From the IMG/VR virus record IMGVR_UViG_3300009174_000002, positions 51,517-115,516 of that record: DNA of 64,000 nt; one strand, given 5' to 3'. Positions 1 to 64,000 of this stretch are shown here, one piece after another. Made by a program: the position numbers and the translations under genes. The notes below the pieces were generated by a model. It was not told the origin of the DNA. It ran no database searches and saw only the letters and a list, made by a program, of their open reading frames with translations. This stretch comes from a virus. The stretch's first letter is position 1. Each line of letters opens with the position of its first letter.

Positions 1-894
1 TAAGTGGATTTAATTTCTATATATCTATCTTTGAATTCAAAATCAGGATGATAAATACCAAAAGGTGTTTTTACAAATATTTTATCTAAAAAAGGCAATT
101 GTAAGTTATTATTAATTAAATATTCAATATAAAATTTTTCACTTCTTCCTTGACATTTATATCCATTTACTTCATAGAATTTACATTTAGGAAATGTAGT
201 TATACCTTTTTCTAATTTTTCTTGTAAAGTATTAGCTTTTTTAATAAGCGTTTCTATAGTAGGTTTTTTTTCCTAACATTCTTTCACTTGCCAATTTCCT
301 CATCTCTTCTCTTTTCATATGATTATTTTCACCAGAGATTTTTTTAGAAATTTTTTCTCCTCTTTTTTTTAATATCTCTTGTTTAGAAGGATCGTTTTTT
401 ATTTCTTGCCATTTTTTCTTTAAAGCCTTACTTTGTTTTTGTTTAATCACTTCTTTTTCCTGTTGAGACTTATTTTGTTTCGTTTCTGAAGATTTTTTAT
501 ATCTTTCTAAATATTTTTCTGGATTAGTATTATAAATTTGTTTTTGAGCATTTGACATTCTTTCTCTACTTTCTTTACTTCTTTTCATACCTCGTTGTTT
601 ATTGGCAGTTTTTTCTTGTTTTTCTGACATCTGCTCAGGAGTATATTTAGAATATGTTTCCTTAATACTTTTGGCTCTTCTATTAATTATTTCTTGATAT
701 TTTATAGGATTATCATTTTTTAATTTTTCTATTGCATTTTTTTTATTTTGTTTTATTTTAAGAAAATATTCTGAATCGTTTAAAATTTGTTTATATCTTC
801 TAAATTTTTTCTTTTCTGATCTTGTTAATACTCCTTTATTTTGTAATTCTAAAAATGCCTTTTGCACTGATTCATGATTTTGTTTTATTCTCAT
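1..894 (-). CDS. Homing endonuclease-like gene (NUMOD3-like basic repeats plus C-terminal PD-(D/E)XK nuclease), interrupted by a frame break and running off the window start
   Basis: ORF 241..894 has NUMOD3-like repeats (GMKRSKESRERMS, KISGENNHM). Removing one A from the A8 run at 264-271 continues it as GKKPTIETLIKK...CQGRSEKFYIEYL...YHPDFEFKDRYIEIKST to position 1. Confidence 0.7.
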
Positions 895-951
895 TTTTTA
901 TTTTTAAATATCATTAATGAGAATAAAATCAATTATAATTTAAACAAAACA

Positions 952-985
952 TAAAAAAAAGAGTAGTTTATAATAACTACTCTTT
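952..985 (-). terminator. Intrinsic terminator after tail sheath
   Basis: Perfect stem aaagagtagtt/aactactcttt (958-985) followed by a U-tract on the minus strand. Confidence 0.75.
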
Positions 986-1006
986 AAACACTTTTTAGAT
1001 TAAATT

Positions 1007-3790
1007 TTATTGCGTAAAGTTTGTACTACCGTTTTGAAGTACAAAGTCCACGATTATGCGTTCAATTGGGTATAAAGGCACTATTATAATTCTTCCATAC
1101 AATGTAGTTGGATCATTCAATTCTGGTCTATCTACAATTTCAACTTTATAGGTATCAATTCCATTTAATTTTTTGATTCTATCAAAAATAGGAGTGACAG
1201 TCTGTATAAATGCAGTTTGTGATAACTGACCATTTAATTGGAATAATAGAGGACGTAAAGTCTGATTCAAAACTTTTTTAGCATAACATAATAATAATCT
1301 ATTATGAACAAAAGAAAGAGCACTTAAATAAGGTTGTGTAGTTCTTTCCTCGGTTATTTCATATCCACTTCCAGGAAATGTAGTAATAGGATTAATATTG
1401 GCTAATTTCAAAGCATCTCTATCACCTATTACTAAACGTCTTCTACTTCTAATTAAATTATTAGTCACAGTTCTAACTGGACCAGCAGGCGGTTGCCAAA
1501 CATTTTCAACATTGGCAGTATAAGCAATAGTACCTAAAGCCAATATTGAAGGTGGAAGCCATACATATTGATTATTTATTGTATCATTGATTTGTAACCA
1601 TGGAAAATAAACTGCTGTATCGCTGTTTAATAAATCTCCACTTGAAGTTTGAATATAATTAACAGCAGTAGTTGTGTCAGCCAAAGGATCATAAGAAAAA
1701 TCTGGAATATATAGTGCATCTCCCCTTCCTCTAACCATATCCGCAACAACTCCACAAGCTGCGGGATGTGTATCTAAAAAGAAATCTGGAGTAACCATTA
1801 CTGTAAAATCAGCGTCTAAAGATTCTTTATCTGCTAAAATAGCAACTGCTGTTTGTAAAGCTAAATAATCTTTAGAACTTGTGTTATTCCAATCTCTTGT
1901 CTTATATACATTCCAACCATCAAATCCGCCTGAAAAGTCAACTACAAATTTTTGTCTTTGAATTTTTAAAGTGGCTGTTAGAGGATTTCCGTTTGCATCG
2001 GTATAAATACTTTGATTTGCAAAAGTAAATACTGCGGATTGGTCAGTAGTAAAAGTAGTATTGTTATTAGGATTTAAATGAAATCCTAATCCAAATTGAG
2101 CAACAGATCTTTTATAAGCTAATTGATCAATTGCTACGGATTTTACCATATTAATAGAATTATTAGCTAATCCTAAATTTTGTTTTGCTATGGATTTAGT
2201 TTTATCATATTCTGTTGCCCAGGTTACATCAGGAAATAAATTCAAAGTAGTATTAGGATAACCTAAACATCCAAAAGGAACAAGTCCTACTAAATCTTCC
2301 GCATCATTTGTTTCAACAAAAACAAATCTACTATTTAAAGGAAAATTATCTCCATCTCCAATTCTTTTCTTAATATAATTATTTGAAGTTTTATCAAATG
2401 TTAAATTAATATACGCTTCAAGAATTATTGGATTTTGATCATCTTGGTCATCCCATCTTCTAACATATAAATCAAATGTTCCTGCTCCATTATTTGCTCC
2501 AGGATTAATATTTCTTATCTCAATTTTAATTTCAGTATTAGCCGATTTTCCATCTGAAATAGACCATAACCTAAATAATTTAGTATAATCACCATTTGCG
2601 TCTCCATCGCTTACAAACCAAGGAGTGTAAGGGGTTTGAAATCCTAAATTAGAGAAATTTAAAATTTCAGATTCCCAAGTAGGTAAACTATAATGAGATA
2701 CCAAAGGACTATTAACCCCACTAAAAGTAGTAGTTCCTGAAATTACTAATGGAGCTCCAGGTGAGCCTCCAGATTGATTTAAAATCCTGAAGGTAGTAGA
2801 ACCTGAACCAAATGAAATATTATCTGCCATCCAAGTTCCATTGACTTGGGCAATATTTCCTGTTCCACTTACATCTGTAATTTTTATTACAGTATTAGTA
2901 TTTAACCATCCTGTAATATCTCCAGATGCAGTTATAGTCACATCAGTAAGCGTTGTTACTACGTTTGTAATAGCTGCATTTTGAAGAGTAATTCCAGTTC
3001 CAAATAACATATTTCCTGTTAAAATAGGCAAAGTACTTTGTGGGGTATTACTTCCAGGTGCATAATATGCTAAAGTACTAGTTAAAGTAGGTTTAAATTG
3101 AACAGAGGGAATTACAAAATCAACCCATAGAGTACCAAACTGTCCTTTAATTGTAGTTGGATTTAAAGGATCAGTTCCAAAAGTGTTTTTAATATATTGA
3201 CCACTATCTGGACGTAAAGAACAAATTACAAGTTCATTTGTTGAATCTGCATAAAAAATTCTTACACCAAATAGATAATCTGTAGCTGCGGTAGTAGTTA
3301 AATTTGTTGAGGGATCAGTATAGGTTACAGTTTCAACAGAAACCGATGTTACCGCTGGTCTTCCAGTTGTTGTAGTTGGTCTAGCTTTTAATACTACTGC
3401 CAAACATCCATTTCCTACTACCAATGTTGATGTACCAGGAACAGCTGCGGCAGATCCATTCGCATTATATACAATAGCATATCCTACAGTATCAGTATAT
3501 CCTTCTAAACCTAAAATTCTAACTTCTTTCCAATTTGTTGCTTGTTCCAAGTATTGTCTTGCATAATAACTAGAAGGAAAATTAGGATTTAAATCGCCTA
3601 GTCTAAAAGCTCTATCTTCAAATGTAGAAGTGCTAGATATTTGAAAGGCAGGACCTTTTTCAGTTAAACCTATCATAGCTCCACTAAATCCTCCAACTGC
3701 TCTTGTAATTACAGTTAAATCAACTTCTCTAAAATATATTCCAGAACTCGGATTTGGAACCTGACTAACATCCGTTATACGTACAGCCAT
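1007..3790 (-). CDS. Contractile tail sheath protein
   Basis: N-terminal GIYFREVDLT and GLTEKGPAF; C-terminal YFPW, WLPPS, WQPPAG, ANINPITTFPG and SALSFVHNRLL, as in gp18-type sheaths. Confidence 0.9.
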   Translation of the reverse strand: MAVRITDVSQVPNPSSGIYFREVDLTVITRAVGGFSGAMIGLTEKGPAFQISSTSTFEDRAFRLGDLNPNFPSSYYARQYLEQATNWKEVRILGLEGYTDTVGYAIVYNANGSAAAVPGTSTLVVGNGCLAVVLKARPTTTTGRPAVTSVSVETVTYTDPSTNLTTTAATDYLFGVRIFYADSTNELVICSLRPDSGQYIKNTFGTDPLNPTTIKGQFGTLWVDFVIPSVQFKPTLTSTLAYYAPGSNTPQSTLPILTGNMLFGTGITLQNAAITNVVTTLTDVTITASGDITGWLNTNTVIKITDVSGTGNIAQVNGTWMADNISFGSGSTTFRILNQSGGSPGAPLVISGTTTFSGVNSPLVSHYSLPTWESEILNFSNLGFQTPYTPWFVSDGDANGDYTKLFRLWSISDGKSANTEIKIEIRNINPGANNGAGTFDLYVRRWDDQDDQNPIILEAYINLTFDKTSNNYIKKRIGDGDNFPLNSRFVFVETNDAEDLVGLVPFGCLGYPNTTLNLFPDVTWATEYDKTKSIAKQNLGLANNSINMVKSVAIDQLAYKRSVAQFGLGFHLNPNNNTTFTTDQSAVFTFANQSIYTDANGNPLTATLKIQRQKFVVDFSGGFDGWNVYKTRDWNNTSSKDYLALQTAVAILADKESLDADFTVMVTPDFFLDTHPAACGVVADMVRGRGDALYIPDFSYDPLADTTTAVNYIQTSSGDLLNSDTAVYFPWLQINDTINNQYVWLPPSILALGTIAYTANVENVWQPPAGPVRTVTNNLIRSRRRLVIGDRDALKLANINPITTFPGSGYEITEERTTQPYLSALSFVHNRLLLCYAKKVLNQTLRPLLFQLNGQLSQTAFIQTVTPIFDRIKKLNGIDTYKVEIVDRPELNDPTTLYGRIIIVPLYPIERIIVDFVLQNGSTNFTQ

Positions 3791-3885
3791 TATTTATCTA
3801 ATATTTAAAGTTTTATAAAATCTCAAATGATTTTTTCTTTAAATATTGAAGAGAAATAAAATAACTTAACTGTAGTTATAAAATA

Positions 3886-4140
3886 CTAAGCTATTTTCTG
3901 TACTTCATAGAAGGGTTTGATAGAACTATGTAAAAAACTACCTACTGATGGAGCTTCTAAAAATTCTTGATATACATTTAGAGGTACACCACTATATTCA
4001 TACATACCACCATTCTTAAAAGTAATAGTAAGAACTTCGGTTTCATCGTCATATTCTGCATTAATTATATTAGAAGAAACTACTGGATTATTATGTATTT
4101 CTTCATTTAATATTTTTTTTATAGTTTCGTTTAGATTCAT
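3886..4140 (-). CDS. KTSC-domain protein with an N-terminal MNLNETIKKILNEE leader
   Basis: VxSSNI..aeYD...L.I.FKNG..YeY.gVP..vY..fl.A.SvGsf pattern. Confidence 0.85.
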   Translation of the reverse strand: MNLNETIKKILNEEIHNNPVVSSNIINAEYDDETEVLTITFKNGGMYEYSGVPLNVYQEFLEAPSVGSFLHSSIKPFYEVQKIA

Positions 4141-4145
4141 TTATT

Positions 4146-4664
4146 TTATTTTAATTCCAAATATTGTATAAGGTTTGATTCAGGATCTTGTACCCATTCG
4201 GCAATTCCTTCAATTATTTCTTCTATGGTCCCCCACTCTTCCATATCAACATATGGAGTATAATTAATGAAAGATTCAGGATCATCTTCTCTATCAGCTC
4301 TATCATCTTCAGTTATAGGAGTTTCCCAAAAATAATTGCCCTTTATTGTAAATGAACATACAAATGCACTATTTCCATTATTTGGTTTTTTACCTAATAA
4401 ATCTCTATTTCCAAATTCAAAAGTAGCTTTTAAATCATGTTTTAGAGGAATTATTATTTTTTTTATCATATATGGTTTATCCCCCATTTCGATATCAGTA
4501 TCAATCATAAACTTATATATTTTTTGTAATACAGGATTTTGTAAAATCTTTTTAAGTTGAATATTTTTATCCTCAATCCTTTTTTTTATTTTTCGAGGTT
4601 TGAACAAATTTTCATCTTTGTTAGATTTTTTTAACATAAATAATATTTTTTTACTTAAATTCAT
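4146..4664 (-). CDS. LFKPRR-tagged putative internal head protein
   Basis: Begins MNLSKKILFMLKKSNKDENLFKPRK. Confidence 0.55.
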   Translation of the reverse strand: MNLSKKILFMLKKSNKDENLFKPRKIKKRIEDKNIQLKKILQNPVLQKIYKFMIDTDIEMGDKPYMIKKIIIPLKHDLKATFEFGNRDLLGKKPNNGNSAFVCSFTIKGNYFWETPITEDDRADREDDPESFINYTPYVDMEEWGTIEEIIEGIAEWVQDPESNLIQYLELK

Positions 4665-4769
4665 CTATTTGTTTTTATCTTATTACCTAATTTAAATATT
4701 ATTTTTTATTTGAAAAAGAAATATTATTTTTATAATATATAAACGAAATCTAAGAATAAATCAATTTAC

Positions 4770-4795
4770 AAAAGGAATGTTTCTACATTCCTTTT
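4770..4795. terminator. Perfect hairpin between divergent genes (terminator-like)
   Basis: aaaaggaatgt-ttct-acattcctttt. Confidence 0.55.
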
Positions 4796-4813
4796 TTTAT
4801 CTTTGTACTTAAA

Positions 4814-4839
4814 GTTTACTTAAGGATAATTAATTTCAT
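4814..4839 (+). promoter_or_regulatory. Early-type promoter motif GTTTACT-N10-TAWYTTYAT
   Basis: gtttact taaggataat taatttcat, 16 nt before the ATG at 4856. Confidence 0.55.
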
Positions 4840-4855
4840 TCATAAATTAAAATTT

Positions 4856-5209
4856 ATGAAATATAAGTCTTTTGATTGCCATTTTGCTGCTTTTTCCACT
4901 GAAGAAAATACTCCAATACATAAAATTTCAGTTCCAGAAAATAAATTAACAGGCGAAATAGATAAGGATTTAGAGGTAATTTTTACCTATGGGCAAAATG
5001 ATTTTAAACCCATTTCGGAAAGAAAAAAGGTGAGAAGTTTATCTAGTGGAGATATAATTGATTATCAAGGAGTTCTATACTTTATAGATGATTTTGGCTT
5101 TGTAAAAGAAGGCGAACAAGTGGAAAAAGGAATGTCTGTTTTATTCCTAAAGGACTCAAAATCAAAGGTTTTACATGAAAAATTTCCATCTATTTTTAAT
5201 ACAAAATAG
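4856..5209 (+). CDS. Hypothetical protein (possible YodL-like domain)
   Basis: RSLSSGDII and YFIDDFGF resemble YodL-like motifs. Confidence 0.5.
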   Translation: MKYKSFDCHFAAFSTEENTPIHKISVPENKLTGEIDKDLEVIFTYGQNDFKPISERKKVRSLSSGDIIDYQGVLYFIDDFGFVKEGEQVEKGMSVLFLKDSKSKVLHEKFPSIFNTK

Positions 5210-5225
5210 CCTTAAAAGTAAATAA

Positions 5226-5251
5226 GTTTACTTAAGGCTATATATCTTTAT
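5226..5251 (+). promoter_or_regulatory. Early-type promoter motif; identical 26-bp copy at 22466..22491
   Basis: gtttacttaaggctatatatctttat upstream of the ATG at 5271. Confidence 0.7.
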
Positions 5252-5270
5252 GGTATAAAAATAAACAAAA

Positions 5271-5522
5271 ATGGCAACTTTAAATCTTAAATTGGTAGAT
5301 ATAAAAAATAAAACTTCAGAAAAATCTTGGAAAAAAGCCATTGATCTTAAAAAACAATATGTAGTTATATCTACTGGACTCGATGATGAAGAAGAACCAT
5401 TTACTCAATTACTTACAGGTAAGGAGGTTTTATTAGAATACTGGCCACCAAATGCCGATCCTATAGAGGATGAAGAAGAGTTGGGTTGGTTTGAAATTTA
5501 TGAAGTAGTTATTGAAAATTAA
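5271..5522 (+). CDS. Hypothetical protein
   Basis: ORF in a tightly packed plus-strand cluster with an A-rich start context. Confidence 0.7.
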   Translation: MATLNLKLVDIKNKTSEKSWKKAIDLKKQYVVISTGLDDEEEPFTQLLTGKEVLLEYWPPNADPIEDEEELGWFEIYEVVIEN

Positions 5523-5527
5523 AAAAT

Positions 5528-6046
5528 ATGCAACTCGAATTAAAAAAAATAAAAATTTCAAAAGGTTTAAGCCATGAAACAATTGCATTCACAGGTGAAT
5601 TGTGGGTAAATGGTGAAAAGGCAGCACTAGTAGAGAATAGTGGTACAGGCGGTCCCAATAGGGTATATCCTTTTCCTTCCAGTGATGAAAATAAATTTAA
5701 ACTGGTAAAAGAGGCAGATGAATATTGCAAAACACTTCCTCCTGTACCTTCAGGTGAAGATGATGATAATTTGCCTATGGATTTGGAATTTTGGATAAGT
5801 CTGGAAGTGGGGAAAATTGAACAACTAAAGGCAGTTGAAAAACATAGTAAAAAAGGCATTGTAATAGGCAACCCTAACAATCTTATTCAATATAGGATTC
5901 TTAAATTACCTGGTAAAATAGAAGAAATTCTTCGACAACCAAATGGAATGGGATATCTTGAAAAGGCTATTGTTATGGCTAGAGAAAAATTAAAACCTGG
6001 AGAAGAAATTCTCAATAAAAATATTCCTGAAGGTTTATTAAAATAA
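5528..6046 (+). CDS. Hypothetical protein
   Basis: 172-aa ORF, operon-like spacing. Confidence 0.75.
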   Translation: MQLELKKIKISKGLSHETIAFTGELWVNGEKAALVENSGTGGPNRVYPFPSSDENKFKLVKEADEYCKTLPPVPSGEDDDNLPMDLEFWISLEVGKIEQLKAVEKHSKKGIVIGNPNNLIQYRILKLPGKIEEILRQPNGMGYLEKAIVMAREKLKPGEEILNKNIPEGLLK

Positions 6047-6054
6047 AAAAAAGT

Positions 6055-6309
6055 ATGTCAAACCCTAATACATTTGGCGTAGAATGGAAAGAAATACATG
6101 AACGCCAATCAAAAGTAAATATAGATGGAGAATTACTCTTAGTAAAGCATAATGTCTTAACTAATACATATTCTGCAATTTATATTTGTGGTGAAGATGA
6201 GGAAGTAGTAAATTATGAATTTGAAGATTTGAGCGAAATTGATTTACAAGAAATTATAAAAAAAGGATTGGGTTACTTTAAACTACACGCCAATAGGTGG
6301 GTTTGTTAA
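6055..6309 (+). CDS. Hypothetical protein
   Basis: 84-aa ORF in cluster. Confidence 0.7.
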   Translation: MSNPNTFGVEWKEIHERQSKVNIDGELLLVKHNVLTNTYSAIYICGEDEEVVNYEFEDLSEIDLQEIIKKGLGYFKLHANRWVC

Positions 6310-6334
6310 AAATTTATCTAAAAAGAAATTTAAA

Positions 6335-6940
6335 ATGAAAAATTCAGAGAATCCACAAATATTATCCAATCTAAATAAAGGTTTGTGGGATATTATGATT
6401 GCCGATGAAAGAATACTCAATCATTTATCTTATGAACAAATGAAAGAACTGGTAGATTTATATCAAAATTCTATTCCAGAAAAAGTAAAAACTGAAATAG
6501 ATAAAATGGAATTGGAATTATTATTGCCAGCGGAAGTGACAGTGAAGGTAACTACTAAAAAGAAAGGTAAAGTATTAATTACAGATTTTTATCACAAAGA
6601 TTTAAAAGATAAAATATTGCCTATTCATAGCGAATTACATGAGTATATTCATTATAAGCAATTAATATCTTTTAGGCTTTATCAAAATGAAAATATTCTC
6701 AGATATTGGGATAATGGAGTTCCTAAGAAAATTTGTTGTGAAGCGATGAGAGGACAATTTACTTTTTGTTCTGAACATGGTTTAAATTGCCCAGATTATT
6801 TTATAAGATGCAGACCTACTGGAGAATTTCAAATAAATGCCGATAATCGTACCTATGCTATATCTAATTGTCCATTCTGTGGAAAATCTGTTAATCAAGA
6901 AAAAGAACAAAGACAAGGTTTTGTAATTAATTTAATTTAA
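6335..6940 (+). CDS. Hypothetical protein with Cys-rich, probably Zn-binding C-terminus
   Basis: CCEAM...CSEH..CPD...CPFCG. Confidence 0.7.
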   Translation: MKNSENPQILSNLNKGLWDIMIADERILNHLSYEQMKELVDLYQNSIPEKVKTEIDKMELELLLPAEVTVKVTTKKKGKVLITDFYHKDLKDKILPIHSELHEYIHYKQLISFRLYQNENILRYWDNGVPKKICCEAMRGQFTFCSEHGLNCPDYFIRCRPTGEFQINADNRTYAISNCPFCGKSVNQEKEQRQGFVINLI

Positions 6941-6952
6941 ATAAATAAGTTT

Positions 6953-7387
6953 ATGCGCACTATAAAATGTATACCTATTTCACTTCCTTCTATTGATAAT
7001 TCAAACGAATTTGACATACATTTGATAGCAATTGATGATATTTGGAAAGGAAAATGGGCCTATGATACACAAGAAAAAATATTATTTCAAGCAATTGGGA
7101 ATTTTAAAGCTAATCCTACTGGTACTTATAGAAAAGTAATTGCTAGTACAAACCCTAAGTTAGAAAAAGTATTTACTATTTCTGTAGAAAATATAGAAAA
7201 ACTTCAAAAAGAATTAGGAAAAGAAATTGAAGTTGAGATTAAAGTTAGTAGTCCTTGTACTTGTGATACCGCTGAAAAATTATTTAAATGTCCATTTGCC
7301 TGCTCTGGAAATGATGGAGATATAGAATGTAATAGAAGATGGCCAGGAGGAGATTTTTGGAAAAAAGAAATTTTGATTAAAGCTTAA
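6953..7387 (+). CDS. Hypothetical protein
   Basis: 144-aa ORF with a Cys-rich C-terminus. Confidence 0.7.
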   Translation: MRTIKCIPISLPSIDNSNEFDIHLIAIDDIWKGKWAYDTQEKILFQAIGNFKANPTGTYRKVIASTNPKLEKVFTISVENIEKLQKELGKEIEVEIKVSSPCTCDTAEKLFKCPFACSGNDGDIECNRRWPGGDFWKKEILIKA

Positions 7388-7397
7388 ATTTAAAAAT

Positions 7398-7592
7398 ATG
7401 AAACTTCTAACCAAATTTAAAGAACAAGAAGTAGAACTAAATACACATATTGTAAATTGGAATAAGGAAAGTATAAATATACCTTTCAAATTCAAACGTT
7501 ATCTTAGTTTGAATGTAAATATTGAAGAGGCAAAGGAATTGCGAGATCTTTTAACAAAATATTTAGCAAACTATGAAGAAAAAAACTATTGA
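7398..7592 (+). CDS. Hypothetical protein
   Basis: 64-aa ORF in cluster. Confidence 0.6.
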   Translation: MKLLTKFKEQEVELNTHIVNWNKESINIPFKFKRYLSLNVNIEEAKELRDLLTKYLANYEEKNY

Positions 7593-7610
7593 TCCTTAAA
7601 ATAAAAAAAC

Positions 7611-8183
7611 ATGCAAGGTACTATAATTTTAACTTCTATTGATCCAACTACAGTAAAAAAAGGGCAAGTTGTTATTTATCGTGTTGGTGGTATAAGAACT
7701 AAAGGAATAATTGAACAAGTAATTGATGAGAACCATGTTCACCTTTATGGTTTTAAATCTGGAAATAACCATGAAATACAAAGAGAATTGCAAACTCTAG
7801 CAATTCAATATAAAAAATATACAGTTCCTAATTCTACTGAAAGTTTAAGATTAGAGGAAGGTGAAAGTTATTTAGAAACCGTACCCTTGATGTATGTCCA
7901 ATGGGAAGAAATTCTTAAACGTGATTTAATTAATCGCAATATAGAATTTAAATTCAAATATCGAGTAAATAACGAATGGAAAGAAGTTTTACTTCCTAGC
8001 GAATGGTCAGAAGAAAATAAAAAAGTAGGTATTGTTATTTTTGAAAAAGGAACTAAAATAATATATACTGAGAATGAGGCACAAAAATTAGTTTTATCCG
8101 CCTGGCATGACGGATGGAATTCTTGCAATGAAAAAAGAGGAGATATGCCTGATAAGTTTTGGCTAGAAAATAAAAAAGTTTAA
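7611..8183 (+). CDS. Hypothetical protein, probable paralog of 23199..23795
   Basis: Shares ELxTLxI and L.YxxWxxIL..DL segments with 23199..23795. Confidence 0.7.
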   Translation: MQGTIILTSIDPTTVKKGQVVIYRVGGIRTKGIIEQVIDENHVHLYGFKSGNNHEIQRELQTLAIQYKKYTVPNSTESLRLEEGESYLETVPLMYVQWEEILKRDLINRNIEFKFKYRVNNEWKEVLLPSEWSEENKKVGIVIFEKGTKIIYTENEAQKLVLSAWHDGWNSCNEKRGDMPDKFWLENKKV

Positions 8184-8204
8184 TTAATAAAAACTATTAA
8201 ATAT

Positions 8205-8453
8205 ATGAATGGTATTACCTTTAGAGACAAAAGTTTAGTGTTAAAAAAAATTGCTGAATTTAAGAAAAATACTTTTTTTGATTTATATAATCAATTAACC
8301 TCTGAACAACAAAGATTTTTTAGAATGATGTATTCTCACAAAAATCCTGAACTTTCTATTGAAGAAATTTACGATAAAATACCTCTGGAAAAAATAGACT
8401 GGGCTATTTATCAATGCGAAAATACAATAATTAAAAACAATAAACAACAATAA
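8205..8453 (+). CDS. Hypothetical protein
   Basis: 82-aa ORF in cluster. Confidence 0.7.
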   Translation: MNGITFRDKSLVLKKIAEFKKNTFFDLYNQLTSEQQRFFRMMYSHKNPELSIEEIYDKIPLEKIDWAIYQCENTIIKNNKQQ

Positions 8454-8455
8454 AA

Positions 8456-8626
8456 ATGAAAATTAAAACAATTCTAGGCATTCTATTATTAATTGCCTTT
8501 CTTTTTAGCTGTAGGAAAGAATTATCAGTAACCAAACCTACTCCAAGGCCCAAGGCTCCACCTTCTGATCAATTACCGTGGCAAGTATTAACAGGACATG
8601 CCACTACAATTATAGGCAATCCTTAA
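8456..8626 (+). CDS. Small predicted lipoprotein (56 aa, not in the ORF track)
   Basis: MKIKTILGILLLIAFLFS-C-RKE followed by a Pro-rich linker. Confidence 0.6.
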   Translation: MKIKTILGILLLIAFLFSCRKELSVTKPTPRPKAPPSDQLPWQVLTGHATTIIGNP

Positions 8627-8661
8627 TTCCTTTTAAAAAAATTAATCCCTATTGAAAACAT

Positions 8662-8700
8662 AAAAAAAGGCTTAGTAATTAAACTAAGCCTTTTGTTTTT
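8662..8700. terminator. Bidirectional intrinsic terminator between convergent early cluster and major capsid gene
   Basis: aaaaggcttagt-aattaa-actaagcctttt with A/T tracts on both sides. Confidence 0.8.
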
Positions 8701-8719
8701 TTATTTAAACTCATATTGG

Positions 8720-10453
8720 TTATGAGTTATTTACAAGAGCGGGTTGGTAAACTTGGAAAGTTTCAATTCCCTTCATAATAACTAGGCAATAGAACCTGTT
8801 ATTCAACATCTTAGTTCCAAAACGGCTAGAAATCATCTTTCTAGGATTGAAGTCTTGGTCTTCAATAACTGTTGGTGATAAGATATATTCAATGTAAGGA
8901 CAATAAACATATCCAGTATCAAAGAAAGAACTTCCCTTTCTACCTACAAGGCAAATTTCAGAAGGGATAAAAGGATCCACATAAACCTGATACTTACTTT
9001 GAAGTGTACCAATTTTTTCAACACCTAAAGTAAACTTGGTTCCCATTTCGTCACCATCATAAGCCTTAAATGTATCAAGGTTAACTAACTTAGCTGCACC
9101 TTCTGCAGAAATCAATACCCAGTTAGCACCACCTTGACGTGTTGATTTTTGAATTTTAGCATTAGCTCTATTGATAGCCAAAACTAAACCTTGGTTATAG
9201 TCGGCTTCAATACCTCTAAATACTGTGTTTGCTGGATTAGGATCTACTGAATTATAAAAATCAGCGTTCCAAAGTTCAATATGACCAGCGAAAGTGATTA
9301 ACTCTCTAATGATCAATCTATCTTTTTCACCAGCTATTTGTTCAGCTAACAACTGTGATAATTCAGCTTCAGCATCAATAGCATAATATGCCATCAAGTC
9401 CTGAGCTAATTCAACAGTCCAAGCTGTTTTCATTTTGTGAATCTGAGTTGTAATAGGAATTGATTTAACTTCCATTTTCAATTCAGAACTAAATGCGGGA
9501 TTCAACTCTAGGTTTAAATATTGACGGAAACCTAAACGTAAGCTAATAGTTGCGATACCAGATTTCAAAGGAGAAATTCTGAATCTCAATTTGTTATTAA
9601 CTGCTCCAGGACCACCTGCACGACCAACAGTTGAAGTTGTATTGTTAGGGGCTAAAGCGTTAGCATTTCTATCAGATGACATAACATCATCACCATAGTT
9701 CATTTGTACTCTTTGGAAGAAGAAATCTACTCCATATACTTTAGCACCAGTAGATTCATAAAGCATAACCGAAGCTGCTTCATCCATTGTAATTCCACCA
9801 ATTGAAGAAAGGTCAAATTCAACTACTGCAAATTGAGGATTACCACTACCATCAGTTAATGTAGCTGTTGCTGTTAAAGCTGCTGCATTGGCTGTATCGT
9901 TTTGTCCACCAATTGAAGTATTGTTAAAAGAACCTGCGGTAGCATTCCAACCTCTGGCAATAACCTTACCCTTTGAAATGTCATAATTGGCATTATCATA
10001 GAATTGGTCATAACCTGTTAAACTTTGGAAAGTATTTCCTGACATATCATCAGCCTGACCACCTGAAAGGTTGTTGGCTAAATAATCACTACCAATAGGT
10101 TTCTTAGTAGTTGAGACATGGTAATCAAGATAGAAAGCTAAACCGAAAGGATATGACAAAGGTTGTACTGATACTAAATTAGGAGTAACCATCATCGCAT
10201 TTTGTCTACGAATCATAGGTATCGCAATTGTATCAAATACTGCCATATCAGCTGTAGAGTTATTTTCTTTCAAAATTTGTCTTTTTTGATTCTCCATCAA
10301 AACAGCCATATTTGCCATATCTCTACCTTTCAATTTATATAGATAGCCAGTGCCTTTCCATGCTTCTACAAGCACCTGGCGCTTCGCTCTCTCATCATGT
10401 TCCATCAATCTTCCTAGATTTTTTTCTTCTAGGTTTTCCTTAATGAATTTCAT
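8720..10453 (-). CDS. Major capsid protein, T4 gp23-like
   Basis: AVLMENQ, IPMIRR, LVSVQPLSYPFGLAFYL, WTVELAQDL.AYYAIDAEAELSQLL..QI..E.DR, and GYVYCPYI...FNPRK...SRFG. Confidence 0.95.
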   Translation of the reverse strand: MKFIKENLEEKNLGRLMEHDERAKRQVLVEAWKGTGYLYKLKGRDMANMAVLMENQKRQILKENNSTADMAVFDTIAIPMIRRQNAMMVTPNLVSVQPLSYPFGLAFYLDYHVSTTKKPIGSDYLANNLSGGQADDMSGNTFQSLTGYDQFYDNANYDISKGKVIARGWNATAGSFNNTSIGGQNDTANAAALTATATLTDGSGNPQFAVVEFDLSSIGGITMDEAASVMLYESTGAKVYGVDFFFQRVQMNYGDDVMSSDRNANALAPNNTTSTVGRAGGPGAVNNKLRFRISPLKSGIATISLRLGFRQYLNLELNPAFSSELKMEVKSIPITTQIHKMKTAWTVELAQDLMAYYAIDAEAELSQLLAEQIAGEKDRLIIRELITFAGHIELWNADFYNSVDPNPANTVFRGIEADYNQGLVLAINRANAKIQKSTRQGGANWVLISAEGAAKLVNLDTFKAYDGDEMGTKFTLGVEKIGTLQSKYQVYVDPFIPSEICLVGRKGSSFFDTGYVYCPYIEYILSPTVIEDQDFNPRKMISSRFGTKMLNNRFYCLVIMKGIETFQVYQPALVNNS

Positions 10454-10593
10454 TTATTCTTTTTGTTTTTGTTAATCAATGTGTGTTAAATTTTAAATCT
10501 TTAATACTTTTTTTATATATTGTAGTTTTTTCAAAAGTTTAAAAAATTAAATTGATTTAGTAGTTTTTTGAATCATTGTTAGTAATAACAGCA

Positions 10594-10630
10594 AAATAGG
10601 GAGTAGTTGATTAAACTATACTCCCTATTT
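10594..10630 (-). terminator. Hairpin after scaffold gene
   Basis: Stem aaatagggagta / tactccctattt. Confidence 0.65.
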
Positions 10631-10641
10631 CTAATTAAATT

Positions 10642-12117
10642 TTATTGGAAATAACTATCGTTATATCCCTCAAGACCCATCAAGAAACGAATTCTAGAAT
10701 CTTTTTCATTTATTTGTTCTGGTTTATTCGTTTCAAAATTTTCAGATTCTTTCAAACTATTAATAGTTTTTACAGAACTCTTAGTTCTTTGAACAGTTTC
10801 ATTTAAAGATTCATGTGCCTGTTCTCTTATAACTTTAACTAATTTCTTATACAAATTATCAATTTTTTGAGGATTTGAACATTTGTCAAATGATTCAGAA
10901 ATTTTAAGTCTAGTTTCTTTATCTAATTTATCACCAACGGCAGTTAAAATACCATTAGCTTTGGTAATTTTATAAGCCTCTAATTTAAATTTATTCACTT
11001 GTTTTTGTAAAAGTGCAATTTGTTTGGAAGCTTCAACCAACATTTTTGATTTTTTAACTTCTTCAGAGATAGCAACTTTTTTCCCATCACCAGCTCCACC
11101 ACCAGAAGTAGATGTAACCTTTTTAAATGTAGGTTTAGTTTCAACTTTTTTAGCAGTTTTATTATCGGTTACTCCAGCAAATTTTGGTTTTGTTTCAATT
11201 TTTCTAGATTTATTTTCACCAGAAACTTTTCCAAAACTTTTTTGTAAATCGCTATCTGTTTTCTTAAATTCATCAGGAACGTCTACTCCATCATAAGGAT
11301 CTTCTGTTTCTTTAAGTTTTTTCTTAGTAACAACTTTTTCTGGTTGTTTCTTAACTACTTTTTTAGTTTTAGATTGTTTATTTAAAGCTTCGTTAATTTC
11401 TTGTTCAACTTCAGCTTCTAACATTACTGATTCTTCAATATCATCAAACTCATCATCGCCTTCATCATCAAATTCTAAACCAGCTTCGTCTTCGCCAAAA
11501 TCTTCTCCATCTTCAAAACCTTCTTCATACTCTTCTTCGTCACCAAAACTAAAATCTTCATCTCCACCTTCTTCGCCAGCGAGATCCCCATCTTCTTCCT
11601 GGGCTACCGATGCTAGAGTAGATCCTAATTCATGGTAGGTATCAGGACTATCAATTATATCTTCTAATTCGCCAGCGGTAACTGGACCATCAAGAGCTTC
11701 TTCGCCTTCTTCTTCTTCATGTTGCAAAAGATCAAGTTCAGGCTCTAATAATTCGTCGGTATATTCTTCAAAGGTTTCATCCTCTGTAGGAGTTAAATCA
11801 GCTGTAGGATCCACATATTCATCTTCCCCCTCTAAACCTTCTTCACCTTCAAAATCTCCTTCTCCGCCTAGTTCTTCGCCACCACCACCACCAAAATCTT
11901 CACCACCTTCGCCTCCGAAATCTTCTCCTCCACCCATTTCTCCACCTTCATCTTCGCCTCCTGCATCTAGGCCTAGATCATCATCAAGTGGTTCATCATC
12001 AGCTTCGTTCATAAAATGTTCGTAATCTTCTTTCAACCTAGCACGAAGTTTTTTTGTTATTTCACTTTCTTCTTTTTTAGGTTTTAAAGTAGATCTTTTA
12101 TTTTTTTCTGTAGCCAT
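10642..12117 (-). CDS. Prohead core/scaffold protein
   Basis: Extremely acidic; immediately upstream of the capsid gene; many LxE/IxE sites; C-terminal KLKISESFDK and RIRFLMGL. Confidence 0.75.
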   Translation of the reverse strand: MATEKNKRSTLKPKKEESEITKKLRARLKEDYEHFMNEADDEPLDDDLGLDAGGEDEGGEMGGGEDFGGEGGEDFGGGGGEELGGEGDFEGEEGLEGEDEYVDPTADLTPTEDETFEEYTDELLEPELDLLQHEEEEGEEALDGPVTAGELEDIIDSPDTYHELGSTLASVAQEEDGDLAGEEGGDEDFSFGDEEEYEEGFEDGEDFGEDEAGLEFDDEGDDEFDDIEESVMLEAEVEQEINEALNKQSKTKKVVKKQPEKVVTKKKLKETEDPYDGVDVPDEFKKTDSDLQKSFGKVSGENKSRKIETKPKFAGVTDNKTAKKVETKPTFKKVTSTSGGGAGDGKKVAISEEVKKSKMLVEASKQIALLQKQVNKFKLEAYKITKANGILTAVGDKLDKETRLKISESFDKCSNPQKIDNLYKKLVKVIREQAHESLNETVQRTKSSVKTINSLKESENFETNKPEQINEKDSRIRFLMGLEGYNDSYFQ

Positions 12118-12202
12118 TTAATTTTACTTTTTTAATTGAAAGTTTTTTAAAAACACTTCCTATTTGTTTTTTAAATATTGTAGTATTTTAAAATAATTAA
12201 TT

Positions 12203-14205
12203 TTATACAGCAATATTATTTGATAAACTTAATAATTGTTTTTTAACTGAATTTAAAGTTGAAAATAAACCTTTAAAACCATAATATAATCTTTTTATCC
12301 ATTGTCCTAAATTTTCATTTAGTATAGTAACCTTTTTACCAGTTTCTTTTTCAAGTAAAGATTTTAATATTTCTATTTTCTTACTTTCTTTTACTTTATC
12401 TTTTCCTTTAGATTTATCAATTGATAATTTGCTACTAACTGTTGTTTTAGTAGTAAATTCCTTCATTGTCTCATTTACAAATTCTTTTAATTTTGCATTC
12501 AATTTAGGAATAAGGGCATCTAAAACTTCTTTATATTTTGTAGTTTCTTTATCAAATTCTTTAGAAAGTTTTGCTATAATATTATCTATTTCATACAATT
12601 CAGTTTTTGTACTTTTCATGAGACTATATATTTCATTATAAAGTCCAGTTTGTTTTTCAATTTTTGGCTTTAAGTTATTTTGTAATTCGATTATTCTCTC
12701 TTTTACGTAATTACTTATTTCAAAATATTCTTTAATTTTTTTATCTAAAGAAGATTTTGTTTTGTCATCTAGACCTGGAGTTTCTTCTGATGATTCAGAT
12801 TCTACTTCTTTTTTTTTGCCTCATGGTAAACTATCTTGCCCGCAGATTTATTAATGGGAACATTTGTACCTTTAATCCTATTGGCAACATTACTATAAGA
12901 ATCTACTGTTTTAGCTTTTCCAGTATGTTTAATAATACCTTCACTTTCATCTTCTTCTAATTTTTCAGTATCATTATCAATACTGTCTAGAACATCTTCA
13001 GCATCAGTTATTTTCTTTTTGCCATAGATAGATCTATTTTCTCCTGGAGTAAATTCTTTCAAGGTTTTTTTATGATTACTTTCTACTTTTTCAAGTAATT
13101 TTTGTAAAATATCTTTTACTTCTTTTAGAGATACAGTATTATTTTTGTTTGTTTTCATTTTATTATTGTTTTGTACTTTTTTGTTTTTAGTAGTTTCATT
13201 TAAATCATTTAAACCCCAATCATTTTTACTTTGTCTTGGATCAATATTTGAATCAGATAAAGATTTATTATATGTATTAGCGTTTGTTTCTTCAATATTA
13301 TATATTTTATCTTCTGGATTTATTTTTCCAGTTTTAACAGCAAAATTTTTAATTTTTTCAGTAGTTATAGTCATTCCGTTTTTATCTTGTTTCCCAAAAT
13401 AACTATATGGTATTTTAATAAAAACTCTTTTATTTGTGTTTCTTTCAAGATATAAGCAATAATATATATATTCTTCTTCAGTTTCTTTCATTAATTTATT
13501 TTTAAAAGAAGATTCAAACATCTTTTGAATTTCTTCTCGTTTAAATTTTTTAGCTGGCCATTTAGCTCTTATTGAATTACTATCTATTACATTAGCTTCA
13601 ATACCTTTTGCTCTGAGTCTATGAAGTATTTCAAATTGTTCCTTATTGTTTTTTACTACAAAATCTCCACCTTCTTTTCTAACTCCTTCGCCCAATGGTC
13701 TAACCTCATTACTACTATCCCCTACTCCTATTCTTATTGTTTCTTCTAAATCTTCATCAGATTCTATTTTTTTTGCTTCATCTAATTTTTTTTTCCTAAC
13801 TCCTGTAACCCATTCTTTAATATCAGTATCTGAAGTAAGAATACTTAAAAATAAAGTAGCTTTATCTTCACCTTTAACTATTTCATATTTTTTTAAAGAA
13901 ACATTAACTACAGGAAGTACTTCGTTTACTCCAGACATAATATCACTTCTTACCTCTTGGCTTAACTGAATTAATTTAAATCTATTAAATTCTAAATCTT
14001 CGGTTTCATCAAAATCAATAGATACTTCAATAGAAATGAAACTACCTTGAACAGTGATTTTATTTAAAGTATATTTCTTAAGTTTATTTTTAAAAACACT
14101 TTCAATTTTTTCTGTTACTTCATCTTTTGGAAAAAGATAGATATCAGTATTTTCTTTTAAGTAATCCTTACTAACTTTATTAGTTAATTGTTTCTTTTTA
14201 TTCAT
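12203..14205 (-). CDS. Putative head protein; ORFs 12802..14205 and 12203..12619 joined by a -1 frame break
   Basis: GCA AAA AAA AAG at 12808-12819. The -1 frame is open from there (EVESESSEETPG...) into MKSTKTE. The product ends with an LLEKETGKKVTILNE motif. Confidence 0.6.
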
Positions 14206-14274
14206 TACTATTTTTAAATAATGTTCTTTTTTATTTTTTGTTTTTTAGTATATTTTTTTGCTAAAAAAATTGCA

Positions 14275-14592
14275 TTAGTATAATTCATCAGTAACACTTG
14301 TGACATTTAATAAACTATCCTTTAAATCCAATTCTCCGTTTTTTTCGGCAAAATCAACAACAATGTTTTCTATTTCATTATCAGTTTTATCTTTTACTAA
14401 ATTATAAGGTATTTCTATATCTACAGTTCCTACAGGATTGCCATACATATTTTCTAATCCTATATAATACTTAACATACTTAGGCACTGGTCTATTTAAT
14501 CTTCTAGGTTTAAAAAGATTTTTTTCTTCTGAATCCTTCGGATTAAATAGATTTTCTTCAGATTCTTTAAGTATTTTATTTACTAAATTCAT
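14275..14592 (-). CDS. LFKPRR-tagged putative internal head protein
   Basis: MNLVNKILKESEENLFNPKDSEEKNLFKPRR (tag partly duplicated). Confidence 0.6.
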   Translation of the reverse strand: MNLVNKILKESEENLFNPKDSEEKNLFKPRRLNRPVPKYVKYYIGLENMYGNPVGTVDIEIPYNLVKDKTDNEIENIVVDFAEKNGELDLKDSLLNVTSVTDELY

Positions 14593-14610
14593 TTTTTTGA
14601 AAAGATATAC

Positions 14611-15156
14611 TTATTCTGTTTGTCCTGAATTATCTTTATTCTTCAAATACTCTTCCTCAGAAATTTCTTCCATGTATGGGTTACCTAGAGCTATTTGTCT
14701 TCTGGTAACTAGACCTGAGCTTGACATATATTTTAAAACACTTTCAAATTCTTCTCCTCCATCCTCATCCTCATCTTCAAAATCTATTAATTTAAATGGG
14801 ATTTTTAAATAAAAAATCTTTGTAGTTTTTAAATGTAATTTAACAAAATAATAAACAAATTCTGGTTGTTCTCTATTTAATCTTCTAGGTTTAAAAATAT
14901 CATCAGATTCCATTAAAAAAGTTTCCTTTCTAACATAATCAGTTAATATTTTCTCAACAAGATTACTACTATTTTTTGGTTTTATTTGCCCAACATCTAA
15001 TAAACGATTTAAAATATTCAAGCTATAAATTACTTTTCTATTACTAGTCAAATTTATCGCATGAACTTTATCTCCTAAAATAGCATAAACTTTAAAATAA
15101 TATCCATTGCCAATATTAACCCCTGGCAAATATGTTTTTCCTACTTCTATTGACAT
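14611..15156 (-). CDS. Two-module protein with an internal tag
   Basis: Internal NLVEKIL...FLMESDDIFKPRR. Confidence 0.6.
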   Translation of the reverse strand: MSIEVGKTYLPGVNIGNGYYFKVYAILGDKVHAINLTSNRKVIYSLNILNRLLDVGQIKPKNSSNLVEKILTDYVRKETFLMESDDIFKPRRLNREQPEFVYYFVKLHLKTTKIFYLKIPFKLIDFEDEDEDGGEEFESVLKYMSSSGLVTRRQIALGNPYMEEISEEEYLKNKDNSGQTE

Positions 15157-15160
15157 TTTT

Positions 15161-17047
15161 TTAAAGAGTTTGTTTCTTTATTTTTAAGAATTTCTCTACT
15201 CCTAAAATATTCAAATAAATTTTTTCAGCTTCAGTTAATCCTTGTAATTTTTTTTCTTTAATAATTTCTTTAGAAGTTTTGAGATTACAATTACCACCAA
15301 GGCACTGTCTTTCTGTAAGAACTAAATTTTTATTGTTTTTACTTTTGGATTCAATTAATTTTAAATTAGCTTCATAGGTAGATGGCCTACTTACTAAATC
15401 CCAACAAATCACTTCTAAATCATCTTCTACTACATCATATCCACTTCCATCTTGATAAACTGATCCTAGTGCTCTAGAGCTAATGCCTAAGGTCTTTTCA
15501 TTTAAAATTATATTTCTTGCCTTTAAAGCAGGATCGCCAGGACTGGCAAAAGCATTTAATAGTTTAATTTTACCCCATACTTCTACTCCTTTAAACCAAA
15601 TATCTTCAATTGTCATAGCTGCATTCTTTAATTCAGGCACTGTAGATTCAGAGTTTCCGGTCCAAGTAACCTTACCATCTCTCATAGTTAAAAAAGTATG
15701 ATTTTCTACCTCTATACAATAAATTCTGTCATCAAATAAAAATTCTTCTTTTTTAATTGCTCTTGCATTACAATACTTAGAAATTTTCTTTCTTATCGTA
15801 TAAGATTTATTTTCTTTTAATATTTTTTGTTTTTCAAGAACTTCATAATTTTCTTTATTGCTTCTATAAGGTTCTTTTGAATAGTAAGTGATATTATTTA
15901 CTAATTCTATTTCTTCAGTTTTTTTATTTTTTAATAAATAATCTTTTTTATAAACTTTCTTTTCTTTAATAGAAAAAGAATATCCAGTTTTTAATAATAA
16001 TTCTCCAACATCATCTATTAATTGTTTTGATACAGAATAATAATCATTTTTATGACCATCACCTTTATATAAGTATTCAATTAAAATTTCTAGATATTTT
16101 TTATCTAAATCCTTTATAAATTGAGGAATACATTTATTAAAAGCTCCTTTACCAAATTGTTCACAAAATAACCCTAATGCAGTACTATTAATAGTAAAAG
16201 TAGATTCTTTATTATCTTTTTGTATTTTTTCTCTCCAATTAAATGGCATTTGATTTAAAATATTAACTATATCATCTTTACCATTTTGCTTAGTTTGTGA
16301 AATTTGAACAAATTTAAATCCATTACTATCAGTTCTTACCCAACCTTCTGAAATAAACCATCCTAAAAATTTCATTAATACTTCAGTAGATATTTCTACT
16401 TCAGGTAATAGTTTAGTACCTTTAACAGTAATAGTTTTTAAATCCTCACCCTTCCAATTACAAAATTGAGGAATTTGAGTATTAGAATTAAATTGATCAA
16501 AAACTAAAAATTTACCTTTTTTAAAACCTTTACCTTGTTGTGTAAAAAATTTATGATTAGGCGTAACTACAGAGGAAAAATGCTCATTATATAACTTATA
16601 CATTTTACCATAGTATGGTTCATCAATTTTCTTTAATACTGGTTTGTATTCTAAATCGCCAGTATCTGGATTACGAGTAGCTACAATATCGCCTACTTTT
16701 ACATCTACAATTGATATCCAACCATTTTTAGTAAGAATAGAATGTTGATTATCTAGGCAGGGATGATCTAATTCGCCAAAGGATTGTCCGTCCCTAATTT
16801 CCTCTTTTGTATATCTTTCACATTCTTTCTTTAAAATTGAAAAAGGATATATTCTACCATTTCTATTAGGCGTATCACCTTTTTGAATTACACCCACAAG
16901 AAAAATAGGTTGGTCTGGATCTCGTTTAGCTTTTTCTAAAGCCATATTTCCACCTTCAATTTCTAATAATAAATTTTTAGATCCTTTTATGGGAGTTTCA
17001 ATTAATACTCTTCTTTCTTTTAGAACACCTTTTTTATTTACTAACAT
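15161..17047 (-). CDS. Prohead core protein protease (T4 gp21-like) containing an intein
   Basis: NRNGRIYP, GELDHP, LGISSRALGS and WDLVSRPST motifs. Confidence 0.92.
   Translation of the reverse strand: MLVNKKGVLKERRVLIETPIKGSKNLLLEIEGGNMALEKAKRDPDQPIFLVGVIQKGDTPNRNGRIYPFSILKKECERYTKEEIRDGQSFGELDHPCLDNQHSILTKNGWISIVDVKVGDIVATRNPDTGDLEYKPVLKKIDEPYYGKMYKLYNEHFSSVVTPNHKFFTQQGKGFKKGKFLVFDQFNSNTQIPQFCNWKGEDLKTITVKGTKLLPEVEISTEVLMKFLGWFISEGWVRTDSNGFKFVQISQTKQNGKDDIVNILNQMPFNWREKIQKDNKESTFTINSTALGLFCEQFGKGAFNKCIPQFIKDLDKKYLEILIEYLYKGDGHKNDYYSVSKQLIDDVGELLLKTGYSFSIKEKKVYKKDYLLKNKKTEEIELVNNITYYSKEPYRSNKENYEVLEKQKILKENKSYTIRKKISKYCNARAIKKEEFLFDDRIYCIEVENHTFLTMRDGKVTWTGNSESTVPELKNAAMTIEDIWFKGVEVWGKIKLLNAFASPGDPALKARNIILNEKTLGISSRALGSVYQDGSGYDVVEDDLEVICWDLVSRPSTYEANLKLIESKSKNNKNLVLTERQCLGGNCNLKTSKEIIKEKKLQGLTEAEKIYLNILGVEKFLKIKKQTL
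15653..16759 (-). mobile_element. Intein (369 aa) with LAGLIDADG-type endonuclease
   Basis: Starts CLDNQHSILTKNGW directly after ELDHP; block B VTPNHKF; FLGWFISEG and YLYKGDG endonuclease motifs; ends IYCIEVENH...WTGN followed by Ser. Confidence 0.92.
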
Positions 17048-17091
17048 TATTCAAGAGAATTTTATTTTAAATATCATTGAAGAAAAAAACA

Positions 17092-17127
17092 TAAAAAAAC
17101 TACTAGAAAATTAATCCTAGTAGTTTT
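17092..17127 (-). terminator. Terminator-like hairpin
   Basis: Stem aaaactactag / ctagtagtttt with a U-tract on the minus strand. Confidence 0.65.
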
Positions 17128-17149
17128 AAACTTATTTTTCTAAAAAAAT

Positions 17150-17787
17150 TTAAATTTTTTGTTCCATTAAAATAAGAAATCCTTCATTTATTAATGTATC
17201 TCTAAGAGTTGTTGAATTTAATCTAGATTTTAAAATATTTGTAAATCTTTTACTTTCTAAAATAGGTTTTTTTGAAATTATTTTAAAATCTTTTTCATCT
17301 TGAAATATTTCCGTCGAAAATACTGCATAAAATACTCTAAATCTTTCTCTTTTTTTATTAATAGTAATTCCATATTTTACTTCTACTAGTAGAAGTTTTT
17401 TTAATAATTTTTCAATATCAAACAATTCAAGAAATTCTTTTTCTCTTTCTTTTATTCTTCTGGGTTTAAATAAATCTTTAGAATTTGGCGTTAAATTATC
17501 TTCTTGTTCTAAATTTTCCTTAATCTTTTTTTTATTACTTTCTTAGCTTCAAAATAGCCTGTTTTATTAGGATCTTTTACTTTAACATCTATATTTTTAT
17601 CACCTAATTTTTTTACATCTGTGGGATCGCTAATAATTTCATCCGCAGTCATAGTTACATCTTCTTTTATTTCTGTAGTAGGCATAGTAGGATCTTCAAA
17701 TTCTTTAAAAATTACTTTTTTACCAGAATATTTTTCTAGAAGATTTTTAATAATAAATATTTTTCTTTTGTCAATTTTATTTTTCAT
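17150..17787 (-). CDS. Putative head protein; ORFs 17509..17787 and 17150..17425 joined by a -1 frame break
   Basis: A8 run at 17526-17533. The -1 frame reads KKIKENLEQEDNLTPNSKDLFKPRRIKERE into the 17150 ORF. The N-terminus has LLEKYSGKKVIFKE. Confidence 0.6.
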
Positions 17788-18090
17788 TTATTTAGCATTT
17801 GAATACATTACAATATCATCATCTTGTTTACTTCCTACTTTACTTCGTAATAACTGAGCTAGTTTTTGTAAACTATACATAATTCTAGTGGCTTCCTGAA
17901 AGCTACCATTTTTGTATTTGTTATAAGATTCGTCAGTCATATTTTTTAATGATTGAAACAACTTATCTACTTCCGGATCATCAGTAGAAGCTCCAACTTC
18001 TTTTAAAATTACTTTTTTACCAATTTGTTTTTCAAGTAATTTTGTTAAAATAATTATTTTCTTATCTACTATAGATTTATCTTGTTTCAT
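17788..18090 (-). CDS. GKKV-leader putative head protein
   Basis: KIIILTKLLEKQIGKKVILKE. Confidence 0.6.
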   Translation of the reverse strand: MKQDKSIVDKKIIILTKLLEKQIGKKVILKEVGASTDDPEVDKLFQSLKNMTDESYNKYKNGSFQEATRIMYSLQKLAQLLRSKVGSKQDDDIVMYSNAK

Positions 18091-18373
18091 TTAACATAGT
18101 AGTTTGTTTAATTTTATTGTTAATTCTATCTTTTAATTGTTCAATAACTTGTAAATCTTTATTTAAACTATTTTCTAATTCTTCAAATTGTGGATAATTT
18201 CCAGTATATTCTAAAATTTGTGAATAATTATAAATTAAATCTTCAATATTGTTAGTAGCATTTTGTAAATATTCAACAATTTGATTCTTTTCAGATTCAA
18301 TATCTTCAAATATTACTTTTTTATTAGAATATTTTTCTAGAAGTTTGATATATTGTTTTACTTTAGAATACAT
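18077..18373 (-). CDS. GKKV-leader putative head protein
   Basis: KQYIKLLEKYSNKKVIFE. Confidence 0.6.
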   Translation of the reverse strand: MYSKVKQYIKLLEKYSNKKVIFEDIESEKNQIVEYLQNATNNIEDLIYNYSQILEYTGNYPQFEELENSLNKDLQVIEQLKDRINNKIKQTTMLNETR

Positions 18374-18400
18374 TTCATTTCATATCATACAAAAAAAATT

Positions 18401-19171
18401 TTACATCTCTATATAAACGTTATTATAATCAGCCCAATCATATAAATCATTCAAATTCATGTTAAAATCTTCAATATTCTCTGATTCTTGTAAATAATTT
18501 ATTAATTTATTATATTGTAATTGTTTATCTTCATGTAATTTGGCTTCATTAAGATTTGTAGTTCTTAATTTTTTAACAAAGTTTTTATAATTACTTGAAG
18601 TATTACTAAAATTATTTTTTTCTATTTCCTGATTTAATCTTACCCATTCTTCCTTAAGATTTAATTTAATTTTCCATTTATCTTTAGAAGATGTATTTTT
18701 ACTTTCAACTACTCCTCTATCCTCATCAGGATTTCTTTGATGTAAATTTACCCTTTGTTCTTCTTGATCAATATCCATACCAGATCCTTCGCCTACTCTA
18801 TGAGCAGTTAAATAATTACTAAAATCTTCCATATAGCTCTTTGCTTTACCTACTTTATGTGTTAAATTAGAATCTCTTAATTCAGTAGCACAATACTCAT
18901 GTAATTGAATTATCTTTATAAGAATAGAGGAAACATCTTTAATTAATTTGGTTTGTTGTTCATCTGATAAATTACTAATATCCATTTCCTCTTTAATTAA
19001 TTCTTTCATTGATTCGTTTATTTGTTGTTTTATATTAAGATTTTTATTATCCAACTCAAATGTCTTTGAGAAAATTTCAAAAAGATTCTTTCTTGATATA
19101 TCAGTATCAGAAACAGCTATTCTTTCTTCCCACCAAGTATTTAATTTTTTACTCTTCATCATCTTTATCAT
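18401..19171 (-). CDS. Hypothetical virion-module protein
   Basis: Several INE/IKE/LKE/LNE sites; lies in the late operon. Confidence 0.65.
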   Translation of the reverse strand: MIKMMKSKKLNTWWEERIAVSDTDISRKNLFEIFSKTFELDNKNLNIKQQINESMKELIKEEMDISNLSDEQQTKLIKDVSSILIKIIQLHEYCATELRDSNLTHKVGKAKSYMEDFSNYLTAHRVGEGSGMDIDQEEQRVNLHQRNPDEDRGVVESKNTSSKDKWKIKLNLKEEWVRLNQEIEKNNFSNTSSNYKNFVKKLRTTNLNEAKLHEDKQLQYNKLINYLQESENIEDFNMNLNDLYDWADYNNVYIEM

Positions 19172-20477
19172 TAGTTCTAGAACCTGGTCCTACTGGACTA
19201 AAAATATCAAAGTTATCATCTATATCAGGTTTATCATTGTAAAAATCTCTATTAGTTTTTATATTTCTTGTTGATTCAGGGTCCCTATGTTTGACTGCTA
19301 AATTTTGTGCTTCTAGATCTAACTCATCTGGAAATAAATCTGGTAACATATTATCAAAATCTTTTAACATATTATAACATCCTCTCCAATAATCATCCCA
19401 AGAAGCGTTTTCACCTTTTTTCTTATTGGTATGAAATAATATTTCAACTCTAGCAGGAACAGCTTTATTAAATTTAAAACCAGAAGTATCGCGCATTATT
19501 ACATTCCATCCTGTACCAATTGGATCAATTAAATTTGTTCTATCCTTTTGATAAATAAATAAGTTAATGAAGGTTCTTCTAAATTTTTGAAGCCTATTTT
19601 TAATATGAATAGCACTTTGTTTTAAATTAGAATAATATCCACCTACTGGGAAAAAATCTATTTTAAAATTTACAATAAGATGTGAAGGACTTTTATAATT
19701 TTTTGGTGTTTCAATAACTATGTGCTTAATATATTTAAGATCCTTTAACTTTAATTTTTTTCCAGGAGAAGTTTTAGGTTCATCTGGTTCTTCATCTCCT
19801 GGTTCATCAAATTCTTCATCCTCTAAACTAAATTCTCTTAAAAGTTTTTCTGTAAGCAAACGTAATTTGTAAACATTACTCACGGCTTCTTTAAATTTTT
19901 CGTTATAGGAATTTTTGATTCTAGCTAAAGATTCATCAATAAATATTTTATCTTTATCATTAACACATTCTGCTAAGAATTTAACGATAGAAATATTATT
20001 TTTTAATTGTTGTCTATCCTTATTCTTATAAATATAATTGAAATTTTCTTTTATTAATTCTTTTTTACTAAATTCTTTGGTTTCTACAATTTTATCTTTA
20101 AAATAACTACGTAAGGCTTTTTCATTCAATTTTCTATCTATATTCAAATCAATTGCCTTATCTAAAATATCTAAAGTTAAATCATCGGAATTAATATTAT
20201 AAAATTCTAACAATTTTTTGTTTTCTTTCCAAACATCAATATGACTTACTTTATGTTCTTTAATAAACTTATGATTTTTTCTTATTATAGTCTTAACTAA
20301 ATCATTTAGATCTTCATTATTCTCAACTCTACTTTCTTTAACAAAGGTTAATATATCAAACTGATGTTTATAAATTGGATTTTTTTCCAGTTTTTCAGTT
20401 AAAGTTTTTAATGAATTTTCATCTTTATCTTTAGCAAACTTTTTTAACACCGTATTATAAATTGACGAAAAGTACAT
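19149..20477 (-). CDS. Hypothetical protein downstream of terminase
   Basis: 442-aa ORF preceded by TATTTAAA. Confidence 0.7.
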   Translation of the reverse strand: MYFSSIYNTVLKKFAKDKDENSLKTLTEKLEKNPIYKHQFDILTFVKESRVENNEDLNDLVKTIIRKNHKFIKEHKVSHIDVWKENKKLLEFYNINSDDLTLDILDKAIDLNIDRKLNEKALRSYFKDKIVETKEFSKKELIKENFNYIYKNKDRQQLKNNISIVKFLAECVNDKDKIFIDESLARIKNSYNEKFKEAVSNVYKLRLLTEKLLREFSLEDEEFDEPGDEEPDEPKTSPGKKLKLKDLKYIKHIVIETPKNYKSPSHLIVNFKIDFFPVGGYYSNLKQSAIHIKNRLQKFRRTFINLFIYQKDRTNLIDPIGTGWNVIMRDTSGFKFNKAVPARVEILFHTNKKKGENASWDDYWRGCYNMLKDFDNMLPDLFPDELDLEAQNLAVKHRDPESTRNIKTNRDFYNDKPDIDDNFDIFSPVGPGSRTNDKDDEE

Positions 20478-20512
20478 TTAAATGTTAGATTTTTTCTTTA
20501 AATATCTAGAAA

Positions 20513-22381
20513 CTAAATAAATCTAGTATTCTGTTTTAAGTTAGAACCAGATTCTTTATCTATATTAAAAGAATGCTCTCGCATCTTATTGTATTTGGTT
20601 GACATTCCTGTACTGATTGATTCCCTTTTTCTAATTATACTACCATTTGCAGTATGAGGATTTTCTGATAACATTCTACTATCTTCACCTTTTTGTATTT
20701 CAAACACTTGATTAAATACTTTTCTATTTTTATCTGATCTAAATATTACATAGAATATATAATAAACGGCATGCTGGGTAGCCATAATCAAATCATCATT
20801 TTTCTCAGGTGCATGGCGTCTTTTTCCATCCTTATCCCAAATCCAAGTATCTAATTCTGCTACTAAATCCAAACAATGTATTTTTAATTTTCTATTTCTA
20901 ATTACTTGCTCGAGTCTATCTCCTCCTTCCCATCTAACCTGTTCACTAGGCCATAAACCTATTTTTCTTTTCTTTAAACCTGTAGAAGGATCTTGTTTTC
21001 TCAAAGTTGAATAATAAATATTTGGATATCCATCTTGTTTTAAGGTTTGTAAGGTGGTTCCTCCACCTCCTGCATTTTCAACAATTACAGGACATTTGCC
21101 ATATCTTTTTCCAGCTAGTTCAATTATTTTTGCAAACGTATCTGGTAATAATTGTGCTTTAAAAGTTGCACAAATATCCAGAGTTTCTATATCTATAATT
21201 GCAAAAGCGGAATAATCTGATCCATCTCCAGTTGCAACGTCTGCTCCTAAAATATATCTTTTATTAGGCTGAGGTGCGATATACTCTTTATATAATTTGA
21301 ATATTCCGTTTACATTTGCAAAAATTTCAGCAAATGTTTTATGAGGAGATTTTTTTATAAATACTCTTAAATCTCTCAATATTTCTGTACTTAATACTTC
21401 ACCACCAGTACCCATAAAACTGCAATCTAATTCAGCCTTACTTTTTTCTGGTCCTAATTTATCGCTTTCAAAATCATACCAAGGACTTCTTAATTTTCCG
21501 TCTTTAATAAAATTATAGTTATCCTTTGGTATTTCTACATACATACCAGTTTCTTTATCAAATACACTTTCAGGCCATTTGTTATTATATAATTTTAAGT
21601 ATCCGCCTTGTGGATGTTCAGAATCTTCCATCCATCTATACATACCCATATTAAAAATTGGGTGTCTTTTCCAATGGGCATCAATTATATTAAAGCCTAA
21701 TTTCTTATGATTAGAATAAGTATTATAATACCATCCTGAAGTACCTTTGGGAGTACTAATCATAATAGATTTTCCTTTTACTGTTGTTAATGCTGGACCA
21801 GCTGCTGCCCAAATTTCTCCCATTTTCTCGGGTGATGACCTATCAATAAACGCCACCTCATCCACAACAAGTAAGTTTAAATTAGTAAAACCTCTACCCG
21901 CATCCGCTGACGTAGATTGAGCTTTAACTACAGATTCGTTATTTAATGTAAAACTTTCCTTATTATTATATCCTTCTTTAAATCCACAAAATAACCATGG
22001 ATAATTTTCATCAACTTCTACTAAAATATCTTTAATAGTCTTTATGAATCCCTTCGCATCATCCATTGTCTTAGAAATAAGCAAAGTCTGAAAGGATTTA
22101 ATAAATAACATTTTATAAGCTATATAACCTGATGTAAAACTAGTAAACCCCATCTGCCTGGTTTTCATAGTTATATTATTAGTATAACTTTCATAGCAAT
22201 TAAGGGCATCTATTTGATGAGGGAATAATTTAAAAGGTTTTCTTTTTCCGCCGGCATTTACAGTAAAATACGTTTCTATGCAGTATTTTATGTCCAGGGC
22301 ACACTTAAAATATTCTTTTACAATAACATCTGCCCTGGTTTTTTCATCTAAAGAACTTAAATATTCCTTTGTTAAAACCAT
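20513..22381 (-). CDS. terL: Terminase large subunit (T4 gp17-like)
   Basis: LFPHQ, KTRQMGFTS, LLVVDEVAF (Walker B), ISTPKG; nuclease domain GADVATGDGSDYSAF and NDDLIMA. Confidence 0.95.
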   Translation of the reverse strand: MVLTKEYLSSLDEKTRADVIVKEYFKCALDIKYCIETYFTVNAGGKRKPFKLFPHQIDALNCYESYTNNITMKTRQMGFTSFTSGYIAYKMLFIKSFQTLLISKTMDDAKGFIKTIKDILVEVDENYPWLFCGFKEGYNNKESFTLNNESVVKAQSTSADAGRGFTNLNLLVVDEVAFIDRSSPEKMGEIWAAAGPALTTVKGKSIMISTPKGTSGWYYNTYSNHKKLGFNIIDAHWKRHPIFNMGMYRWMEDSEHPQGGYLKLYNNKWPESVFDKETGMYVEIPKDNYNFIKDGKLRSPWYDFESDKLGPEKSKAELDCSFMGTGGEVLSTEILRDLRVFIKKSPHKTFAEIFANVNGIFKLYKEYIAPQPNKRYILGADVATGDGSDYSAFAIIDIETLDICATFKAQLLPDTFAKIIELAGKRYGKCPVIVENAGGGGTTLQTLKQDGYPNIYYSTLRKQDPSTGLKKRKIGLWPSEQVRWEGGDRLEQVIRNRKLKIHCLDLVAELDTWIWDKDGKRRHAPEKNDDLIMATQHAVYYIFYVIFRSDKNRKVFNQVFEIQKGEDSRMLSENPHTANGSIIRKRESISTGMSTKYNKMREHSFNIDKESGSNLKQNTRFI

Positions 22382-22465
22382 TAAAAATCATGCTTTTATA
22401 GCCTTTAAATAGCACGATTTTAATCTAGAACAGAGATAAAAGTTTTACTCAAAAAGTAAAACTTT

Positions 22466-22491
22466 GTTTACTTAAGGCTATATATCTTTAT
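22466..22491 (+). promoter_or_regulatory. Early-type promoter motif
   Basis: Identical to 5226..5251; preceded by the hairpin aagttttact/agtaaaactt. Confidence 0.7.
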
Positions 22492-22505
22492 AGTAAATAA
22501 GAAAT

Positions 22506-22727
22506 ATGAAAAATTTAACTCCGAGAGAATTTAAAACTTTCGTTAAAAATATTAAGTCAAAAAGGAATAAAGGTAAAAATTTAACTATTTATGAACTTTA
22601 TATAGAAGCTTGTGATAATTATAATCAAGCCTTAAGCCAAGATAATAATGATAAAAATTACTTTGAAGGAAAAAAGAATGCTTATTTTGAAGTTTTGGAA
22701 ATCTTAGAAAATCAAATAAAAAAATAA
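22506..22727 (+). CDS. Hypothetical protein
   Basis: ORF directly after the promoter motif. Confidence 0.65.
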   Translation: MKNLTPREFKTFVKNIKSKRNKGKNLTIYELYIEACDNYNQALSQDNNDKNYFEGKKNAYFEVLEILENQIKK

Positions 22728-22780
22728 TTATGGATAAATGAAAAAAATTCACGAAATAACTTAATAAATAAATTTGTTAG

Positions 22781-23044
22781 ATGTCTAAAATATATTATAT
22801 AAAAAGTTTTAAAAGACAAAAATATAAGTATATTGCTTTTTATGAAACTACTTCATATAGTTTAGGATTTTATTTTAAGATAGATAAAAAGACAAAAACT
22901 ATATGGTTGCATCTTCCTTTAGTTAAACCTAAAGAAACAAAAATTGATATAAAACATTATAAAGAAATTATCCTTAATTTAAAAGCAAATAATCCAAAAA
23001 ATGTTATAGGAATAGTTATAAATAAGGCTAATAAACTAATGTAG
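22781..23044 (+). CDS. Hypothetical protein
   Basis: 87-aa basic ORF. Confidence 0.55.
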   Translation: MSKIYYIKSFKRQKYKYIAFYETTSYSLGFYFKIDKKTKTIWLHLPLVKPKETKIDIKHYKEIILNLKANNPKNVIGIVINKANKLM

Positions 23045-23047
23045 TTT

Positions 23048-23073
23048 GTTTACTGGTTTCTTTATAATTTTAT
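23048..23073 (+). promoter_or_regulatory. Early-type promoter motif
   Basis: gtttact ggtttcttta taattttat, same spacing as the other copies, ahead of a small membrane ORF at 23093. Confidence 0.5.
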
Positions 23074-23198
23074 TAAATTAAGAAACAAAACAATGAAACT
23101 TAAGAAAAAAATATTATTTGAATTTCTTTTAATAGTTGGATTTTTTATATTCACAATAATTTTTCTATTAAAATACGGTTTTACCAATTAGGCAAGTT

Positions 23199-23795
23199 AT
23201 GAAACAAGCAGAGATTAAATTAGGCCTTTGTCCTAAATGTTATAAGTTTGGAGATAAATGCTCCTGTGGTTATAATTATGGATTTTCTTCTCAAGAAGAA
23301 TTAGAAAATTATCTAGATCATTTATTTAGTCAAAAAGAATTTATCGGAACTGTAATAAGTAAAAATTTATTAGAATTAAATCAAAGACCAAAGGTAGGAA
23401 TGTTAGTATATATTCAGCATACTGGCATTTTAATAATTACACAAAAAGATAGTTTAACTTATGAGGATAATGAACTTTCATTAAACTATGCTCAACTTTT
23501 ATATTCAAGGGGCGAATTAAAAACCATTTATGTTAAGGGAATAAATGAATTTTCCATGGAAGCCCAATTACGGTATGCAGAATGGCAAGATGTTTTAATT
23601 GAAGATTTACTTGATACCAGTAAATCAATTAGATTTAGAGTAAACAAAGTAAAGTGTCATGGTACTTTAAAAAAATCAGAAGAAAAAAATACATATATCT
23701 GTGATAAATGTAATAATAGCATAATACTTAATGTTAAAAAAATACCTACAGTTTGCCCTTTTAAAAACGAACTAAGGGCTAGATTAATTCTTTAA
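23199..23795 (+). CDS. Hypothetical protein with Zn-ribbon-like Cys motifs
   Basis: CPKC..CSC and CDKC..CPF; core similar to 7611..8183. Confidence 0.7.
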   Translation: MKQAEIKLGLCPKCYKFGDKCSCGYNYGFSSQEELENYLDHLFSQKEFIGTVISKNLLELNQRPKVGMLVYIQHTGILIITQKDSLTYEDNELSLNYAQLLYSRGELKTIYVKGINEFSMEAQLRYAEWQDVLIEDLLDTSKSIRFRVNKVKCHGTLKKSEEKNTYICDKCNNSIILNVKKIPTVCPFKNELRARLIL

Positions 23796-23811
23796 TAATA
23801 ATTATATTTCT

Positions 23812-24057
23812 ATGCCAAATCTAAGAATGAGAGAAAAAGTATCTAAATATGAGGCCATTGATATTTCCGATAAGCCAAAAAATAAAGATGGAGATTATAT
23901 TTTAAATACTTTTATTGAGGATAAGGATTATTGTGATATAAAAGAAGAATTTTGGATTTGGTCTATTGGTGAACATATAATTACTGGCGAAATATTAGCT
24001 AGTACCTCTAACAAGTTTTATCAAAATCCAGATTATAATTGTTTATTTTTAAGATAA
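23812..24057 (+). CDS. Hypothetical protein
   Basis: 81-aa ORF. Confidence 0.7.
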   Translation: MPNLRMREKVSKYEAIDISDKPKNKDGDYILNTFIEDKDYCDIKEEFWIWSIGEHIITGEILASTSNKFYQNPDYNCLFLR

Positions 24058-24086
24058 AAAAAGGATAGTATAAAACTATCCTTTTT
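24056..24086. terminator. Bidirectional terminator between convergent genes
   Basis: aaaaggatagt-ataaa-actatcctttt. Confidence 0.75.
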
Positions 24087-24104
24087 CATAACTAAATCAA
24101 TAAA

Positions 24105-24563
24105 TTAGTTATTTAGGGAAATCCCCAAGCCTACTGTAGTCATAAATTTTCCAGTGTTGTTGTCTATTGCAACCCCCGCCATAAAAAGATTATTTAATAA
24201 TCCCGCCATAATTCCAGTAGCGGTAATAGGTTTACCATTAGGTAAATTACTTACTACAGTACCTATATACTGAATTGCAGAAATAGACCAAATAGCTTCC
24301 CATTTTGTTGTAACAGGATCATATTTTAAATGTTGATAGCTTACCCCTGCACCTGTCATTAATTGATTACCAGGTAAACTATAGGCAGCAAGATTTACTA
24401 CTGGTCTAAAAGCATTAATAGTAGAATCTTTGGTTGTACCCGCAACTGTTAAAGCATAACGCTGTTGCTTAATTTTAGGAACTGGTTTAAAAAAACTTTG
24501 TGCACTACAAACATTGTACATTACTAAAATACTAACTGATAAAAACAATACTTTAAATTTCAT
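24105..24563 (-). CDS. Secreted or outer-membrane beta-rich protein
   Basis: Signal peptide ending VCSA-Q; amphipathic beta-strands; C-terminal TVGLGISL. Confidence 0.6.
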   Translation of the reverse strand: MKFKVLFLSVSILVMYNVCSAQSFFKPVPKIKQQRYALTVAGTTKDSTINAFRPVVNLAAYSLPGNQLMTGAGVSYQHLKYDPVTTKWEAIWSISAIQYIGTVVSNLPNGKPITATGIMAGLLNNLFMAGVAIDNNTGKFMTTVGLGISLNN

Positions 24564-24578
24564 TTTTTTAATTTTTAT

Positions 24579-25190
24579 TTGAACTTATATGATAAATATA
24601 TAAATTCATTTATCAAGTTCAAAAAAATTAATGGAATGTATTTTTGGGAAGATGAAGAAAAAAATAAAATTGGGAAACTTGGAATAAAATTAGTTCAACT
24701 TCATTGTGAAGAAAATTATTTAAATTTTAGACTTGCGACCATAGAAGAAGATAGAGAAAAAGGAATAGATTGTTTTATAAATGATGTAGCTACAGATATA
24801 AAAAATACACACAAGATTTTTTTAGGAAACTATGATAAAAATAAAAAGAAGTTTTTTACTCGTCATCCCTTTAAAAAAACTACTGGTTGTGAACAATATT
24901 GTATTTTAGATACAAATCCTAAAGAAGGAAAATACAATATAAAGTATTTAGGAAGTATAAGAGAATATTTATCTACAAATTATTTTAAAGATATACAAGC
25001 AATTATAATCATTTTTAATATATTACAAAAATATGATAAAAATGATTATAAATCACTAGGATTTAATTCTGCCGAGCAATTGCTGTTAAGTTTAAAGAAA
25101 GAAATTTTACCTTTATTGAGAAAGAATGTAAATTGCAGATATGATAATTATGAAGTAAGACAGGAAAGAGTAGCTATTTATCTTTATTAA
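24579..25190 (+). CDS. Putative PD-(D/E)XK nuclease-like protein
   Basis: EDREKGIDCFI...TDIK pattern. Confidence 0.45.
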   Translation: MNLYDKYINSFIKFKKINGMYFWEDEEKNKIGKLGIKLVQLHCEENYLNFRLATIEEDREKGIDCFINDVATDIKNTHKIFLGNYDKNKKKFFTRHPFKKTTGCEQYCILDTNPKEGKYNIKYLGSIREYLSTNYFKDIQAIIIIFNILQKYDKNDYKSLGFNSAEQLLLSLKKEILPLLRKNVNCRYDNYEVRQERVAIYLY

Positions 25191-25812
25191 TTTTTTGTTT
25201 AAATTCATAAGAATATTCTAAATACTCTTTTATTGCTAATGTAAATTGTTGCAATAAATTATATAAATCATCTAATGTAAATTCCTTATTATAAAATTTA
25301 AATTTTTCTTGTAAATTTTTTAAAATTAATTCTGCTGTTTCGCTAAAATAAGCATTTATATCTAGTTCTGTTAGAATTTCTTGAAATATTAATTCTTTAG
25401 TAATTGGTCTACCTTCTACTCTTCGAGGTTTAAACAAATTTTCTTCTTCTAATATATTACTTTTTTTGCCTGTGGGATATTGTGATAATGCCAAACCCAT
25501 TAAAGTTTTTAAACTTTCAACATATATTTTAGCTTTTCTTTGATTATTTAAACCTTCTACTGCTAATCCATATTTATAATTTTTCTTTACATTTTTATCT
25601 CTACTTAAAAACCCTAAATATAAATTAGAAAATTCTTGAGTTAATATTATTGATTCTAACCCTGCTATTCCTTGATATTTATCATACAATTGTCTAAAAA
25701 GAAGTAAAGGTTCTTCTACATCTTTATTTTCAATAATTATAACTTTTTTACCTGTAGCTTCTTCTAATTTCTCAATCAAAATCTTCTCTCGGTTGGACAT
25801 TGAATTTTTCAT
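25174..25812 (-). CDS. Protein carrying both a GKKV leader and an internal LFKPRR tag
   Basis: KLEEATGKKVIIIE ... ILEEENLFKPRRVEGRPITK. Confidence 0.65.
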   Translation of the reverse strand: MKNSMSNREKILIEKLEEATGKKVIIIENKDVEEPLLLFRQLYDKYQGIAGLESIILTQEFSNLYLGFLSRDKNVKKNYKYGLAVEGLNNQRKAKIYVESLKTLMGLALSQYPTGKKSNILEEENLFKPRRVEGRPITKELIFQEILTELDINAYFSETAELILKNLQEKFKFYNKEFTLDDLYNLLQQFTLAIKEYLEYSYEFKQKINKDK

Positions 25813-26452
25813 TAGTAGGTAATTCTAATTCATTGCTAGCACCTGCCAAATACAGCAATAATATATCTTCTTTTTTAGGGTTATTAAAAAAGTTTTGTAA
25901 ATTTTTTCTTAACTTTTTAACTGTATTAGAATATATATTTTTTTCATTATCCCTAAGTTTTTCTAACATTCCAGCAATTACTCCTTTATGTCTTAATTCT
26001 TCTTCACTATCTGCTAATTTTATTATTCTTACTTTTTCAAATTGTAAACTAGGATATTTATTATCTAAAATTTTGTTAACTAAACTTTCAATATTTTTAT
26101 ATTGTCTAGTTTTTACTAAAAAAACATATTCTGTAGAAGAGGACCAATTTTCCTTTTTAATGGTATTTGCTATAGCTATATAAAAATGTTCTGGAGTTTT
26201 TAAATTGAGAGTTTCATACTCAGTTTTAAATTTATTTTTTAATTCTTCTCTCCTTTTTTTAATATTATTTATTCTCTCATCTCTTAATACTTGTTCTCTA
26301 TCCTCTACTCTTCTAGGCTTAAAAAGATTATCTTCTAAAACTTCATCTTCATCAAGAAGCCCATAATTATCATAACTAGGAGATTCTAAAATTAATCTTT
26401 CTTTAGAGTATTTTTTTAATAATTTTATTATATTTTGTTTTTTTGTAACCAT
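25772..26452 (-). CDS. LFKPRR-tagged putative head protein
   Basis: RLILES...VLEDNLFKPRRVEDRE. Confidence 0.65.
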   Translation of the reverse strand: MVTKKQNIIKLLKKYSKERLILESPSYDNYGLLDEDEVLEDNLFKPRRVEDREQVLRDERINNIKKRREELKNKFKTEYETLNLKTPEHFYIAIANTIKKENWSSSTEYVFLVKTRQYKNIESLVNKILDNKYPSLQFEKVRIIKLADSEEELRHKGVIAGMLEKLRDNEKNIYSNTVKKLRKNLQNFFNNPKKEDILLLYLAGASNELELPTNEKFNVQPREDFD

Positions 26453-26454
26453 TT

Positions 26455-26769
26455 TTACATTGTATCAGAATGAAAATAAGTAAGAATATTAAATTCTAAA
26501 TCTTCAGTAAGTTGTTCTACTAATAATTTCATAACTTTTCTTAAATCTTCTTCTTGCAATTCTAATTTATGGTTTTGGAATTGTTTTTCTAATTTATCAA
26601 ATAATTTATCTATAGTTATTTGATAAAAATTTTCTTTATCTAATTCCTCTAAAATATTTTCATATAAATCGGTTTTAGTAATTGGTCTACCTTCTAACCT
26701 ACGAGGTTTGAAAAGATTTTCTTCTTCTGATTCTAACAATATTTTACTTACTAATTTTATCTTTTCCAT
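26455..26769 (-). CDS. LFKPRR-tagged putative head protein
   Basis: KILLESEEENLFKPRRLEGRPITK; paralog of the C-terminus of 25174..25812. Confidence 0.65.
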   Translation of the reverse strand: MEKIKLVSKILLESEEENLFKPRRLEGRPITKTDLYENILEELDKENFYQITIDKLFDKLEKQFQNHKLELQEEDLRKVMKLLVEQLTEDLEFNILTYFHSDTM

Positions 26770-28868
26770 GCAAATAAAGGAATTGAAGTTTGTTTGGCTA
26801 AAAACATTACTTTTCCTAATCCTTTTAAATCATTCTCATATAAACCTACTACTTCTACTATACCATAGTTTTTCTTACCTTCCAGGTCCAATAATTCTCT
26901 TATTACACCTTTGTTAGTAGATTCATTTAGATTGCCTTTAATCAAGAAAAATTGCCCAGTTTTACTATTTTTAACCAAGGTATTTTTAGCCTGTGGAGTA
27001 TGTTTTGTAATATTAGAAAAAGCCTCGTTTAAACCTGTTTTAAGATTAACTATACCCAGTTGTTTTACATTCCATCCAGGAACATAATTTGTATTTTCAA
27101 ACTCTTTTAAAATATCTGTATCTCTAAAAGAATTAGTTATATTTCTATTAACTATATCTTTATCTTCTACTATTAATTTTTTAAACATTTTCTCTCTCCT
27201 TGTATCAGGCTTACCTTTAATCTCTGCTATAATAGCTTTATTCAAACTAGTATAACTTTCATTAAAAGAAGTTTTCCAAGGAGATAAAGTTTCGAATTTA
27301 CTTCTATCTTCATAGGTAATTTTATAAGTTTTTAAATCTTTTTCAACAAATAAATTTAATCTTTGTTTATTATCCGAAGATAATTTAGACAGTCTACATC
27401 CAGATTTTCTAACTGCTTCATCTAATGCTTTTACATCTTCTTCTTCTATCATCCACCCGGTAATATGAATTTTTACAGCCCTTCCGCCTCCTACCGGGAC
27501 ATTCCCGGTTTGCTCGGTTGGTGTGTTTATATCTAAAATATCTTCATCATCTTCTGTAAATAATCCACCTTCATTTGGTTCAAATTCATTTTCCATATGG
27601 CTAGAAATAGGATCAGAGGTAATATCTTCATCTTCTTCATTACTTATACTATTATATCCATATTCATTTAAAAGTTCTAAATCTTCATCTTCATCTTCAG
27701 CTGGAGCATCTAAAATTTCTAAAGAATCATTACTTTCTGCACTTTGTCCAACAGGACCTGTTGCATTAGGATTATTAACTCCACCAGTGACTTGTCCACC
27801 TTTTGTTTGATCACCATCTCCTTCTAAATATTCTAAATAACTTTCATCATGTTCTATTCTATTTTCTATATTTTGTATTTCACTTGAAATTTCTCCAAAT
27901 TCAGTACTCAATACATCTACATTCCCTGTAGGTGCCCCAGTAGCTTGGTTAACTACTTCGGTATTATTTACAAATCCATCGGTAACATTGATTTGTGAAG
28001 GGGTATTAGTATTATTTTTTTGAGTTAAAATATTATTTACAAGGTCTTGTAATTCATCATTGGTTACATACTTATTAGTTTCGGTGCTAATTTGAGTATT
28101 AACTACTTTTGGTTTTACTTCCATATTTGGTTCTTCTATTTCTTCTTCGCCTTCCTCATCAAAAATACTCAATAAATCATCTCCTTCTAAATCAATATCA
28201 TCATCTATTTCTTCTTCCTCATCTGAGATTTCTTTTCCATCAGTATAATCCTCATCTTCATCATCCAAATTATCGTCTAACAATAATTCTTTTCCTTCAT
28301 TATTTTTCTTAATAGGATCTAAAATATCTTCTTCTTGATTTTCTGGTTCTACATCAGTATCTTCATCTTCTTCTTCCTCATTATCTCCAGGGGCTTCTTT
28401 AAAGAAAGTTTTTTTAAATTTCTTAATAGGAATTTTCTTACTTTCCTTTAGTATTTCCTTTTCACCAAACTTTTCTTTGAAGGATTCAAATAGCTTGATT
28501 AAATCTCGATCACTTAAACTATTTAAGTTTTTATTTGTTTTATATGATTCATTTAAAAACTTATACATAAGCTGATCATCTCCTTTCTTTGGTGAAAAAC
28601 CTCCGAAAAATAATCTGTCTTTTAATGTGGAAAATTCCATTGATTCTTGTATTTGATTTTGTTGTTCTTTTTCTATAGGTTTAGCAATAAAATAATCAGC
28701 GGTACTATCATATACTACTGAAATGCCTTTTGTAAGCATATCATTTACATATTGTCTCCATTTACTGTCTGATTCAAATTTTGTTAAATAATTATAAGTC
28801 TTAGTTCCTTCTTGAATTATAACTTCATGGTCCAAACCTGTAAAATCTATACTTTTGTCATAATACAT
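26757..28868 (-). CDS. Large acidic putative prohead core/internal protein
   Basis: Long D/E-rich tract, many LxE/IxE sites, preceded by TATTTAAA. Confidence 0.6.
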   Translation of the reverse strand: MYYDKSIDFTGLDHEVIIQEGTKTYNYLTKFESDSKWRQYVNDMLTKGISVVYDSTADYFIAKPIEKEQQNQIQESMEFSTLKDRLFFGGFSPKKGDDQLMYKFLNESYKTNKNLNSLSDRDLIKLFESFKEKFGEKEILKESKKIPIKKFKKTFFKEAPGDNEEEEDEDTDVEPENQEEDILDPIKKNNEGKELLLDDNLDDEDEDYTDGKEISDEEEEIDDDIDLEGDDLLSIFDEEGEEEIEEPNMEVKPKVVNTQISTETNKYVTNDELQDLVNNILTQKNNTNTPSQINVTDGFVNNTEVVNQATGAPTGNVDVLSTEFGEISSEIQNIENRIEHDESYLEYLEGDGDQTKGGQVTGGVNNPNATGPVGQSAESNDSLEILDAPAEDEDEDLELLNEYGYNSISNEEDEDITSDPISSHMENEFEPNEGGLFTEDDEDILDINTPTEQTGNVPVGGGRAVKIHITGWMIEEEDVKALDEAVRKSGCRLSKLSSDNKQRLNLFVEKDLKTYKITYEDRSKFETLSPWKTSFNESYTSLNKAIIAEIKGKPDTRREKMFKKLIVEDKDIVNRNITNSFRDTDILKEFENTNYVPGWNVKQLGIVNLKTGLNEAFSNITKHTPQAKNTLVKNSKTGQFFLIKGNLNESTNKGVIRELLDLEGKKNYGIVEVVGLYENDLKGLGKVMFLAKQTSIPLFAWKR

Positions 28869-28941
28869 CCTATAATTATATTTCCTTTTAAATAATGTAG
28901 ATTTTAATTTTGTATTATTTTAATATTATGTACCAGAATTT

Positions 28942-29361
28942 TTAATCACTACTACTATATAAATAAACTTTATCACCATTTTCATCAGTTAAAAAATCTA
29001 ACATATTATCTTCTTCTAGAACTTTAAATGTCCATTTTATAAGCTCCATATTTGGTATTACTTTTTCTATAGATGAGCCACTAATTTTAGAATCGTATCC
29101 GGCTTCAATTGCTTCATTTCTTACAACTGGTTTTGCCAATTCTAAGGCTTCTTTTCCATCCTTAGCTAAAACAAAACAAAATGCATCAAAAATATAATCA
29201 CCTAATATAATATTAACCTGATATAAATTTTTAAGATTTGGATACTTTTCTATTAGTTTTAATATTTTTTCTTTTTCTTCATCTTTTCTTCCTTCTATTC
29301 TTCTAGGTTTGAAAAGTTCATTTTCCTCAGATTCAAATAATATCTTATTTATTAAGTTCAT
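28942..29361 (-). CDS. LFKPRR-tagged protein (KYP...VLAK family)
   Basis: MNLINKILFESEENELFKPRR. Confidence 0.65.
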   Translation of the reverse strand: MNLINKILFESEENELFKPRRIEGRKDEEKEKILKLIEKYPNLKNLYQVNIILGDYIFDAFCFVLAKDGKEALELAKPVVRNEAIEAGYDSKISGSSIEKVIPNMELIKWTFKVLEEDNMLDFLTDENGDKVYLYSSSD

Positions 29362-29374
29362 TTAAAAAAATTAT

Positions 29375-29821
29375 TTAAGTACCTGATACATATATATAAA
29401 CTTTTTTCTTTCCTTTTAAAACCTTTAAAATTTCAGGATCATCTTCAACTTCATCTAACAAAAAGTTTAAAACATCTAGATCATCTATAACTTTTTGTAT
29501 ATTTTTATCAGTTATTTCAATTTCATTAATAGGAATTCTATAAAAAGATTTAGGAAAATAACTTTTTGCTTCTTTTGATGCGGATGGTAAAGCCAATTTA
29601 AAAGCTTCTTCTTCGTTTTTTGCTAATACATATGAACTTGTGTCATATATTTCATTAAAAGAAATATAAACGTCATATATATTTTCAATATAAGGATATT
29701 TTAACTTAAGTTGTTTTATTTCTTTTTTTAATTTATCCTCTCTATCCTTTACTCTTCTAGGCTTAAATAAACCATCCTCAGATTCTTTTAAAATAGTTAA
29801 TATTTTGGAATTAAGATTCAT
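29375..29821 (-). CDS. LFKPRR-tagged protein (KYP...VLAK family)
   Basis: MNLNSKILTILKESEDGLFKPRR. Confidence 0.65.
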   Translation of the reverse strand: MNLNSKILTILKESEDGLFKPRRVKDREDKLKKEIKQLKLKYPYIENIYDVYISFNEIYDTSSYVLAKNEEEAFKLALPSASKEAKSYFPKSFYRIPINEIEITDKNIQKVIDDLDVLNFLLDEVEDDPEILKVLKGKKKVYIYVSGT

Positions 29822-31242
29822 TAAACTCTTTCAATATTATAAATTATCCCTAAAATTTTTCCGTCTAACATATTTATAAATTCTTTATCCATTAAATCTT
29901 CTTCTAATCTATCTTCATCTTCCCCATTTACCTCAATATATGTTTCAATTGATTCACATTCGCTATATGAACTAAAATTTACTAATTTTTTACTTTTGCT
30001 CATAAGTTTTCTACCATTTTCTACTGCTTCATTTTCAGAATTACCTCTACAATACATATATACATCATATTTTTCTTCATCAGTAAACCATAAAACCCAA
30101 ATAGATTTTAATTTTTCAAATAATTTTTCTTTTTCTTCAATTCTTGGTTGTAATCTTCTAGCCTTAAAAATATTCTCAGGTTTATTTACTTTTTTTTTAG
30201 TCTCCATAATATATTCTTTTACTAAATTAGAAATATACCCATAAGTTCTATTTTCTACTAGAGTCTTTAGTTTAAATTCTTTTCCTTTGAATAAAGATTC
30301 ATTTAAGGTAGTTTTACTATCTATAAATTTTGTAAATTCGCTTTCCTTAAATTTATAGATTTTTTTCTTTCCTCCTTCCTTTACAATAACTTGTAATTTA
30401 CCTTTTTCTTCACATTCTTTAAAGGTATTAGGCATTACTTCAAAATTTTGATCTATATCTTCATTTATTCTAGTTTTACTACCATCTACTACATTTTGCA
30501 TTCCTTTATAAGGGTCAAAAGTTTCCATTCTTTTTTTATTAAATCCTACTGGAGTATCAAAAGAAGCCATATCTGCTGTTGTCATATCTTCTTTCAATTT
30601 TTGTTTAGGCGCTTCCTCCTTTTTTTCAAAATCTACTTTCTCATATCCATCTTCTTCCCCAGGATAATATTCATCGGCTACTTCTACTTCTGTTACACCA
30701 GGTACTTTTAAAAGATTTTTAATTTCTTCTTCGCTAGTATATTCATCGCCACAATCTGCATCTCCAGATGTCCAACATACTTTTCCATTTTCATGATTTA
30801 CATGTAATACTCCATAATCTCCGCAATGTTTTATTTGTCTGGCATTAGATTTTAATTGTTCCATATCTATTTCATCTTCTTGTAAAGGTTTTTCATCCTT
30901 TTCCTCATTTTCTTCATCTTCTCCTTCATCATCTGAATTATCATTATAGGATTGTTTTTGCCAAGAATCAGGATCTTTATCTTCGTTTTCTTTAATAAAT
31001 TTCTTAGTAGAACTACTAGATTTCCATAAAGGAGAATTATTAATCATTTCAATATATCCTTCATTAATATCTTCTTGAGTAAATTCACAAAAATCTTTAT
31101 TATACTTACTTTCAAATAAATATTTATCATCTTCAATAGAAGATAAATACATATCTGCTAAAGTTTCTTCAACTTCTTTTAAAATCAAAGTATAAGGTTC
31201 GCCCATTCTAACTTCTTTCAAAAGTTTTACTTGTTTTTTCAT
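29821..31242 (-). CDS. Multi-module putative head protein containing a capsid-like peptide and an IFKARR tag
   Basis: LKEDMTTADMASFDT, ENIFKARR, many LxE sites. Confidence 0.65.
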   Translation of the reverse strand: MKKQVKLLKEVRMGEPYTLILKEVEETLADMYLSSIEDDKYLFESKYNKDFCEFTQEDINEGYIEMINNSPLWKSSSSTKKFIKENEDKDPDSWQKQSYNDNSDDEGEDEENEEKDEKPLQEDEIDMEQLKSNARQIKHCGDYGVLHVNHENGKVCWTSGDADCGDEYTSEEEIKNLLKVPGVTEVEVADEYYPGEEDGYEKVDFEKKEEAPKQKLKEDMTTADMASFDTPVGFNKKRMETFDPYKGMQNVVDGSKTRINEDIDQNFEVMPNTFKECEEKGKLQVIVKEGGKKKIYKFKESEFTKFIDSKTTLNESLFKGKEFKLKTLVENRTYGYISNLVKEYIMETKKKVNKPENIFKARRLQPRIEEKEKLFEKLKSIWVLWFTDEEKYDVYMYCRGNSENEAVENGRKLMSKSKKLVNFSSYSECESIETYIEVNGEDEDRLEEDLMDKEFINMLDGKILGIIYNIERV

Positions 31243-31245
31243 TTA

Positions 31246-34200
31246 TTATTTTTTAAACGCTTTTATTTTTCCTGTTAATAATTGTTCGGTTTGTTCAATA
31301 TGTTCACCTATAACTTTCATAAAATGTTCTTCTGTTTGAGAAATTTTACTATACATTGGTACTATTTCATAACGATTTTGATCTTCATCTTTCAAAAATG
31401 AAAATACTTCAAATTTACATTGTTCTGCATTAATACCTAATGTTATTACACGAAAAAATTTATTTTTATTATCGCCTTTTTTATATACTCTAAACATATA
31501 TACACCATTAGGTTTAATTTGTTTTAACAACTCCAATACTGTTTTAAACTTACTTAATCTTTCTTCTACTCGTCTAGGTTTAAATAAATCATCCCCTTCA
31601 CTTTCTCCTAATTCCATCTTATAAGGTGTCGTATTATATAAATCTGCATAGGAATCTTGAGTTAAATGAGGATTGCCAGAAGAAATACTTTCTTGTATAT
31701 TTTTATTAAAAATTTTATTATGAGTATCAGAATCTAATGTCTTTTGACAAAAGTTAATAAACTCTTCTAAATTATTTCTAAAATGAATTCTATTAAAATT
31801 TTTTAATTTATACAACTTAGAATCTAAGTATTTTGTTCTAACTATACCAATTTTTTTTACTAATTGGCCAATAACTTCTAAACTTATAAATTGTGGTATA
31901 AAAAATAATGTATCAAGGAAACCTGGTAGAAAACCATATTTTTGTTTAAATTCTTCGTTTTTAATTCTTTCTTTTTCAATTCTATCTTCTATTTTACGAG
32001 GTTTGAAAAAATCATCATTTTTAGATTCTCCCAATCCTCTTACTGTAGTATAACCAAAATCAGTAGCCATAGAAGATCCTGCATCTTTACTTATTTCTTC
32101 TTCCTCGGTAAATGGCGTCATTCCCATTTTTTCAAAAGTACCCGCCTGGGCTTCATTGAATTTTTTTTTATACCCAGGATATTCACAATATTTATCATAC
32201 AATTTATCTCCTTGATGAGTTCCAGATAATGAATTAGCTAGATTTACTAATTTTCTAATGTCTGCTTCTTCATAACTATTATGATCATTATCATTATCAT
32301 TCATCATATAATACCAATCAAAGTTTTTAAGTTTATTTTCAAGTTTAAATAATACTTGTTTTAAACTAGGACCAGGTTTAGTTTTTTCTTGTATTAACCC
32401 TACATAATTTGCTTTACCTTTGTTTTTTTGTACATAATCATAAGCAGTAGAACTATCAGTAAAATAAATTGAATTATCAGTATTCAAACCATATACATTA
32501 GCTTTTAAATTTACTTTATATACATGATCATCATCTGGTCTATATAAATAATTTTCTTTTTGTAAAGCCTCTTTTAAATTAAAATAGTTATAAAAATCTT
32601 TTTGTAAACTATAGGAACTAATAATTCCTTTAGCTTGATTTACTATATCTTTTCCATCAGAGTTAGATTGTTCTAAATAATCCTCCCAACTGATACTTGC
32701 ATTATTAGTATATCCAGATTTTATTTGATCCCATTCATTTTGTGCTTCGAGATTAGGGCATCTAGCAAAATATTCATCTAATCTTCCAAGTGTATATACT
32801 GGATCGGAAACTTTATCTAAATTTAATCCTTCGTTTATTGATTTAGATTCGGTTATTTCTTGATATCTAGATCTTTTATTAAAAGGATTATCTGGACAAT
32901 GCCATTCATTTTCTATCCAATAGGCACTAGTTCTATAGATTCCATTATTTCCAAATTGATTAGGGAAATCAAGTATGGCATTACAATGTGCAGTATATAA
33001 TTCTATATCATTATTATATTTTATATTACTAGTAATTTTTGCTTTTACACTATCTTTACCATTATTATAATATACATTTATTGTCAATTCAATTATAGAT
33101 CCTACTGGAAAATTTTTATTTAATTTTTCTTCTTCATTTTTTATTAACTGTTCTCTATCTTCTATGCGCCTGGGTTTAAACAAATTTTTATTCTCTTTTA
33201 AACCATATTTTTTTGATTCTTGATATTTATGTTCTTGATTATCTGAATCATCTAAAAAATTTCCTTCCGAAGTAATATGACTAGGACTAAGTGTAATCCA
33301 CATATTTCCTTCCTCCCTTTCTGGATGATATGAGATAGAGGTAAAATCCCAATTTAATTTTCTAACTAAAGGTTTTAATAATTCAGCAAACTTAGGTACA
33401 TCTACAGGAATATTTAAATCTTTTATTTTACAAATAAAATTTAAGTAATCGGGATATAAGCTACCATAATGAATTTTACTTCCATTTATAGGTTCTAATC
33501 TATCGCCAAATACTTCTTTTATATTATTTAACAAAGAGAAGAAATCCGATTTATTAGCATTTAAAATTTTCCTGTCGGGATCAAATTCATTTATCCAATA
33601 TTCACCTCGATTTCGTTTATCAAGTTTAAATTCATTATTTTTTGATGCCTTGATATTTAATTCTTGAAATCTATTTTGTCTCTCTAATTTTTGTCTTTTT
33701 AGTTCTTCTTGTTGTCTTTGTTCTATTTTTCTAGGTTTAAAAATATCATCAGATTCATTAATCTTTTTATTTTTATTAACTAATACTTTATTACCATTTT
33801 GCAATAAATCTCCAGTATTAATCAAATATTTAGTCCATTTAGACAAATTCATACTATTTATTTGTCCTGTAAACAATTCTGCTAAATCTCTCAATCTCCA
33901 AGTTGTAGTAGCGCCAGCGCCTGGTCTAGAAATAAGCATTAGTATAACATTCCAACCTTGTGGAGATAATTTTTTCTTTAATATAGTTAAAGATGCTTTA
34001 ACTATAGGTCTTCTACCAAAATTTCGTTCAGAATATTTATCTAAAATTGCTTTTTCTTTTTCTGGGCTAATACCAGAAAAAGCTTTTTGCTTCATAGTTT
34101 CAATATTCTTTTTATATTTTAATGCATTTTCTTCAGCTCTAGATTCGTTCTGTTCTTTTCTTATTTCTTTGGCTTTTTGTATAGCATCTTTAGTAAGTTG

Positions 34201-34770
34201 AATTTGAATATCCAAATCATCTTTATTTTTATCTAAATTATCTATATATTCGTTCCAAAATATGAGAGAAGTTTCTGATATTTTTCTAAATTCATCTAAT
34301 TCAAATTTAGTATTTACATCATATTTATCAAATTTATTTTTAAAAACTTTAATTGTTTTAGAAAGAAAATTAAATAAAATACTTTTAGATTTATTATCTA
34401 TTCCCATCCATTTTAAACCCTCTTTAATATCTGTTTTTTTATCATCTACCAGTTTTTTATATGTTTTTTCTAATCTCCCTTCTAATTTCCTTGGTCTAAA
34501 AAGATTTTCGTCTTCTTCTTTCAATTGTCTAGATTCGTTGATAGGTGCTTGTAATAACTCATCAAATAATTCCTGGAAATCAGAACCTGTATTCATGAGA
34601 ATAACATTCTGATTTTTTTCTTTGTATCTTTTTAAATAATCTTGACCTTTTTCAGGATTAGCCACAATCAAATGTCTATACTCACATATATCATCAACAA
34701 TATATGTTTCCGCATCTTCCTGCCAAGGTTGTTTTAAAAATTCTTGAAACTTTTTTATAAAAAGATTCAT
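31246..34770 (-). CDS. 1174-aa apparent polyprotein with five LFKPRR-type tags
   Basis: LKEEDENLFRPRK, INESDDIFKPRK, LKENKNLFKPRR, LGESKNDDFFKPRK and LGESEGDDLFKPRR. Confidence 0.7.
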   Translation of the reverse strand: MNLFIKKFQEFLKQPWQEDAETYIVDDICEYRHLIVANPEKGQDYLKRYKEKNQNVILMNTGSDFQELFDELLQAPINESRQLKEEDENLFRPRKLEGRLEKTYKKLVDDKKTDIKEGLKWMGIDNKSKSILFNFLSKTIKVFKNKFDKYDVNTKFELDEFRKISETSLIFWNEYIDNLDKNKDDLDIQIQLTKDAIQKAKEIRKEQNESRAEENALKYKKNIETMKQKAFSGISPEKEKAILDKYSERNFGRRPIVKASLTILKKKLSPQGWNVILMLISRPGAGATTTWRLRDLAELFTGQINSMNLSKWTKYLINTGDLLQNGNKVLVNKNKKINESDDIFKPRKIEQRQQEELKRQKLERQNRFQELNIKASKNNEFKLDKRNRGEYWINEFDPDRKILNANKSDFFSLLNNIKEVFGDRLEPINGSKIHYGSLYPDYLNFICKIKDLNIPVDVPKFAELLKPLVRKLNWDFTSISYHPEREEGNMWITLSPSHITSEGNFLDDSDNQEHKYQESKKYGLKENKNLFKPRRIEDREQLIKNEEEKLNKNFPVGSIIELTINVYYNNGKDSVKAKITSNIKYNNDIELYTAHCNAILDFPNQFGNNGIYRTSAYWIENEWHCPDNPFNKRSRYQEITESKSINEGLNLDKVSDPVYTLGRLDEYFARCPNLEAQNEWDQIKSGYTNNASISWEDYLEQSNSDGKDIVNQAKGIISSYSLQKDFYNYFNLKEALQKENYLYRPDDDHVYKVNLKANVYGLNTDNSIYFTDSSTAYDYVQKNKGKANYVGLIQEKTKPGPSLKQVLFKLENKLKNFDWYYMMNDNDNDHNSYEEADIRKLVNLANSLSGTHQGDKLYDKYCEYPGYKKKFNEAQAGTFEKMGMTPFTEEEEISKDAGSSMATDFGYTTVRGLGESKNDDFFKPRKIEDRIEKERIKNEEFKQKYGFLPGFLDTLFFIPQFISLEVIGQLVKKIGIVRTKYLDSKLYKLKNFNRIHFRNNLEEFINFCQKTLDSDTHNKIFNKNIQESISSGNPHLTQDSYADLYNTTPYKMELGESEGDDLFKPRRVEERLSKFKTVLELLKQIKPNGVYMFRVYKKGDNKNKFFRVITLGINAEQCKFEVFSFLKDEDQNRYEIVPMYSKISQTEEHFMKVIGEHIEQTEQLLTGKIKAFKK

Positions 34771-35115
34771 TTATTTCTTTTTGTTTATTTTTTTTGATTC
34801 GTTATGAGCAAACATATCAGCTTTTATAGATTTTCTTGGAGAAGTATTATTAGATACAAAAGAAGAATTACTTGAGGTATTTTTATTTCTTAATAAACCT
34901 ATTTCTTCTTCTAATATTCTAACCATTTCTTCATCACTCAAAGAACCTTTATATTCATTGATAATATCATTAATTGCTCCACCAAAATCATGCTCTTCAA
35001 TACCTTCTTTTAACTTTTTCTTATTATTAGTAGAACTAACTAAAACTACTTTTTTTCCAATTTCTTTTTCAAGTAATTTTTGTAAAATTTTTATTTTTTC
35101 TTGATTTTTATTCAT
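34771..35115 (-). CDS. GKKV-leader putative head protein
   Basis: KIKILQKLLEKEIGKKVVLV. Confidence 0.6.
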   Translation of the reverse strand: MNKNQEKIKILQKLLEKEIGKKVVLVSSTNNKKKLKEGIEEHDFGGAINDIINEYKGSLSDEEMVRILEEEIGLLRNKNTSSNSSFVSNNTSPRKSIKADMFAHNESKKINKKK

Positions 35116-35124
35116 TTAATTTAT

Positions 35125-35367
35125 TTAGTCGTTAGGTAAGACCGTGTTACGTTTAGTATAAAGATTCCAAAATAAAGTTTTTAAACTTTTTTTAATTAAT
35201 GCTTTTATTTTTCTTTCATCAGAAACGGTTAACTCCTCATTTAAAACAATAAAATTCTTTTTAGGAATAAAATGTTCATCTATTCTTACTCCTTCTTTCT
35301 CGCTAATATATTTTTCAACTAGCTGTCCTCTTTTAAAATAATTAGATGATTCAGTTATTATTAACAT
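35125..35367 (-). CDS. Hypothetical virion-module protein
   Basis: 80-aa ORF in the late operon. Confidence 0.65.
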   Translation of the reverse strand: MLIITESSNYFKRGQLVEKYISEKEGVRIDEHFIPKKNFIVLNEELTVSDERKIKALIKKSLKTLFWNLYTKRNTVLPND

Positions 35368-35379
35368 TTGATTTTATAA

Positions 35380-35760
35380 TTAATCTTCTTCAGTTAAATT
35401 TAAATCCCATTCTTCTAATATATTTTGTATCATACTTTTAAACTCATTCAATGCGCCTTCTTTTAAATTAGAATATTTATTTGGAATATATTTATGTATT
35501 TCTCTATTTATACTAGTTATTAATCTAATAAAGGCAAAATGAACACCCATTCCATTTAAATAATCAACTGGTAAATTTTGATAATATTCTGAGCTAAATT
35601 CTCCCCCCACATTTTGTTTTTCTGCTACTCTAACAAAAGCTTTTGGTATTTTTTTATCTCGATCATCTAATCTTTTATTTACCCTTCTGGGTTTAAATAA
35701 ATTATTTTCATCTTCTTCAGATTCTTTTAAAGTGGTTAATATTTTAGAATTTATATTCAT
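35380..35760 (-). CDS. LFKPRR-tagged putative head protein
   Basis: MNINSKILTTLKESEEDENNLFKPRR. Confidence 0.65.
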   Translation of the reverse strand: MNINSKILTTLKESEEDENNLFKPRRVNKRLDDRDKKIPKAFVRVAEKQNVGGEFSSEYYQNLPVDYLNGMGVHFAFIRLITSINREIHKYIPNKYSNLKEGALNEFKSMIQNILEEWDLNLTEED

Positions 35761-36047
35761 TTACTAAAATTTATCCATTTCTCATTTTCCCATAAAGCAG
35801 TTCCTACATAAAATCTACCAAAAGCTTTTCTATAATAATCTACAAAATACTTACCATCAATTATATAAGGAGGTTTTGTAACTATTGAATCCAATTCCAT
35901 TAAAATATCTTTATAATATACTTTAATAGTAGTACCAACTATAATATTATCAATTGTATTTACTTTTTCAAAAATTACTTTTTTTCCACTAGCTTCCTCC
36001 AACATCTTAGTTAAGATTCTAATTCTATTATTTTTTGATTTATTCAT
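35757..36047 (-). CDS. GKKV-leader putative head protein
   Basis: RIRILTKMLEEASGKKVIFE; first gene after TATTTAAA at 36069-36076. Confidence 0.6.
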   Translation of the reverse strand: MNKSKNNRIRILTKMLEEASGKKVIFEKVNTIDNIIVGTTIKVYYKDILMELDSIVTKPPYIIDGKYFVDYYRKAFGRFYVGTALWENEKWINFSK

Positions 36048-36141
36048 TAGAATAGAAGATTCTTTTCATTTAAATATCGCCTTAAAGGTGAATTTACTTT
36101 GAAAGAATTAAATATCAAAATAAAAAAGGTGATAAAGTACT

Positions 36142-38610
36142 TTATCTTATCACCTCTGTATATTTATTTTCTTTAGAAAGTAGTATTTGAGTATTATAAA
36201 TATCTTTTAATTCATCGACATGAGATATTAAAATCAGATTTTTATAATAGTTAAGTAGCGAAGTAAATAAGACTGGAATTTTATCTAAGTTATAAGGATC
36301 AAGAACATCAAAACCTTCATCAATAATCAAGGTTTGCAACTTAGGTTGTTCGGATAATTGAGTTAATCCTACTTTAATACATAAATTAATAACAAAAGTT
36401 TCAGAACCTGAAGCCAAACTTACATCACAGGTTTCCTCATCTTTATCATTATCATATTGAAATTCTAAATTAAGTTCACCCTTTTCATTATCTATTTTAA
36501 ATGTAATATCAAAATCAAATACTTGGTTGGAAATAATATTTATTTCTTGATTAATTGCTGAAATTTTTTCATCTACTATAAAAAGGGGGAAACCATCTTT
36601 GGCAACTATTTTCTTGTAAATATTATATATTCTGATTTCTTTTTCAGATTCTTGTATTTCTTTTAATTTATTATTATACTTAACAATTTCATTTTGTAAA
36701 TTTTTAATTTTTTCCTTATTAGTTGCAGAAATAGATTTTAAAGAATAAATATTATCTTGTAAAATTTTTTTCTCTGATTTAAATTCTAATATTAATTTTT
36801 GATGATCTAGCATTAATTCTTTGGCATCTTTAATTTCTTGTTCTTTTTGTCTAGATTCTAATATTTTCTCCTTTAAAATATTAATAGTATTTTTACAAGC
36901 TCCTGTTTCTACATCATAAACTAAGTATTTTGAATCAATTTTACTAATCTCATTTTCAATAGTTAAAATTTGTTTTTCTAGGTTAGTTTTATTTTTTTCA
37001 TTGGTCTGAATAAGATTTTCTGTATCTTGTAAATCTAAATATAAATCTTTAATAGAATTATAATGAATTTGAACTTTCTCGCATTCTTTTCCTAGTTTAT
37101 TTATCTTTTCCTGTTTATTTTCTACTTCTTTTTCAATTTCTAAAATTCTATCTGTATTTTTCTTTTTATCTTTTTCAGTATAGTCTTTTCCACAACCATT
37201 ACAAACATTAATACTTAATTGTTTTCTATGTCTTTGACTTTCAGATTGTAAAACTGCTATATCTTTTTCTAAAGTATGTATTTTTTCTTTTAAACTTTTT
37301 TCAAGTTTTGAAAAATTTTCATAAGTTTCATGAAAATTTTCTTCAAATGCTAATTTAGAATCAGCAATTTTTTCTAACTCTTTTTTCTTTATTTCTTCAG
37401 TATCTAATATCTTATTTTGTAATTCAATCTTCGAGGTTTCTAAATCATATACTCTTTTCTTTAATTTTTCTACTTCTTCATCTTTTCCATTTTTAATAGT
37501 TTCTAGTTCTTTAATTCTTTTTTCCTGTTTAGAAATTTTAAATTCAATTACATCTACTTCTTCATAGGGTTGATTTACTATAGCTTCATATTTAGATAAT
37601 TTTTGTTGTTGTTCAAATATAGATTCATCTATATACTTTAATTTTTCCTCATGATTTTCAATGTTAAATTGATTGTTAATTATAAAACTATTTAAATTCT
37701 CAATTTCTTTTAATAATTCTTCTTCGTCTACTGTATTATTAAAAGATTTTATTAAACTTTCATGAACTTTATTTTTTACCGACAAATCTTCTAGTACTGC
37801 CTTATGTTTTAAAGTAAATTCCTGTAGACCTAAAAATTGATTTACATGTTTTAATCTATCCGCATTTTTACAATCAATAAAATCTACTTGCTTTTTTTGT
37901 GCAGAAAATAAAGATAGAATTTCAAACATATCTTGTGTACCAAATTGTTTTTCTATATTCTTTTCCGTTTCTTGTCTTTTTTCTCCATTTAAGTTTTCTA
38001 TTATTTCACCTTCTTTATCAATTTTATAAAACTCTAGTTCAAAACTAACATTATCAGTCTTCTTAGGTATAATAGTTCTAGTTATTTGATATCTTTCATT
38101 ATTTTTGATTAGAATTAATTCTACTATACCATTTTTACTTCTGTTATATTTGTTAATTATTTTTTTATAAGAAGTAGTATTTTGAGGTACTGTACCATGA
38201 AGACAGAATTGAATCAATTTTAAAATTGAACTATTGTGTGAAACAATTCCATTAGAATAATATTGTTTTACATCTTGTACTTGAATATCATATAAATCCT
38301 TAGTTTCAGATAATAATATAATACTTTTGATTTTTGAATCACCTTTAATAGTTTTTAATTTTTGTCCTGGATTTAGTAACTCAATTTCTTTAAATCTGCC
38401 ATTTGAGGTTTTAAACTTATGTTTAGGACTTGTTTTAATCTCCATTTCATTTTCTAAAATAGTATGAATAACTTTAGAGTTTTTAGCAGTAATATCACAA
38501 GCTTCTATTTTTTTATAACCATAAGGAGTATTTACTTTTAAATTTAAATCTCCATATTTTTTAAAAATATTATAAACTTCTCCTATTGTAATTTTTTTAT
38601 ATTGTTCCAT
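36142..38610 (-). CDS. sbcC: Split-intein C-fragment fused to the remainder of an SbcC/Rad50 (gp46-like) ATPase
   Basis: First 126 aa end YDIQV...YYSNGIVSHN, then SSILKLIQFCLHG; coiled coil; CNGC zinc hook; ASGSE signature; IIDEGFDVLD Walker B/D-loop; ISH. Confidence 0.9.
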   Translation of the reverse strand: MEQYKKITIGEVYNIFKKYGDLNLKVNTPYGYKKIEACDITAKNSKVIHTILENEMEIKTSPKHKFKTSNGRFKEIELLNPGQKLKTIKGDSKIKSIILLSETKDLYDIQVQDVKQYYSNGIVSHNSSILKLIQFCLHGTVPQNTTSYKKIINKYNRSKNGIVELILIKNNERYQITRTIIPKKTDNVSFELEFYKIDKEGEIIENLNGEKRQETEKNIEKQFGTQDMFEILSLFSAQKKQVDFIDCKNADRLKHVNQFLGLQEFTLKHKAVLEDLSVKNKVHESLIKSFNNTVDEEELLKEIENLNSFIINNQFNIENHEEKLKYIDESIFEQQQKLSKYEAIVNQPYEEVDVIEFKISKQEKRIKELETIKNGKDEEVEKLKKRVYDLETSKIELQNKILDTEEIKKKELEKIADSKLAFEENFHETYENFSKLEKSLKEKIHTLEKDIAVLQSESQRHRKQLSINVCNGCGKDYTEKDKKKNTDRILEIEKEVENKQEKINKLGKECEKVQIHYNSIKDLYLDLQDTENLIQTNEKNKTNLEKQILTIENEISKIDSKYLVYDVETGACKNTINILKEKILESRQKEQEIKDAKELMLDHQKLILEFKSEKKILQDNIYSLKSISATNKEKIKNLQNEIVKYNNKLKEIQESEKEIRIYNIYKKIVAKDGFPLFIVDEKISAINQEINIISNQVFDFDITFKIDNEKGELNLEFQYDNDKDEETCDVSLASGSETFVINLCIKVGLTQLSEQPKLQTLIIDEGFDVLDPYNLDKIPVLFTSLLNYYKNLILISHVDELKDIYNTQILLSKENKYTEVIR
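38233..38610 (-). mobile_element. Split intein C-fragment (IntC, 126 aa)
   Basis: Block B TSPKHKF, block F LYDIQV, block G SHN followed by Ser; no N-terminal Cys block A. Confidence 0.9.
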
Positions 38611-39806
38611 ATGTATTCTTTTAGATAATTTATATCGTTTGTAAATAAAGTGTTTAAACTATACTTTAAACATAAATCTTTTTTCTTTTTAGTTTTTTTA
38701 TCATATTCAACATGTACTCCTTGCAGTCCTAAATACTCGACATATAAGTTAAGTTTATTAATATAAAAATCATATTTATAACCTTTATTTCCTATGTAAT
38801 AATTGTTATACTTAAATTCTATATTATTATCTTCTAAAAATTTTGCAATTTCAAATTCTGATTGTGATCTTAACGTTAAATCTTTATATTTGATGATACT
38901 GCCATATTTTACACCAGGTTTAATTTGTCTTCTTAATAATTGAGATTTATAAAAAATTTCCATTTCATTTTTGTTAAATCCTAATTTATATCTTGTCAAG
39001 CTACTTTTACAAATTAAACGTAATATATTTTTGTTATTAATTTTATCGATCTCCTTAATAAATTCATCATGTATTTTTAAAAAATTATCAATAAAAAATT
39101 TTTTAACTTCTTTTGATTTAATTTTATTTTTTTCTAAAAAAATTTCTACAAATTTATCTCCATATTTATGATAAAATTTTTCTGGTGTTTTAGAAATTTT
39201 CTTCAAATTAATTGTTTCTAATTCTTCTTTAGTTTTACTTTTTAATTTTTCTTGCCATCTAATTTGTCTATCTTCCCATTTTTTTCTACCATTTATTTCG
39301 CCATATTTTTCAATGCATTTTCCTAATGTAAAAGTGGTTTGTCTTAAACTTCTTAATTTTTCTGCATCTTCCAGTGTATAACCTTTATCTAGCCAATATT
39401 GTAATCCAGTTGAAGATCTATTTTTAATTTTTTGGATATGATCTTGCCATTTTTTTAAACCCTTTTCTTTACCTAATTTTTTTTGCCATTTTTCTAAACT
39501 ACAAGTTTTTGTTTCTTTTAATAATTCTTTGGCTTCTTCTAAATCATATCCTTTATTTAAGTAATATTCTAATGTAGTAGGTCTTCTAATATTTAATTGT
39601 TTTTTAGCTTCTTCTAAATCATATCCTTTATCCAACCAATGTTGTAAAGAATAAGAACTAGTTTTAGGCGGTCGTTTTTCTTTAGGTATTTTTAATATAG
39701 GTTCATTAAATTTAATTTTATATTCATTTATTTTAATATCATGTGTTCTAATATGTCGTGTTAAATCAAAACTTCGGTGTCCACAAATTTTACAAATCAA
39801 TATCAT
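38583..39806 (-). CDS. Free-standing putative homing endonuclease (C2H2 finger, KGYxLExA repeats, PD-(D/E)XK-type C-terminus)
   Basis: CKICG...HIRTH; three (W/Y)L(D/N)KGYxLExA repeats; RSQSEFEIAKFL...YKYDFYI..LNLYVEYLG; located between the intein halves. Confidence 0.75.
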   Translation of the reverse strand: MILICKICGHRSFDLTRHIRTHDIKINEYKIKFNEPILKIPKEKRPPKTSSYSLQHWLDKGYDLEEAKKQLNIRRPTTLEYYLNKGYDLEEAKELLKETKTCSLEKWQKKLGKEKGLKKWQDHIQKIKNRSSTGLQYWLDKGYTLEDAEKLRSLRQTTFTLGKCIEKYGEINGRKKWEDRQIRWQEKLKSKTKEELETINLKKISKTPEKFYHKYGDKFVEIFLEKNKIKSKEVKKFFIDNFLKIHDEFIKEIDKINNKNILRLICKSSLTRYKLGFNKNEMEIFYKSQLLRRQIKPGVKYGSIIKYKDLTLRSQSEFEIAKFLEDNNIEFKYNNYYIGNKGYKYDFYINKLNLYVEYLGLQGVHVEYDKKTKKKKDLCLKYSLNTLFTNDINYLKEYIWNNIKKLQ

Positions 39807-39874
39807 TATTCGTATTTTTATTTTAAATACGATATGTTATAAATAGTTTTGGTAAATGTTCAAAACTATTTAAT

Positions 39875-41221
39875 TTATTTTAATTCATTCGGCAAAAATC
39901 CTAATTTCTTAATTATTTCTTCTATATTATATTGTATTTCAATTTCTGTATCTGGATCTACACATTTTCCACTTGTATTTTTACCATTAATTCCAATAAT
40001 CTCATTTAAACTAAACTCGTTAAAAATAGTTTCTGAAGGGGGGAATGAAAAAAGATTATTTACTTTTAATTGTTCAATATGATAATCTCCAGGTTCAAAT
40101 ATTCTATCTAAGTTTAAACTACCATCATATAAATTATCTAGTTTAATAATTTCTTCTCTATCCTCTTGAAAATTATTAATCTGTAAATATTTACTTTCCT
40201 TTAATAAATATTTTTCAAATAATTCTGCAATATTTAGTTTTCCTGTATCAATTTCAATAGTACCATCCTCTTTTACTACTAACTGTTTATTTATTAGTTT
40301 TGGTTTAATTTCTACTTTATTATTAGGATAAACTTTTTGAAACTTCTTTTTATATTCAAGTATATCGGATTTGAATAATTTAGTCTTATCATAAATTAAT
40401 TTAATAGTTTGTTGAGGATATATTACTTCTCCAATATCAGGTATATTTATAGTATCTAATACTTCATGTCTAATTATTGAATGTTCATTATCTATCTTTT
40501 TAACTTCTGGATGAAAATTATTATGCAGTTTATTCCAAGTATAAACTAAATAGGAACCATGAGGTTCCTCATTTTCTTTGGTTTGAATGAAACTGCCACA
40601 ATAGTTTATTTCATTATTTCTAAAATTTTGCTGCATGTGTATATCACCAGCGATTACAATATTGCATTTATCAAATTCTTCAATATCTATACCTTCCGTT
40701 AAAGTAAAACCATTATCCGCTTTACAACCTTTTATAGCTCCATGATATAAACCTATTGTATAATATTTTATTCGTTCTTCTTTATTAATAAATGGTGATC
40801 TTTGATTATCTAAACAACTCCATATAGCCCAATCTATTTTATTATCAAAATTATAAATTCCAGATTCATCAATATAAATAATTTCATTAGATAAATTTTC
40901 TATATCAATTGAATTTATTACTACCTCTAATAATCCTTTTCTTTCTTTATTTTGTAAATTTACATCATGATTTCCAGGAATTATTAAAACTTTTGTAAAA
41001 AGTGAACAATCAATTAAAAACTTTCTAACAATTTCAAATTGCTCGGATGAAACATTTAGTTTTGAATCAATAACATCACCTACTATTACAAGCCAAGTAG
41101 GGTTTTCTGAACATAATATTTTTATAAATTTATCAAAAAGTGTTATATGTTCATTAAAACGTTTTGATTTGAAGATGTGCAGATCGGAAATACTGATAAT
41201 TTTTATATCTTTCAAAGTCAT
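39875..41221 (-). CDS. sbcD: SbcD/Mre11 (gp47-like) nuclease fused to the SbcC N-terminus and a split-intein N-fragment
   Basis: SDLH, VGDVID, PGNHD, YHG, AGDIH and YCGS motifs; then LKVNNLFSF...IIGINGKNTSGK (Walker A) followed by CVDPDTEIEI. Confidence 0.9.
   Translation of the reverse strand: MTLKDIKIISISDLHIFKSKRFNEHITLFDKFIKILCSENPTWLVIVGDVIDSKLNVSSEQFEIVRKFLIDCSLFTKVLIIPGNHDVNLQNKERKGLLEVVINSIDIENLSNEIIYIDESGIYNFDNKIDWAIWSCLDNQRSPFINKEERIKYYTIGLYHGAIKGCKADNGFTLTEGIDIEEFDKCNIVIAGDIHMQQNFRNNEINYCGSFIQTKENEEPHGSYLVYTWNKLHNNFHPEVKKIDNEHSIIRHEVLDTINIPDIGEVIYPQQTIKLIYDKTKLFKSDILEYKKKFQKVYPNNKVEIKPKLINKQLVVKEDGTIEIDTGKLNIAELFEKYLLKESKYLQINNFQEDREEIIKLDNLYDGSLNLDRIFEPGDYHIEQLKVNNLFSFPPSETIFNEFSLNEIIGINGKNTSGKCVDPDTEIEIQYNIEEIIKKLGFLPNELK
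39878..39964 (-). mobile_element. Split intein N-fragment (IntN, 29 aa)
   Basis: CVDPDTEIEIQYNIEEIIKKLGFLPNELK-stop directly after the Walker A Lys. Confidence 0.85.
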
Positions 41222-42138
41222 TTTCCTGTATTTATAATTAAAAATTTATAAAATAGATCTAAATATTTTCTTCTTAATCCTAACTTATCTTTACAATTAT
41301 ACTCATTCAAATCTTTATAATTTGATTTAAATAGGTGTATATTCTTTACACCATAGTTTCCTAAACTATGTAAATGTTTATTAATTAATTCATCTTCGAC
41401 TTCATCATCTAAAGCAAGTATAATATTTCTATCAAAACAAAATTCCAGTATTGCTTTATTAATATTAGTGTTTAGTAAAGGAATTGCGTTTATACCAGAA
41501 TAACAATCATATATACCTTCAGTCAAAGTAATAGGATATTCTGTATTAATAAACTGAAGGTAAGGAACAAAATTCATCCTTCCGTGATTTTTATACTTTT
41601 TAGTTGTTAAATTATGAGTAACAAAACCTTCTAAATATTTTCCTGTAATATCATATAAAGGGAATACTATATTATCAAATAATTTATGTTCTTTTGAATA
41701 TACATAACTAACTTTTCTTTCAATTAGAATATGCTCCTCAAGCTGCCTCTCTTTTAATAGATAATCTTTAACTTCATCTTTTAAATAAAAAGGAATTAAA
41801 TCTTCAGGTAATTCAATTTGATTTTCACTAATAGTATTTTCATTACTTTGTCTTCTATAACTATTTCCTTTTAATTCAGGAACTAATTGCCATAAATCTT
41901 TACTTCCATAATCTTTTAATAATCTACTTATATGCCCTGAATAATTACAGGACCAACAATGCATTAATAAATATCTATGTGAACTTTCATTAAGGTTAAT
42001 TTCTAAATTATATTTATTGCCACGATCACATTTGGGGCAGTTGTATTTTTCTTGGTAATAATTTTGTTTAGGTTGGCCTAGTGTCGGTTCTAAACATTCT
42101 CGAATTATATTTTTAATTTGAACCCTTGAGGTGTTCAT
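41218..42138 (-). CDS. DNA primase (DnaG/gp61-like)
   Basis: CPKC...HCWSC zinc finger; TOPRIM motifs TEGIYD, ALDDE and KDLNE. Confidence 0.85.
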   Translation of the reverse strand: MNTSRVQIKNIIRECLEPTLGQPKQNYYQEKYNCPKCDRGNKYNLEINLNESSHRYLLMHCWSCNYSGHISRLLKDYGSKDLWQLVPELKGNSYRRQSNENTISENQIELPEDLIPFYLKDEVKDYLLKERQLEEHILIERKVSYVYSKEHKLFDNIVFPLYDITGKYLEGFVTHNLTTKKYKNHGRMNFVPYLQFINTEYPITLTEGIYDCYSGINAIPLLNTNINKAILEFCFDRNIILALDDEVEDELINKHLHSLGNYGVKNIHLFKSNYKDLNEYNCKDKLGLRRKYLDLFYKFLIINTGK

Positions 42139-42718
42139 ATTTATTTTTTAAAAAAGCCAGCCCTAGGACATAGGCATCCGACATATCCTTACATTCATCC
42201 AAATATATTTCTAAACCCTTCCTTGGACCTATTTTTATTGTTTTAGTAGGAAAAAACTTCTTATCAATTATCTCGATTACTTTTTCAAAAACATAATCCT
42301 TTTGTTTTTGTTTGGTTAATCTAGTTTCTTTGAAAATCTTTGGAAATACTAAACCTCTGGCTTTTAGTACATTAATTTCAGTAGGTTGAATATAAAACTT
42401 AAATTTCATGAGATATTGACAAATATAATTGAGTTGGGCTAAAACTAAAATATTATCTGCACTACTTCTTCCACCTTGAAACTTTTTTAATCTTTCTTCA
42501 ATTACAAAATGTCTAATTGAATAAGATTTAAATAGATTTTCAATATATTGTTCCAAAAGTCTGCCTTTGTTTAAAAGATCTTTTTCGCCTTCTTGATATT
42601 TGAAATAAAATAGACTTATTAGTTCTTCTGAATCTATATCGAAAATAGCTGTGCCTATGGTAGTTGAACTTAAATCAAAAGCTAATAAAAAATTTCCTGT
42701 CTTATATTCTCCATACAT
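42113..42718 (-). CDS. RuvC-like Holliday junction resolvase
   Basis: LAFDLSSTTIG, FVIEE and DMSDA acidic residues. Confidence 0.75.
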   Translation of the reverse strand: MYGEYKTGNFLLAFDLSSTTIGTAIFDIDSEELISLFYFKYQEGEKDLLNKGRLLEQYIENLFKSYSIRHFVIEERLKKFQGGRSSADNILVLAQLNYICQYLMKFKFYIQPTEINVLKARGLVFPKIFKETRLTKQKQKDYVFEKVIEIIDKKFFPTKTIKIGPRKGLEIYLDECKDMSDAYVLGLAFLKNKYEHLKGSN

Positions 42719-42975
42719 TAAAAATCTTTAGTAGTATATGTTATAGTAGGCCAATAAGAAGGATTATAAGGTATATAGGGGAAAGTCCAGGGTTGATTAA
42801 TTGTTGGATAATGATTATGTATCTCTTTTAACAAAATCAAAGCCTCCTGTAAACTTATTTGTTTTTCATGTAAAAGTCTTTCTACTATTGATTCTTTGGT
42901 AGGAGTAATAGCATAATTAACGTTATATGAATTAAAATTTAAATTGTCTCCAGTAGTGGTAGTATGTGTATTCAT
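42718..42975 (-). CDS. Hypothetical protein
   Basis: 85-aa ORF in the operon. Confidence 0.65.
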   Translation of the reverse strand: MNTHTTTTGDNLNFNSYNVNYAITPTKESIVERLLHEKQISLQEALILLKEIHNHYPTINQPWTFPYIPYNPSYWPTITYTTKDF

Positions 42976-43124
42976 TTATAAAATTTAAATTGATTTTTTA
43001 ATTGTAATTGATTTTTTATTTTTATTTGTTGTGAAGTGAGATTACAATTTATCTCTTTTAATTTTACGTTTTTTAATTTTTCTTCTAAAATAGCTTTTTC
43101 AGTTTTTTTCTTTCTTCTTTTCAT
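42972..43124 (-). CDS. Small basic hypothetical protein (50 aa, not in the ORF track)
   Basis: MKRRKKKTEKAILEEKL...; ATGA overlaps with both neighbours. Confidence 0.5.
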   Translation of the reverse strand: MKRRKKKTEKAILEEKLKNVKLKEINCNLTSQQIKIKNQLQLKNQFKFYK

Positions 43125-43546
43125 GATAAGTTATTTTTAGGCTTACTTAAAGAATCCGCAAAAGTGTTATTTTCTCGTTTAATCCATTTTATACTAATAT
43201 TTTTAAATTTTTTTAACTTTTCTTTTGCTTGTTCAGCATAAGGTACATATGCGCCCTTTTTAATTCTATAAAATCCATTTAGTTGTTGTACTACTAACAT
43301 AGAATCACCTTGAATTACTATTTCTTCTTTTTCTAAACCTAATTCAAGTAATTTATTTAAAACCCATAATATTGCCTTATATTCTGCCATATTATTTGTA
43401 TTTGAAGGTCTTGCTTTTTCAGTATAAGAACATTGTTCAACTAAATATGTACCTCCCTCAAAAATTGCCGCACCAATTCCTAAATTGCCGCCGGGATTTC
43501 TTGGTTCACATGAACCATCAAATACACAATAATAAACCTTTTTCAT
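43121..43546 (-). CDS. rnhA: Ribonuclease HI
   Basis: FDGS..NPG, TNNMAEY, GDSMLVV.Q and RENN..ADSLS; ATG start at 43546 preferred. Confidence 0.9.
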   Translation of the reverse strand: MKKVYYCVFDGSCEPRNPGGNLGIGAAIFEGGTYLVEQCSYTEKARPSNTNNMAEYKAILWVLNKLLELGLEKEEIVIQGDSMLVVQQLNGFYRIKKGAYVPYAEQAKEKLKKFKNISIKWIKRENNTFADSLSKPKNNLS

Positions 43547-43573
43547 TTTTTTAGTAATGTTTTTTGGTTTCAA

Positions 43574-44300
43574 ACATTAAAATAATAATTTTAGAACAAT
43601 AAATTAAATTTCTACTTCTTTTAGATATTTATTATATTAAATATATCATTCTAGACTTCATTTACTTTTTTATTTTTTAGATTTTTTTTACAATTAAAAA
43701 AAGGTTTTAAGTGATTTTATCCTGTCGTTATATGTTACTTAAATACGACTTAATAAAAAGTTCAGTAAATAAATCTAGTTCTTTTATTTGAAAGTTTGGA
43801 ATAACTTGAGGAACGAACATACTTTTGGCCAAAATTCCGCTCTGTCTTGAACGCTTTGACAACGGGAGACTTCAAAATATTAAAAATCTAAAATCTGGGT
43901 GAGGTATAGGCCCGCGGCTAAAAGATACTATATATAGAAACACAGTTAGTTCTATTGGAGGTAGTTATGATTTAGTTTACGATAGATAAAGACAAAGTAA
44001 CATTTTTCTTGTCTTTATAATTAAAATCAAAAAAATTCTTTGATATTAGTACTTTTTGTAAAATTTACAAGAAATTGTATATAAACTTATGTATTTATTT
44101 TATAGAATAGAATAGAATTTAATAAAATATTTACTAAATAAGTACTAGTATAGTTCGCTGAAGATTTTTTTGATGGAGATAAAAAGCGCCTTCTGTTTAA
44201 TTAAACTTAATTAGATGTCTGTTTAAAAAAATATTCTATTTTATGATAATTATTTTGATTTTATTTTAAATTTACTTAGTTTTACTAATAAAGATTAACT
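43574..44300. other. Longest non-coding interval, at the main strand switch; several hairpins (candidate origin or ncRNA)
   Basis: No ORF of 60 aa or more; GC-richer core at about 43800-43920; inverted repeats ttttggccaaaa and ataaagacaa/ttgtctttat. Confidence 0.35.
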
Positions 44301-44423
44301 TATGAATTCTTTTTTAAAGATTCTATTTTTACCAATATTAGTATTCTTTTTACCTATTATCATTTTATTCAATCTAGGTATTATTCCTTTTAATTTTATT
44401 CAAATCTTTATAAAATCAAAAAA

Positions 44424-44840
44424 ATGAAGTTAGTATTTATAATATCAACTTTTATATTATTTTCAAATTGCGATATCAAAATTAAATATAATCAAGATAA
44501 GAAAATAGATTTACCGCCCGACTCACCCGCAACGGGAATCATTTCAAAACAAGATTATGAAAAAATCAAGAATAAAGTTGAAGATGTAATTAAAGATACT
44601 AAAAAGGAATTAGATAATGATTTAAAAAAAGATCCAGAAATAAAATGTGAAACAGAAGTAAAATATCTTAATGATCATTATGTATTAGAAATTTATGGTT
44701 GGAACCATAATGAAATTGTATATAGTGCTAGAATTTCAGGATCATTTGATGATATTAAAAATGCTAAATTAAAAGAAATTAAAAAATGTGAAGAAGTAAT
44801 TTATAGTAAGGCGGTACAAAAATTAAAAGAATTACAATAA
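44424..44840 (+). CDS. Predicted lipoprotein or secreted protein
   Basis: MKLVFIISTFILFSN-C. Confidence 0.6.
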   Translation: MKLVFIISTFILFSNCDIKIKYNQDKKIDLPPDSPATGIISKQDYEKIKNKVEDVIKDTKKELDNDLKKDPEIKCETEVKYLNDHYVLEIYGWNHNEIVYSARISGSFDDIKNAKLKEIKKCEEVIYSKAVQKLKELQ

Positions 44841-44852
44841 GTAATTTAAAAA

Positions 44853-45155
44853 ATGAAGAATTCAAATTTAATAATTTCACTTAGTTTATTTAGCCTAGTT
44901 ATATCTATTTTAACAATGATAATGGCAACTTATGATTCTAAAATGGAAGGAAAAAGATTTCAAAATTATCTTCTAATTGAAAAATATTCAAATGAATTAA
45001 TTGAATTAAGATCTAATCCAGATAATATCAAATATGATACCGTTCAACATAAAGATTATGTAGTAATTATACCAGTAGATAAAAACCCTAGATCAATAGA
45101 TTTAGTATCGTTGGTAGATTCTTTATGCAAGGAGCAAATTAAACTTACAAAATGA
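44853..45155 (+). CDS. Membrane-anchored hypothetical protein
   Basis: N-terminal hydrophobic helix. Confidence 0.6.
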   Translation: MKNSNLIISLSLFSLVISILTMIMATYDSKMEGKRFQNYLLIEKYSNELIELRSNPDNIKYDTVQHKDYVVIIPVDKNPRSIDLVSLVDSLCKEQIKLTK

Positions 45156-45352
45156 TAGTACAATATAAAATTCTACAAGATTATAATACTTTTTATTTAT
45201 CCATTGCCAAGGGAGAAATAGGAATGAATTTCAATGATGATAATTTATTTTATTTTAAAACCAGAGAAGGAAAAAAATATTTCTTCTCTAAAGGTATTAT
45301 AGATAGATATCCAAATTGGTTTGAATTAGTAGAAGAACAAAAACAAAATTAA
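45152..45352 (+). CDS. Hypothetical protein
   Basis: 66-aa ORF with ATGA overlap. Confidence 0.6.
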   Translation: MIVQYKILQDYNTFYLSIAKGEIGMNFNDDNLFYFKTREGKKYFFSKGIIDRYPNWFELVEEQKQN

Positions 45353-45353
45353 T

Positions 45354-46115
45354 ATGCCAAAAACATTAATAGAACAAAAGCCAGATTTTAGTAAAAAAGT
45401 AAAAGGTGGAAATAAGTTGGCAATCGCTGAATGGTTCTTGGATACTATCCAGGGAGAGGGTATTAATATAGGAACGCCTTCTTCTTTTATAAGATTACAG
45501 GGATGCACGCTTTCCTGTGTCTGGTGTGACACGTTGGATGTTTGGCCTTATGGAAATGAATATAGTTTTGAAGAGATGTTTAAATTAATTGAAGAATCAA
45601 ATCTACAAGCAAAATTATTATCAAATAATTATCATCTAATTTTAACAGGTGGTAGTCCATTAAAACAGCAAGTTCAGTTAGTAGAATTTATTGAGGAATT
45701 TAAAATTAGATATGGATTTAAACCTTATATTGAATTAGAAAATGAAGCAGTATTAATGCCCTCAAGAGATATTATTCCATTAATAGATTGTTGGAATAAT
45801 TCACCTAAATTGAATAATTCTGGTATGAAAGAAAGAGTTAGATATAAACCAGAAATTTTAAAATCAACCGCATCATTAAATAACTCTTGGTTTAAGTTTG
45901 TCATTCAAAACGAAAATGATTGGAATGAGATTAAAAAAGATTTTATTGATACAGATATTATAAATAGAGAACAAATTATTTTAATGCCTGAAGGACAAAC
46001 TCAAGATGAATTGTCTAAAACCAGAGAATTAGTAGCAGATATTGTAATAAGAGAACAAGTATTATTTACCGACCGACTTCACGTTACGATTTGGAATCGT
46101 AAAACAGGTGTCTAA
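45354..46115 (+). CDS. queE: 7-carboxy-7-deazaguanine synthase (QueE-like radical SAM enzyme)
   Basis: TIQGEG..GTPS.FIRLQGCTLSCVWCDT (CxxxCxxC), LTGG.P, SPKL, KFV, LMPEG and RLH..IW. Confidence 0.88.
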   Translation: MPKTLIEQKPDFSKKVKGGNKLAIAEWFLDTIQGEGINIGTPSSFIRLQGCTLSCVWCDTLDVWPYGNEYSFEEMFKLIEESNLQAKLLSNNYHLILTGGSPLKQQVQLVEFIEEFKIRYGFKPYIELENEAVLMPSRDIIPLIDCWNNSPKLNNSGMKERVRYKPEILKSTASLNNSWFKFVIQNENDWNEIKKDFIDTDIINREQIILMPEGQTQDELSKTRELVADIVIREQVLFTDRLHVTIWNRKTGV

Positions 46116-46145
46116 TATTTATTTAAATCTTATAAAAAAATTAAA

Positions 46146-46337
46146 ATGAGGAGTGGAAGTATAACTTATTTATTATTAGGATTATATGCAGTTATGATAA
46201 ATTGGTATTATAATCATAATGTTATAGATGTAATATTATCCTATATATTTTCGCCTTTTTATTTAATATATGCTGTATTGAATGGCAATCTTTCTCATGG
46301 AATGTGGTATGAAATACCTAATAGTTATTTTAGATAA
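46146..46337 (+). CDS. Small membrane protein
   Basis: Two hydrophobic segments. Confidence 0.6.
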   Translation: MRSGSITYLLLGLYAVMINWYYNHNVIDVILSYIFSPFYLIYAVLNGNLSHGMWYEIPNSYFR

Positions 46338-46568
46338 ATGAATTTAACAAAAGAAGGAAAGGAAGAAATATGGAAAGGTATAGAATGGAAATCTTATCCC
46401 GATAGACCTAAAGGAGGACAACAAGTAGGTATAGGGATTAGAGGGGTTACATTAAAACATCCAGAATTTTCTTTTGAAATTTCTATAGGTGAATTTAGAA
46501 GTCAAAGCCAAAATAAAGAAATGTGTCTAACTTTATTTGAATTATTTTTGGGTGAATTATTAAAATAA
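46338..46568 (+). CDS. Hypothetical protein
   Basis: Contains GGQ (PKGGQQVG), reminiscent of the release-factor loop; weak. Confidence 0.55.
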   Translation: MNLTKEGKEEIWKGIEWKSYPDRPKGGQQVGIGIRGVTLKHPEFSFEISIGEFRSQSQNKEMCLTLFELFLGELLK

Positions 46569-46603
46569 ATTCATATTTAAGTATTAAATCATTTCAATTA
46601 TGA

Positions 46604-48025
46604 ATGTCTAATCCATTTGATTTAACCAACCAAGAAATAAGTAATACTTATCAGCGTTTAATTCAAATAAATATTGATGATAATACTTATTATGATGGAT
46701 TAGGCAACCCTCTTACAATAAGCAGTACTAGCGGATATTCAGGATATTCCGGCTTCTCAGGATATAGTGGATATTCTGGTTATAGCGGAATATCAGGATA
46801 CTCAGGATTTTCAGGTTATAGTGGTAATATCGGCAATCCGGGAACCTCTGGATATAGCGGATTCTCAGGCGCAGGTTCTTCTGGATTTAGTGGATATTCC
46901 GGAAATTCTACATCTGGATATTCAGGCTATAGCGGTTTAGGAGGAATTTCTGGTTATAGTGGTTACTCAGGATATTCTGGAACTACAGGAGGACAAGGAA
47001 CCTCAGGATATAGTGGTTATAGTGGTCCAGGAGGTTCTATAGGTGCCAGTGGATATTCTGGCTATTCCGGGGTTGGAATTAGTGGTTATAGTGGCTTTAG
47101 TGGAAGTTCTATTTCAGGATATTCTGGATTTTCAGGAATATCCGGATTTAGTGGCTATTCAGGACTAGATGGAATTGGAACTAGTGGATACTCAGGATTT
47201 TCAGGAAATAGTATTTCTGGATTTAGTGGATTTTCTGGAACAAATGGAACATCTGGATATTCAGGTTATAGTGGTTATTCTGGTTACTCGGGAATAACTG
47301 GCACATCAGGTTATAGCGGGTATAGTGGTCCAGGAGGGATACAAGGGACTTCTGGATATAGTGGATATTCAGGATTAGATGGATCAGTAGGACAAAGCGG
47401 TTATTCAGGATATTCTGGTGTACAAGGAAGTATAGGAACTAGTGGATATTCCGGTTATAGTGGTATTACTGGTAGTACAGGATTAGATGGATCCTCTGGG
47501 TATTCTGGTTACTCTGGAATTAGTGGTTATAGTGGATTTAGTGGTCTTACTGGCGATACAGGATTAACTGGATTGTCTGGCTTTAGTGGATACTCAGGTA
47601 GTAATGGATCAGTAGGTAATTCTGGTTTTAGCGGTTATAGTGGGTACTCGGGAATTTCAGGTTATTCGGGATTTTCCGGAATAAGTGGCTACTCTGGTTA
47701 TTCCGGAAAATCAGGATATTCTGGATTCTCTGGTTTATCTGGATATTCAGGTTATAGTGGTATATCTGGATACAGTGGATATTCGGGTATTAGTGGTTAT
47801 TCAGGGTATTCAGGCTTATCTGGTTATTCTGGATTTAGTGGTATAAGTGGATTTAGCGGAGCTAACCCTGGAGCTTCTGGATACTCAGGATTTTCAGGTG
47901 TGAGTGGGTTTAGCGGTGCCAATCCTGGTGCTTCAGGGTATAGTGGATATTCAGGTACATTTAGCTACGGAAAAGTATTTGTAACAGAATTAAATTCAAA
48001 TAGTTTATTATCAATTTTACCATAA
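46604..48025 (+). CDS. Ser-Gly-Tyr/Phe repeat, collagen-like fibre protein
   Basis: About 400 aa of mostly Gly-every-third-residue (SGY/SGF/SGI) repeats. Confidence 0.8.
   Translation: MSNPFDLTNQEISNTYQRLIQINIDDNTYYDGLGNPLTISSTSGYSGYSGFSGYSGYSGYSGISGYSGFSGYSGNIGNPGTSGYSGFSGAGSSGFSGYSGNSTSGYSGYSGLGGISGYSGYSGYSGTTGGQGTSGYSGYSGPGGSIGASGYSGYSGVGISGYSGFSGSSISGYSGFSGISGFSGYSGLDGIGTSGYSGFSGNSISGFSGFSGTNGTSGYSGYSGYSGYSGITGTSGYSGYSGPGGIQGTSGYSGYSGLDGSVGQSGYSGYSGVQGSIGTSGYSGYSGITGSTGLDGSSGYSGYSGISGYSGFSGLTGDTGLTGLSGFSGYSGSNGSVGNSGFSGYSGYSGISGYSGFSGISGYSGYSGKSGYSGFSGLSGYSGYSGISGYSGYSGISGYSGYSGLSGYSGFSGISGFSGANPGASGYSGFSGVSGFSGANPGASGYSGYSGTFSYGKVFVTELNSNSLLSILP
46730..47958 (+). repeat. Coding 9-bp-period tandem repeat (Ser-Gly-X)
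   Basis: Degenerate tcNggNtaY / agYggNttY units with extensive synonymous variation. Confidence 0.85.
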
Positions 48026-48037
48026 AAAATAAAATAA

Positions 48038-48460
48038 ATGGCAGCAAATACAGCGCCTATATTTCCATTAACACCAAACATTGGAGGCATCGGTAATGCC
48101 GCATTACTTACAGCCAATACAGCCGCAGATGGTACAGGTACAGTAAGTACTGTTTTTACGGCAGGAACAAATGGAAGTTGGGTACAAAAAGTTAGATTTA
48201 GAGCAGCAGCTGGTGGAAATAATATTCAAACAGTGGCTAGAGTTTTTTTAAATAATGGAAGTACAAATGCCACCGCTACAAATAATATTCAATTATCAGA
48301 AATAACCTTACCAGCCACTACTTCAAGTTCTAATTCTGCAATAACAGATATAGATTTAGTTTTAAATATACCCATTCCAGCAGGATATAAAATAAATGTA
48401 GTTATTGGTACAACCGTTGCTACAGGTTATTATATAACAGGATGGGGAGGTGATTATTAA
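48038..48460 (+). CDS. Small beta-rich virion/fibre-associated protein
   Basis: Rich in Ala, Thr, Gly and Asn; follows the fibre gene; ends GGDY. Confidence 0.6.
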   Translation: MAANTAPIFPLTPNIGGIGNAALLTANTAADGTGTVSTVFTAGTNGSWVQKVRFRAAAGGNNIQTVARVFLNNGSTNATATNNIQLSEITLPATTSSSNSAITDIDLVLNIPIPAGYKINVVIGTTVATGYYITGWGGDY

Positions 48461-48489
48461 TTTTTTAAACTTAAAAAATATAAATAAAT

Positions 48490-49386
48490 ATGTTTTATTT
48501 TCCGGATCAAAGTTTGTATAACACTTCAGTATTTAATCCACACGGATCAGGTGATTGGGATATATGGACAAAACCAAAAGGAATTTCTGTGGTTTATATG
48601 ATTGGAATAGGTGTTGGAGGAGGAGGTGCTGGAGGATTTGCTGGAGCAGCTGGTGGACAAAGAGGCGGAGGGGGAGGCGGAGGAAGTGGAGCAATAAATA
48701 AAATTCTTATTCCAGCCATTTTTTTGCCAGATATATTATGGGTTAGAGCAGGCGCTGGAGGCGCTGGAGGTGGAAGTAGTTCAAATGCTTCTAGTGGAGG
48801 AACTTCTATAGTATCTAGACAACCAAATTCAACAGCTCAAAATATTGTTTTAAATATAAATGGTGGATCAGGCGGTTCCACTGGGACAGCTAGTGCTGGA
48901 GGAAGTGCTGGTGGAGGAGGCGGTACTGATAATTCTAACGTAGCCTTACATAGTTTAGGAATATTTACTTCTTTACCTGGAATTAGTGGTGGAGCAGGCG
49001 GAGCTAGTGGAGCTGGTACAGCAGGAATCGTAATAAATGGATTAATATTAGCTGGTGGGGCAGGAGGGGGAGGAGTTACCTCTGGAAATAGTAATGGGGC
49101 AGGGGGAGGAATGAATTCAGTAGGAGGAGGTACTCAATGGATAAATTTATCTGGAGGAACAGCAGGAGGAGGTAGAGGCATAGATGGTTTATCATTTTAT
49201 AAATTTGGAAGCGATGTTTTTTATAGTTCAGGTGGAACAGGAGGAGGTGCTAGTGGAGCTAGCGGAACGGGAGGAGCAGGAGGAAATGGAGGAATTGGTT
49301 CTGGAGGTGGCGGTGGAGGAGCAGGAGTTACAGGAGGTACAGGAGGAACTGGTGGGCCAGGTATGATTTATATAATTTGTTGGTAA
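48490..49386 (+). CDS. Glycine-rich tail/fibre-associated protein
   Basis: WTKPKG...IGVGGGGAGG...GGGGGGSG and a terminal GGPGMIYIICW. Confidence 0.7.
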   Translation: MFYFPDQSLYNTSVFNPHGSGDWDIWTKPKGISVVYMIGIGVGGGGAGGFAGAAGGQRGGGGGGGSGAINKILIPAIFLPDILWVRAGAGGAGGGSSSNASSGGTSIVSRQPNSTAQNIVLNINGGSGGSTGTASAGGSAGGGGGTDNSNVALHSLGIFTSLPGISGGAGGASGAGTAGIVINGLILAGGAGGGGVTSGNSNGAGGGMNSVGGGTQWINLSGGTAGGGRGIDGLSFYKFGSDVFYSSGGTGGGASGASGTGGAGGNGGIGSGGGGGGAGVTGGTGGTGGPGMIYIICW

Positions 49387-49472
49387 TAGTAAATTTATTT
49401 AGAACAAATTGTTTATTTAGTTTATTAAGGAGATATTTTCTAATTAATTTTAAAAAAATATCTCCTATTTTT

Positions 49473-51551
49473 ATGTTTAAGTATTCTATAATTATTCCTA
49501 CATATAATAAGTGCGAAGAATTATTAAAACCTTGTTTAGAGTCTATAATAAAATATACTAATACCAAAAGCGATGATATTGAAATTATAGTAGTTTCTAA
49601 TGGATGTAAAGATAATACGAAAAAATATATACTCTTTATAGAACCTACGGTAATAAAAAATTTAACACTATTATCATTTGTTAATCCGTTAGGATATTCA
49701 AAAGCTATAAATAAAGGATTAGAAATAGCTACTGGTGAATATATAGTATTACTAAATAATGATACTATTTTATTAAATCAATATAAAAATCAATGGCTTG
49801 ATATTTTAGTAAAACCTATGGAAGAAAACAATAATGTAGGTATTACTGGGCCCATGAAAGTTTTTTCTGAATCTGCAGGAAGAGAATTTATAATTTTTTT
49901 TTGTGTTATGATTAGTAGAAAAGTTATAAATACATTGGGTTTTTTAGATGAGTCTTTTGCAGAAGGATACGGAGAAGATACGGCATATTGCATAGAAGCA
50001 GAAAAAGCAGGCTTTAAAGTTATTCAAGTACCATATGAATCGAAAGAATATTATGAAGATAAAAAAATGATTGGTAGTTTTCCTATATATCATATAGGTA
50101 ATCAAACTTTTAAAGATCAGTCTGATGAAAATTTAATACATAGAAATAATGAAATTTTAAGAAAAAGATATAATATGATAAATATTTCAAAAGCTTTAGA
50201 ATGTGATGGATTTATGTCAGAGGAAGAATTAAAGTGGCTGGCTACTCAAAGTAAAGATAAAAATATAATTGTTGAAATTGGTTCTTGGCATGGAAGATCT
50301 TCGAGGGCAATTGCTGATAATTTACCAGAAAATGGTATTTTATATTGTATTGATCATTGGAAAGGGAGTGAGTTAGAAAGAACTACTAATCATGCTTCCG
50401 CATTCATGAATGAAGGCGATCATGCATTTATGGAATTTTGTAATAATTTGGCTGATCATATTATAAAGGGAAAAGTAATTCCTTTAAGAATGTCTAGTTT
50501 AAATGCATTTAATTTCTTTTCTACTAATAATATAAAACCTGATATGGTTTTTATTGATGCCGGACATACCTATGAAGAAGTTAAAAATGATATTCTAAAT
50601 TGGAAATGTTTATTAAAACATGGAAGTTTATTATGTGGACACGATTATTTTCATCCTAATAACCCTTGGCCTGGAGTAAAACAAGCGGTAGATGAAATTA
50701 TAGTTTGTACGCCTATACAAGGTACATCTATTTGGTCATATGTTATGAATATAATGTCAATAAATAAACAAATTGCTAAAGGTAATATATATGATTGTTT
50801 TACTTTTAATAATGAATTAGATATTCTTGAAATAAGATTAAATGAGTTATATGATGTAGTGGATAGATTTATAATAGTAGAAGCATTAAAAACTCATTCA
50901 AATAGATCAAAAGAATTATGTTTTCACAACAATTTAAAAAGATTTGAGAAATTTTTACATAAAATTACTTATTTAGTAGTTGAAAGTTTTCCTTATACTG
51001 ATTCTTGGGGTATTGAAAGATATCAAAGGGATTATATAATGAAAGGGCTAGAAGGATGTAAAGATAATGATATTATAATAATATCAGATGTAGATGAAAT
51101 ACCAAGATATGAGAGAATAAAAGAATATAAATTAGAAGATGGATTGTGTACATTTGAACAAGATTTATTTTATTACTATTTAAATTGTAAGGCAATTGAT
51201 CAAGTATGGAGATGGTCAAAGATATTACCATATAGTACTTTAAAAAAAATGTCACCCTGTGAAGTTAGATATACATCAGGAAATAATATTAAAAATGGAG
51301 GATGGCATTTTTCTTATATGGGAGGAATAGATAGTATAATTGAAAAAATAAAAAATACTGCTCATCAGGAATATAATAAGCCAGAATTTTTAGATAGAAA
51401 TGAGATAGATAAAAGAATATTTAACGGGGAAGATGTATTTGGAAGAACAAATATGAAATTTAAATACATTAAAATTGATGAATCATTTCCTTCTTATGTA
51501 ATATGGAAAGAAAAAGATTTAGAAATTAAAAATTTAGTTTATAATTTATGA
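49473..51551 (+). CDS. Three-domain glycan enzyme: GT2 + class I SAM methyltransferase + GT17-like
   Basis: SIIIPTYN...LLNND; VEIGSWHGRS...FIDAGHTYE...GHDY; IYDCFTFNNELDILEIRL...ISDVDEIP...GGWHFSY. ATG at 49473 is preferred over 49377. Confidence 0.85.
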   Translation: MFKYSIIIPTYNKCEELLKPCLESIIKYTNTKSDDIEIIVVSNGCKDNTKKYILFIEPTVIKNLTLLSFVNPLGYSKAINKGLEIATGEYIVLLNNDTILLNQYKNQWLDILVKPMEENNNVGITGPMKVFSESAGREFIIFFCVMISRKVINTLGFLDESFAEGYGEDTAYCIEAEKAGFKVIQVPYESKEYYEDKKMIGSFPIYHIGNQTFKDQSDENLIHRNNEILRKRYNMINISKALECDGFMSEEELKWLATQSKDKNIIVEIGSWHGRSSRAIADNLPENGILYCIDHWKGSELERTTNHASAFMNEGDHAFMEFCNNLADHIIKGKVIPLRMSSLNAFNFFSTNNIKPDMVFIDAGHTYEEVKNDILNWKCLLKHGSLLCGHDYFHPNNPWPGVKQAVDEIIVCTPIQGTSIWSYVMNIMSINKQIAKGNIYDCFTFNNELDILEIRLNELYDVVDRFIIVEALKTHSNRSKELCFHNNLKRFEKFLHKITYLVVESFPYTDSWGIERYQRDYIMKGLEGCKDNDIIIISDVDEIPRYERIKEYKLEDGLCTFEQDLFYYYLNCKAIDQVWRWSKILPYSTLKKMSPCEVRYTSGNNIKNGGWHFSYMGGIDSIIEKIKNTAHQEYNKPEFLDRNEIDKRIFNGEDVFGRTNMKFKYIKIDESFPSYVIWKEKDLEIKNLVYNL

Positions 51552-52582
51552 AAATAACCTGTGGTATCCCCACTAAGAATAGATATGATGTACTATCACA
51601 TACATTATTATCTATAGCTTTTCAAACATATAAACCACAAGAAATAATTATTGTTGATGATAGCGATAATCCGATTGACATAAGAACTATTCCTACATAT
51701 TTATATATTTTAAAATTATTTGATGATTTTAAAATCAAATGGAAAGTATTATTTGGTGCAAAAAAAGGGCAACATTATTCACATCAACTAGTTCAAGAAC
51801 AGGCTTTAGGAGAGTATATTTTTAGAGTAGATGATGATGTAATATTAGAACCTAATGTTTTATTAAGTTTATTACATTGTATTCATGGTTGTAAAGAATT
51901 TGGGGCAGTAGCCCCTTTAGTTTTGATGCCTAATTCAACTTCTCTGCCAAAAGATATTAGAAATAAAATTACTAATTTAAATATTCCAAATGTTCAATGG
52001 TTCAATTACAACAACGAAATTAATAATGATATAGCTTATCAAGATGTAGATCATTTATATAGTACATTTTTATATAGAAAAGATATTACAAATTATGAAT
52101 TATCCCTTAGTCCAGTTGCTCATAGAGAAGAAACAATATTCTCATATAAGATCAAAAGAGCAGGATATAAACTTAATATAGATCCTGCCGCTAAATGTTA
52201 TCATTTTAGACAAGAAACAGGAGGTATTAGAAGTTATCAAAATTTAACTTATTATGAACACGATGAAAAAATATTTAAATCCTTATTACATATATGGAAT
52301 GTGGATTCAAGTAATGTTAAATCTATAGTATTAAAAAATGGTATAGGTGACCATTTTGCTTTTAAACATATTTTAAATAAATTAAAAAGTAAATATGAAA
52401 AGTTAATTTTATATGTGACTTTTCCTGAAGTATTTTTTGATATTGAGAATTTAGAATTAAAATCTATTGCAGAAGCCGAACTTCTATTTGGAAATGTAGA
52501 AAATTTTAATATTTATAAATGGATGTGGGATAATAATTGGAAAGGTAATTTAGTAGAAGCGTTTGAAAAATTTTATTTATAA
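51548..52582 (+). CDS. Glycosyltransferase family 2 protein
   Basis: IPTKNR, IIIVDDS, RVDDD and HREET. Confidence 0.85.
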   Translation: MKITCGIPTKNRYDVLSHTLLSIAFQTYKPQEIIIVDDSDNPIDIRTIPTYLYILKLFDDFKIKWKVLFGAKKGQHYSHQLVQEQALGEYIFRVDDDVILEPNVLLSLLHCIHGCKEFGAVAPLVLMPNSTSLPKDIRNKITNLNIPNVQWFNYNNEINNDIAYQDVDHLYSTFLYRKDITNYELSLSPVAHREETIFSYKIKRAGYKLNIDPAAKCYHFRQETGGIRSYQNLTYYEHDEKIFKSLLHIWNVDSSNVKSIVLKNGIGDHFAFKHILNKLKSKYEKLILYVTFPEVFFDIENLELKSIAEAELLFGNVENFNIYKWMWDNNWKGNLVEAFEKFYL

Positions 52583-52912
52583 AAATGAAAATAAAAAAAG
52601 AAACTATAAGTATTATAGGATTAATACTAATTATAATTATAACATTTGTTTGTAGTTATTTAACTTTTAGATATGAATCTACTATTTGGAAAACAACCGA
52701 TGATAAATGACTTAATTTATATCAAGATGATAAACTTACCTTTTATATAACTATAGTATTTATGTTTTCTTTATTATATCCTATTATACAAGTAGCTTTT
52801 AATAAGGATTTTGATATAAAGAAATTCAAAAATTACATTTGGTTGATTATTTTAAGTTTAACATTTATTTTTTTAACAATTTTTTCTTTTATACATTAAA
52901 AACTAGTAAAAA

Positions 52913-53371
52913 ATGGCATATACTACAGATAGAAATGATCCTGATTTAGGATTTGGTGGAAATACAAACCCTGTGGCACAAAATAAAAAATATTTGGTTC
53001 TTTCAGAAGAAGAGAGAGTTAAAGGTTTTATTAGACCAGTAAGAAAAAGTTATATTCATGTAGGTAAAGAAGGACCTAAATATGAACTGGTTGATTTATC
53101 CATAGAAGACAAAGAAAGATTTAAAAGTTATGAATATATTAAGTTTGAGAAGTATCCAGAAGAGGGAAATTGTATAGGTAGGTATTGGTCACAAAAAGAT
53201 TTAGATGAAGTAAATAATGGATGTAAATCGGTTACTACCATGGGCCTACCTTTGGCAGAAACCTATGCTAGGGATCCTAATTTTTATGGGTTTACTTATT
53301 GTGTACATTGTTCAAAACATTTACCAGTAGATGAATTTACTTGGGAGGATGGTAGTAGAGTGGGATCATAA
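52913..53371 (+). CDS. Hypothetical protein with a Cys motif
   Basis: TYCVHC.KHLP. Confidence 0.7.
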   Translation: MAYTTDRNDPDLGFGGNTNPVAQNKKYLVLSEEERVKGFIRPVRKSYIHVGKEGPKYELVDLSIEDKERFKSYEYIKFEKYPEEGNCIGRYWSQKDLDEVNNGCKSVTTMGLPLAETYARDPNFYGFTYCVHCSKHLPVDEFTWEDGSRVGS

Positions 53372-53861
53372 AATAAAACTAGGTATGGATAGATTAAAAA
53401 TTTTAATTGCTCCGTTTGCAAGACCATTGAGAAATGGAAAAGAAAATCCCAAAAATTATCCTTATTGGGAAGTAGTAATAAGAAATTTACATTGTAATTT
53501 TGATATTTTTCAAATAGGAAAATCTGGAGAAAAAATATTTTATAATATCAATGATTATTTTTTTGATTTATCTTTTTCCGAAATAGTAGATTTAGTAAAA
53601 GGATATGATTTATTTATTTCAGTAGATTCGTTTCTGCCACATTTATGTCATTACTATAACAAAACCGGGATAGTTATATTTAGTAGATCAAATCCTAAAT
53701 TATTTGGTTATCCTGAAAATATTAATCTATTGAAAGATGAAAAATATTTAAGGAATGATCAATTTGGAAATTGGGAGGATTGTGAATATTTAAAAGAATC
53801 CTTTATTGATCCAACTATAGTTATTGATACTGTAAGTAAATGGCAAATAAAAAATATTTAG
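53331..53861 (+). CDS. GT9 (heptosyltransferase)-like C-terminal domain protein; true start probably about 53385
   Basis: KNYPYW, FQIG and FISVDSFLPHL. Confidence 0.7.
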   Translation: MNLLGRMVVEWDHKIKLGMDRLKILIAPFARPLRNGKENPKNYPYWEVVIRNLHCNFDIFQIGKSGEKIFYNINDYFFDLSFSEIVDLVKGYDLFISVDSFLPHLCHYYNKTGIVIFSRSNPKLFGYPENINLLKDEKYLRNDQFGNWEDCEYLKESFIDPTIVIDTVSKWQIKNI

Positions 53862-54184
53862 TATGGAATAATTTATCCGATATACCTGATCAACAAACCT
53901 GGAATACATGTACTATTAATTGGATAGATATTTATATCATTGTTGATGTAGAATTTGGTATCGATGGTGGTGCTAATATCAAAAGAAAAAAGATAGTAAA
54001 GAAGAGTAATAGAGATAAAAAATCTAACAGTATTACCATTATTTGTAATTATCAAGGAAAAAGTTTTAAATTAACAAAAGAAACTAAGAAAAGCATTAAT
54101 ATATCTGCCGAAGATATTAAATTTGATATTTTAAAAGAAAATAATGATATAAAAATCAAAATACACTTTCCTTCGAATATTTAA
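53840..54184 (+). CDS. Hypothetical protein
   Basis: 114-aa ORF. Confidence 0.6.
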   Translation: MANKKYLVWNNLSDIPDQQTWNTCTINWIDIYIIVDVEFGIDGGANIKRKKIVKKSNRDKKSNSITIICNYQGKSFKLTKETKKSINISAEDIKFDILKENNDIKIKIHFPSNI

Positions 54185-54200
54185 AAATAAATATTTGTGA

Positions 54201-54827
54201 ATGGAAACTTTCTTTAGGGATAAAAAAAAGATTTTTGAGTGTAAAGTATATGTAGAAGGTGCCGACATTGAAAAAACTTCTGCAAGGTTATTATTAAAAT
54301 TTCCTAAATCAAATTTAAACTTACTTTACTATGGAAAAATTAATGAGAATAATATTTGTTCAATAGAAATACCTGCACTTAAAGAAGTTAAAGATAATGA
54401 AGGAGAAGCTATTTTAGAAGTAATATCAGAATCTACATATTTCGAACCTTGGAAATCTAATATTGAACTTAAACAAGCAAAAACTGTAAAAGTAGAAATG
54501 TTAAATAGAGAAGGTAATAAATTAAATGAAAACATTACTAAAGTCACAGTTTCTCCCATTAAGAAACAAACTAAAAATCTAGTTAAAGAAGTTATTAAAC
54601 CTAAAGTAGATTTTAAAAGTAAATTACTAGAGATTTTTAGAAAAAGCATAAAAGAAAAATTGATTACATCTAGCGGAGCTTCTAAACATTTACCAAGTAA
54701 AACTTCACTAATTATTACCGAGAAATACAAAGGATCCATAAAAAATACTGAGGAAACTTTATTTCAATATTTTATTGATAAACTAGGGAAAGAAAAAATT
54801 TCTTTAGTAAAGAAAAATCTTCTATAA
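54201..54827 (+). CDS. Hypothetical, possibly virion, protein
   Basis: Preceded by TATTTAAA (54178-54185); has LNE/VKE/IKE sites. Confidence 0.65.
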   Translation: METFFRDKKKIFECKVYVEGADIEKTSARLLLKFPKSNLNLLYYGKINENNICSIEIPALKEVKDNEGEAILEVISESTYFEPWKSNIELKQAKTVKVEMLNREGNKLNENITKVTVSPIKKQTKNLVKEVIKPKVDFKSKLLEIFRKSIKEKLITSSGASKHLPSKTSLIITEKYKGSIKNTEETLFQYFIDKLGKEKISLVKKNLL

Positions 54828-54887
54828 ATTTTGTTTTGATAATTAAATCTTTAAATTTAATTATTAGATAAAATTTTAAGAAATGTT

Positions 54888-55781
54888 ATGAACCAAATCG
54901 AGCAATTAAATTATAAAAATAAAGAAGGTTTAAGTTTAGCTGATCGTCAAAAGGAATATGAGAATATTACTCGTACCTACCTTATACCTAAACAACCAGT
55001 AATTATCAGAATAGATGGAAAGGCATTTCATAGTTATACAAAACAAAAATGTTTTTCTAAGCCGTTTGATAAAAACATTTCTTTAGCTTTTGAGAAAAGT
55101 ACAAAAGAATTATGCGAATCTTTACAAAATGTAGAGTTTGCCTATCATCAAAGTGACGAAGTAAGTATTTTCTTAAAAGATTATACCGAAGAAAAACAAC
55201 AACAATTTTTTAACGGTAATATTCAAAAGATAGTTTCAGTAGCAACTTCACAATTTACTTATTTTTTTAATAAGAATATTAAAGAATTACTAGAAACTAA
55301 TGTAATAGGCGATATTACTCTTAAACCTGCTTTTTTTGATGGAAGAGTATTTAATTTGCCTCTACATGAAGTAAGCAATTATTTTATTTGGAGACAAAGG
55401 GATGCAATTAGAAATAGTATTACTTCTCATAGTTTGGCTTATTTTTCTCAAAAAGAATTACATAAGAAAAATAGTGATGAAAAAGTTAATATGCTAGATA
55501 AGTTAGCTTTTGAGAAAAATGATTCTACTATTATGTGGAAAGAACTAGATATTTCCTTACAAAGAGGAACAGTTTATTATAAAATAGATATTGAGGAAAA
55601 GATAAAAGATTTACCTCAGAATATTATTGATATTTACATTAAACAAGGAAAAGAAATATCTGATACTGTAATTAGAAATAGATGGATGATAGATTATAAT
55701 ATTCCTATTTTTTCCGAAAATAAAAATTTTATAGAAAGATTTGTTATAAACGAAAATGGAAATAATCTTCAATCCTTCTGA
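54888..55781 (+). CDS. tRNA(His) guanylyltransferase Thg1-like protein
   Basis: RIDGKAFHSYT, QSDEVS, FDGR and YFIWRQ.DAIRNS. Confidence 0.92.
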   Translation: MNQIEQLNYKNKEGLSLADRQKEYENITRTYLIPKQPVIIRIDGKAFHSYTKQKCFSKPFDKNISLAFEKSTKELCESLQNVEFAYHQSDEVSIFLKDYTEEKQQQFFNGNIQKIVSVATSQFTYFFNKNIKELLETNVIGDITLKPAFFDGRVFNLPLHEVSNYFIWRQRDAIRNSITSHSLAYFSQKELHKKNSDEKVNMLDKLAFEKNDSTIMWKELDISLQRGTVYYKIDIEEKIKDLPQNIIDIYIKQGKEISDTVIRNRWMIDYNIPIFSENKNFIERFVINENGNNLQSF

Positions 55782-56154
55782 TTATTGTTTATATAGAGAT
55801 GACAATCAGAAAGTAAATGTATTAGAATTTTTATATCATATTTTAAGTCTACTTGATAAAACTATAGTAGATAAAAAGATTCAAGATAAAAGTTCCTTAA
55901 ATTTTGGAGTATTAGGATATTGTATTGCATCTTTGGAAAAAGGAATAGGAATATGTGATAATATTATTGATACAGTATACAATTATGAAAATAAACAGGA
56001 TAATATTAATTTAGAATTTTCATTTGCGTTTTTTGATAGCACATTATTAGAAGTATTTTTTGATAAATATAAACTAAGAGTCTACCCTGAATTATTGTTT
56101 ATTTTACTTGATAAAAGCATACAATTCACTAATACAAAAATTACAAATAAATAA
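55756..56154 (+). CDS. Hypothetical protein
   Basis: 132-aa ORF. Confidence 0.6.
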   Translation: MEIIFNPSDYCLYRDDNQKVNVLEFLYHILSLLDKTIVDKKIQDKSSLNFGVLGYCIASLEKGIGICDNIIDTVYNYENKQDNINLEFSFAFFDSTLLEVFFDKYKLRVYPELLFILLDKSIQFTNTKITNK

Positions 56155-56157
56155 AAA

Positions 56158-56697
56158 ATGGAATTAAAAGAATATCAGCAGCAAACCTTGAGAACTTTAA
56201 AACTTATTAATCCTGATATGGATATTGCTCATATGTTGTTTGGAATGAATGGTGAGTTTAATGAATTATATAATGCAATAGATGACATAAATAGAGGAGA
56301 AGAGCTCACCGATCAACTTTGGTATCTTTCGAACTATTGTAATATGAAAGAAATAACACTTTATAAAATTTTTGATTTTAAATTTAGGTTATTTTACTAT
56401 GAATTGAAATTCTATAATTATATTGAAAAACTACAATGTGAAATTAGTATCTTAACTGATTTAGAAAAGAAAAAATTAATATATGGTAAAGAAATAAGTA
56501 TAGATGAAATAAAAGATCAAGTTATAGAAATAGCCAAAAGTTTAAACGATTGTTATTCTTTTTATGAAATTGACCCTCAACAAGCCATGGAAAATAATAT
56601 TGCAAAACTGAAAGTAAGATATCCAGAAAAGTTCACAGAAGAAAATGCATTAAATAGGAACTTAGAACTTGAAAGGAAAGTATTAGAAAATAAATAA
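56158..56697 (+). CDS. MazG-like nucleotide pyrophosphohydrolase
   Basis: EYQ, GEFNEL, EELTDQLWY and NIAKL.VRYP. Confidence 0.75.
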   Translation: MELKEYQQQTLRTLKLINPDMDIAHMLFGMNGEFNELYNAIDDINRGEELTDQLWYLSNYCNMKEITLYKIFDFKFRLFYYELKFYNYIEKLQCEISILTDLEKKKLIYGKEISIDEIKDQVIEIAKSLNDCYSFYEIDPQQAMENNIAKLKVRYPEKFTEENALNRNLELERKVLENK

Positions 56698-56701
56698 ATT
56701 A

Positions 56702-57034
56702 ATGGAGATAGAAATATTCACTCATGGTATAGTTATAGTAGATTCTAAAACATTGGTAGAAGATAATGAATTAGAAATTTTACATTTTGTAGGTTTTTCA
56801 AGAGAAATAACAGAAGAGGATATAGATAATATTAAACAAGAAGCTCAAACTGTAGAAGAGTTTGGTTTAATTGAAGCATATGAAAGGTGTTTATTTTTAA
56901 AAGCTCCAAAAGAACTAGTTGAATTTTATAATATAGTAATAGAACAAAACGAAATTGATTTTGAGCCTGATGGCAATTTAAATAATTTAGATAATTTTGA
57001 TGAAGAAGATGATCAAGATGATTCTATAGATTAG
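56702..57034 (+). CDS. Acidic hypothetical protein
   Basis: 110-aa ORF. Confidence 0.65.
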   Translation: MEIEIFTHGIVIVDSKTLVEDNELEILHFVGFSREITEEDIDNIKQEAQTVEEFGLIEAYERCLFLKAPKELVEFYNIVIEQNEIDFEPDGNLNNLDNFDEEDDQDDSID

Positions 57035-57067
57035 TTTTTGTTTAATTCAATGTGTGTTAATTTTTAG

Positions 57068-57100
57068 GCAAGAAATTCTATTTTTATAGAATTTCTTTTT
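57068..57100 (+). terminator. Terminator-like hairpin
   Basis: Stem aagaaattcta / tagaatttctt followed by Ts. Confidence 0.6.
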
Positions 57101-57126
57101 GTTTACTTATGATTAACTATCTTCAT
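57101..57126 (+). promoter_or_regulatory. Early-type promoter motif
   Basis: gtttact tatgattaac tatcttcat, 21 nt before the ATG at 57148. Confidence 0.55.
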
Positions 57127-57147
57127 TTGAAAATAAATAAAATATAT

Positions 57148-57528
57148 ATGGAATTAACCTCAGAAAATGTAAATCAAGTTTTTACTAATTGTCTTTTTTT
57201 GGAAGATGAAGAAAAGAATAATTTTGTTATGGCCAAAGGTATTACAATAGATGTAGGTTTTCATCCTAAAAGATTGGAAGAACATAAAGATAAAATTATT
57301 GAAATGTTAGATCAACTGCCCAATGATTTTAAAATGGAAGGAGGTGGAGGATCTAGTTTTTTAAACGCCTGTCTAGATAAAAATGGAAATCAATGGACAG
57401 ATTTGCATAAAACAGTTGAAAAATTATTACTTTTGGGATTAGGTATTGATAAAATTTTTTACTGTTTACCTAAAGAAATGTGGCAATTTTTCCCAGGTGG
57501 AATGCCTTATTTTTTTATTAAAAACTAA
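57148..57528 (+). CDS. Hypothetical phage protein
   Basis: GFHP.RL, GGGG.SFLNAC and FPGGMPY; start placed at MELTSEN, downstream of the promoter motif. Confidence 0.7.
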   Translation: MELTSENVNQVFTNCLFLEDEEKNNFVMAKGITIDVGFHPKRLEEHKDKIIEMLDQLPNDFKMEGGGGSSFLNACLDKNGNQWTDLHKTVEKLLLLGLGIDKIFYCLPKEMWQFFPGGMPYFFIKN

Positions 57529-57607
57529 TAAAATAATATTAATTTTTTATAAATTTTATCTAGTAAACTGTTAATATTTAATTATTTTTATAAAACTTTT
57601 TTAAAAC

Positions 57608-58681
57608 ATGAATTCTCAATTACTTTTAAGTAGAGAGAGTGACCAAATAGTATTATTTACCCTAACTGATGTAGAGGATATAAAAACCTCTCGGAATAGA
57701 ATACTGGGAAACAAAAAAATGTTTTCTGAGATTTTGTATGAGGGTGAATTAAATAAACCACAAACTATAAAGGAAATTAGTAAATTTGTAAAGGATTTAA
57801 CTCAGTTAAGTTTTGCTAATAATATTACTTATATATTTATAGTTGCAGAAAAAACTAATCCTACCTATGAACCTGAAATAAAAGATGTTGATGATTCTAA
57901 TAATAGTAGAACAAGAAAAAATTGGACACGCGAAGAAGAGGCTTTATTGTTATCGGATGATCCTGAAGTTGTGGCTAAAGTAATTGAAAGATCAGTAGAA
58001 TCTGTAAAACAAAAAATAAGAGTTCTAAAATTAAATCAACCACATTATTATAGACAATTATTAAAAAATGCAGGTGAATATTACACTAATCCTTCAATAA
58101 ATGCAACAGATAAAGTAATTTGGAAAGAAAATGAGGATATAATATTATTTATTTTTCCTGAAACAAGAAGTGCGGCAAAATTATTAAATGTTGATTTGCA
58201 AAAATGTTTTAATAGGATTAGTTATTTAAAATATAATAAAAAAGATCTTTATAAACGATTTTCCGAACACGGTAATATTTTAAAATCTGTATCAAATATT
58301 AAAGAAAAACTTAAATTAGCTGCTGAATTTCTTGAGGGGAAAAAGGATAATTCCGAATTATTGACCAAATATTATAATTTAGCGGACAATTATCTCAATA
58401 TGAATAATAAGGAAAATAATTCTACAATCAATAATCAGCCAGTATATACGCTACCTTCTCAACCACAAATATCACAACCACAAACAAGTCAGCACTCACA
58501 GCAACAAACAATAGAAAATCATAATTCTACAGAATTTAAACAAAAAGTTTCAGAGGAAATTGTAGTAGTAGAACAGCCAATATTTCAAAGTTTTGTATTT
58601 ACATTTAATGACTTTAAAGTAGTATTTAAAAAGCAGCCTAGCTCAATAAGAATTGAAGGGAATACATTATATATAGATTAA
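57608..58681 (+). CDS. Putative DNA-binding regulator with two Myb-like HTH repeats
   Basis: NWTREEEALL...VAKVIERSVESVKQKIRVL and IWKENEDIIL...AAKLL. Confidence 0.6.
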   Translation: MNSQLLLSRESDQIVLFTLTDVEDIKTSRNRILGNKKMFSEILYEGELNKPQTIKEISKFVKDLTQLSFANNITYIFIVAEKTNPTYEPEIKDVDDSNNSRTRKNWTREEEALLLSDDPEVVAKVIERSVESVKQKIRVLKLNQPHYYRQLLKNAGEYYTNPSINATDKVIWKENEDIILFIFPETRSAAKLLNVDLQKCFNRISYLKYNKKDLYKRFSEHGNILKSVSNIKEKLKLAAEFLEGKKDNSELLTKYYNLADNYLNMNNKENNSTINNQPVYTLPSQPQISQPQTSQHSQQQTIENHNSTEFKQKVSEEIVVVEQPIFQSFVFTFNDFKVVFKKQPSSIRIEGNTLYID

Positions 58682-58710
58682 GGATTGTTTCGTTTACATG
58701 GTTTTTTAAG

Positions 58711-58747
58711 AAAAGTAGGGTAGGATTAATCTCCTCCCTATTTTTTA
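58711..58747. terminator. Terminator between convergent genes
   Basis: Imperfect stem taggg(t)agga / tcct-cccta with T-tract. Confidence 0.6.
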
Positions 58748-60130
58748 TCTATATTCTAATTTTTGTTCTATTTCTTTTTTAAGAGAATTTAAAGCCTCAG
58801 TTACCTTCATAGTTTTAAATTTGCTTTTTAAATATGTTTGTCCCGCTGCTGGACTAGCGGTAGTATGTCTATCATACATATATTCGTTTCCTTTATTATC
58901 AATTCCTTTTAATACAAACCCACTACCAATTTTTATTTTATTATGTTTTTTATCCCAATTGGTAGTTTGATCAACATAATATATAAATCCATCTATCCAT
59001 TTTAATTCTAATATTTTTTGTATTTGTTCAACATTCCACCAGGAGGTTGAAGATATTCTATCTTCAACAGCTTGCACGCCTTTAATAGTATATGGACGAG
59101 AAATTTTATATTTTCCAATAGTAATTTCACTAGGAACTAGATTTTTATTTCCTTTTAATTTAGTAATCTTTTCTTTTTTAGGTTGAGTAGGTTTATTATT
59201 TTTAATATATCCTTTTTTAGTTAGTTCGTAAATTTTACGAATACTATAAATATCTTCATTAGTAAATATATTTTCATTTAAAATTTTTAAAACATTTTCC
59301 CAATTGGATTTAGATATTTCTTTGATATAAAATAATTGATTAAGAAACTCTTTAAGATTATAAGTAAACCAATCTGCATTCTCACTACGACTCATTACTT
59401 TTGCAATAATTTCTTTTTCTTCCTCGGTAAGAAATGTTGAATCTCCTATTGCTTGTTTGTTATGTGCCAAACGAGTTTCTATTTCCTTTTGTCTTAATAA
59501 GATTTCCTTTTCAATTCTAGCTTTTTCTGCTGCTATTCTAGTTTCTATTCTTCTAGGTTTAAAAAGATTATTAGAATCTTCCTCTTCTTTTAATATTTGT
59601 AGTATTTTATTAGATAGTTTCATTTCCGATAAAAGTTTTTTATAAGTAGCCAATAAAACAGTATTACTATTTTGTTTATATACATTTTCAAAATCTTTTT
59701 TATTTTTTATTTTTTTAGCTTTATCATTTTCCATATTATAAGAATATAATGGAAAAAACTTCATTAATTTCTCCCACATATGTTTAGAATATTGATTTTG
59801 TGTACCATCACTGAGTAAATATTTATATTTCTTAATTAGAAAAGTATATATTTGAAATCCTAATCCTTTATTTCTAAATTCTGGTTTGATAAAAATAGTA
59901 TTTAATTGTGGATATTTATAATATTCAGAAAGTTCATAAAAAGCTAACATTTTTTTACCTTTCATAATATAATAAACACCAGCATAATTACTAAAATATA
60001 TTTTAAAACTTCCTAAGTTTCCAAAGTATTTTAATTCTAATTCGTTAAAATCTTGTTCGAAAAATATCAAACCTTCAGACTCTAGATTATTGTTTCCTTC
60101 ACTATATAATATCTCATTTAATCTTTTCAT
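58745..60130 (-). CDS. GNAT-like acetyltransferase domain fused to an LFKPRR-tagged module
   Basis: IFIKPEFRNKGLG...LLSDGTQ...MWEKL, then an internal MKLSNKILQILKEEEDSNNLFKPRR. Confidence 0.65.
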   Translation of the reverse strand: MKRLNEILYSEGNNNLESEGLIFFEQDFNELELKYFGNLGSFKIYFSNYAGVYYIMKGKKMLAFYELSEYYKYPQLNTIFIKPEFRNKGLGFQIYTFLIKKYKYLLSDGTQNQYSKHMWEKLMKFFPLYSYNMENDKAKKIKNKKDFENVYKQNSNTVLLATYKKLLSEMKLSNKILQILKEEEDSNNLFKPRRIETRIAAEKARIEKEILLRQKEIETRLAHNKQAIGDSTFLTEEEKEIIAKVMSRSENADWFTYNLKEFLNQLFYIKEISKSNWENVLKILNENIFTNEDIYSIRKIYELTKKGYIKNNKPTQPKKEKITKLKGNKNLVPSEITIGKYKISRPYTIKGVQAVEDRISSTSWWNVEQIQKILELKWIDGFIYYVDQTTNWDKKHNKIKIGSGFVLKGIDNKGNEYMYDRHTTASPAAGQTYLKSKFKTMKVTEALNSLKKEIEQKLEYR

Positions 60131-60673
60131 TTAAGGTCTAATTTGTTCTTCAAGCCCAAGATTATCACCCCATACATCTTTTTGAATCACTTCATCATCA
60201 TCCATGATTGCAAAATAATCTACCCTTAAATTTTCTCTTTTTAATAATACATTTCCAGGACCTACATCTTCAATAGTATAATCATATATTTGATATAGTC
60301 TTTTTCCTATTCCAAAATAATCTCCTCTTTGTGGATCTATATTTAATTCATGTAAATGTTCTCTATAAACTGAAACAACCATTTTCATGATTTTATTGGG
60401 TACTCCACTTTGTAATTGTTCACCACCTTGGGTAATTTTAAACTTACCTCTAACTTCTATACCTCTTGGCTGTTTGAATTTTTTCATTGTCAATTCACCA
60501 TAGAAATTCTTTTTACTTTGTTCCCAATCCAAAGCAAAATATAATACAGACATATTATGTATCTCTTCAACAACTTCTCTACTTTGTTTTTTGAGATACT
60601 GTATATCCTTATCATTGAAGTAAAGATTTCCATTTTCTGATCTTTTATCAGTTGTTTTCAAAGGTTCGGACAT
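60131..60673 (-). CDS. Putative head-closure/neck protein (gp14-like)
   Basis: YGE and HL.ELNI.P..GDYF pattern; near the other neck-like gene. Confidence 0.45.
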   Translation of the reverse strand: MSEPLKTTDKRSENGNLYFNDKDIQYLKKQSREVVEEIHNMSVLYFALDWEQSKKNFYGELTMKKFKQPRGIEVRGKFKITQGGEQLQSGVPNKIMKMVVSVYREHLHELNIDPQRGDYFGIGKRLYQIYDYTIEDVGPGNVLLKRENLRVDYFAIMDDDEVIQKDVWGDNLGLEEQIRP

Positions 60674-61090
60674 TTAAATATTTTTTGCTTTATGTTTAAG
60701 TATATCTGATAAAATCAAATTAAAAAAATCTTCTTTGTTAGATATAGAAATAGCATCAGTAGTGTATTCAGTATAACCAATAGTTGCTTTATTAGCATTT
60801 TGATACCAAAAATATTTTACATATCTTTGATTAGATCTATTGATAGGGAAAGTAAGACCAATTTGTAATTCTATATTCAAATCATTTCTTCCAAATAAAT
60901 CACACTGTATATATCTAGTTTCAATATTATTTATCTCTAAAAATTGTTTTAAACTTTCTTCTATTTCATCTTGCTTTTTTTCTTTTTCAGTCCTTATATC
61001 CGGCCTGTTCATTCTTCTAGGTTTAAACAAATTTTCTTCTTCTTCAGATTCTAATAATATTTTAGTTATTAAATTCATTATTTTAAACAT
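60674..61090 (-). CDS. LFKPRR-tagged putative head protein
   Basis: MNLITKILLESEEEENLFKPRR. Confidence 0.65.
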   Translation of the reverse strand: MFKIMNLITKILLESEEEENLFKPRRMNRPDIRTEKEKKQDEIEESLKQFLEINNIETRYIQCDLFGRNDLNIELQIGLTFPINRSNQRYVKYFWYQNANKATIGYTEYTTDAISISNKEDFFNLILSDILKHKAKNI

Positions 61091-61538
61091 CGAATTTTAT
61101 ATAAGGTAAATTATGACTAAATAATTTTAATAAATCCGGTTCTTGAAGAAATACTTCTCTTCTATATCCTCCTGCTATAGGTTGGTAAATATTAACTACC
61201 GATCTTCCAGACATCCAGATTTTATTCAACTCCGAATCACTTAGGGAATTAAATTTTTTTATAAAATAAGTTCTTGCATTATTAAGTGCCATAGGTTTTA
61301 TTTTGTCTAAAGCATCTTGATAATCTTTTGCTCTTACAAAATGATCAATATAATATTCGAAACTAAATAATTTAAAAGTTAAATGAACAAGATAAACATC
61401 TTTAATTCCAGGATATTTTTTTAAAATTTCTTCTTCCTCTTTTTTTAAAATCTCTTCTCTTTCAGACACTTTTCGAGGTTTGAAGAGATTATTCTTATCT
61501 TCTTTAAGAATAGATAGTATTTTAGAATTTAAATTCAT
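61083..61538 (-). CDS. LFKPRR-tagged protein (KYP...VRAK family)
   Basis: MNLNSKILSILKEDKNNLFKPRK. Confidence 0.65.
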   Translation of the reverse strand: MNLNSKILSILKEDKNNLFKPRKVSEREEILKKEEEEILKKYPGIKDVYLVHLTFKLFSFEYYIDHFVRAKDYQDALDKIKPMALNNARTYFIKKFNSLSDSELNKIWMSGRSVVNIYQPIAGGYRREVFLQEPDLLKLFSHNLPYIKFDV

Positions 61539-61562
61539 TATAACTGATTGATTATCAATAAG

Positions 61563-62759
61563 TTAACCAAGGTACCATTGTCTGGGGGCTTTGGAGGCTT
61601 TTTTTGCTGCTTCTATTATTTGATCTTTTTCTTGATATAATAAAGCTAAGTTTAATTTTTCCATATCACTTCTTAAATCCTCCCTCAACTTATTAATCTC
61701 ATTTTCAGCCTCAGTTAATAAGCTACCGTAATCAAATTCTATTTCAAAATCCATTTCTCCTGTACCCATGGTCTTTTTAATTTTTCTCCATTTAGATCCT
61801 TGAATATATTTACATCTGGCTAATGTATATTCCCAAATCCAGGTTTTAGCCCAATCCGATAACATCGACCAAGGAACTGCTTGTAAATTCATTTGTAAAG
61901 GATTGGCAATTAAAGTAGGATTATAGGTTTGTGAATCAGGATCAGAAGAAGGAATATCAGCTTCAAAAGTATAAGTTGAACTAGCGGTATCAGGTTCGTC
62001 TTGTCCTCTTCCGGTCAATACATCTATATCATTCCAGTAAAAATAAAATACTCTTGTACCAGGAACTATATTCAAATTTTTACTTCCAGGCATAGGGGAT
62101 ATTTCTAACATATCTCCTGATAAATTATGAAAAAATTCAGAGAATAATATTTTTCTTCTAGTTTCCATACTTTGTAATAAAAGGACGGTATCAAAAGCAT
62201 ATCCTAAATAAGTTAAAGGGCTACTTCCATAATTGAATCCAGCAGTAGTAAAATTCCATAAACCACTATTTATTACATCATCACCATTTAAAGAATCAGA
62301 ATTTCCTGTAAATTTAGATCCAATAAACAGCTCTGGCCGAGCTACCCACATTACCCTATGAATTCTTCTGGCACCAGGAGGGTAGGGTTTAGATGATTCT
62401 TTTGAAAGATCATATATTTGACGCCCTGGTTCTAAAACAATATAATCTTTTTTCCAAGGTATTTTACCACCCACCCTTGCCATAGAAGAAAACCAATCGG
62501 TAATTTGTTGAATTAAATTCATATTAAAGGTAGCGATTTGATTTGTCATAACCATTCCAGCAGGCAAACCGTACATATTTCCAAATTGATTTTTTAATTG
62601 CCAAATAGATGTCTCCTTATTGAATTCTCTCAAAGCTCTTCGCATAACAATAAGTACCTCTTTTTTGGTAATATCAACTCCAATTGTTTCTCCACCTAGA
62701 ATAGTTTGAATTTCTTCATAGGTTTCAACTAGTTCTTTTTCAGTAATGTCTAATAACAT
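61563..62759 (-). CDS. Putative neck/head-tail adaptor protein (gp13-like)
   Basis: LGG..I.VDI, GRQIYDL, WI.EYTLA.CK..QG..WRK and LL.EAE.E...L..L. Confidence 0.55.
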   Translation of the reverse strand: MLLDITEKELVETYEEIQTILGGETIGVDITKKEVLIVMRRALREFNKETSIWQLKNQFGNMYGLPAGMVMTNQIATFNMNLIQQITDWFSSMARVGGKIPWKKDYIVLEPGRQIYDLSKESSKPYPPGARRIHRVMWVARPELFIGSKFTGNSDSLNGDDVINSGLWNFTTAGFNYGSSPLTYLGYAFDTVLLLQSMETRRKILFSEFFHNLSGDMLEISPMPGSKNLNIVPGTRVFYFYWNDIDVLTGRGQDEPDTASSTYTFEADIPSSDPDSQTYNPTLIANPLQMNLQAVPWSMLSDWAKTWIWEYTLARCKYIQGSKWRKIKKTMGTGEMDFEIEFDYGSLLTEAENEINKLREDLRSDMEKLNLALLYQEKDQIIEAAKKASKAPRQWYLG

Positions 62760-62816
62760 TGTAATAAAATGTGATTTTTATTTAAATATTACTATTTACT
62801 TTTTAACTTTAGTTGA

Positions 62817-64000
62817 ATGGAACTATTTACAATAGTATCAGATTTTTATAATATAAATGACTTTGAGAATCCTTTTATAGTAGATGTAATTTCTTTACAG
62901 CAATTCAAGTATCTAAGAAAATTTAAATGTACTAAATATATTATTTTAGGGTTTGAGAATGCAGTAGATATTTTTAATAAAGATGTTAATATTATTGATT
63001 TAAAAATCAATGAGGATGTTTATTGGTTTTATGATAGAAATATAGAGAATTGGGAGATTAAATTTGATGTTTTTATAAAGATTTTTTTACATAAAACTAA
63101 TCTAAAAATTTTAATAGATTTAGATGAAGTATTAGGTAGAGATGAAGTAAAAATACTACATATAATTGATAATATACTTCTAATTAAATTCATAGGCAAA
63201 GAACAAATTTATAGTTTAGATCTTAGAATATACTCATATTTTGAAAATAGAAGTATATATAATTTTAGGACTTTATTTGAATATCTTAAATTACATAAAA
63301 TATTTTCAAGTAAAACTATTTATTTCGATGAGTTTAATGATCAAACTATTTTATCAAATATAAATATAAGACTTAAAGAAAATGGATTAATTGGAAGTAA
63401 GTTTAGTTTAGAAAATATAAATAATCATTTAAAACTGATAACTGATAATGGTATTAAACTATATACCATAAATCTTATAATATTACTGGAAAGGTTATAT
63501 TCCTTATATTCCAGGTGTTATTTATCTAATATAGGGCTCATAGAGTTTAATGGAATACATATAAAGAATGGACAGGAAAATACGCTAGGATTAGATATTA
63601 CTCGTTATCAAAATACTTATCAGAATATATTAAGAGTTCAATACTATCTAAACAGTATTGAAATAACTACAATTAATTCTGAAAAATATCCAGAAATAAA
63701 TATACCTATTTATGATAAAAAGGTTATTTATAAATATAATGGATTAGATACTTTAACTGGAAGAATCTACCCAAAAGATTTGGAAGGATATACTTCTCTA
63801 CAAACTTTAAACAAAGAACATAGAGATATTTTATATGCAGATAATGATTGTTTATTAATTGAATTTGATTATAAAAGTTTTGAATTTGATATATTATTTC
63901 AGTTAATAGGCTTAGAAATTGTAAATGATTTTGATCCACATATTGAAATTATCAAGTATTTATTAAATATTAAGGATAATAAAGAATTAAGAACACTCGG
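62817..64000 (+). CDS. Family A DNA polymerase-like protein (partial; missing from the ORF track because it runs off the window)
   Basis: Open from ATG 62817 to the end; DTLTGRI, SLQTL..EHR, motif A-like LIEFDYKSFE and DPH. Confidence 0.75.
   Translation, partial: MELFTIVSDFYNINDFENPFIVDVISLQQFKYLRKFKCTKYIILGFENAVDIFNKDVNIIDLKINEDVYWFYDRNIENWEIKFDVFIKIFLHKTNLKILIDLDEVLGRDEVKILHIIDNILLIKFIGKEQIYSLDLRIYSYFENRSIYNFRTLFEYLKLHKIFSSKTIYFDEFNDQTILSNINIRLKENGLIGSKFSLENINNHLKLITDNGIKLYTINLIILLERLYSLYSRCYLSNIGLIEFNGIHIKNGQENTLGLDITRYQNTYQNILRVQYYLNSIEITTINSEKYPEINIPIYDKKVIYKYNGLDTLTGRIYPKDLEGYTSLQTLNKEHRDILYADNDCLLIEFDYKSFEFDILFQLIGLEIVNDFDPHIEIIKYLLNIKDNKELRTL

What the first reader, a model, noticed from the sequence alone, without database searches (positions are those of the whole stretch)
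4146..61538. Shared LFKPRR peptide tag on about 15 otherwise diverse proteins: candidate capsid-cargo addressing system
Seen: the motif (L/I/F)F(K/R)(P/A)R(R/K), usually preceded by [ILM]xE and a short acidic spacer, occurs about 19 times. Approximate positions are 4600, 14510, 14890, 17465, 25430, 26320, 26705, 29305, 29760, 30160, 31575, 32000, 33175, 33735, 34495, 35690, 59555, 61020 and 61480. All copies are in minus-strand late-module genes flanking the sheath, protease, terminase and neck genes; none is in a plus-strand early gene. Many ORFs begin MNL(N/I)xKILxxLKE-SEEENLFKPRR. Codons vary (cct/ccc/cca; aga/cga/cgt/agg/cgc), so conservation is at the protein level. Established: the T4 gp21 protease cleaves after (I/L)-X-E, and T4 internal proteins use a short N-terminal capsid-targeting sequence removed at such a site. 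Inference: the MNL..KIL..LKE part targets cargo to the prohead and is clipped off. LFKPRR would remain at the new N-terminus as a second signal (DNA tethering or ejection), so the phage could load a variable library of effectors into its head. I know of no described system with such a retained post-cleavage tag.
Basis: partly seen in the sequence, partly recalled or inferred. Interest (0 to 1): 0.9.

Follow-up and report, generated by a model that had tools for sequence, protein, structure and literature searches.

The report
Shared FKPRR tag on phage proteins
An uncultured T4-like phage puts the same short peptide, always just after a head-protease cutting motif, on about 36 otherwise dissimilar protein units, which most likely marks proteins that are loaded into the capsid and trimmed there, as T4 does with three proteins, but with an extra conserved piece of unknown role.

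Summary
All 19 copies sit at the stated coordinates, all on the minus strand. The whole 115.5-kb record holds 34 strict copies plus 2 degenerate ones, against 0.1 expected by chance.

The element is composite: [LIV]-x-E, then 1-6 polar or acidic residues, then (L/I/F)-F-K-P-R-(R/K)-(I/L/V)-x-x-R. Synonymous codons vary, and payloads have diverged to 26-37% identity or beyond detection, so selection acts on the peptide.

- 18 copies follow a 10- or 13-residue leader (MNLxxKILxE) that has the length and I/L-x-E register of the T4 capsid targeting sequence.
- The rest lie inside larger ORFs. Across this genome and database relatives, 23 of 24 internal copies follow [LIV]xE, against a 22% background.
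- The phage encodes a gp21-family (Peptidase_S77) protease, a gp23-like capsid protein and a gp20-like portal.
- One AlphaFold model puts the tag in a flexible stretch ahead of the folded payload.
- The tag is confined to a small clade: 52 clusters among 1.84 billion representative proteins. Sister phages at 62-77% capsid identity lack it.

Best reading: a T4-style cargo and processing system, scaled up, carrying an undescribed second motif. Whether that motif is kept after cleavage, and what it binds, is untested. Its near-zero net charge argues against simple DNA tethering. This scan has noted comparable shared leaders in other phages.

The parts
4590..4607 (-). Tag copy LFKPRK in ORF 4146-4664 (172 aa), after leader MNLSKKILFMLKK and a spacer
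14500..14517 (-). Tag copy LFKPRR in ORF 14275-14592 (105 aa). It is preceded by a decayed duplicate of spacer plus tag (SEENLFNPKD)
14881..14898 (-). Internal tag IFKPRR in ORF 14611-15156 (181 aa), after FLME-SDD
17456..17473 (-). Tag LFKPRR in a frame with no ATG. An A8 run at about 17527-17534 separates this frame from ORF 17509-17787
25420..25437 (-). Internal tag in ORF 25174-25812 (212 aa), after NILE-EEN. The ORF starts with the second leader type
26309..26326 (-). Tag in ORF 25772-26452 (226 aa), after EVLE-DN
26698..26715 (-). Tag in ORF 26455-26769 (104 aa), after leader KLVSKILLE-SEEEN
29299..29316 (-). Tag in ORF 28942-29361 (139 aa), the protein modelled. The tag lies in the low-confidence stretch, residues 11-21
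29753..29770 (-). Tag in ORF 29375-29821 (148 aa), after the 13-residue leader MNLNSKILTILKE
30154..30171 (-). Weakest copy, IFKARR, internal in ORF 29821-31242 (473 aa). The payload after it belongs to family A
31570..31587 (-). Fifth tag of the 1174-aa ORF 31246-34770, after ELGE-SEGDD
31993..32010 (-). Fourth tag (FFKPRK) of the 1174-aa ORF, after GLGE-SKNDD
33166..33183 (-). Third tag of the 1174-aa ORF, after GLKE-NKN
33727..33744 (-). Second tag (IFKPRK) of the 1174-aa ORF, after KINE-SDD
34486..34503 (-). First tag (LFRPRK) of the 1174-aa ORF, after QLKE-EDEN
35683..35700 (-). Tag in ORF 35380-35760 (126 aa), after leader MNINSKILTTLKE
59549..59566 (-). Internal tag in ORF 58745-60130 (461 aa). 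It follows a GNAT-like domain and an internal leader copy, MKLSNKILQILKE
61013..61030 (-). Tag in ORF 60674-61090 (138 aa), after leader MNLITKILLE
61470..61487 (-). Tag (LFKPRK) in ORF 61083-61538 (151 aa), after leader MNLNSKILSILKE
15161..17047 (-). Prohead protease of the T4 gp21 family (Peptidase_S77, 70.5 bits), interrupted by a LAGLIDADG intein. It is the presumed enzyme for the [LIV]xE sites
8720..10453 (-). gp23-like major capsid protein. It has no tag. Its N-terminus has GRL-x-E, conserved in relatives
10642..12117 (-). Very acidic 491-aa protein at the position of the T4 gp22 scaffold (assigned by position only; no family match). No tag
17509..18373 (-). Three small ORFs with the second leader type (LLEK-x-S/G-G-KKV-x-L/F-x-E), just upstream of the protease. 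By my recollection of the T4 gene order (20, 67, 68, 21, 22, 23), this is the gp67/gp68 position

Best explanation
The tagged ORFs most likely encode head-internal (prohead core or cargo) proteins handled by a T4-type system.

Proposed steps:
1. A short N-terminal leader (MNLxxKILxE or MNLxxKILxxLKE) plays the part of the T4 capsid targeting sequence.
2. The gp21-family protease cuts after the Glu of [LIV]-x-E. This happens at N-termini and at junctions inside multi-unit ORFs, so the 1174-aa ORF yields several units.
3. Each released unit then begins with a short acidic spacer followed by the invariant F-K-P-R-(R/K)-hydrophobic-x-x-R peptide.

That peptide is a flexible linear motif in front of the folded payload. 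It most likely docks every unit to one common partner in the prohead: scaffold, inner capsid surface, portal or the protease itself.

Shown here: the motif, its statistics, protein-level selection, the coupling to [LIV]xE, the protease gene, restriction to one lineage, and the predicted flexibility.

Inferred: virion location, cleavage, retention of the tag, and the partner.
For: - Copy number: 34 strict copies against 0.1 expected; 36 by HMM with a clean score gap.
- Selection on the peptide: F, K, P, R and R(+9) are invariant or nearly so, while synonymous codons vary. Payloads share 26-37% identity or nothing detectable.
- Leader: 10 residues with I7, L8 and E10. The T4 CTS is 10 residues with processing determinants at positions 8 and 10, and gp21 cuts after L/I-x-E (PMC9026906).
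- Coupling to the cleavage motif: 23 of 24 internal tags and 51 of 56 N-terminal tags have [LIV]xE within 14 residues upstream, mostly 1-6, against a 21.6% background. This holds in distant YwqK/MORN-like relatives P0048, P0051 and P0053.
- Head module: Peptidase_S77 protease at 70.5 bits, T4-type portal and gp23-like capsid protein.
- Position: tagged genes lie among the head genes and all but one degenerate copy are on the structural-gene strand.
- Structure: AlphaFold model with mean pLDDT 87. Residues 1-20 (leader, spacer, tag) score 54-56, and a helix starts at residue 22 and continues into the confident payload. The tag is therefore exposed and directly abuts the fold.
- Precedent: T-even internal proteins are diverse and share only a CTS (PMC3012670).
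Against: - There are no virion proteomics, no cultured phage or host, and no cleavage data.
- The capsid protein, presumably also cut at an L-x-E site, has no tag. The tag is therefore not a general requirement of the protease.
- Three leader-bearing proteins in the same genome have no tag. Sister phage G002 has the leader without the tag. A related contig has ORFs that start directly with MNLFKPRR and have no leader. Leader and tag are thus separable, and the tag could act outside the capsid.
- The stretch expected to be retained is about neutral in charge. This weakens DNA binding as the role.
- The leader shows no sequence similarity to the T4 CTS beyond length and register.
Confidence: 0.5

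Rival explanations
1. The FKPRR peptide is only the prime-side part of an extended protease recognition site, an exosite contact that makes these linker sites preferred substrates. It has no role once the cut is made.
For: The tag is almost never found without an upstream [LIV]xE. It sits in a flexible stretch. It marks unit boundaries in multi-unit ORFs. In this Lys/Glu/Ile/Leu-rich proteome the bare [LIV]xE triplet is very common (22% of 14-residue windows), so extra specificity would be useful.
Against: Published gp21-family sites show no determinants beyond the three-residue motif (PMC9026906). The capsid protein and scaffold lack the tag. The spacer between Glu and the tag varies from 1 to 10 residues, which fits a fixed subsite contact poorly. 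Leaderless ORFs that start with MNLFKPRR have no site to cut.
Confidence: 0.2
2. The tag is a docking or modification site for a common partner unrelated to capsid loading. Candidates are a phage enzyme that modifies the Arg/Lys residues (a RiPP-like 'one enzyme, many substrates' arrangement) or a host factor that all these proteins must bind in the infected cell.
For: Leader and tag are separable. One degenerate copy sits in a plus-strand, probably non-structural gene block. An earlier finding of this scan (e1-127136) showed that a shared phage tag tracked a radical-SAM enzyme rather than the capsid.
Against: No candidate enzyme was found. The only radical-SAM-like hit (18.6 bits, below the cut-off) carries a TIQGEG motif that, from my own knowledge, is typical of QueE. 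The ART-like match is marginal (E 0.0098). The tight coupling to the head-protease motif and the position among head genes are left unexplained.
Confidence: 0.15
3. The tag has no function of its own. It is the conserved N-terminus of one expanded paralogue family, spread by duplication and kept uniform by recombination between copies.
For: About a third of payloads (27 of 80) join one divergent superfamily on iterative search. Tandem pairs are common. Tag codons are skewed from genome usage (Leu CTT 46% against 13%), as expected from shared descent.
Against: The other payloads form more than 35 groups with no detectable similarity, among them YwqK/MORN-like repeats. A GNAT-like domain lies next to one tag. 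Synonymous sites differ among copies, so the copies are not recent conversions. Invariance of five residues while payloads fall to 26-37% identity requires selection. Orthologues at 53-69% identity keep the tag.
Confidence: 0.1

Closest known systems
Capsid targeting sequence (CTS) of phage T4 internal proteins IPI, IPII, IPIII and Alt, removed by the gp21 prohead protease
   Same: Both have a short N-terminal propeptide of 10-20 residues ending in I/L-x-E. Both put the same leader on otherwise diverse proteins. Both phages encode a gp21-family (S77) protease and a gp20/gp23-type head (PMC9026906, PMC3012670).
   Different: The leader has no sequence similarity to MKTYQEFIAE (T4 sequence from my own knowledge). 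The scale is about 36 units against a handful in T4. Copies also lie inside multi-unit ORFs. A second, invariant 10-residue motif lies on the C-terminal side of the putative cut; I found no T4 counterpart in the papers read. Nothing here has been tested experimentally.
Processed head and ejection protein paralogue families of giant phages (phiKZ, 201phi2-1, SPN3US)
   Same: Many head proteins are cut after Glu at a three-residue motif by a gp21 homologue. Paralogue families vary in number between phages, and some paralogues have identical N-terminal propeptide starts (PMC5694885, PMC9026906).
   Different: The giant-phage motif is S/A/G-x-E and the propeptides are often longer than 100 residues. 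No conserved motif after the cut is described. The present phage is a 115-kb or larger T4-like phage, not a phiKZ-like one.
Cargo-loading peptides of encapsulins (from my own knowledge)
   Same: A short flexible peptide on diverse cargo proteins docks them to the inside of an HK97-fold shell. This is a possible analogue for the retained tag.
   Different: Encapsulin peptides are usually C-terminal and have other consensus sequences. No protease step is involved. No binding to the capsid protein has been tested here.

Membership tests
T4-type CTS / gp21-processed internal head proteins | The phage encodes a gp21-family (Peptidase_S77) prohead protease | tested here: met
   PF03420 at 70.5 bits (cut-off 27) on ORF 15161-17047; PHROG head maturation protease, E 3e-35
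T4-type CTS / gp21-processed internal head proteins | T4-type head module (gp23-like capsid protein, gp20-like portal) | tested here: met
   The capsid protein matches gp23-type proteins of T4-like phages. Portal_T4 PF07230 scores 158.6 bits at genome 33445-36111
T4-type CTS / gp21-processed internal head proteins | Short N-terminal propeptide ending in L/I-x-E, shared by otherwise diverse proteins | tested here: met
   About 21 ORFs start with a 10- or 13-residue MNLxxKILxE-type leader. I7 and L8 are invariant and E10 is nearly so
T4-type CTS / gp21-processed internal head proteins | Sequence homology of the leader to the T4 CTS | tested here: not met
   By inspection of alignment A1 against the T4 CTS (MKTYQEFIAE, from my own knowledge), only Met1, a hydrophobic residue at position 8 and Glu10 correspond. 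This is an analogy of length and register, not homology
T4-type CTS / gp21-processed internal head proteins | Proteins are present in the virion and cut at the motif | not testable with these tools
   The phage is uncultured and no proteomic data exist
Encapsulin-type cargo-loading peptide | The peptide binds the inner face of the HK97-fold shell protein | not testable with these tools
   No complex prediction was available. Only monomer models could be made
RiPP-like recognition sequence served by one modifying enzyme | A modifying enzyme is co-encoded and co-distributed with the tag | tested here: inconclusive
   The only radical-SAM-like hit is below the cut-off (18.6 bits) and carries a TIQGEG motif that, from my own knowledge, is typical of QueE. 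The ART-like match is marginal. Most ORFs have no family match
Twin-arginine (Tat) signal peptide | S/T-R-R-x-F-L-K followed by a hydrophobic stretch and a signal peptidase site | tested here: not met
   The order of residues differs (L-F-K-P-R-R). The tag is followed by a charged helix, not a hydrophobic stretch

The most novel reading that the evidence does not exclude
The FKPRR peptide is a retained neo-N-terminal address. After the head protease removes the leader, the peptide holds each cargo unit on a defined prohead or portal site, or orders its exit through the tail. That would make it a phage counterpart of encapsulin cargo-loading peptides. Injected proteins of this clade could then be predicted from sequence, and foreign proteins could be loaded by design.
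Probability: 0.2. Interest if true: 0.8.

Novelty: new variant of a known kind. Interest (0 to 1): 0.6.

Why it matters
How tailed phages choose which proteins travel in the capsid is known in detail only for T4's 10-residue CTS. This phage appears to use the same logic on about 36 units. These include multi-unit ORFs that would be cut into pieces.

It adds a second, much more strongly conserved motif on the mature side of the cut. If that motif is a docking or ejection signal, it would be a new element of head assembly. It would also give a sequence rule for finding injected proteins, which are likely anti-defence or host-takeover factors, in uncultured phages.

Because sister phages keep the leader but lack the tag, the pair offers a natural comparison for finding the tag's partner.

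Tried and rejected
- Chance occurrence: rejected.
- DNA-level signal: unlikely. Synonymous codons vary, and internal copies keep the reading frame.
- Wider distribution:
  - A degenerate DNA pattern in IMG/VR gave one chance hit.
  - Five related viral records with 62-77% capsid identity have no FKPRR.
  - 185,579 prokaryote genomes gave nine chance hits.
  - JGI and ENA metagenome contigs gave true relatives only at low G+C, related to this phage.
  - The literature search for LFKPRR found nothing.
- Phage GenBank records: tblastn of a tagged protein found no match.
- The word-indexed protein search returned only the query itself.
- Pfam and PHROGs on 20 tagged or leader proteins gave no family above threshold, apart from a GNAT domain.
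- Fold of the modelled payload: no convincing match. The Foldseek best E-value was 0.058 and the VIA-align best Z was 5.3.
- The second model, from a single sequence, had pLDDT 48 and was not used.
- Payload charge: no bias against the rest of the proteome.
- Promoter analysis was given up. Genes are tightly packed, often TAAATG, with no Shine-Dalgarno sequence.
- Considered from the sequence and set aside: Tat signal, 2A-like skipping, clamp-binding or PIP-like motif, and N-degron. For the N-degron, the residue before Leu is Asn or Asp, not the Glu that gp21-type proteases need.
The 112-kb contig carrying P0053 could therefore not be read, and searches of IMG/VR for P0051 and P0053 found nothing.


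Full report
**Observation.** A six-frame scan for [LIFMV]F[KR][PA]R[RK] finds 19 copies in the window.

The window is bases 51517-115516 of a single 115,516-bp viral record, rated linear and about 51% complete by CheckV. The whole record has 34 strict copies, whereas 100 shuffles gave a mean of 0.1 and at most 1. An HMM of the copies recovers 36 at 12.4 bits or more, and the next score is 4.7 bits. The two extra copies are degenerate:
- LFRPRN on the minus strand.
- LFKPRN in a plus-strand gene at genome 2265-2675. This gene has no leader and lies beside a tRNA nucleotidyltransferase-like gene and a sigma-factor-like gene (identified by eye from the translations).

Twenty-eight ATG ORFs carry the tag, 15 of them in the window. 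The sixteenth window copy, at 17456, is in a frame with no ATG. An A8 run separates it from ORF 17509-17787, so this is either a frameshift or a sequencing error.

**Anatomy.** The conserved element is longer than the hexapeptide: [ED][ED][EDN][ND]-(L/I/F)-F-K-P-R-(R/K)-(I/L/V/M)-(E/N)-x-R.
- F and the first R are invariant. K and P are found in 33 of 34 copies, and R at +9 in 30 of 34.
- Synonymous codons differ among copies, so the constraint is on the peptide.
- Codon choice is nevertheless skewed from the genome average (Leu CTT 46% against 13%). This fits shared descent of the copies.

Eighteen copies follow an N-terminal leader, either MNLxxKILxE (10 residues) or MNLxxKILxxLKE (13 residues), plus an acidic spacer. 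The others are internal. Counting this genome and the database relatives, 23 of 24 internal copies have [LIV]-x-E ending 1-10 residues upstream, against 21.6% at random positions in the same proteins.

The 1174-aa ORF 31246-34770 has five such junctions. ORF 58745-60130 has a GNAT-like domain, then an internal leader copy, then the tag.

**Payloads.** Pairwise BLAST links only tandem pairs or triples, at 26-37% identity. Iterative profile searches join 27 of 80 payloads (this genome plus relatives) into one divergent superfamily. The remainder form more than 35 small groups or singletons.

Pfam and PHROGs give nothing above threshold, apart from the GNAT domain. Payload charge does not differ from the rest of the proteome.

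An AlphaFold model of ORF 28942-29361, built with an 18-sequence alignment, has mean pLDDT 87. The leader forms a short low-confidence helix. The spacer and tag (residues 11-21) are irregular, with pLDDT about 54. A helix begins at residue 22, directly after P-R-R, and runs into a confident alpha/beta domain. That domain has no convincing match in the PDB. The tag therefore behaves as an exposed linear motif next to the fold. A single-sequence model of a second payload type was too poor to use.

**Genomic setting.**
- The phage has a gp23-like capsid protein, at best about 35% identical to Flavobacterium phage and huge-phage records.
- It has a T4-type portal with an intein, a large terminase and a sheath.
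- Its Peptidase_S77 (gp21-family) protease is interrupted by a LAGLIDADG intein.
- Small ORFs with a second leader, LLEK-x-(S/G)-G-KKV-x-(L/F)-x-E, also ending in a hydrophobic-x-E triplet, sit just upstream of the protease. From my own knowledge of the T4 gene order (20, 67, 68, 21, 22, 23), this is where gp67 and gp68 lie.
- Genes lack Shine-Dalgarno sequences. Together with the capsid relatives, this suggests a Bacteroidota host, though that is an inference.

**Distribution.** Nine viral contigs have capsid proteins 62-77% identical to this one. The five whole records searched have no FKPRR, and three of them read in full show no comparably over-represented peptide. They do share the second leader. 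The closest, G002, has MNLINKILLES directly followed by payload.

G002 also has a 712-aa protein homologous to parts of the 1174-aa and 473-aa ORFs, without tagged units. The tagged units therefore look like additions in this lineage.

A degenerate DNA pattern found true relatives only in low-G+C metagenome contigs at 70-96% nucleotide identity, plus two more divergent contigs. One of these (L049) has intact ORFs that start directly with MNLFKPRR or MNNLFKPRR, with no leader.

An exhaustive profile search of 1.84 billion representative proteins found 52 clusters, roughly a third to two-fifths of them from this genome. Variants include NLFSPRR, DLFNPRR and MFKPRN. In the YwqK/MORN-like proteins P0048, P0051 and P0053, the tag again follows L-x-E by one to three residues. 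Prokaryote genomes and IMG/VR gave only chance matches.

**Interpretation.** In T4, the first 10 residues of the internal proteins are a capsid targeting sequence. Positions 8 and 10 govern processing, and gp21 cuts after L/I-x-E (PMC9026906). The T-even internal proteins are diverse and share only the CTS (PMC3012670). Giant phages use the same protease family on many head proteins (PMC5694885).

The leader here has the same length and register, and the protease family is present. The tag is also almost inseparable from the cleavage motif. The most economical reading is therefore a scaled-up T4-type cargo and processing system. In this reading each unit is released by a cut 1-10 residues before the tag.

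What the tag itself does is open.
- It is not needed for cleavage in general, because the capsid protein has no tag.
- It is not needed for every leader-bearing protein, because three have none.
- It can exist without a leader.
- The stretch from the putative cut to the tag is close to neutral (mean +0.7), which argues against plain DNA binding.

I favour a docking motif for one common head component. The rivals are a prime-side recognition element, a site for an unrelated partner or modifying enzyme, and a family relic. A radical-SAM partner, suggested by an earlier finding on other DNA, was not found. The only hit is below the cut-off and carries a TIQGEG motif that, from my own knowledge, is typical of QueE.

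**Novelty.** Loading varied proteins by a shared leader is known from T4, and this scan has noted comparable shared leaders in several other phages. The conserved motif on the mature side of the cut, repeated at internal junctions, was not found in the literature searched.

**Limits.** There is no experimental data.

Noticed in passing
window 15161-17047 (-); also genome 33445-36111 (L053:13445-16111): The prohead protease carries a LAGLIDADG-type intein inserted after the conserved GELDHP, and the T4-type portal carries an intein splicing domain. Two essential head genes are therefore intein-interrupted.
   Followed up: partly
window about 17527-17534 (-): An A8 run separates ORF 17509-17787 (second-type leader) from the downstream frame that holds the tag at 17456 and runs on to about 17150. 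Reading through would give one leader-payload-IKE-tag-payload protein. This is a programmed slip, a broken gene or a homopolymer sequencing error.
   Followed up: partly
window 17509-18373, 25174-25812, 25772-26452, 34771-35115, 35757-36047 (-): A second shared leader, (I/L)xxLLEK-x-(S/G)-G-KKV-x-(L/F)-x-E, is found on about nine ORFs. Unlike the FKPRR tag, it is shared with sister phages G002, G004 and L011. It also occurs internally, directly fused to the tag (genome 49093: KKVIFE-DEENN-LFKPRR).
   Followed up: partly
L015-L019 (IMGVR_UViG_3300037141_000236), 48-88 kb: About 19 reading frames end in the same C-terminal heptapeptide, I-(K/R)-(K/Q/R)-E-I-G-L, followed by a stop. This is an unexplained shared C-terminal motif, or a DNA signal that overlaps gene ends, in a contig retrieved through its capsid protein.
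   Followed up: no
L049:162-461, 5033-5344, 7481-7759 (-): A related metagenome contig has intact ORFs that start directly with MNLFKPRR or MNNLFKPRR, or with MKKDLSNSNDFEEENLFKPRR. These are tags without the hydrophobic leader. The first could arise by deletion between the two AAT-CTT (Asn-Leu) repeats of leader and tag.
   Followed up: partly
window 14518-14560 (-): ORF 14275-14592 has a tandem, decayed duplicate of spacer plus tag (SEENLFNPKD) just before the intact copy (SEEKNLFKPRR). P0034 from a relative has the same arrangement.
   Followed up: no
window 45354-46115 (+): This 253-aa ORF has a sub-threshold radical-SAM match (18.6 bits). Its TIQGEG motif is typical of QueE, from my own knowledge, which hints at 7-deazaguanine DNA modification.
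   Followed up: no
genome 17772-18940 (L052) and 39102-39785 (L053): Three proteins carry the MSLI(D/N)KILKE or MKLIDKILLE leader with no FKPRR tag.
   Followed up: partly
window-wide, upstream of minus-strand starts: Genes lack Shine-Dalgarno sequences, and many are joined as TAAATG. Leader codons are almost purely A/T (ATG AAT TTA ATA AAT AAA ATA TTA). This is consistent with a Bacteroidota-type host and may also favour translation initiation.
   Followed up: no
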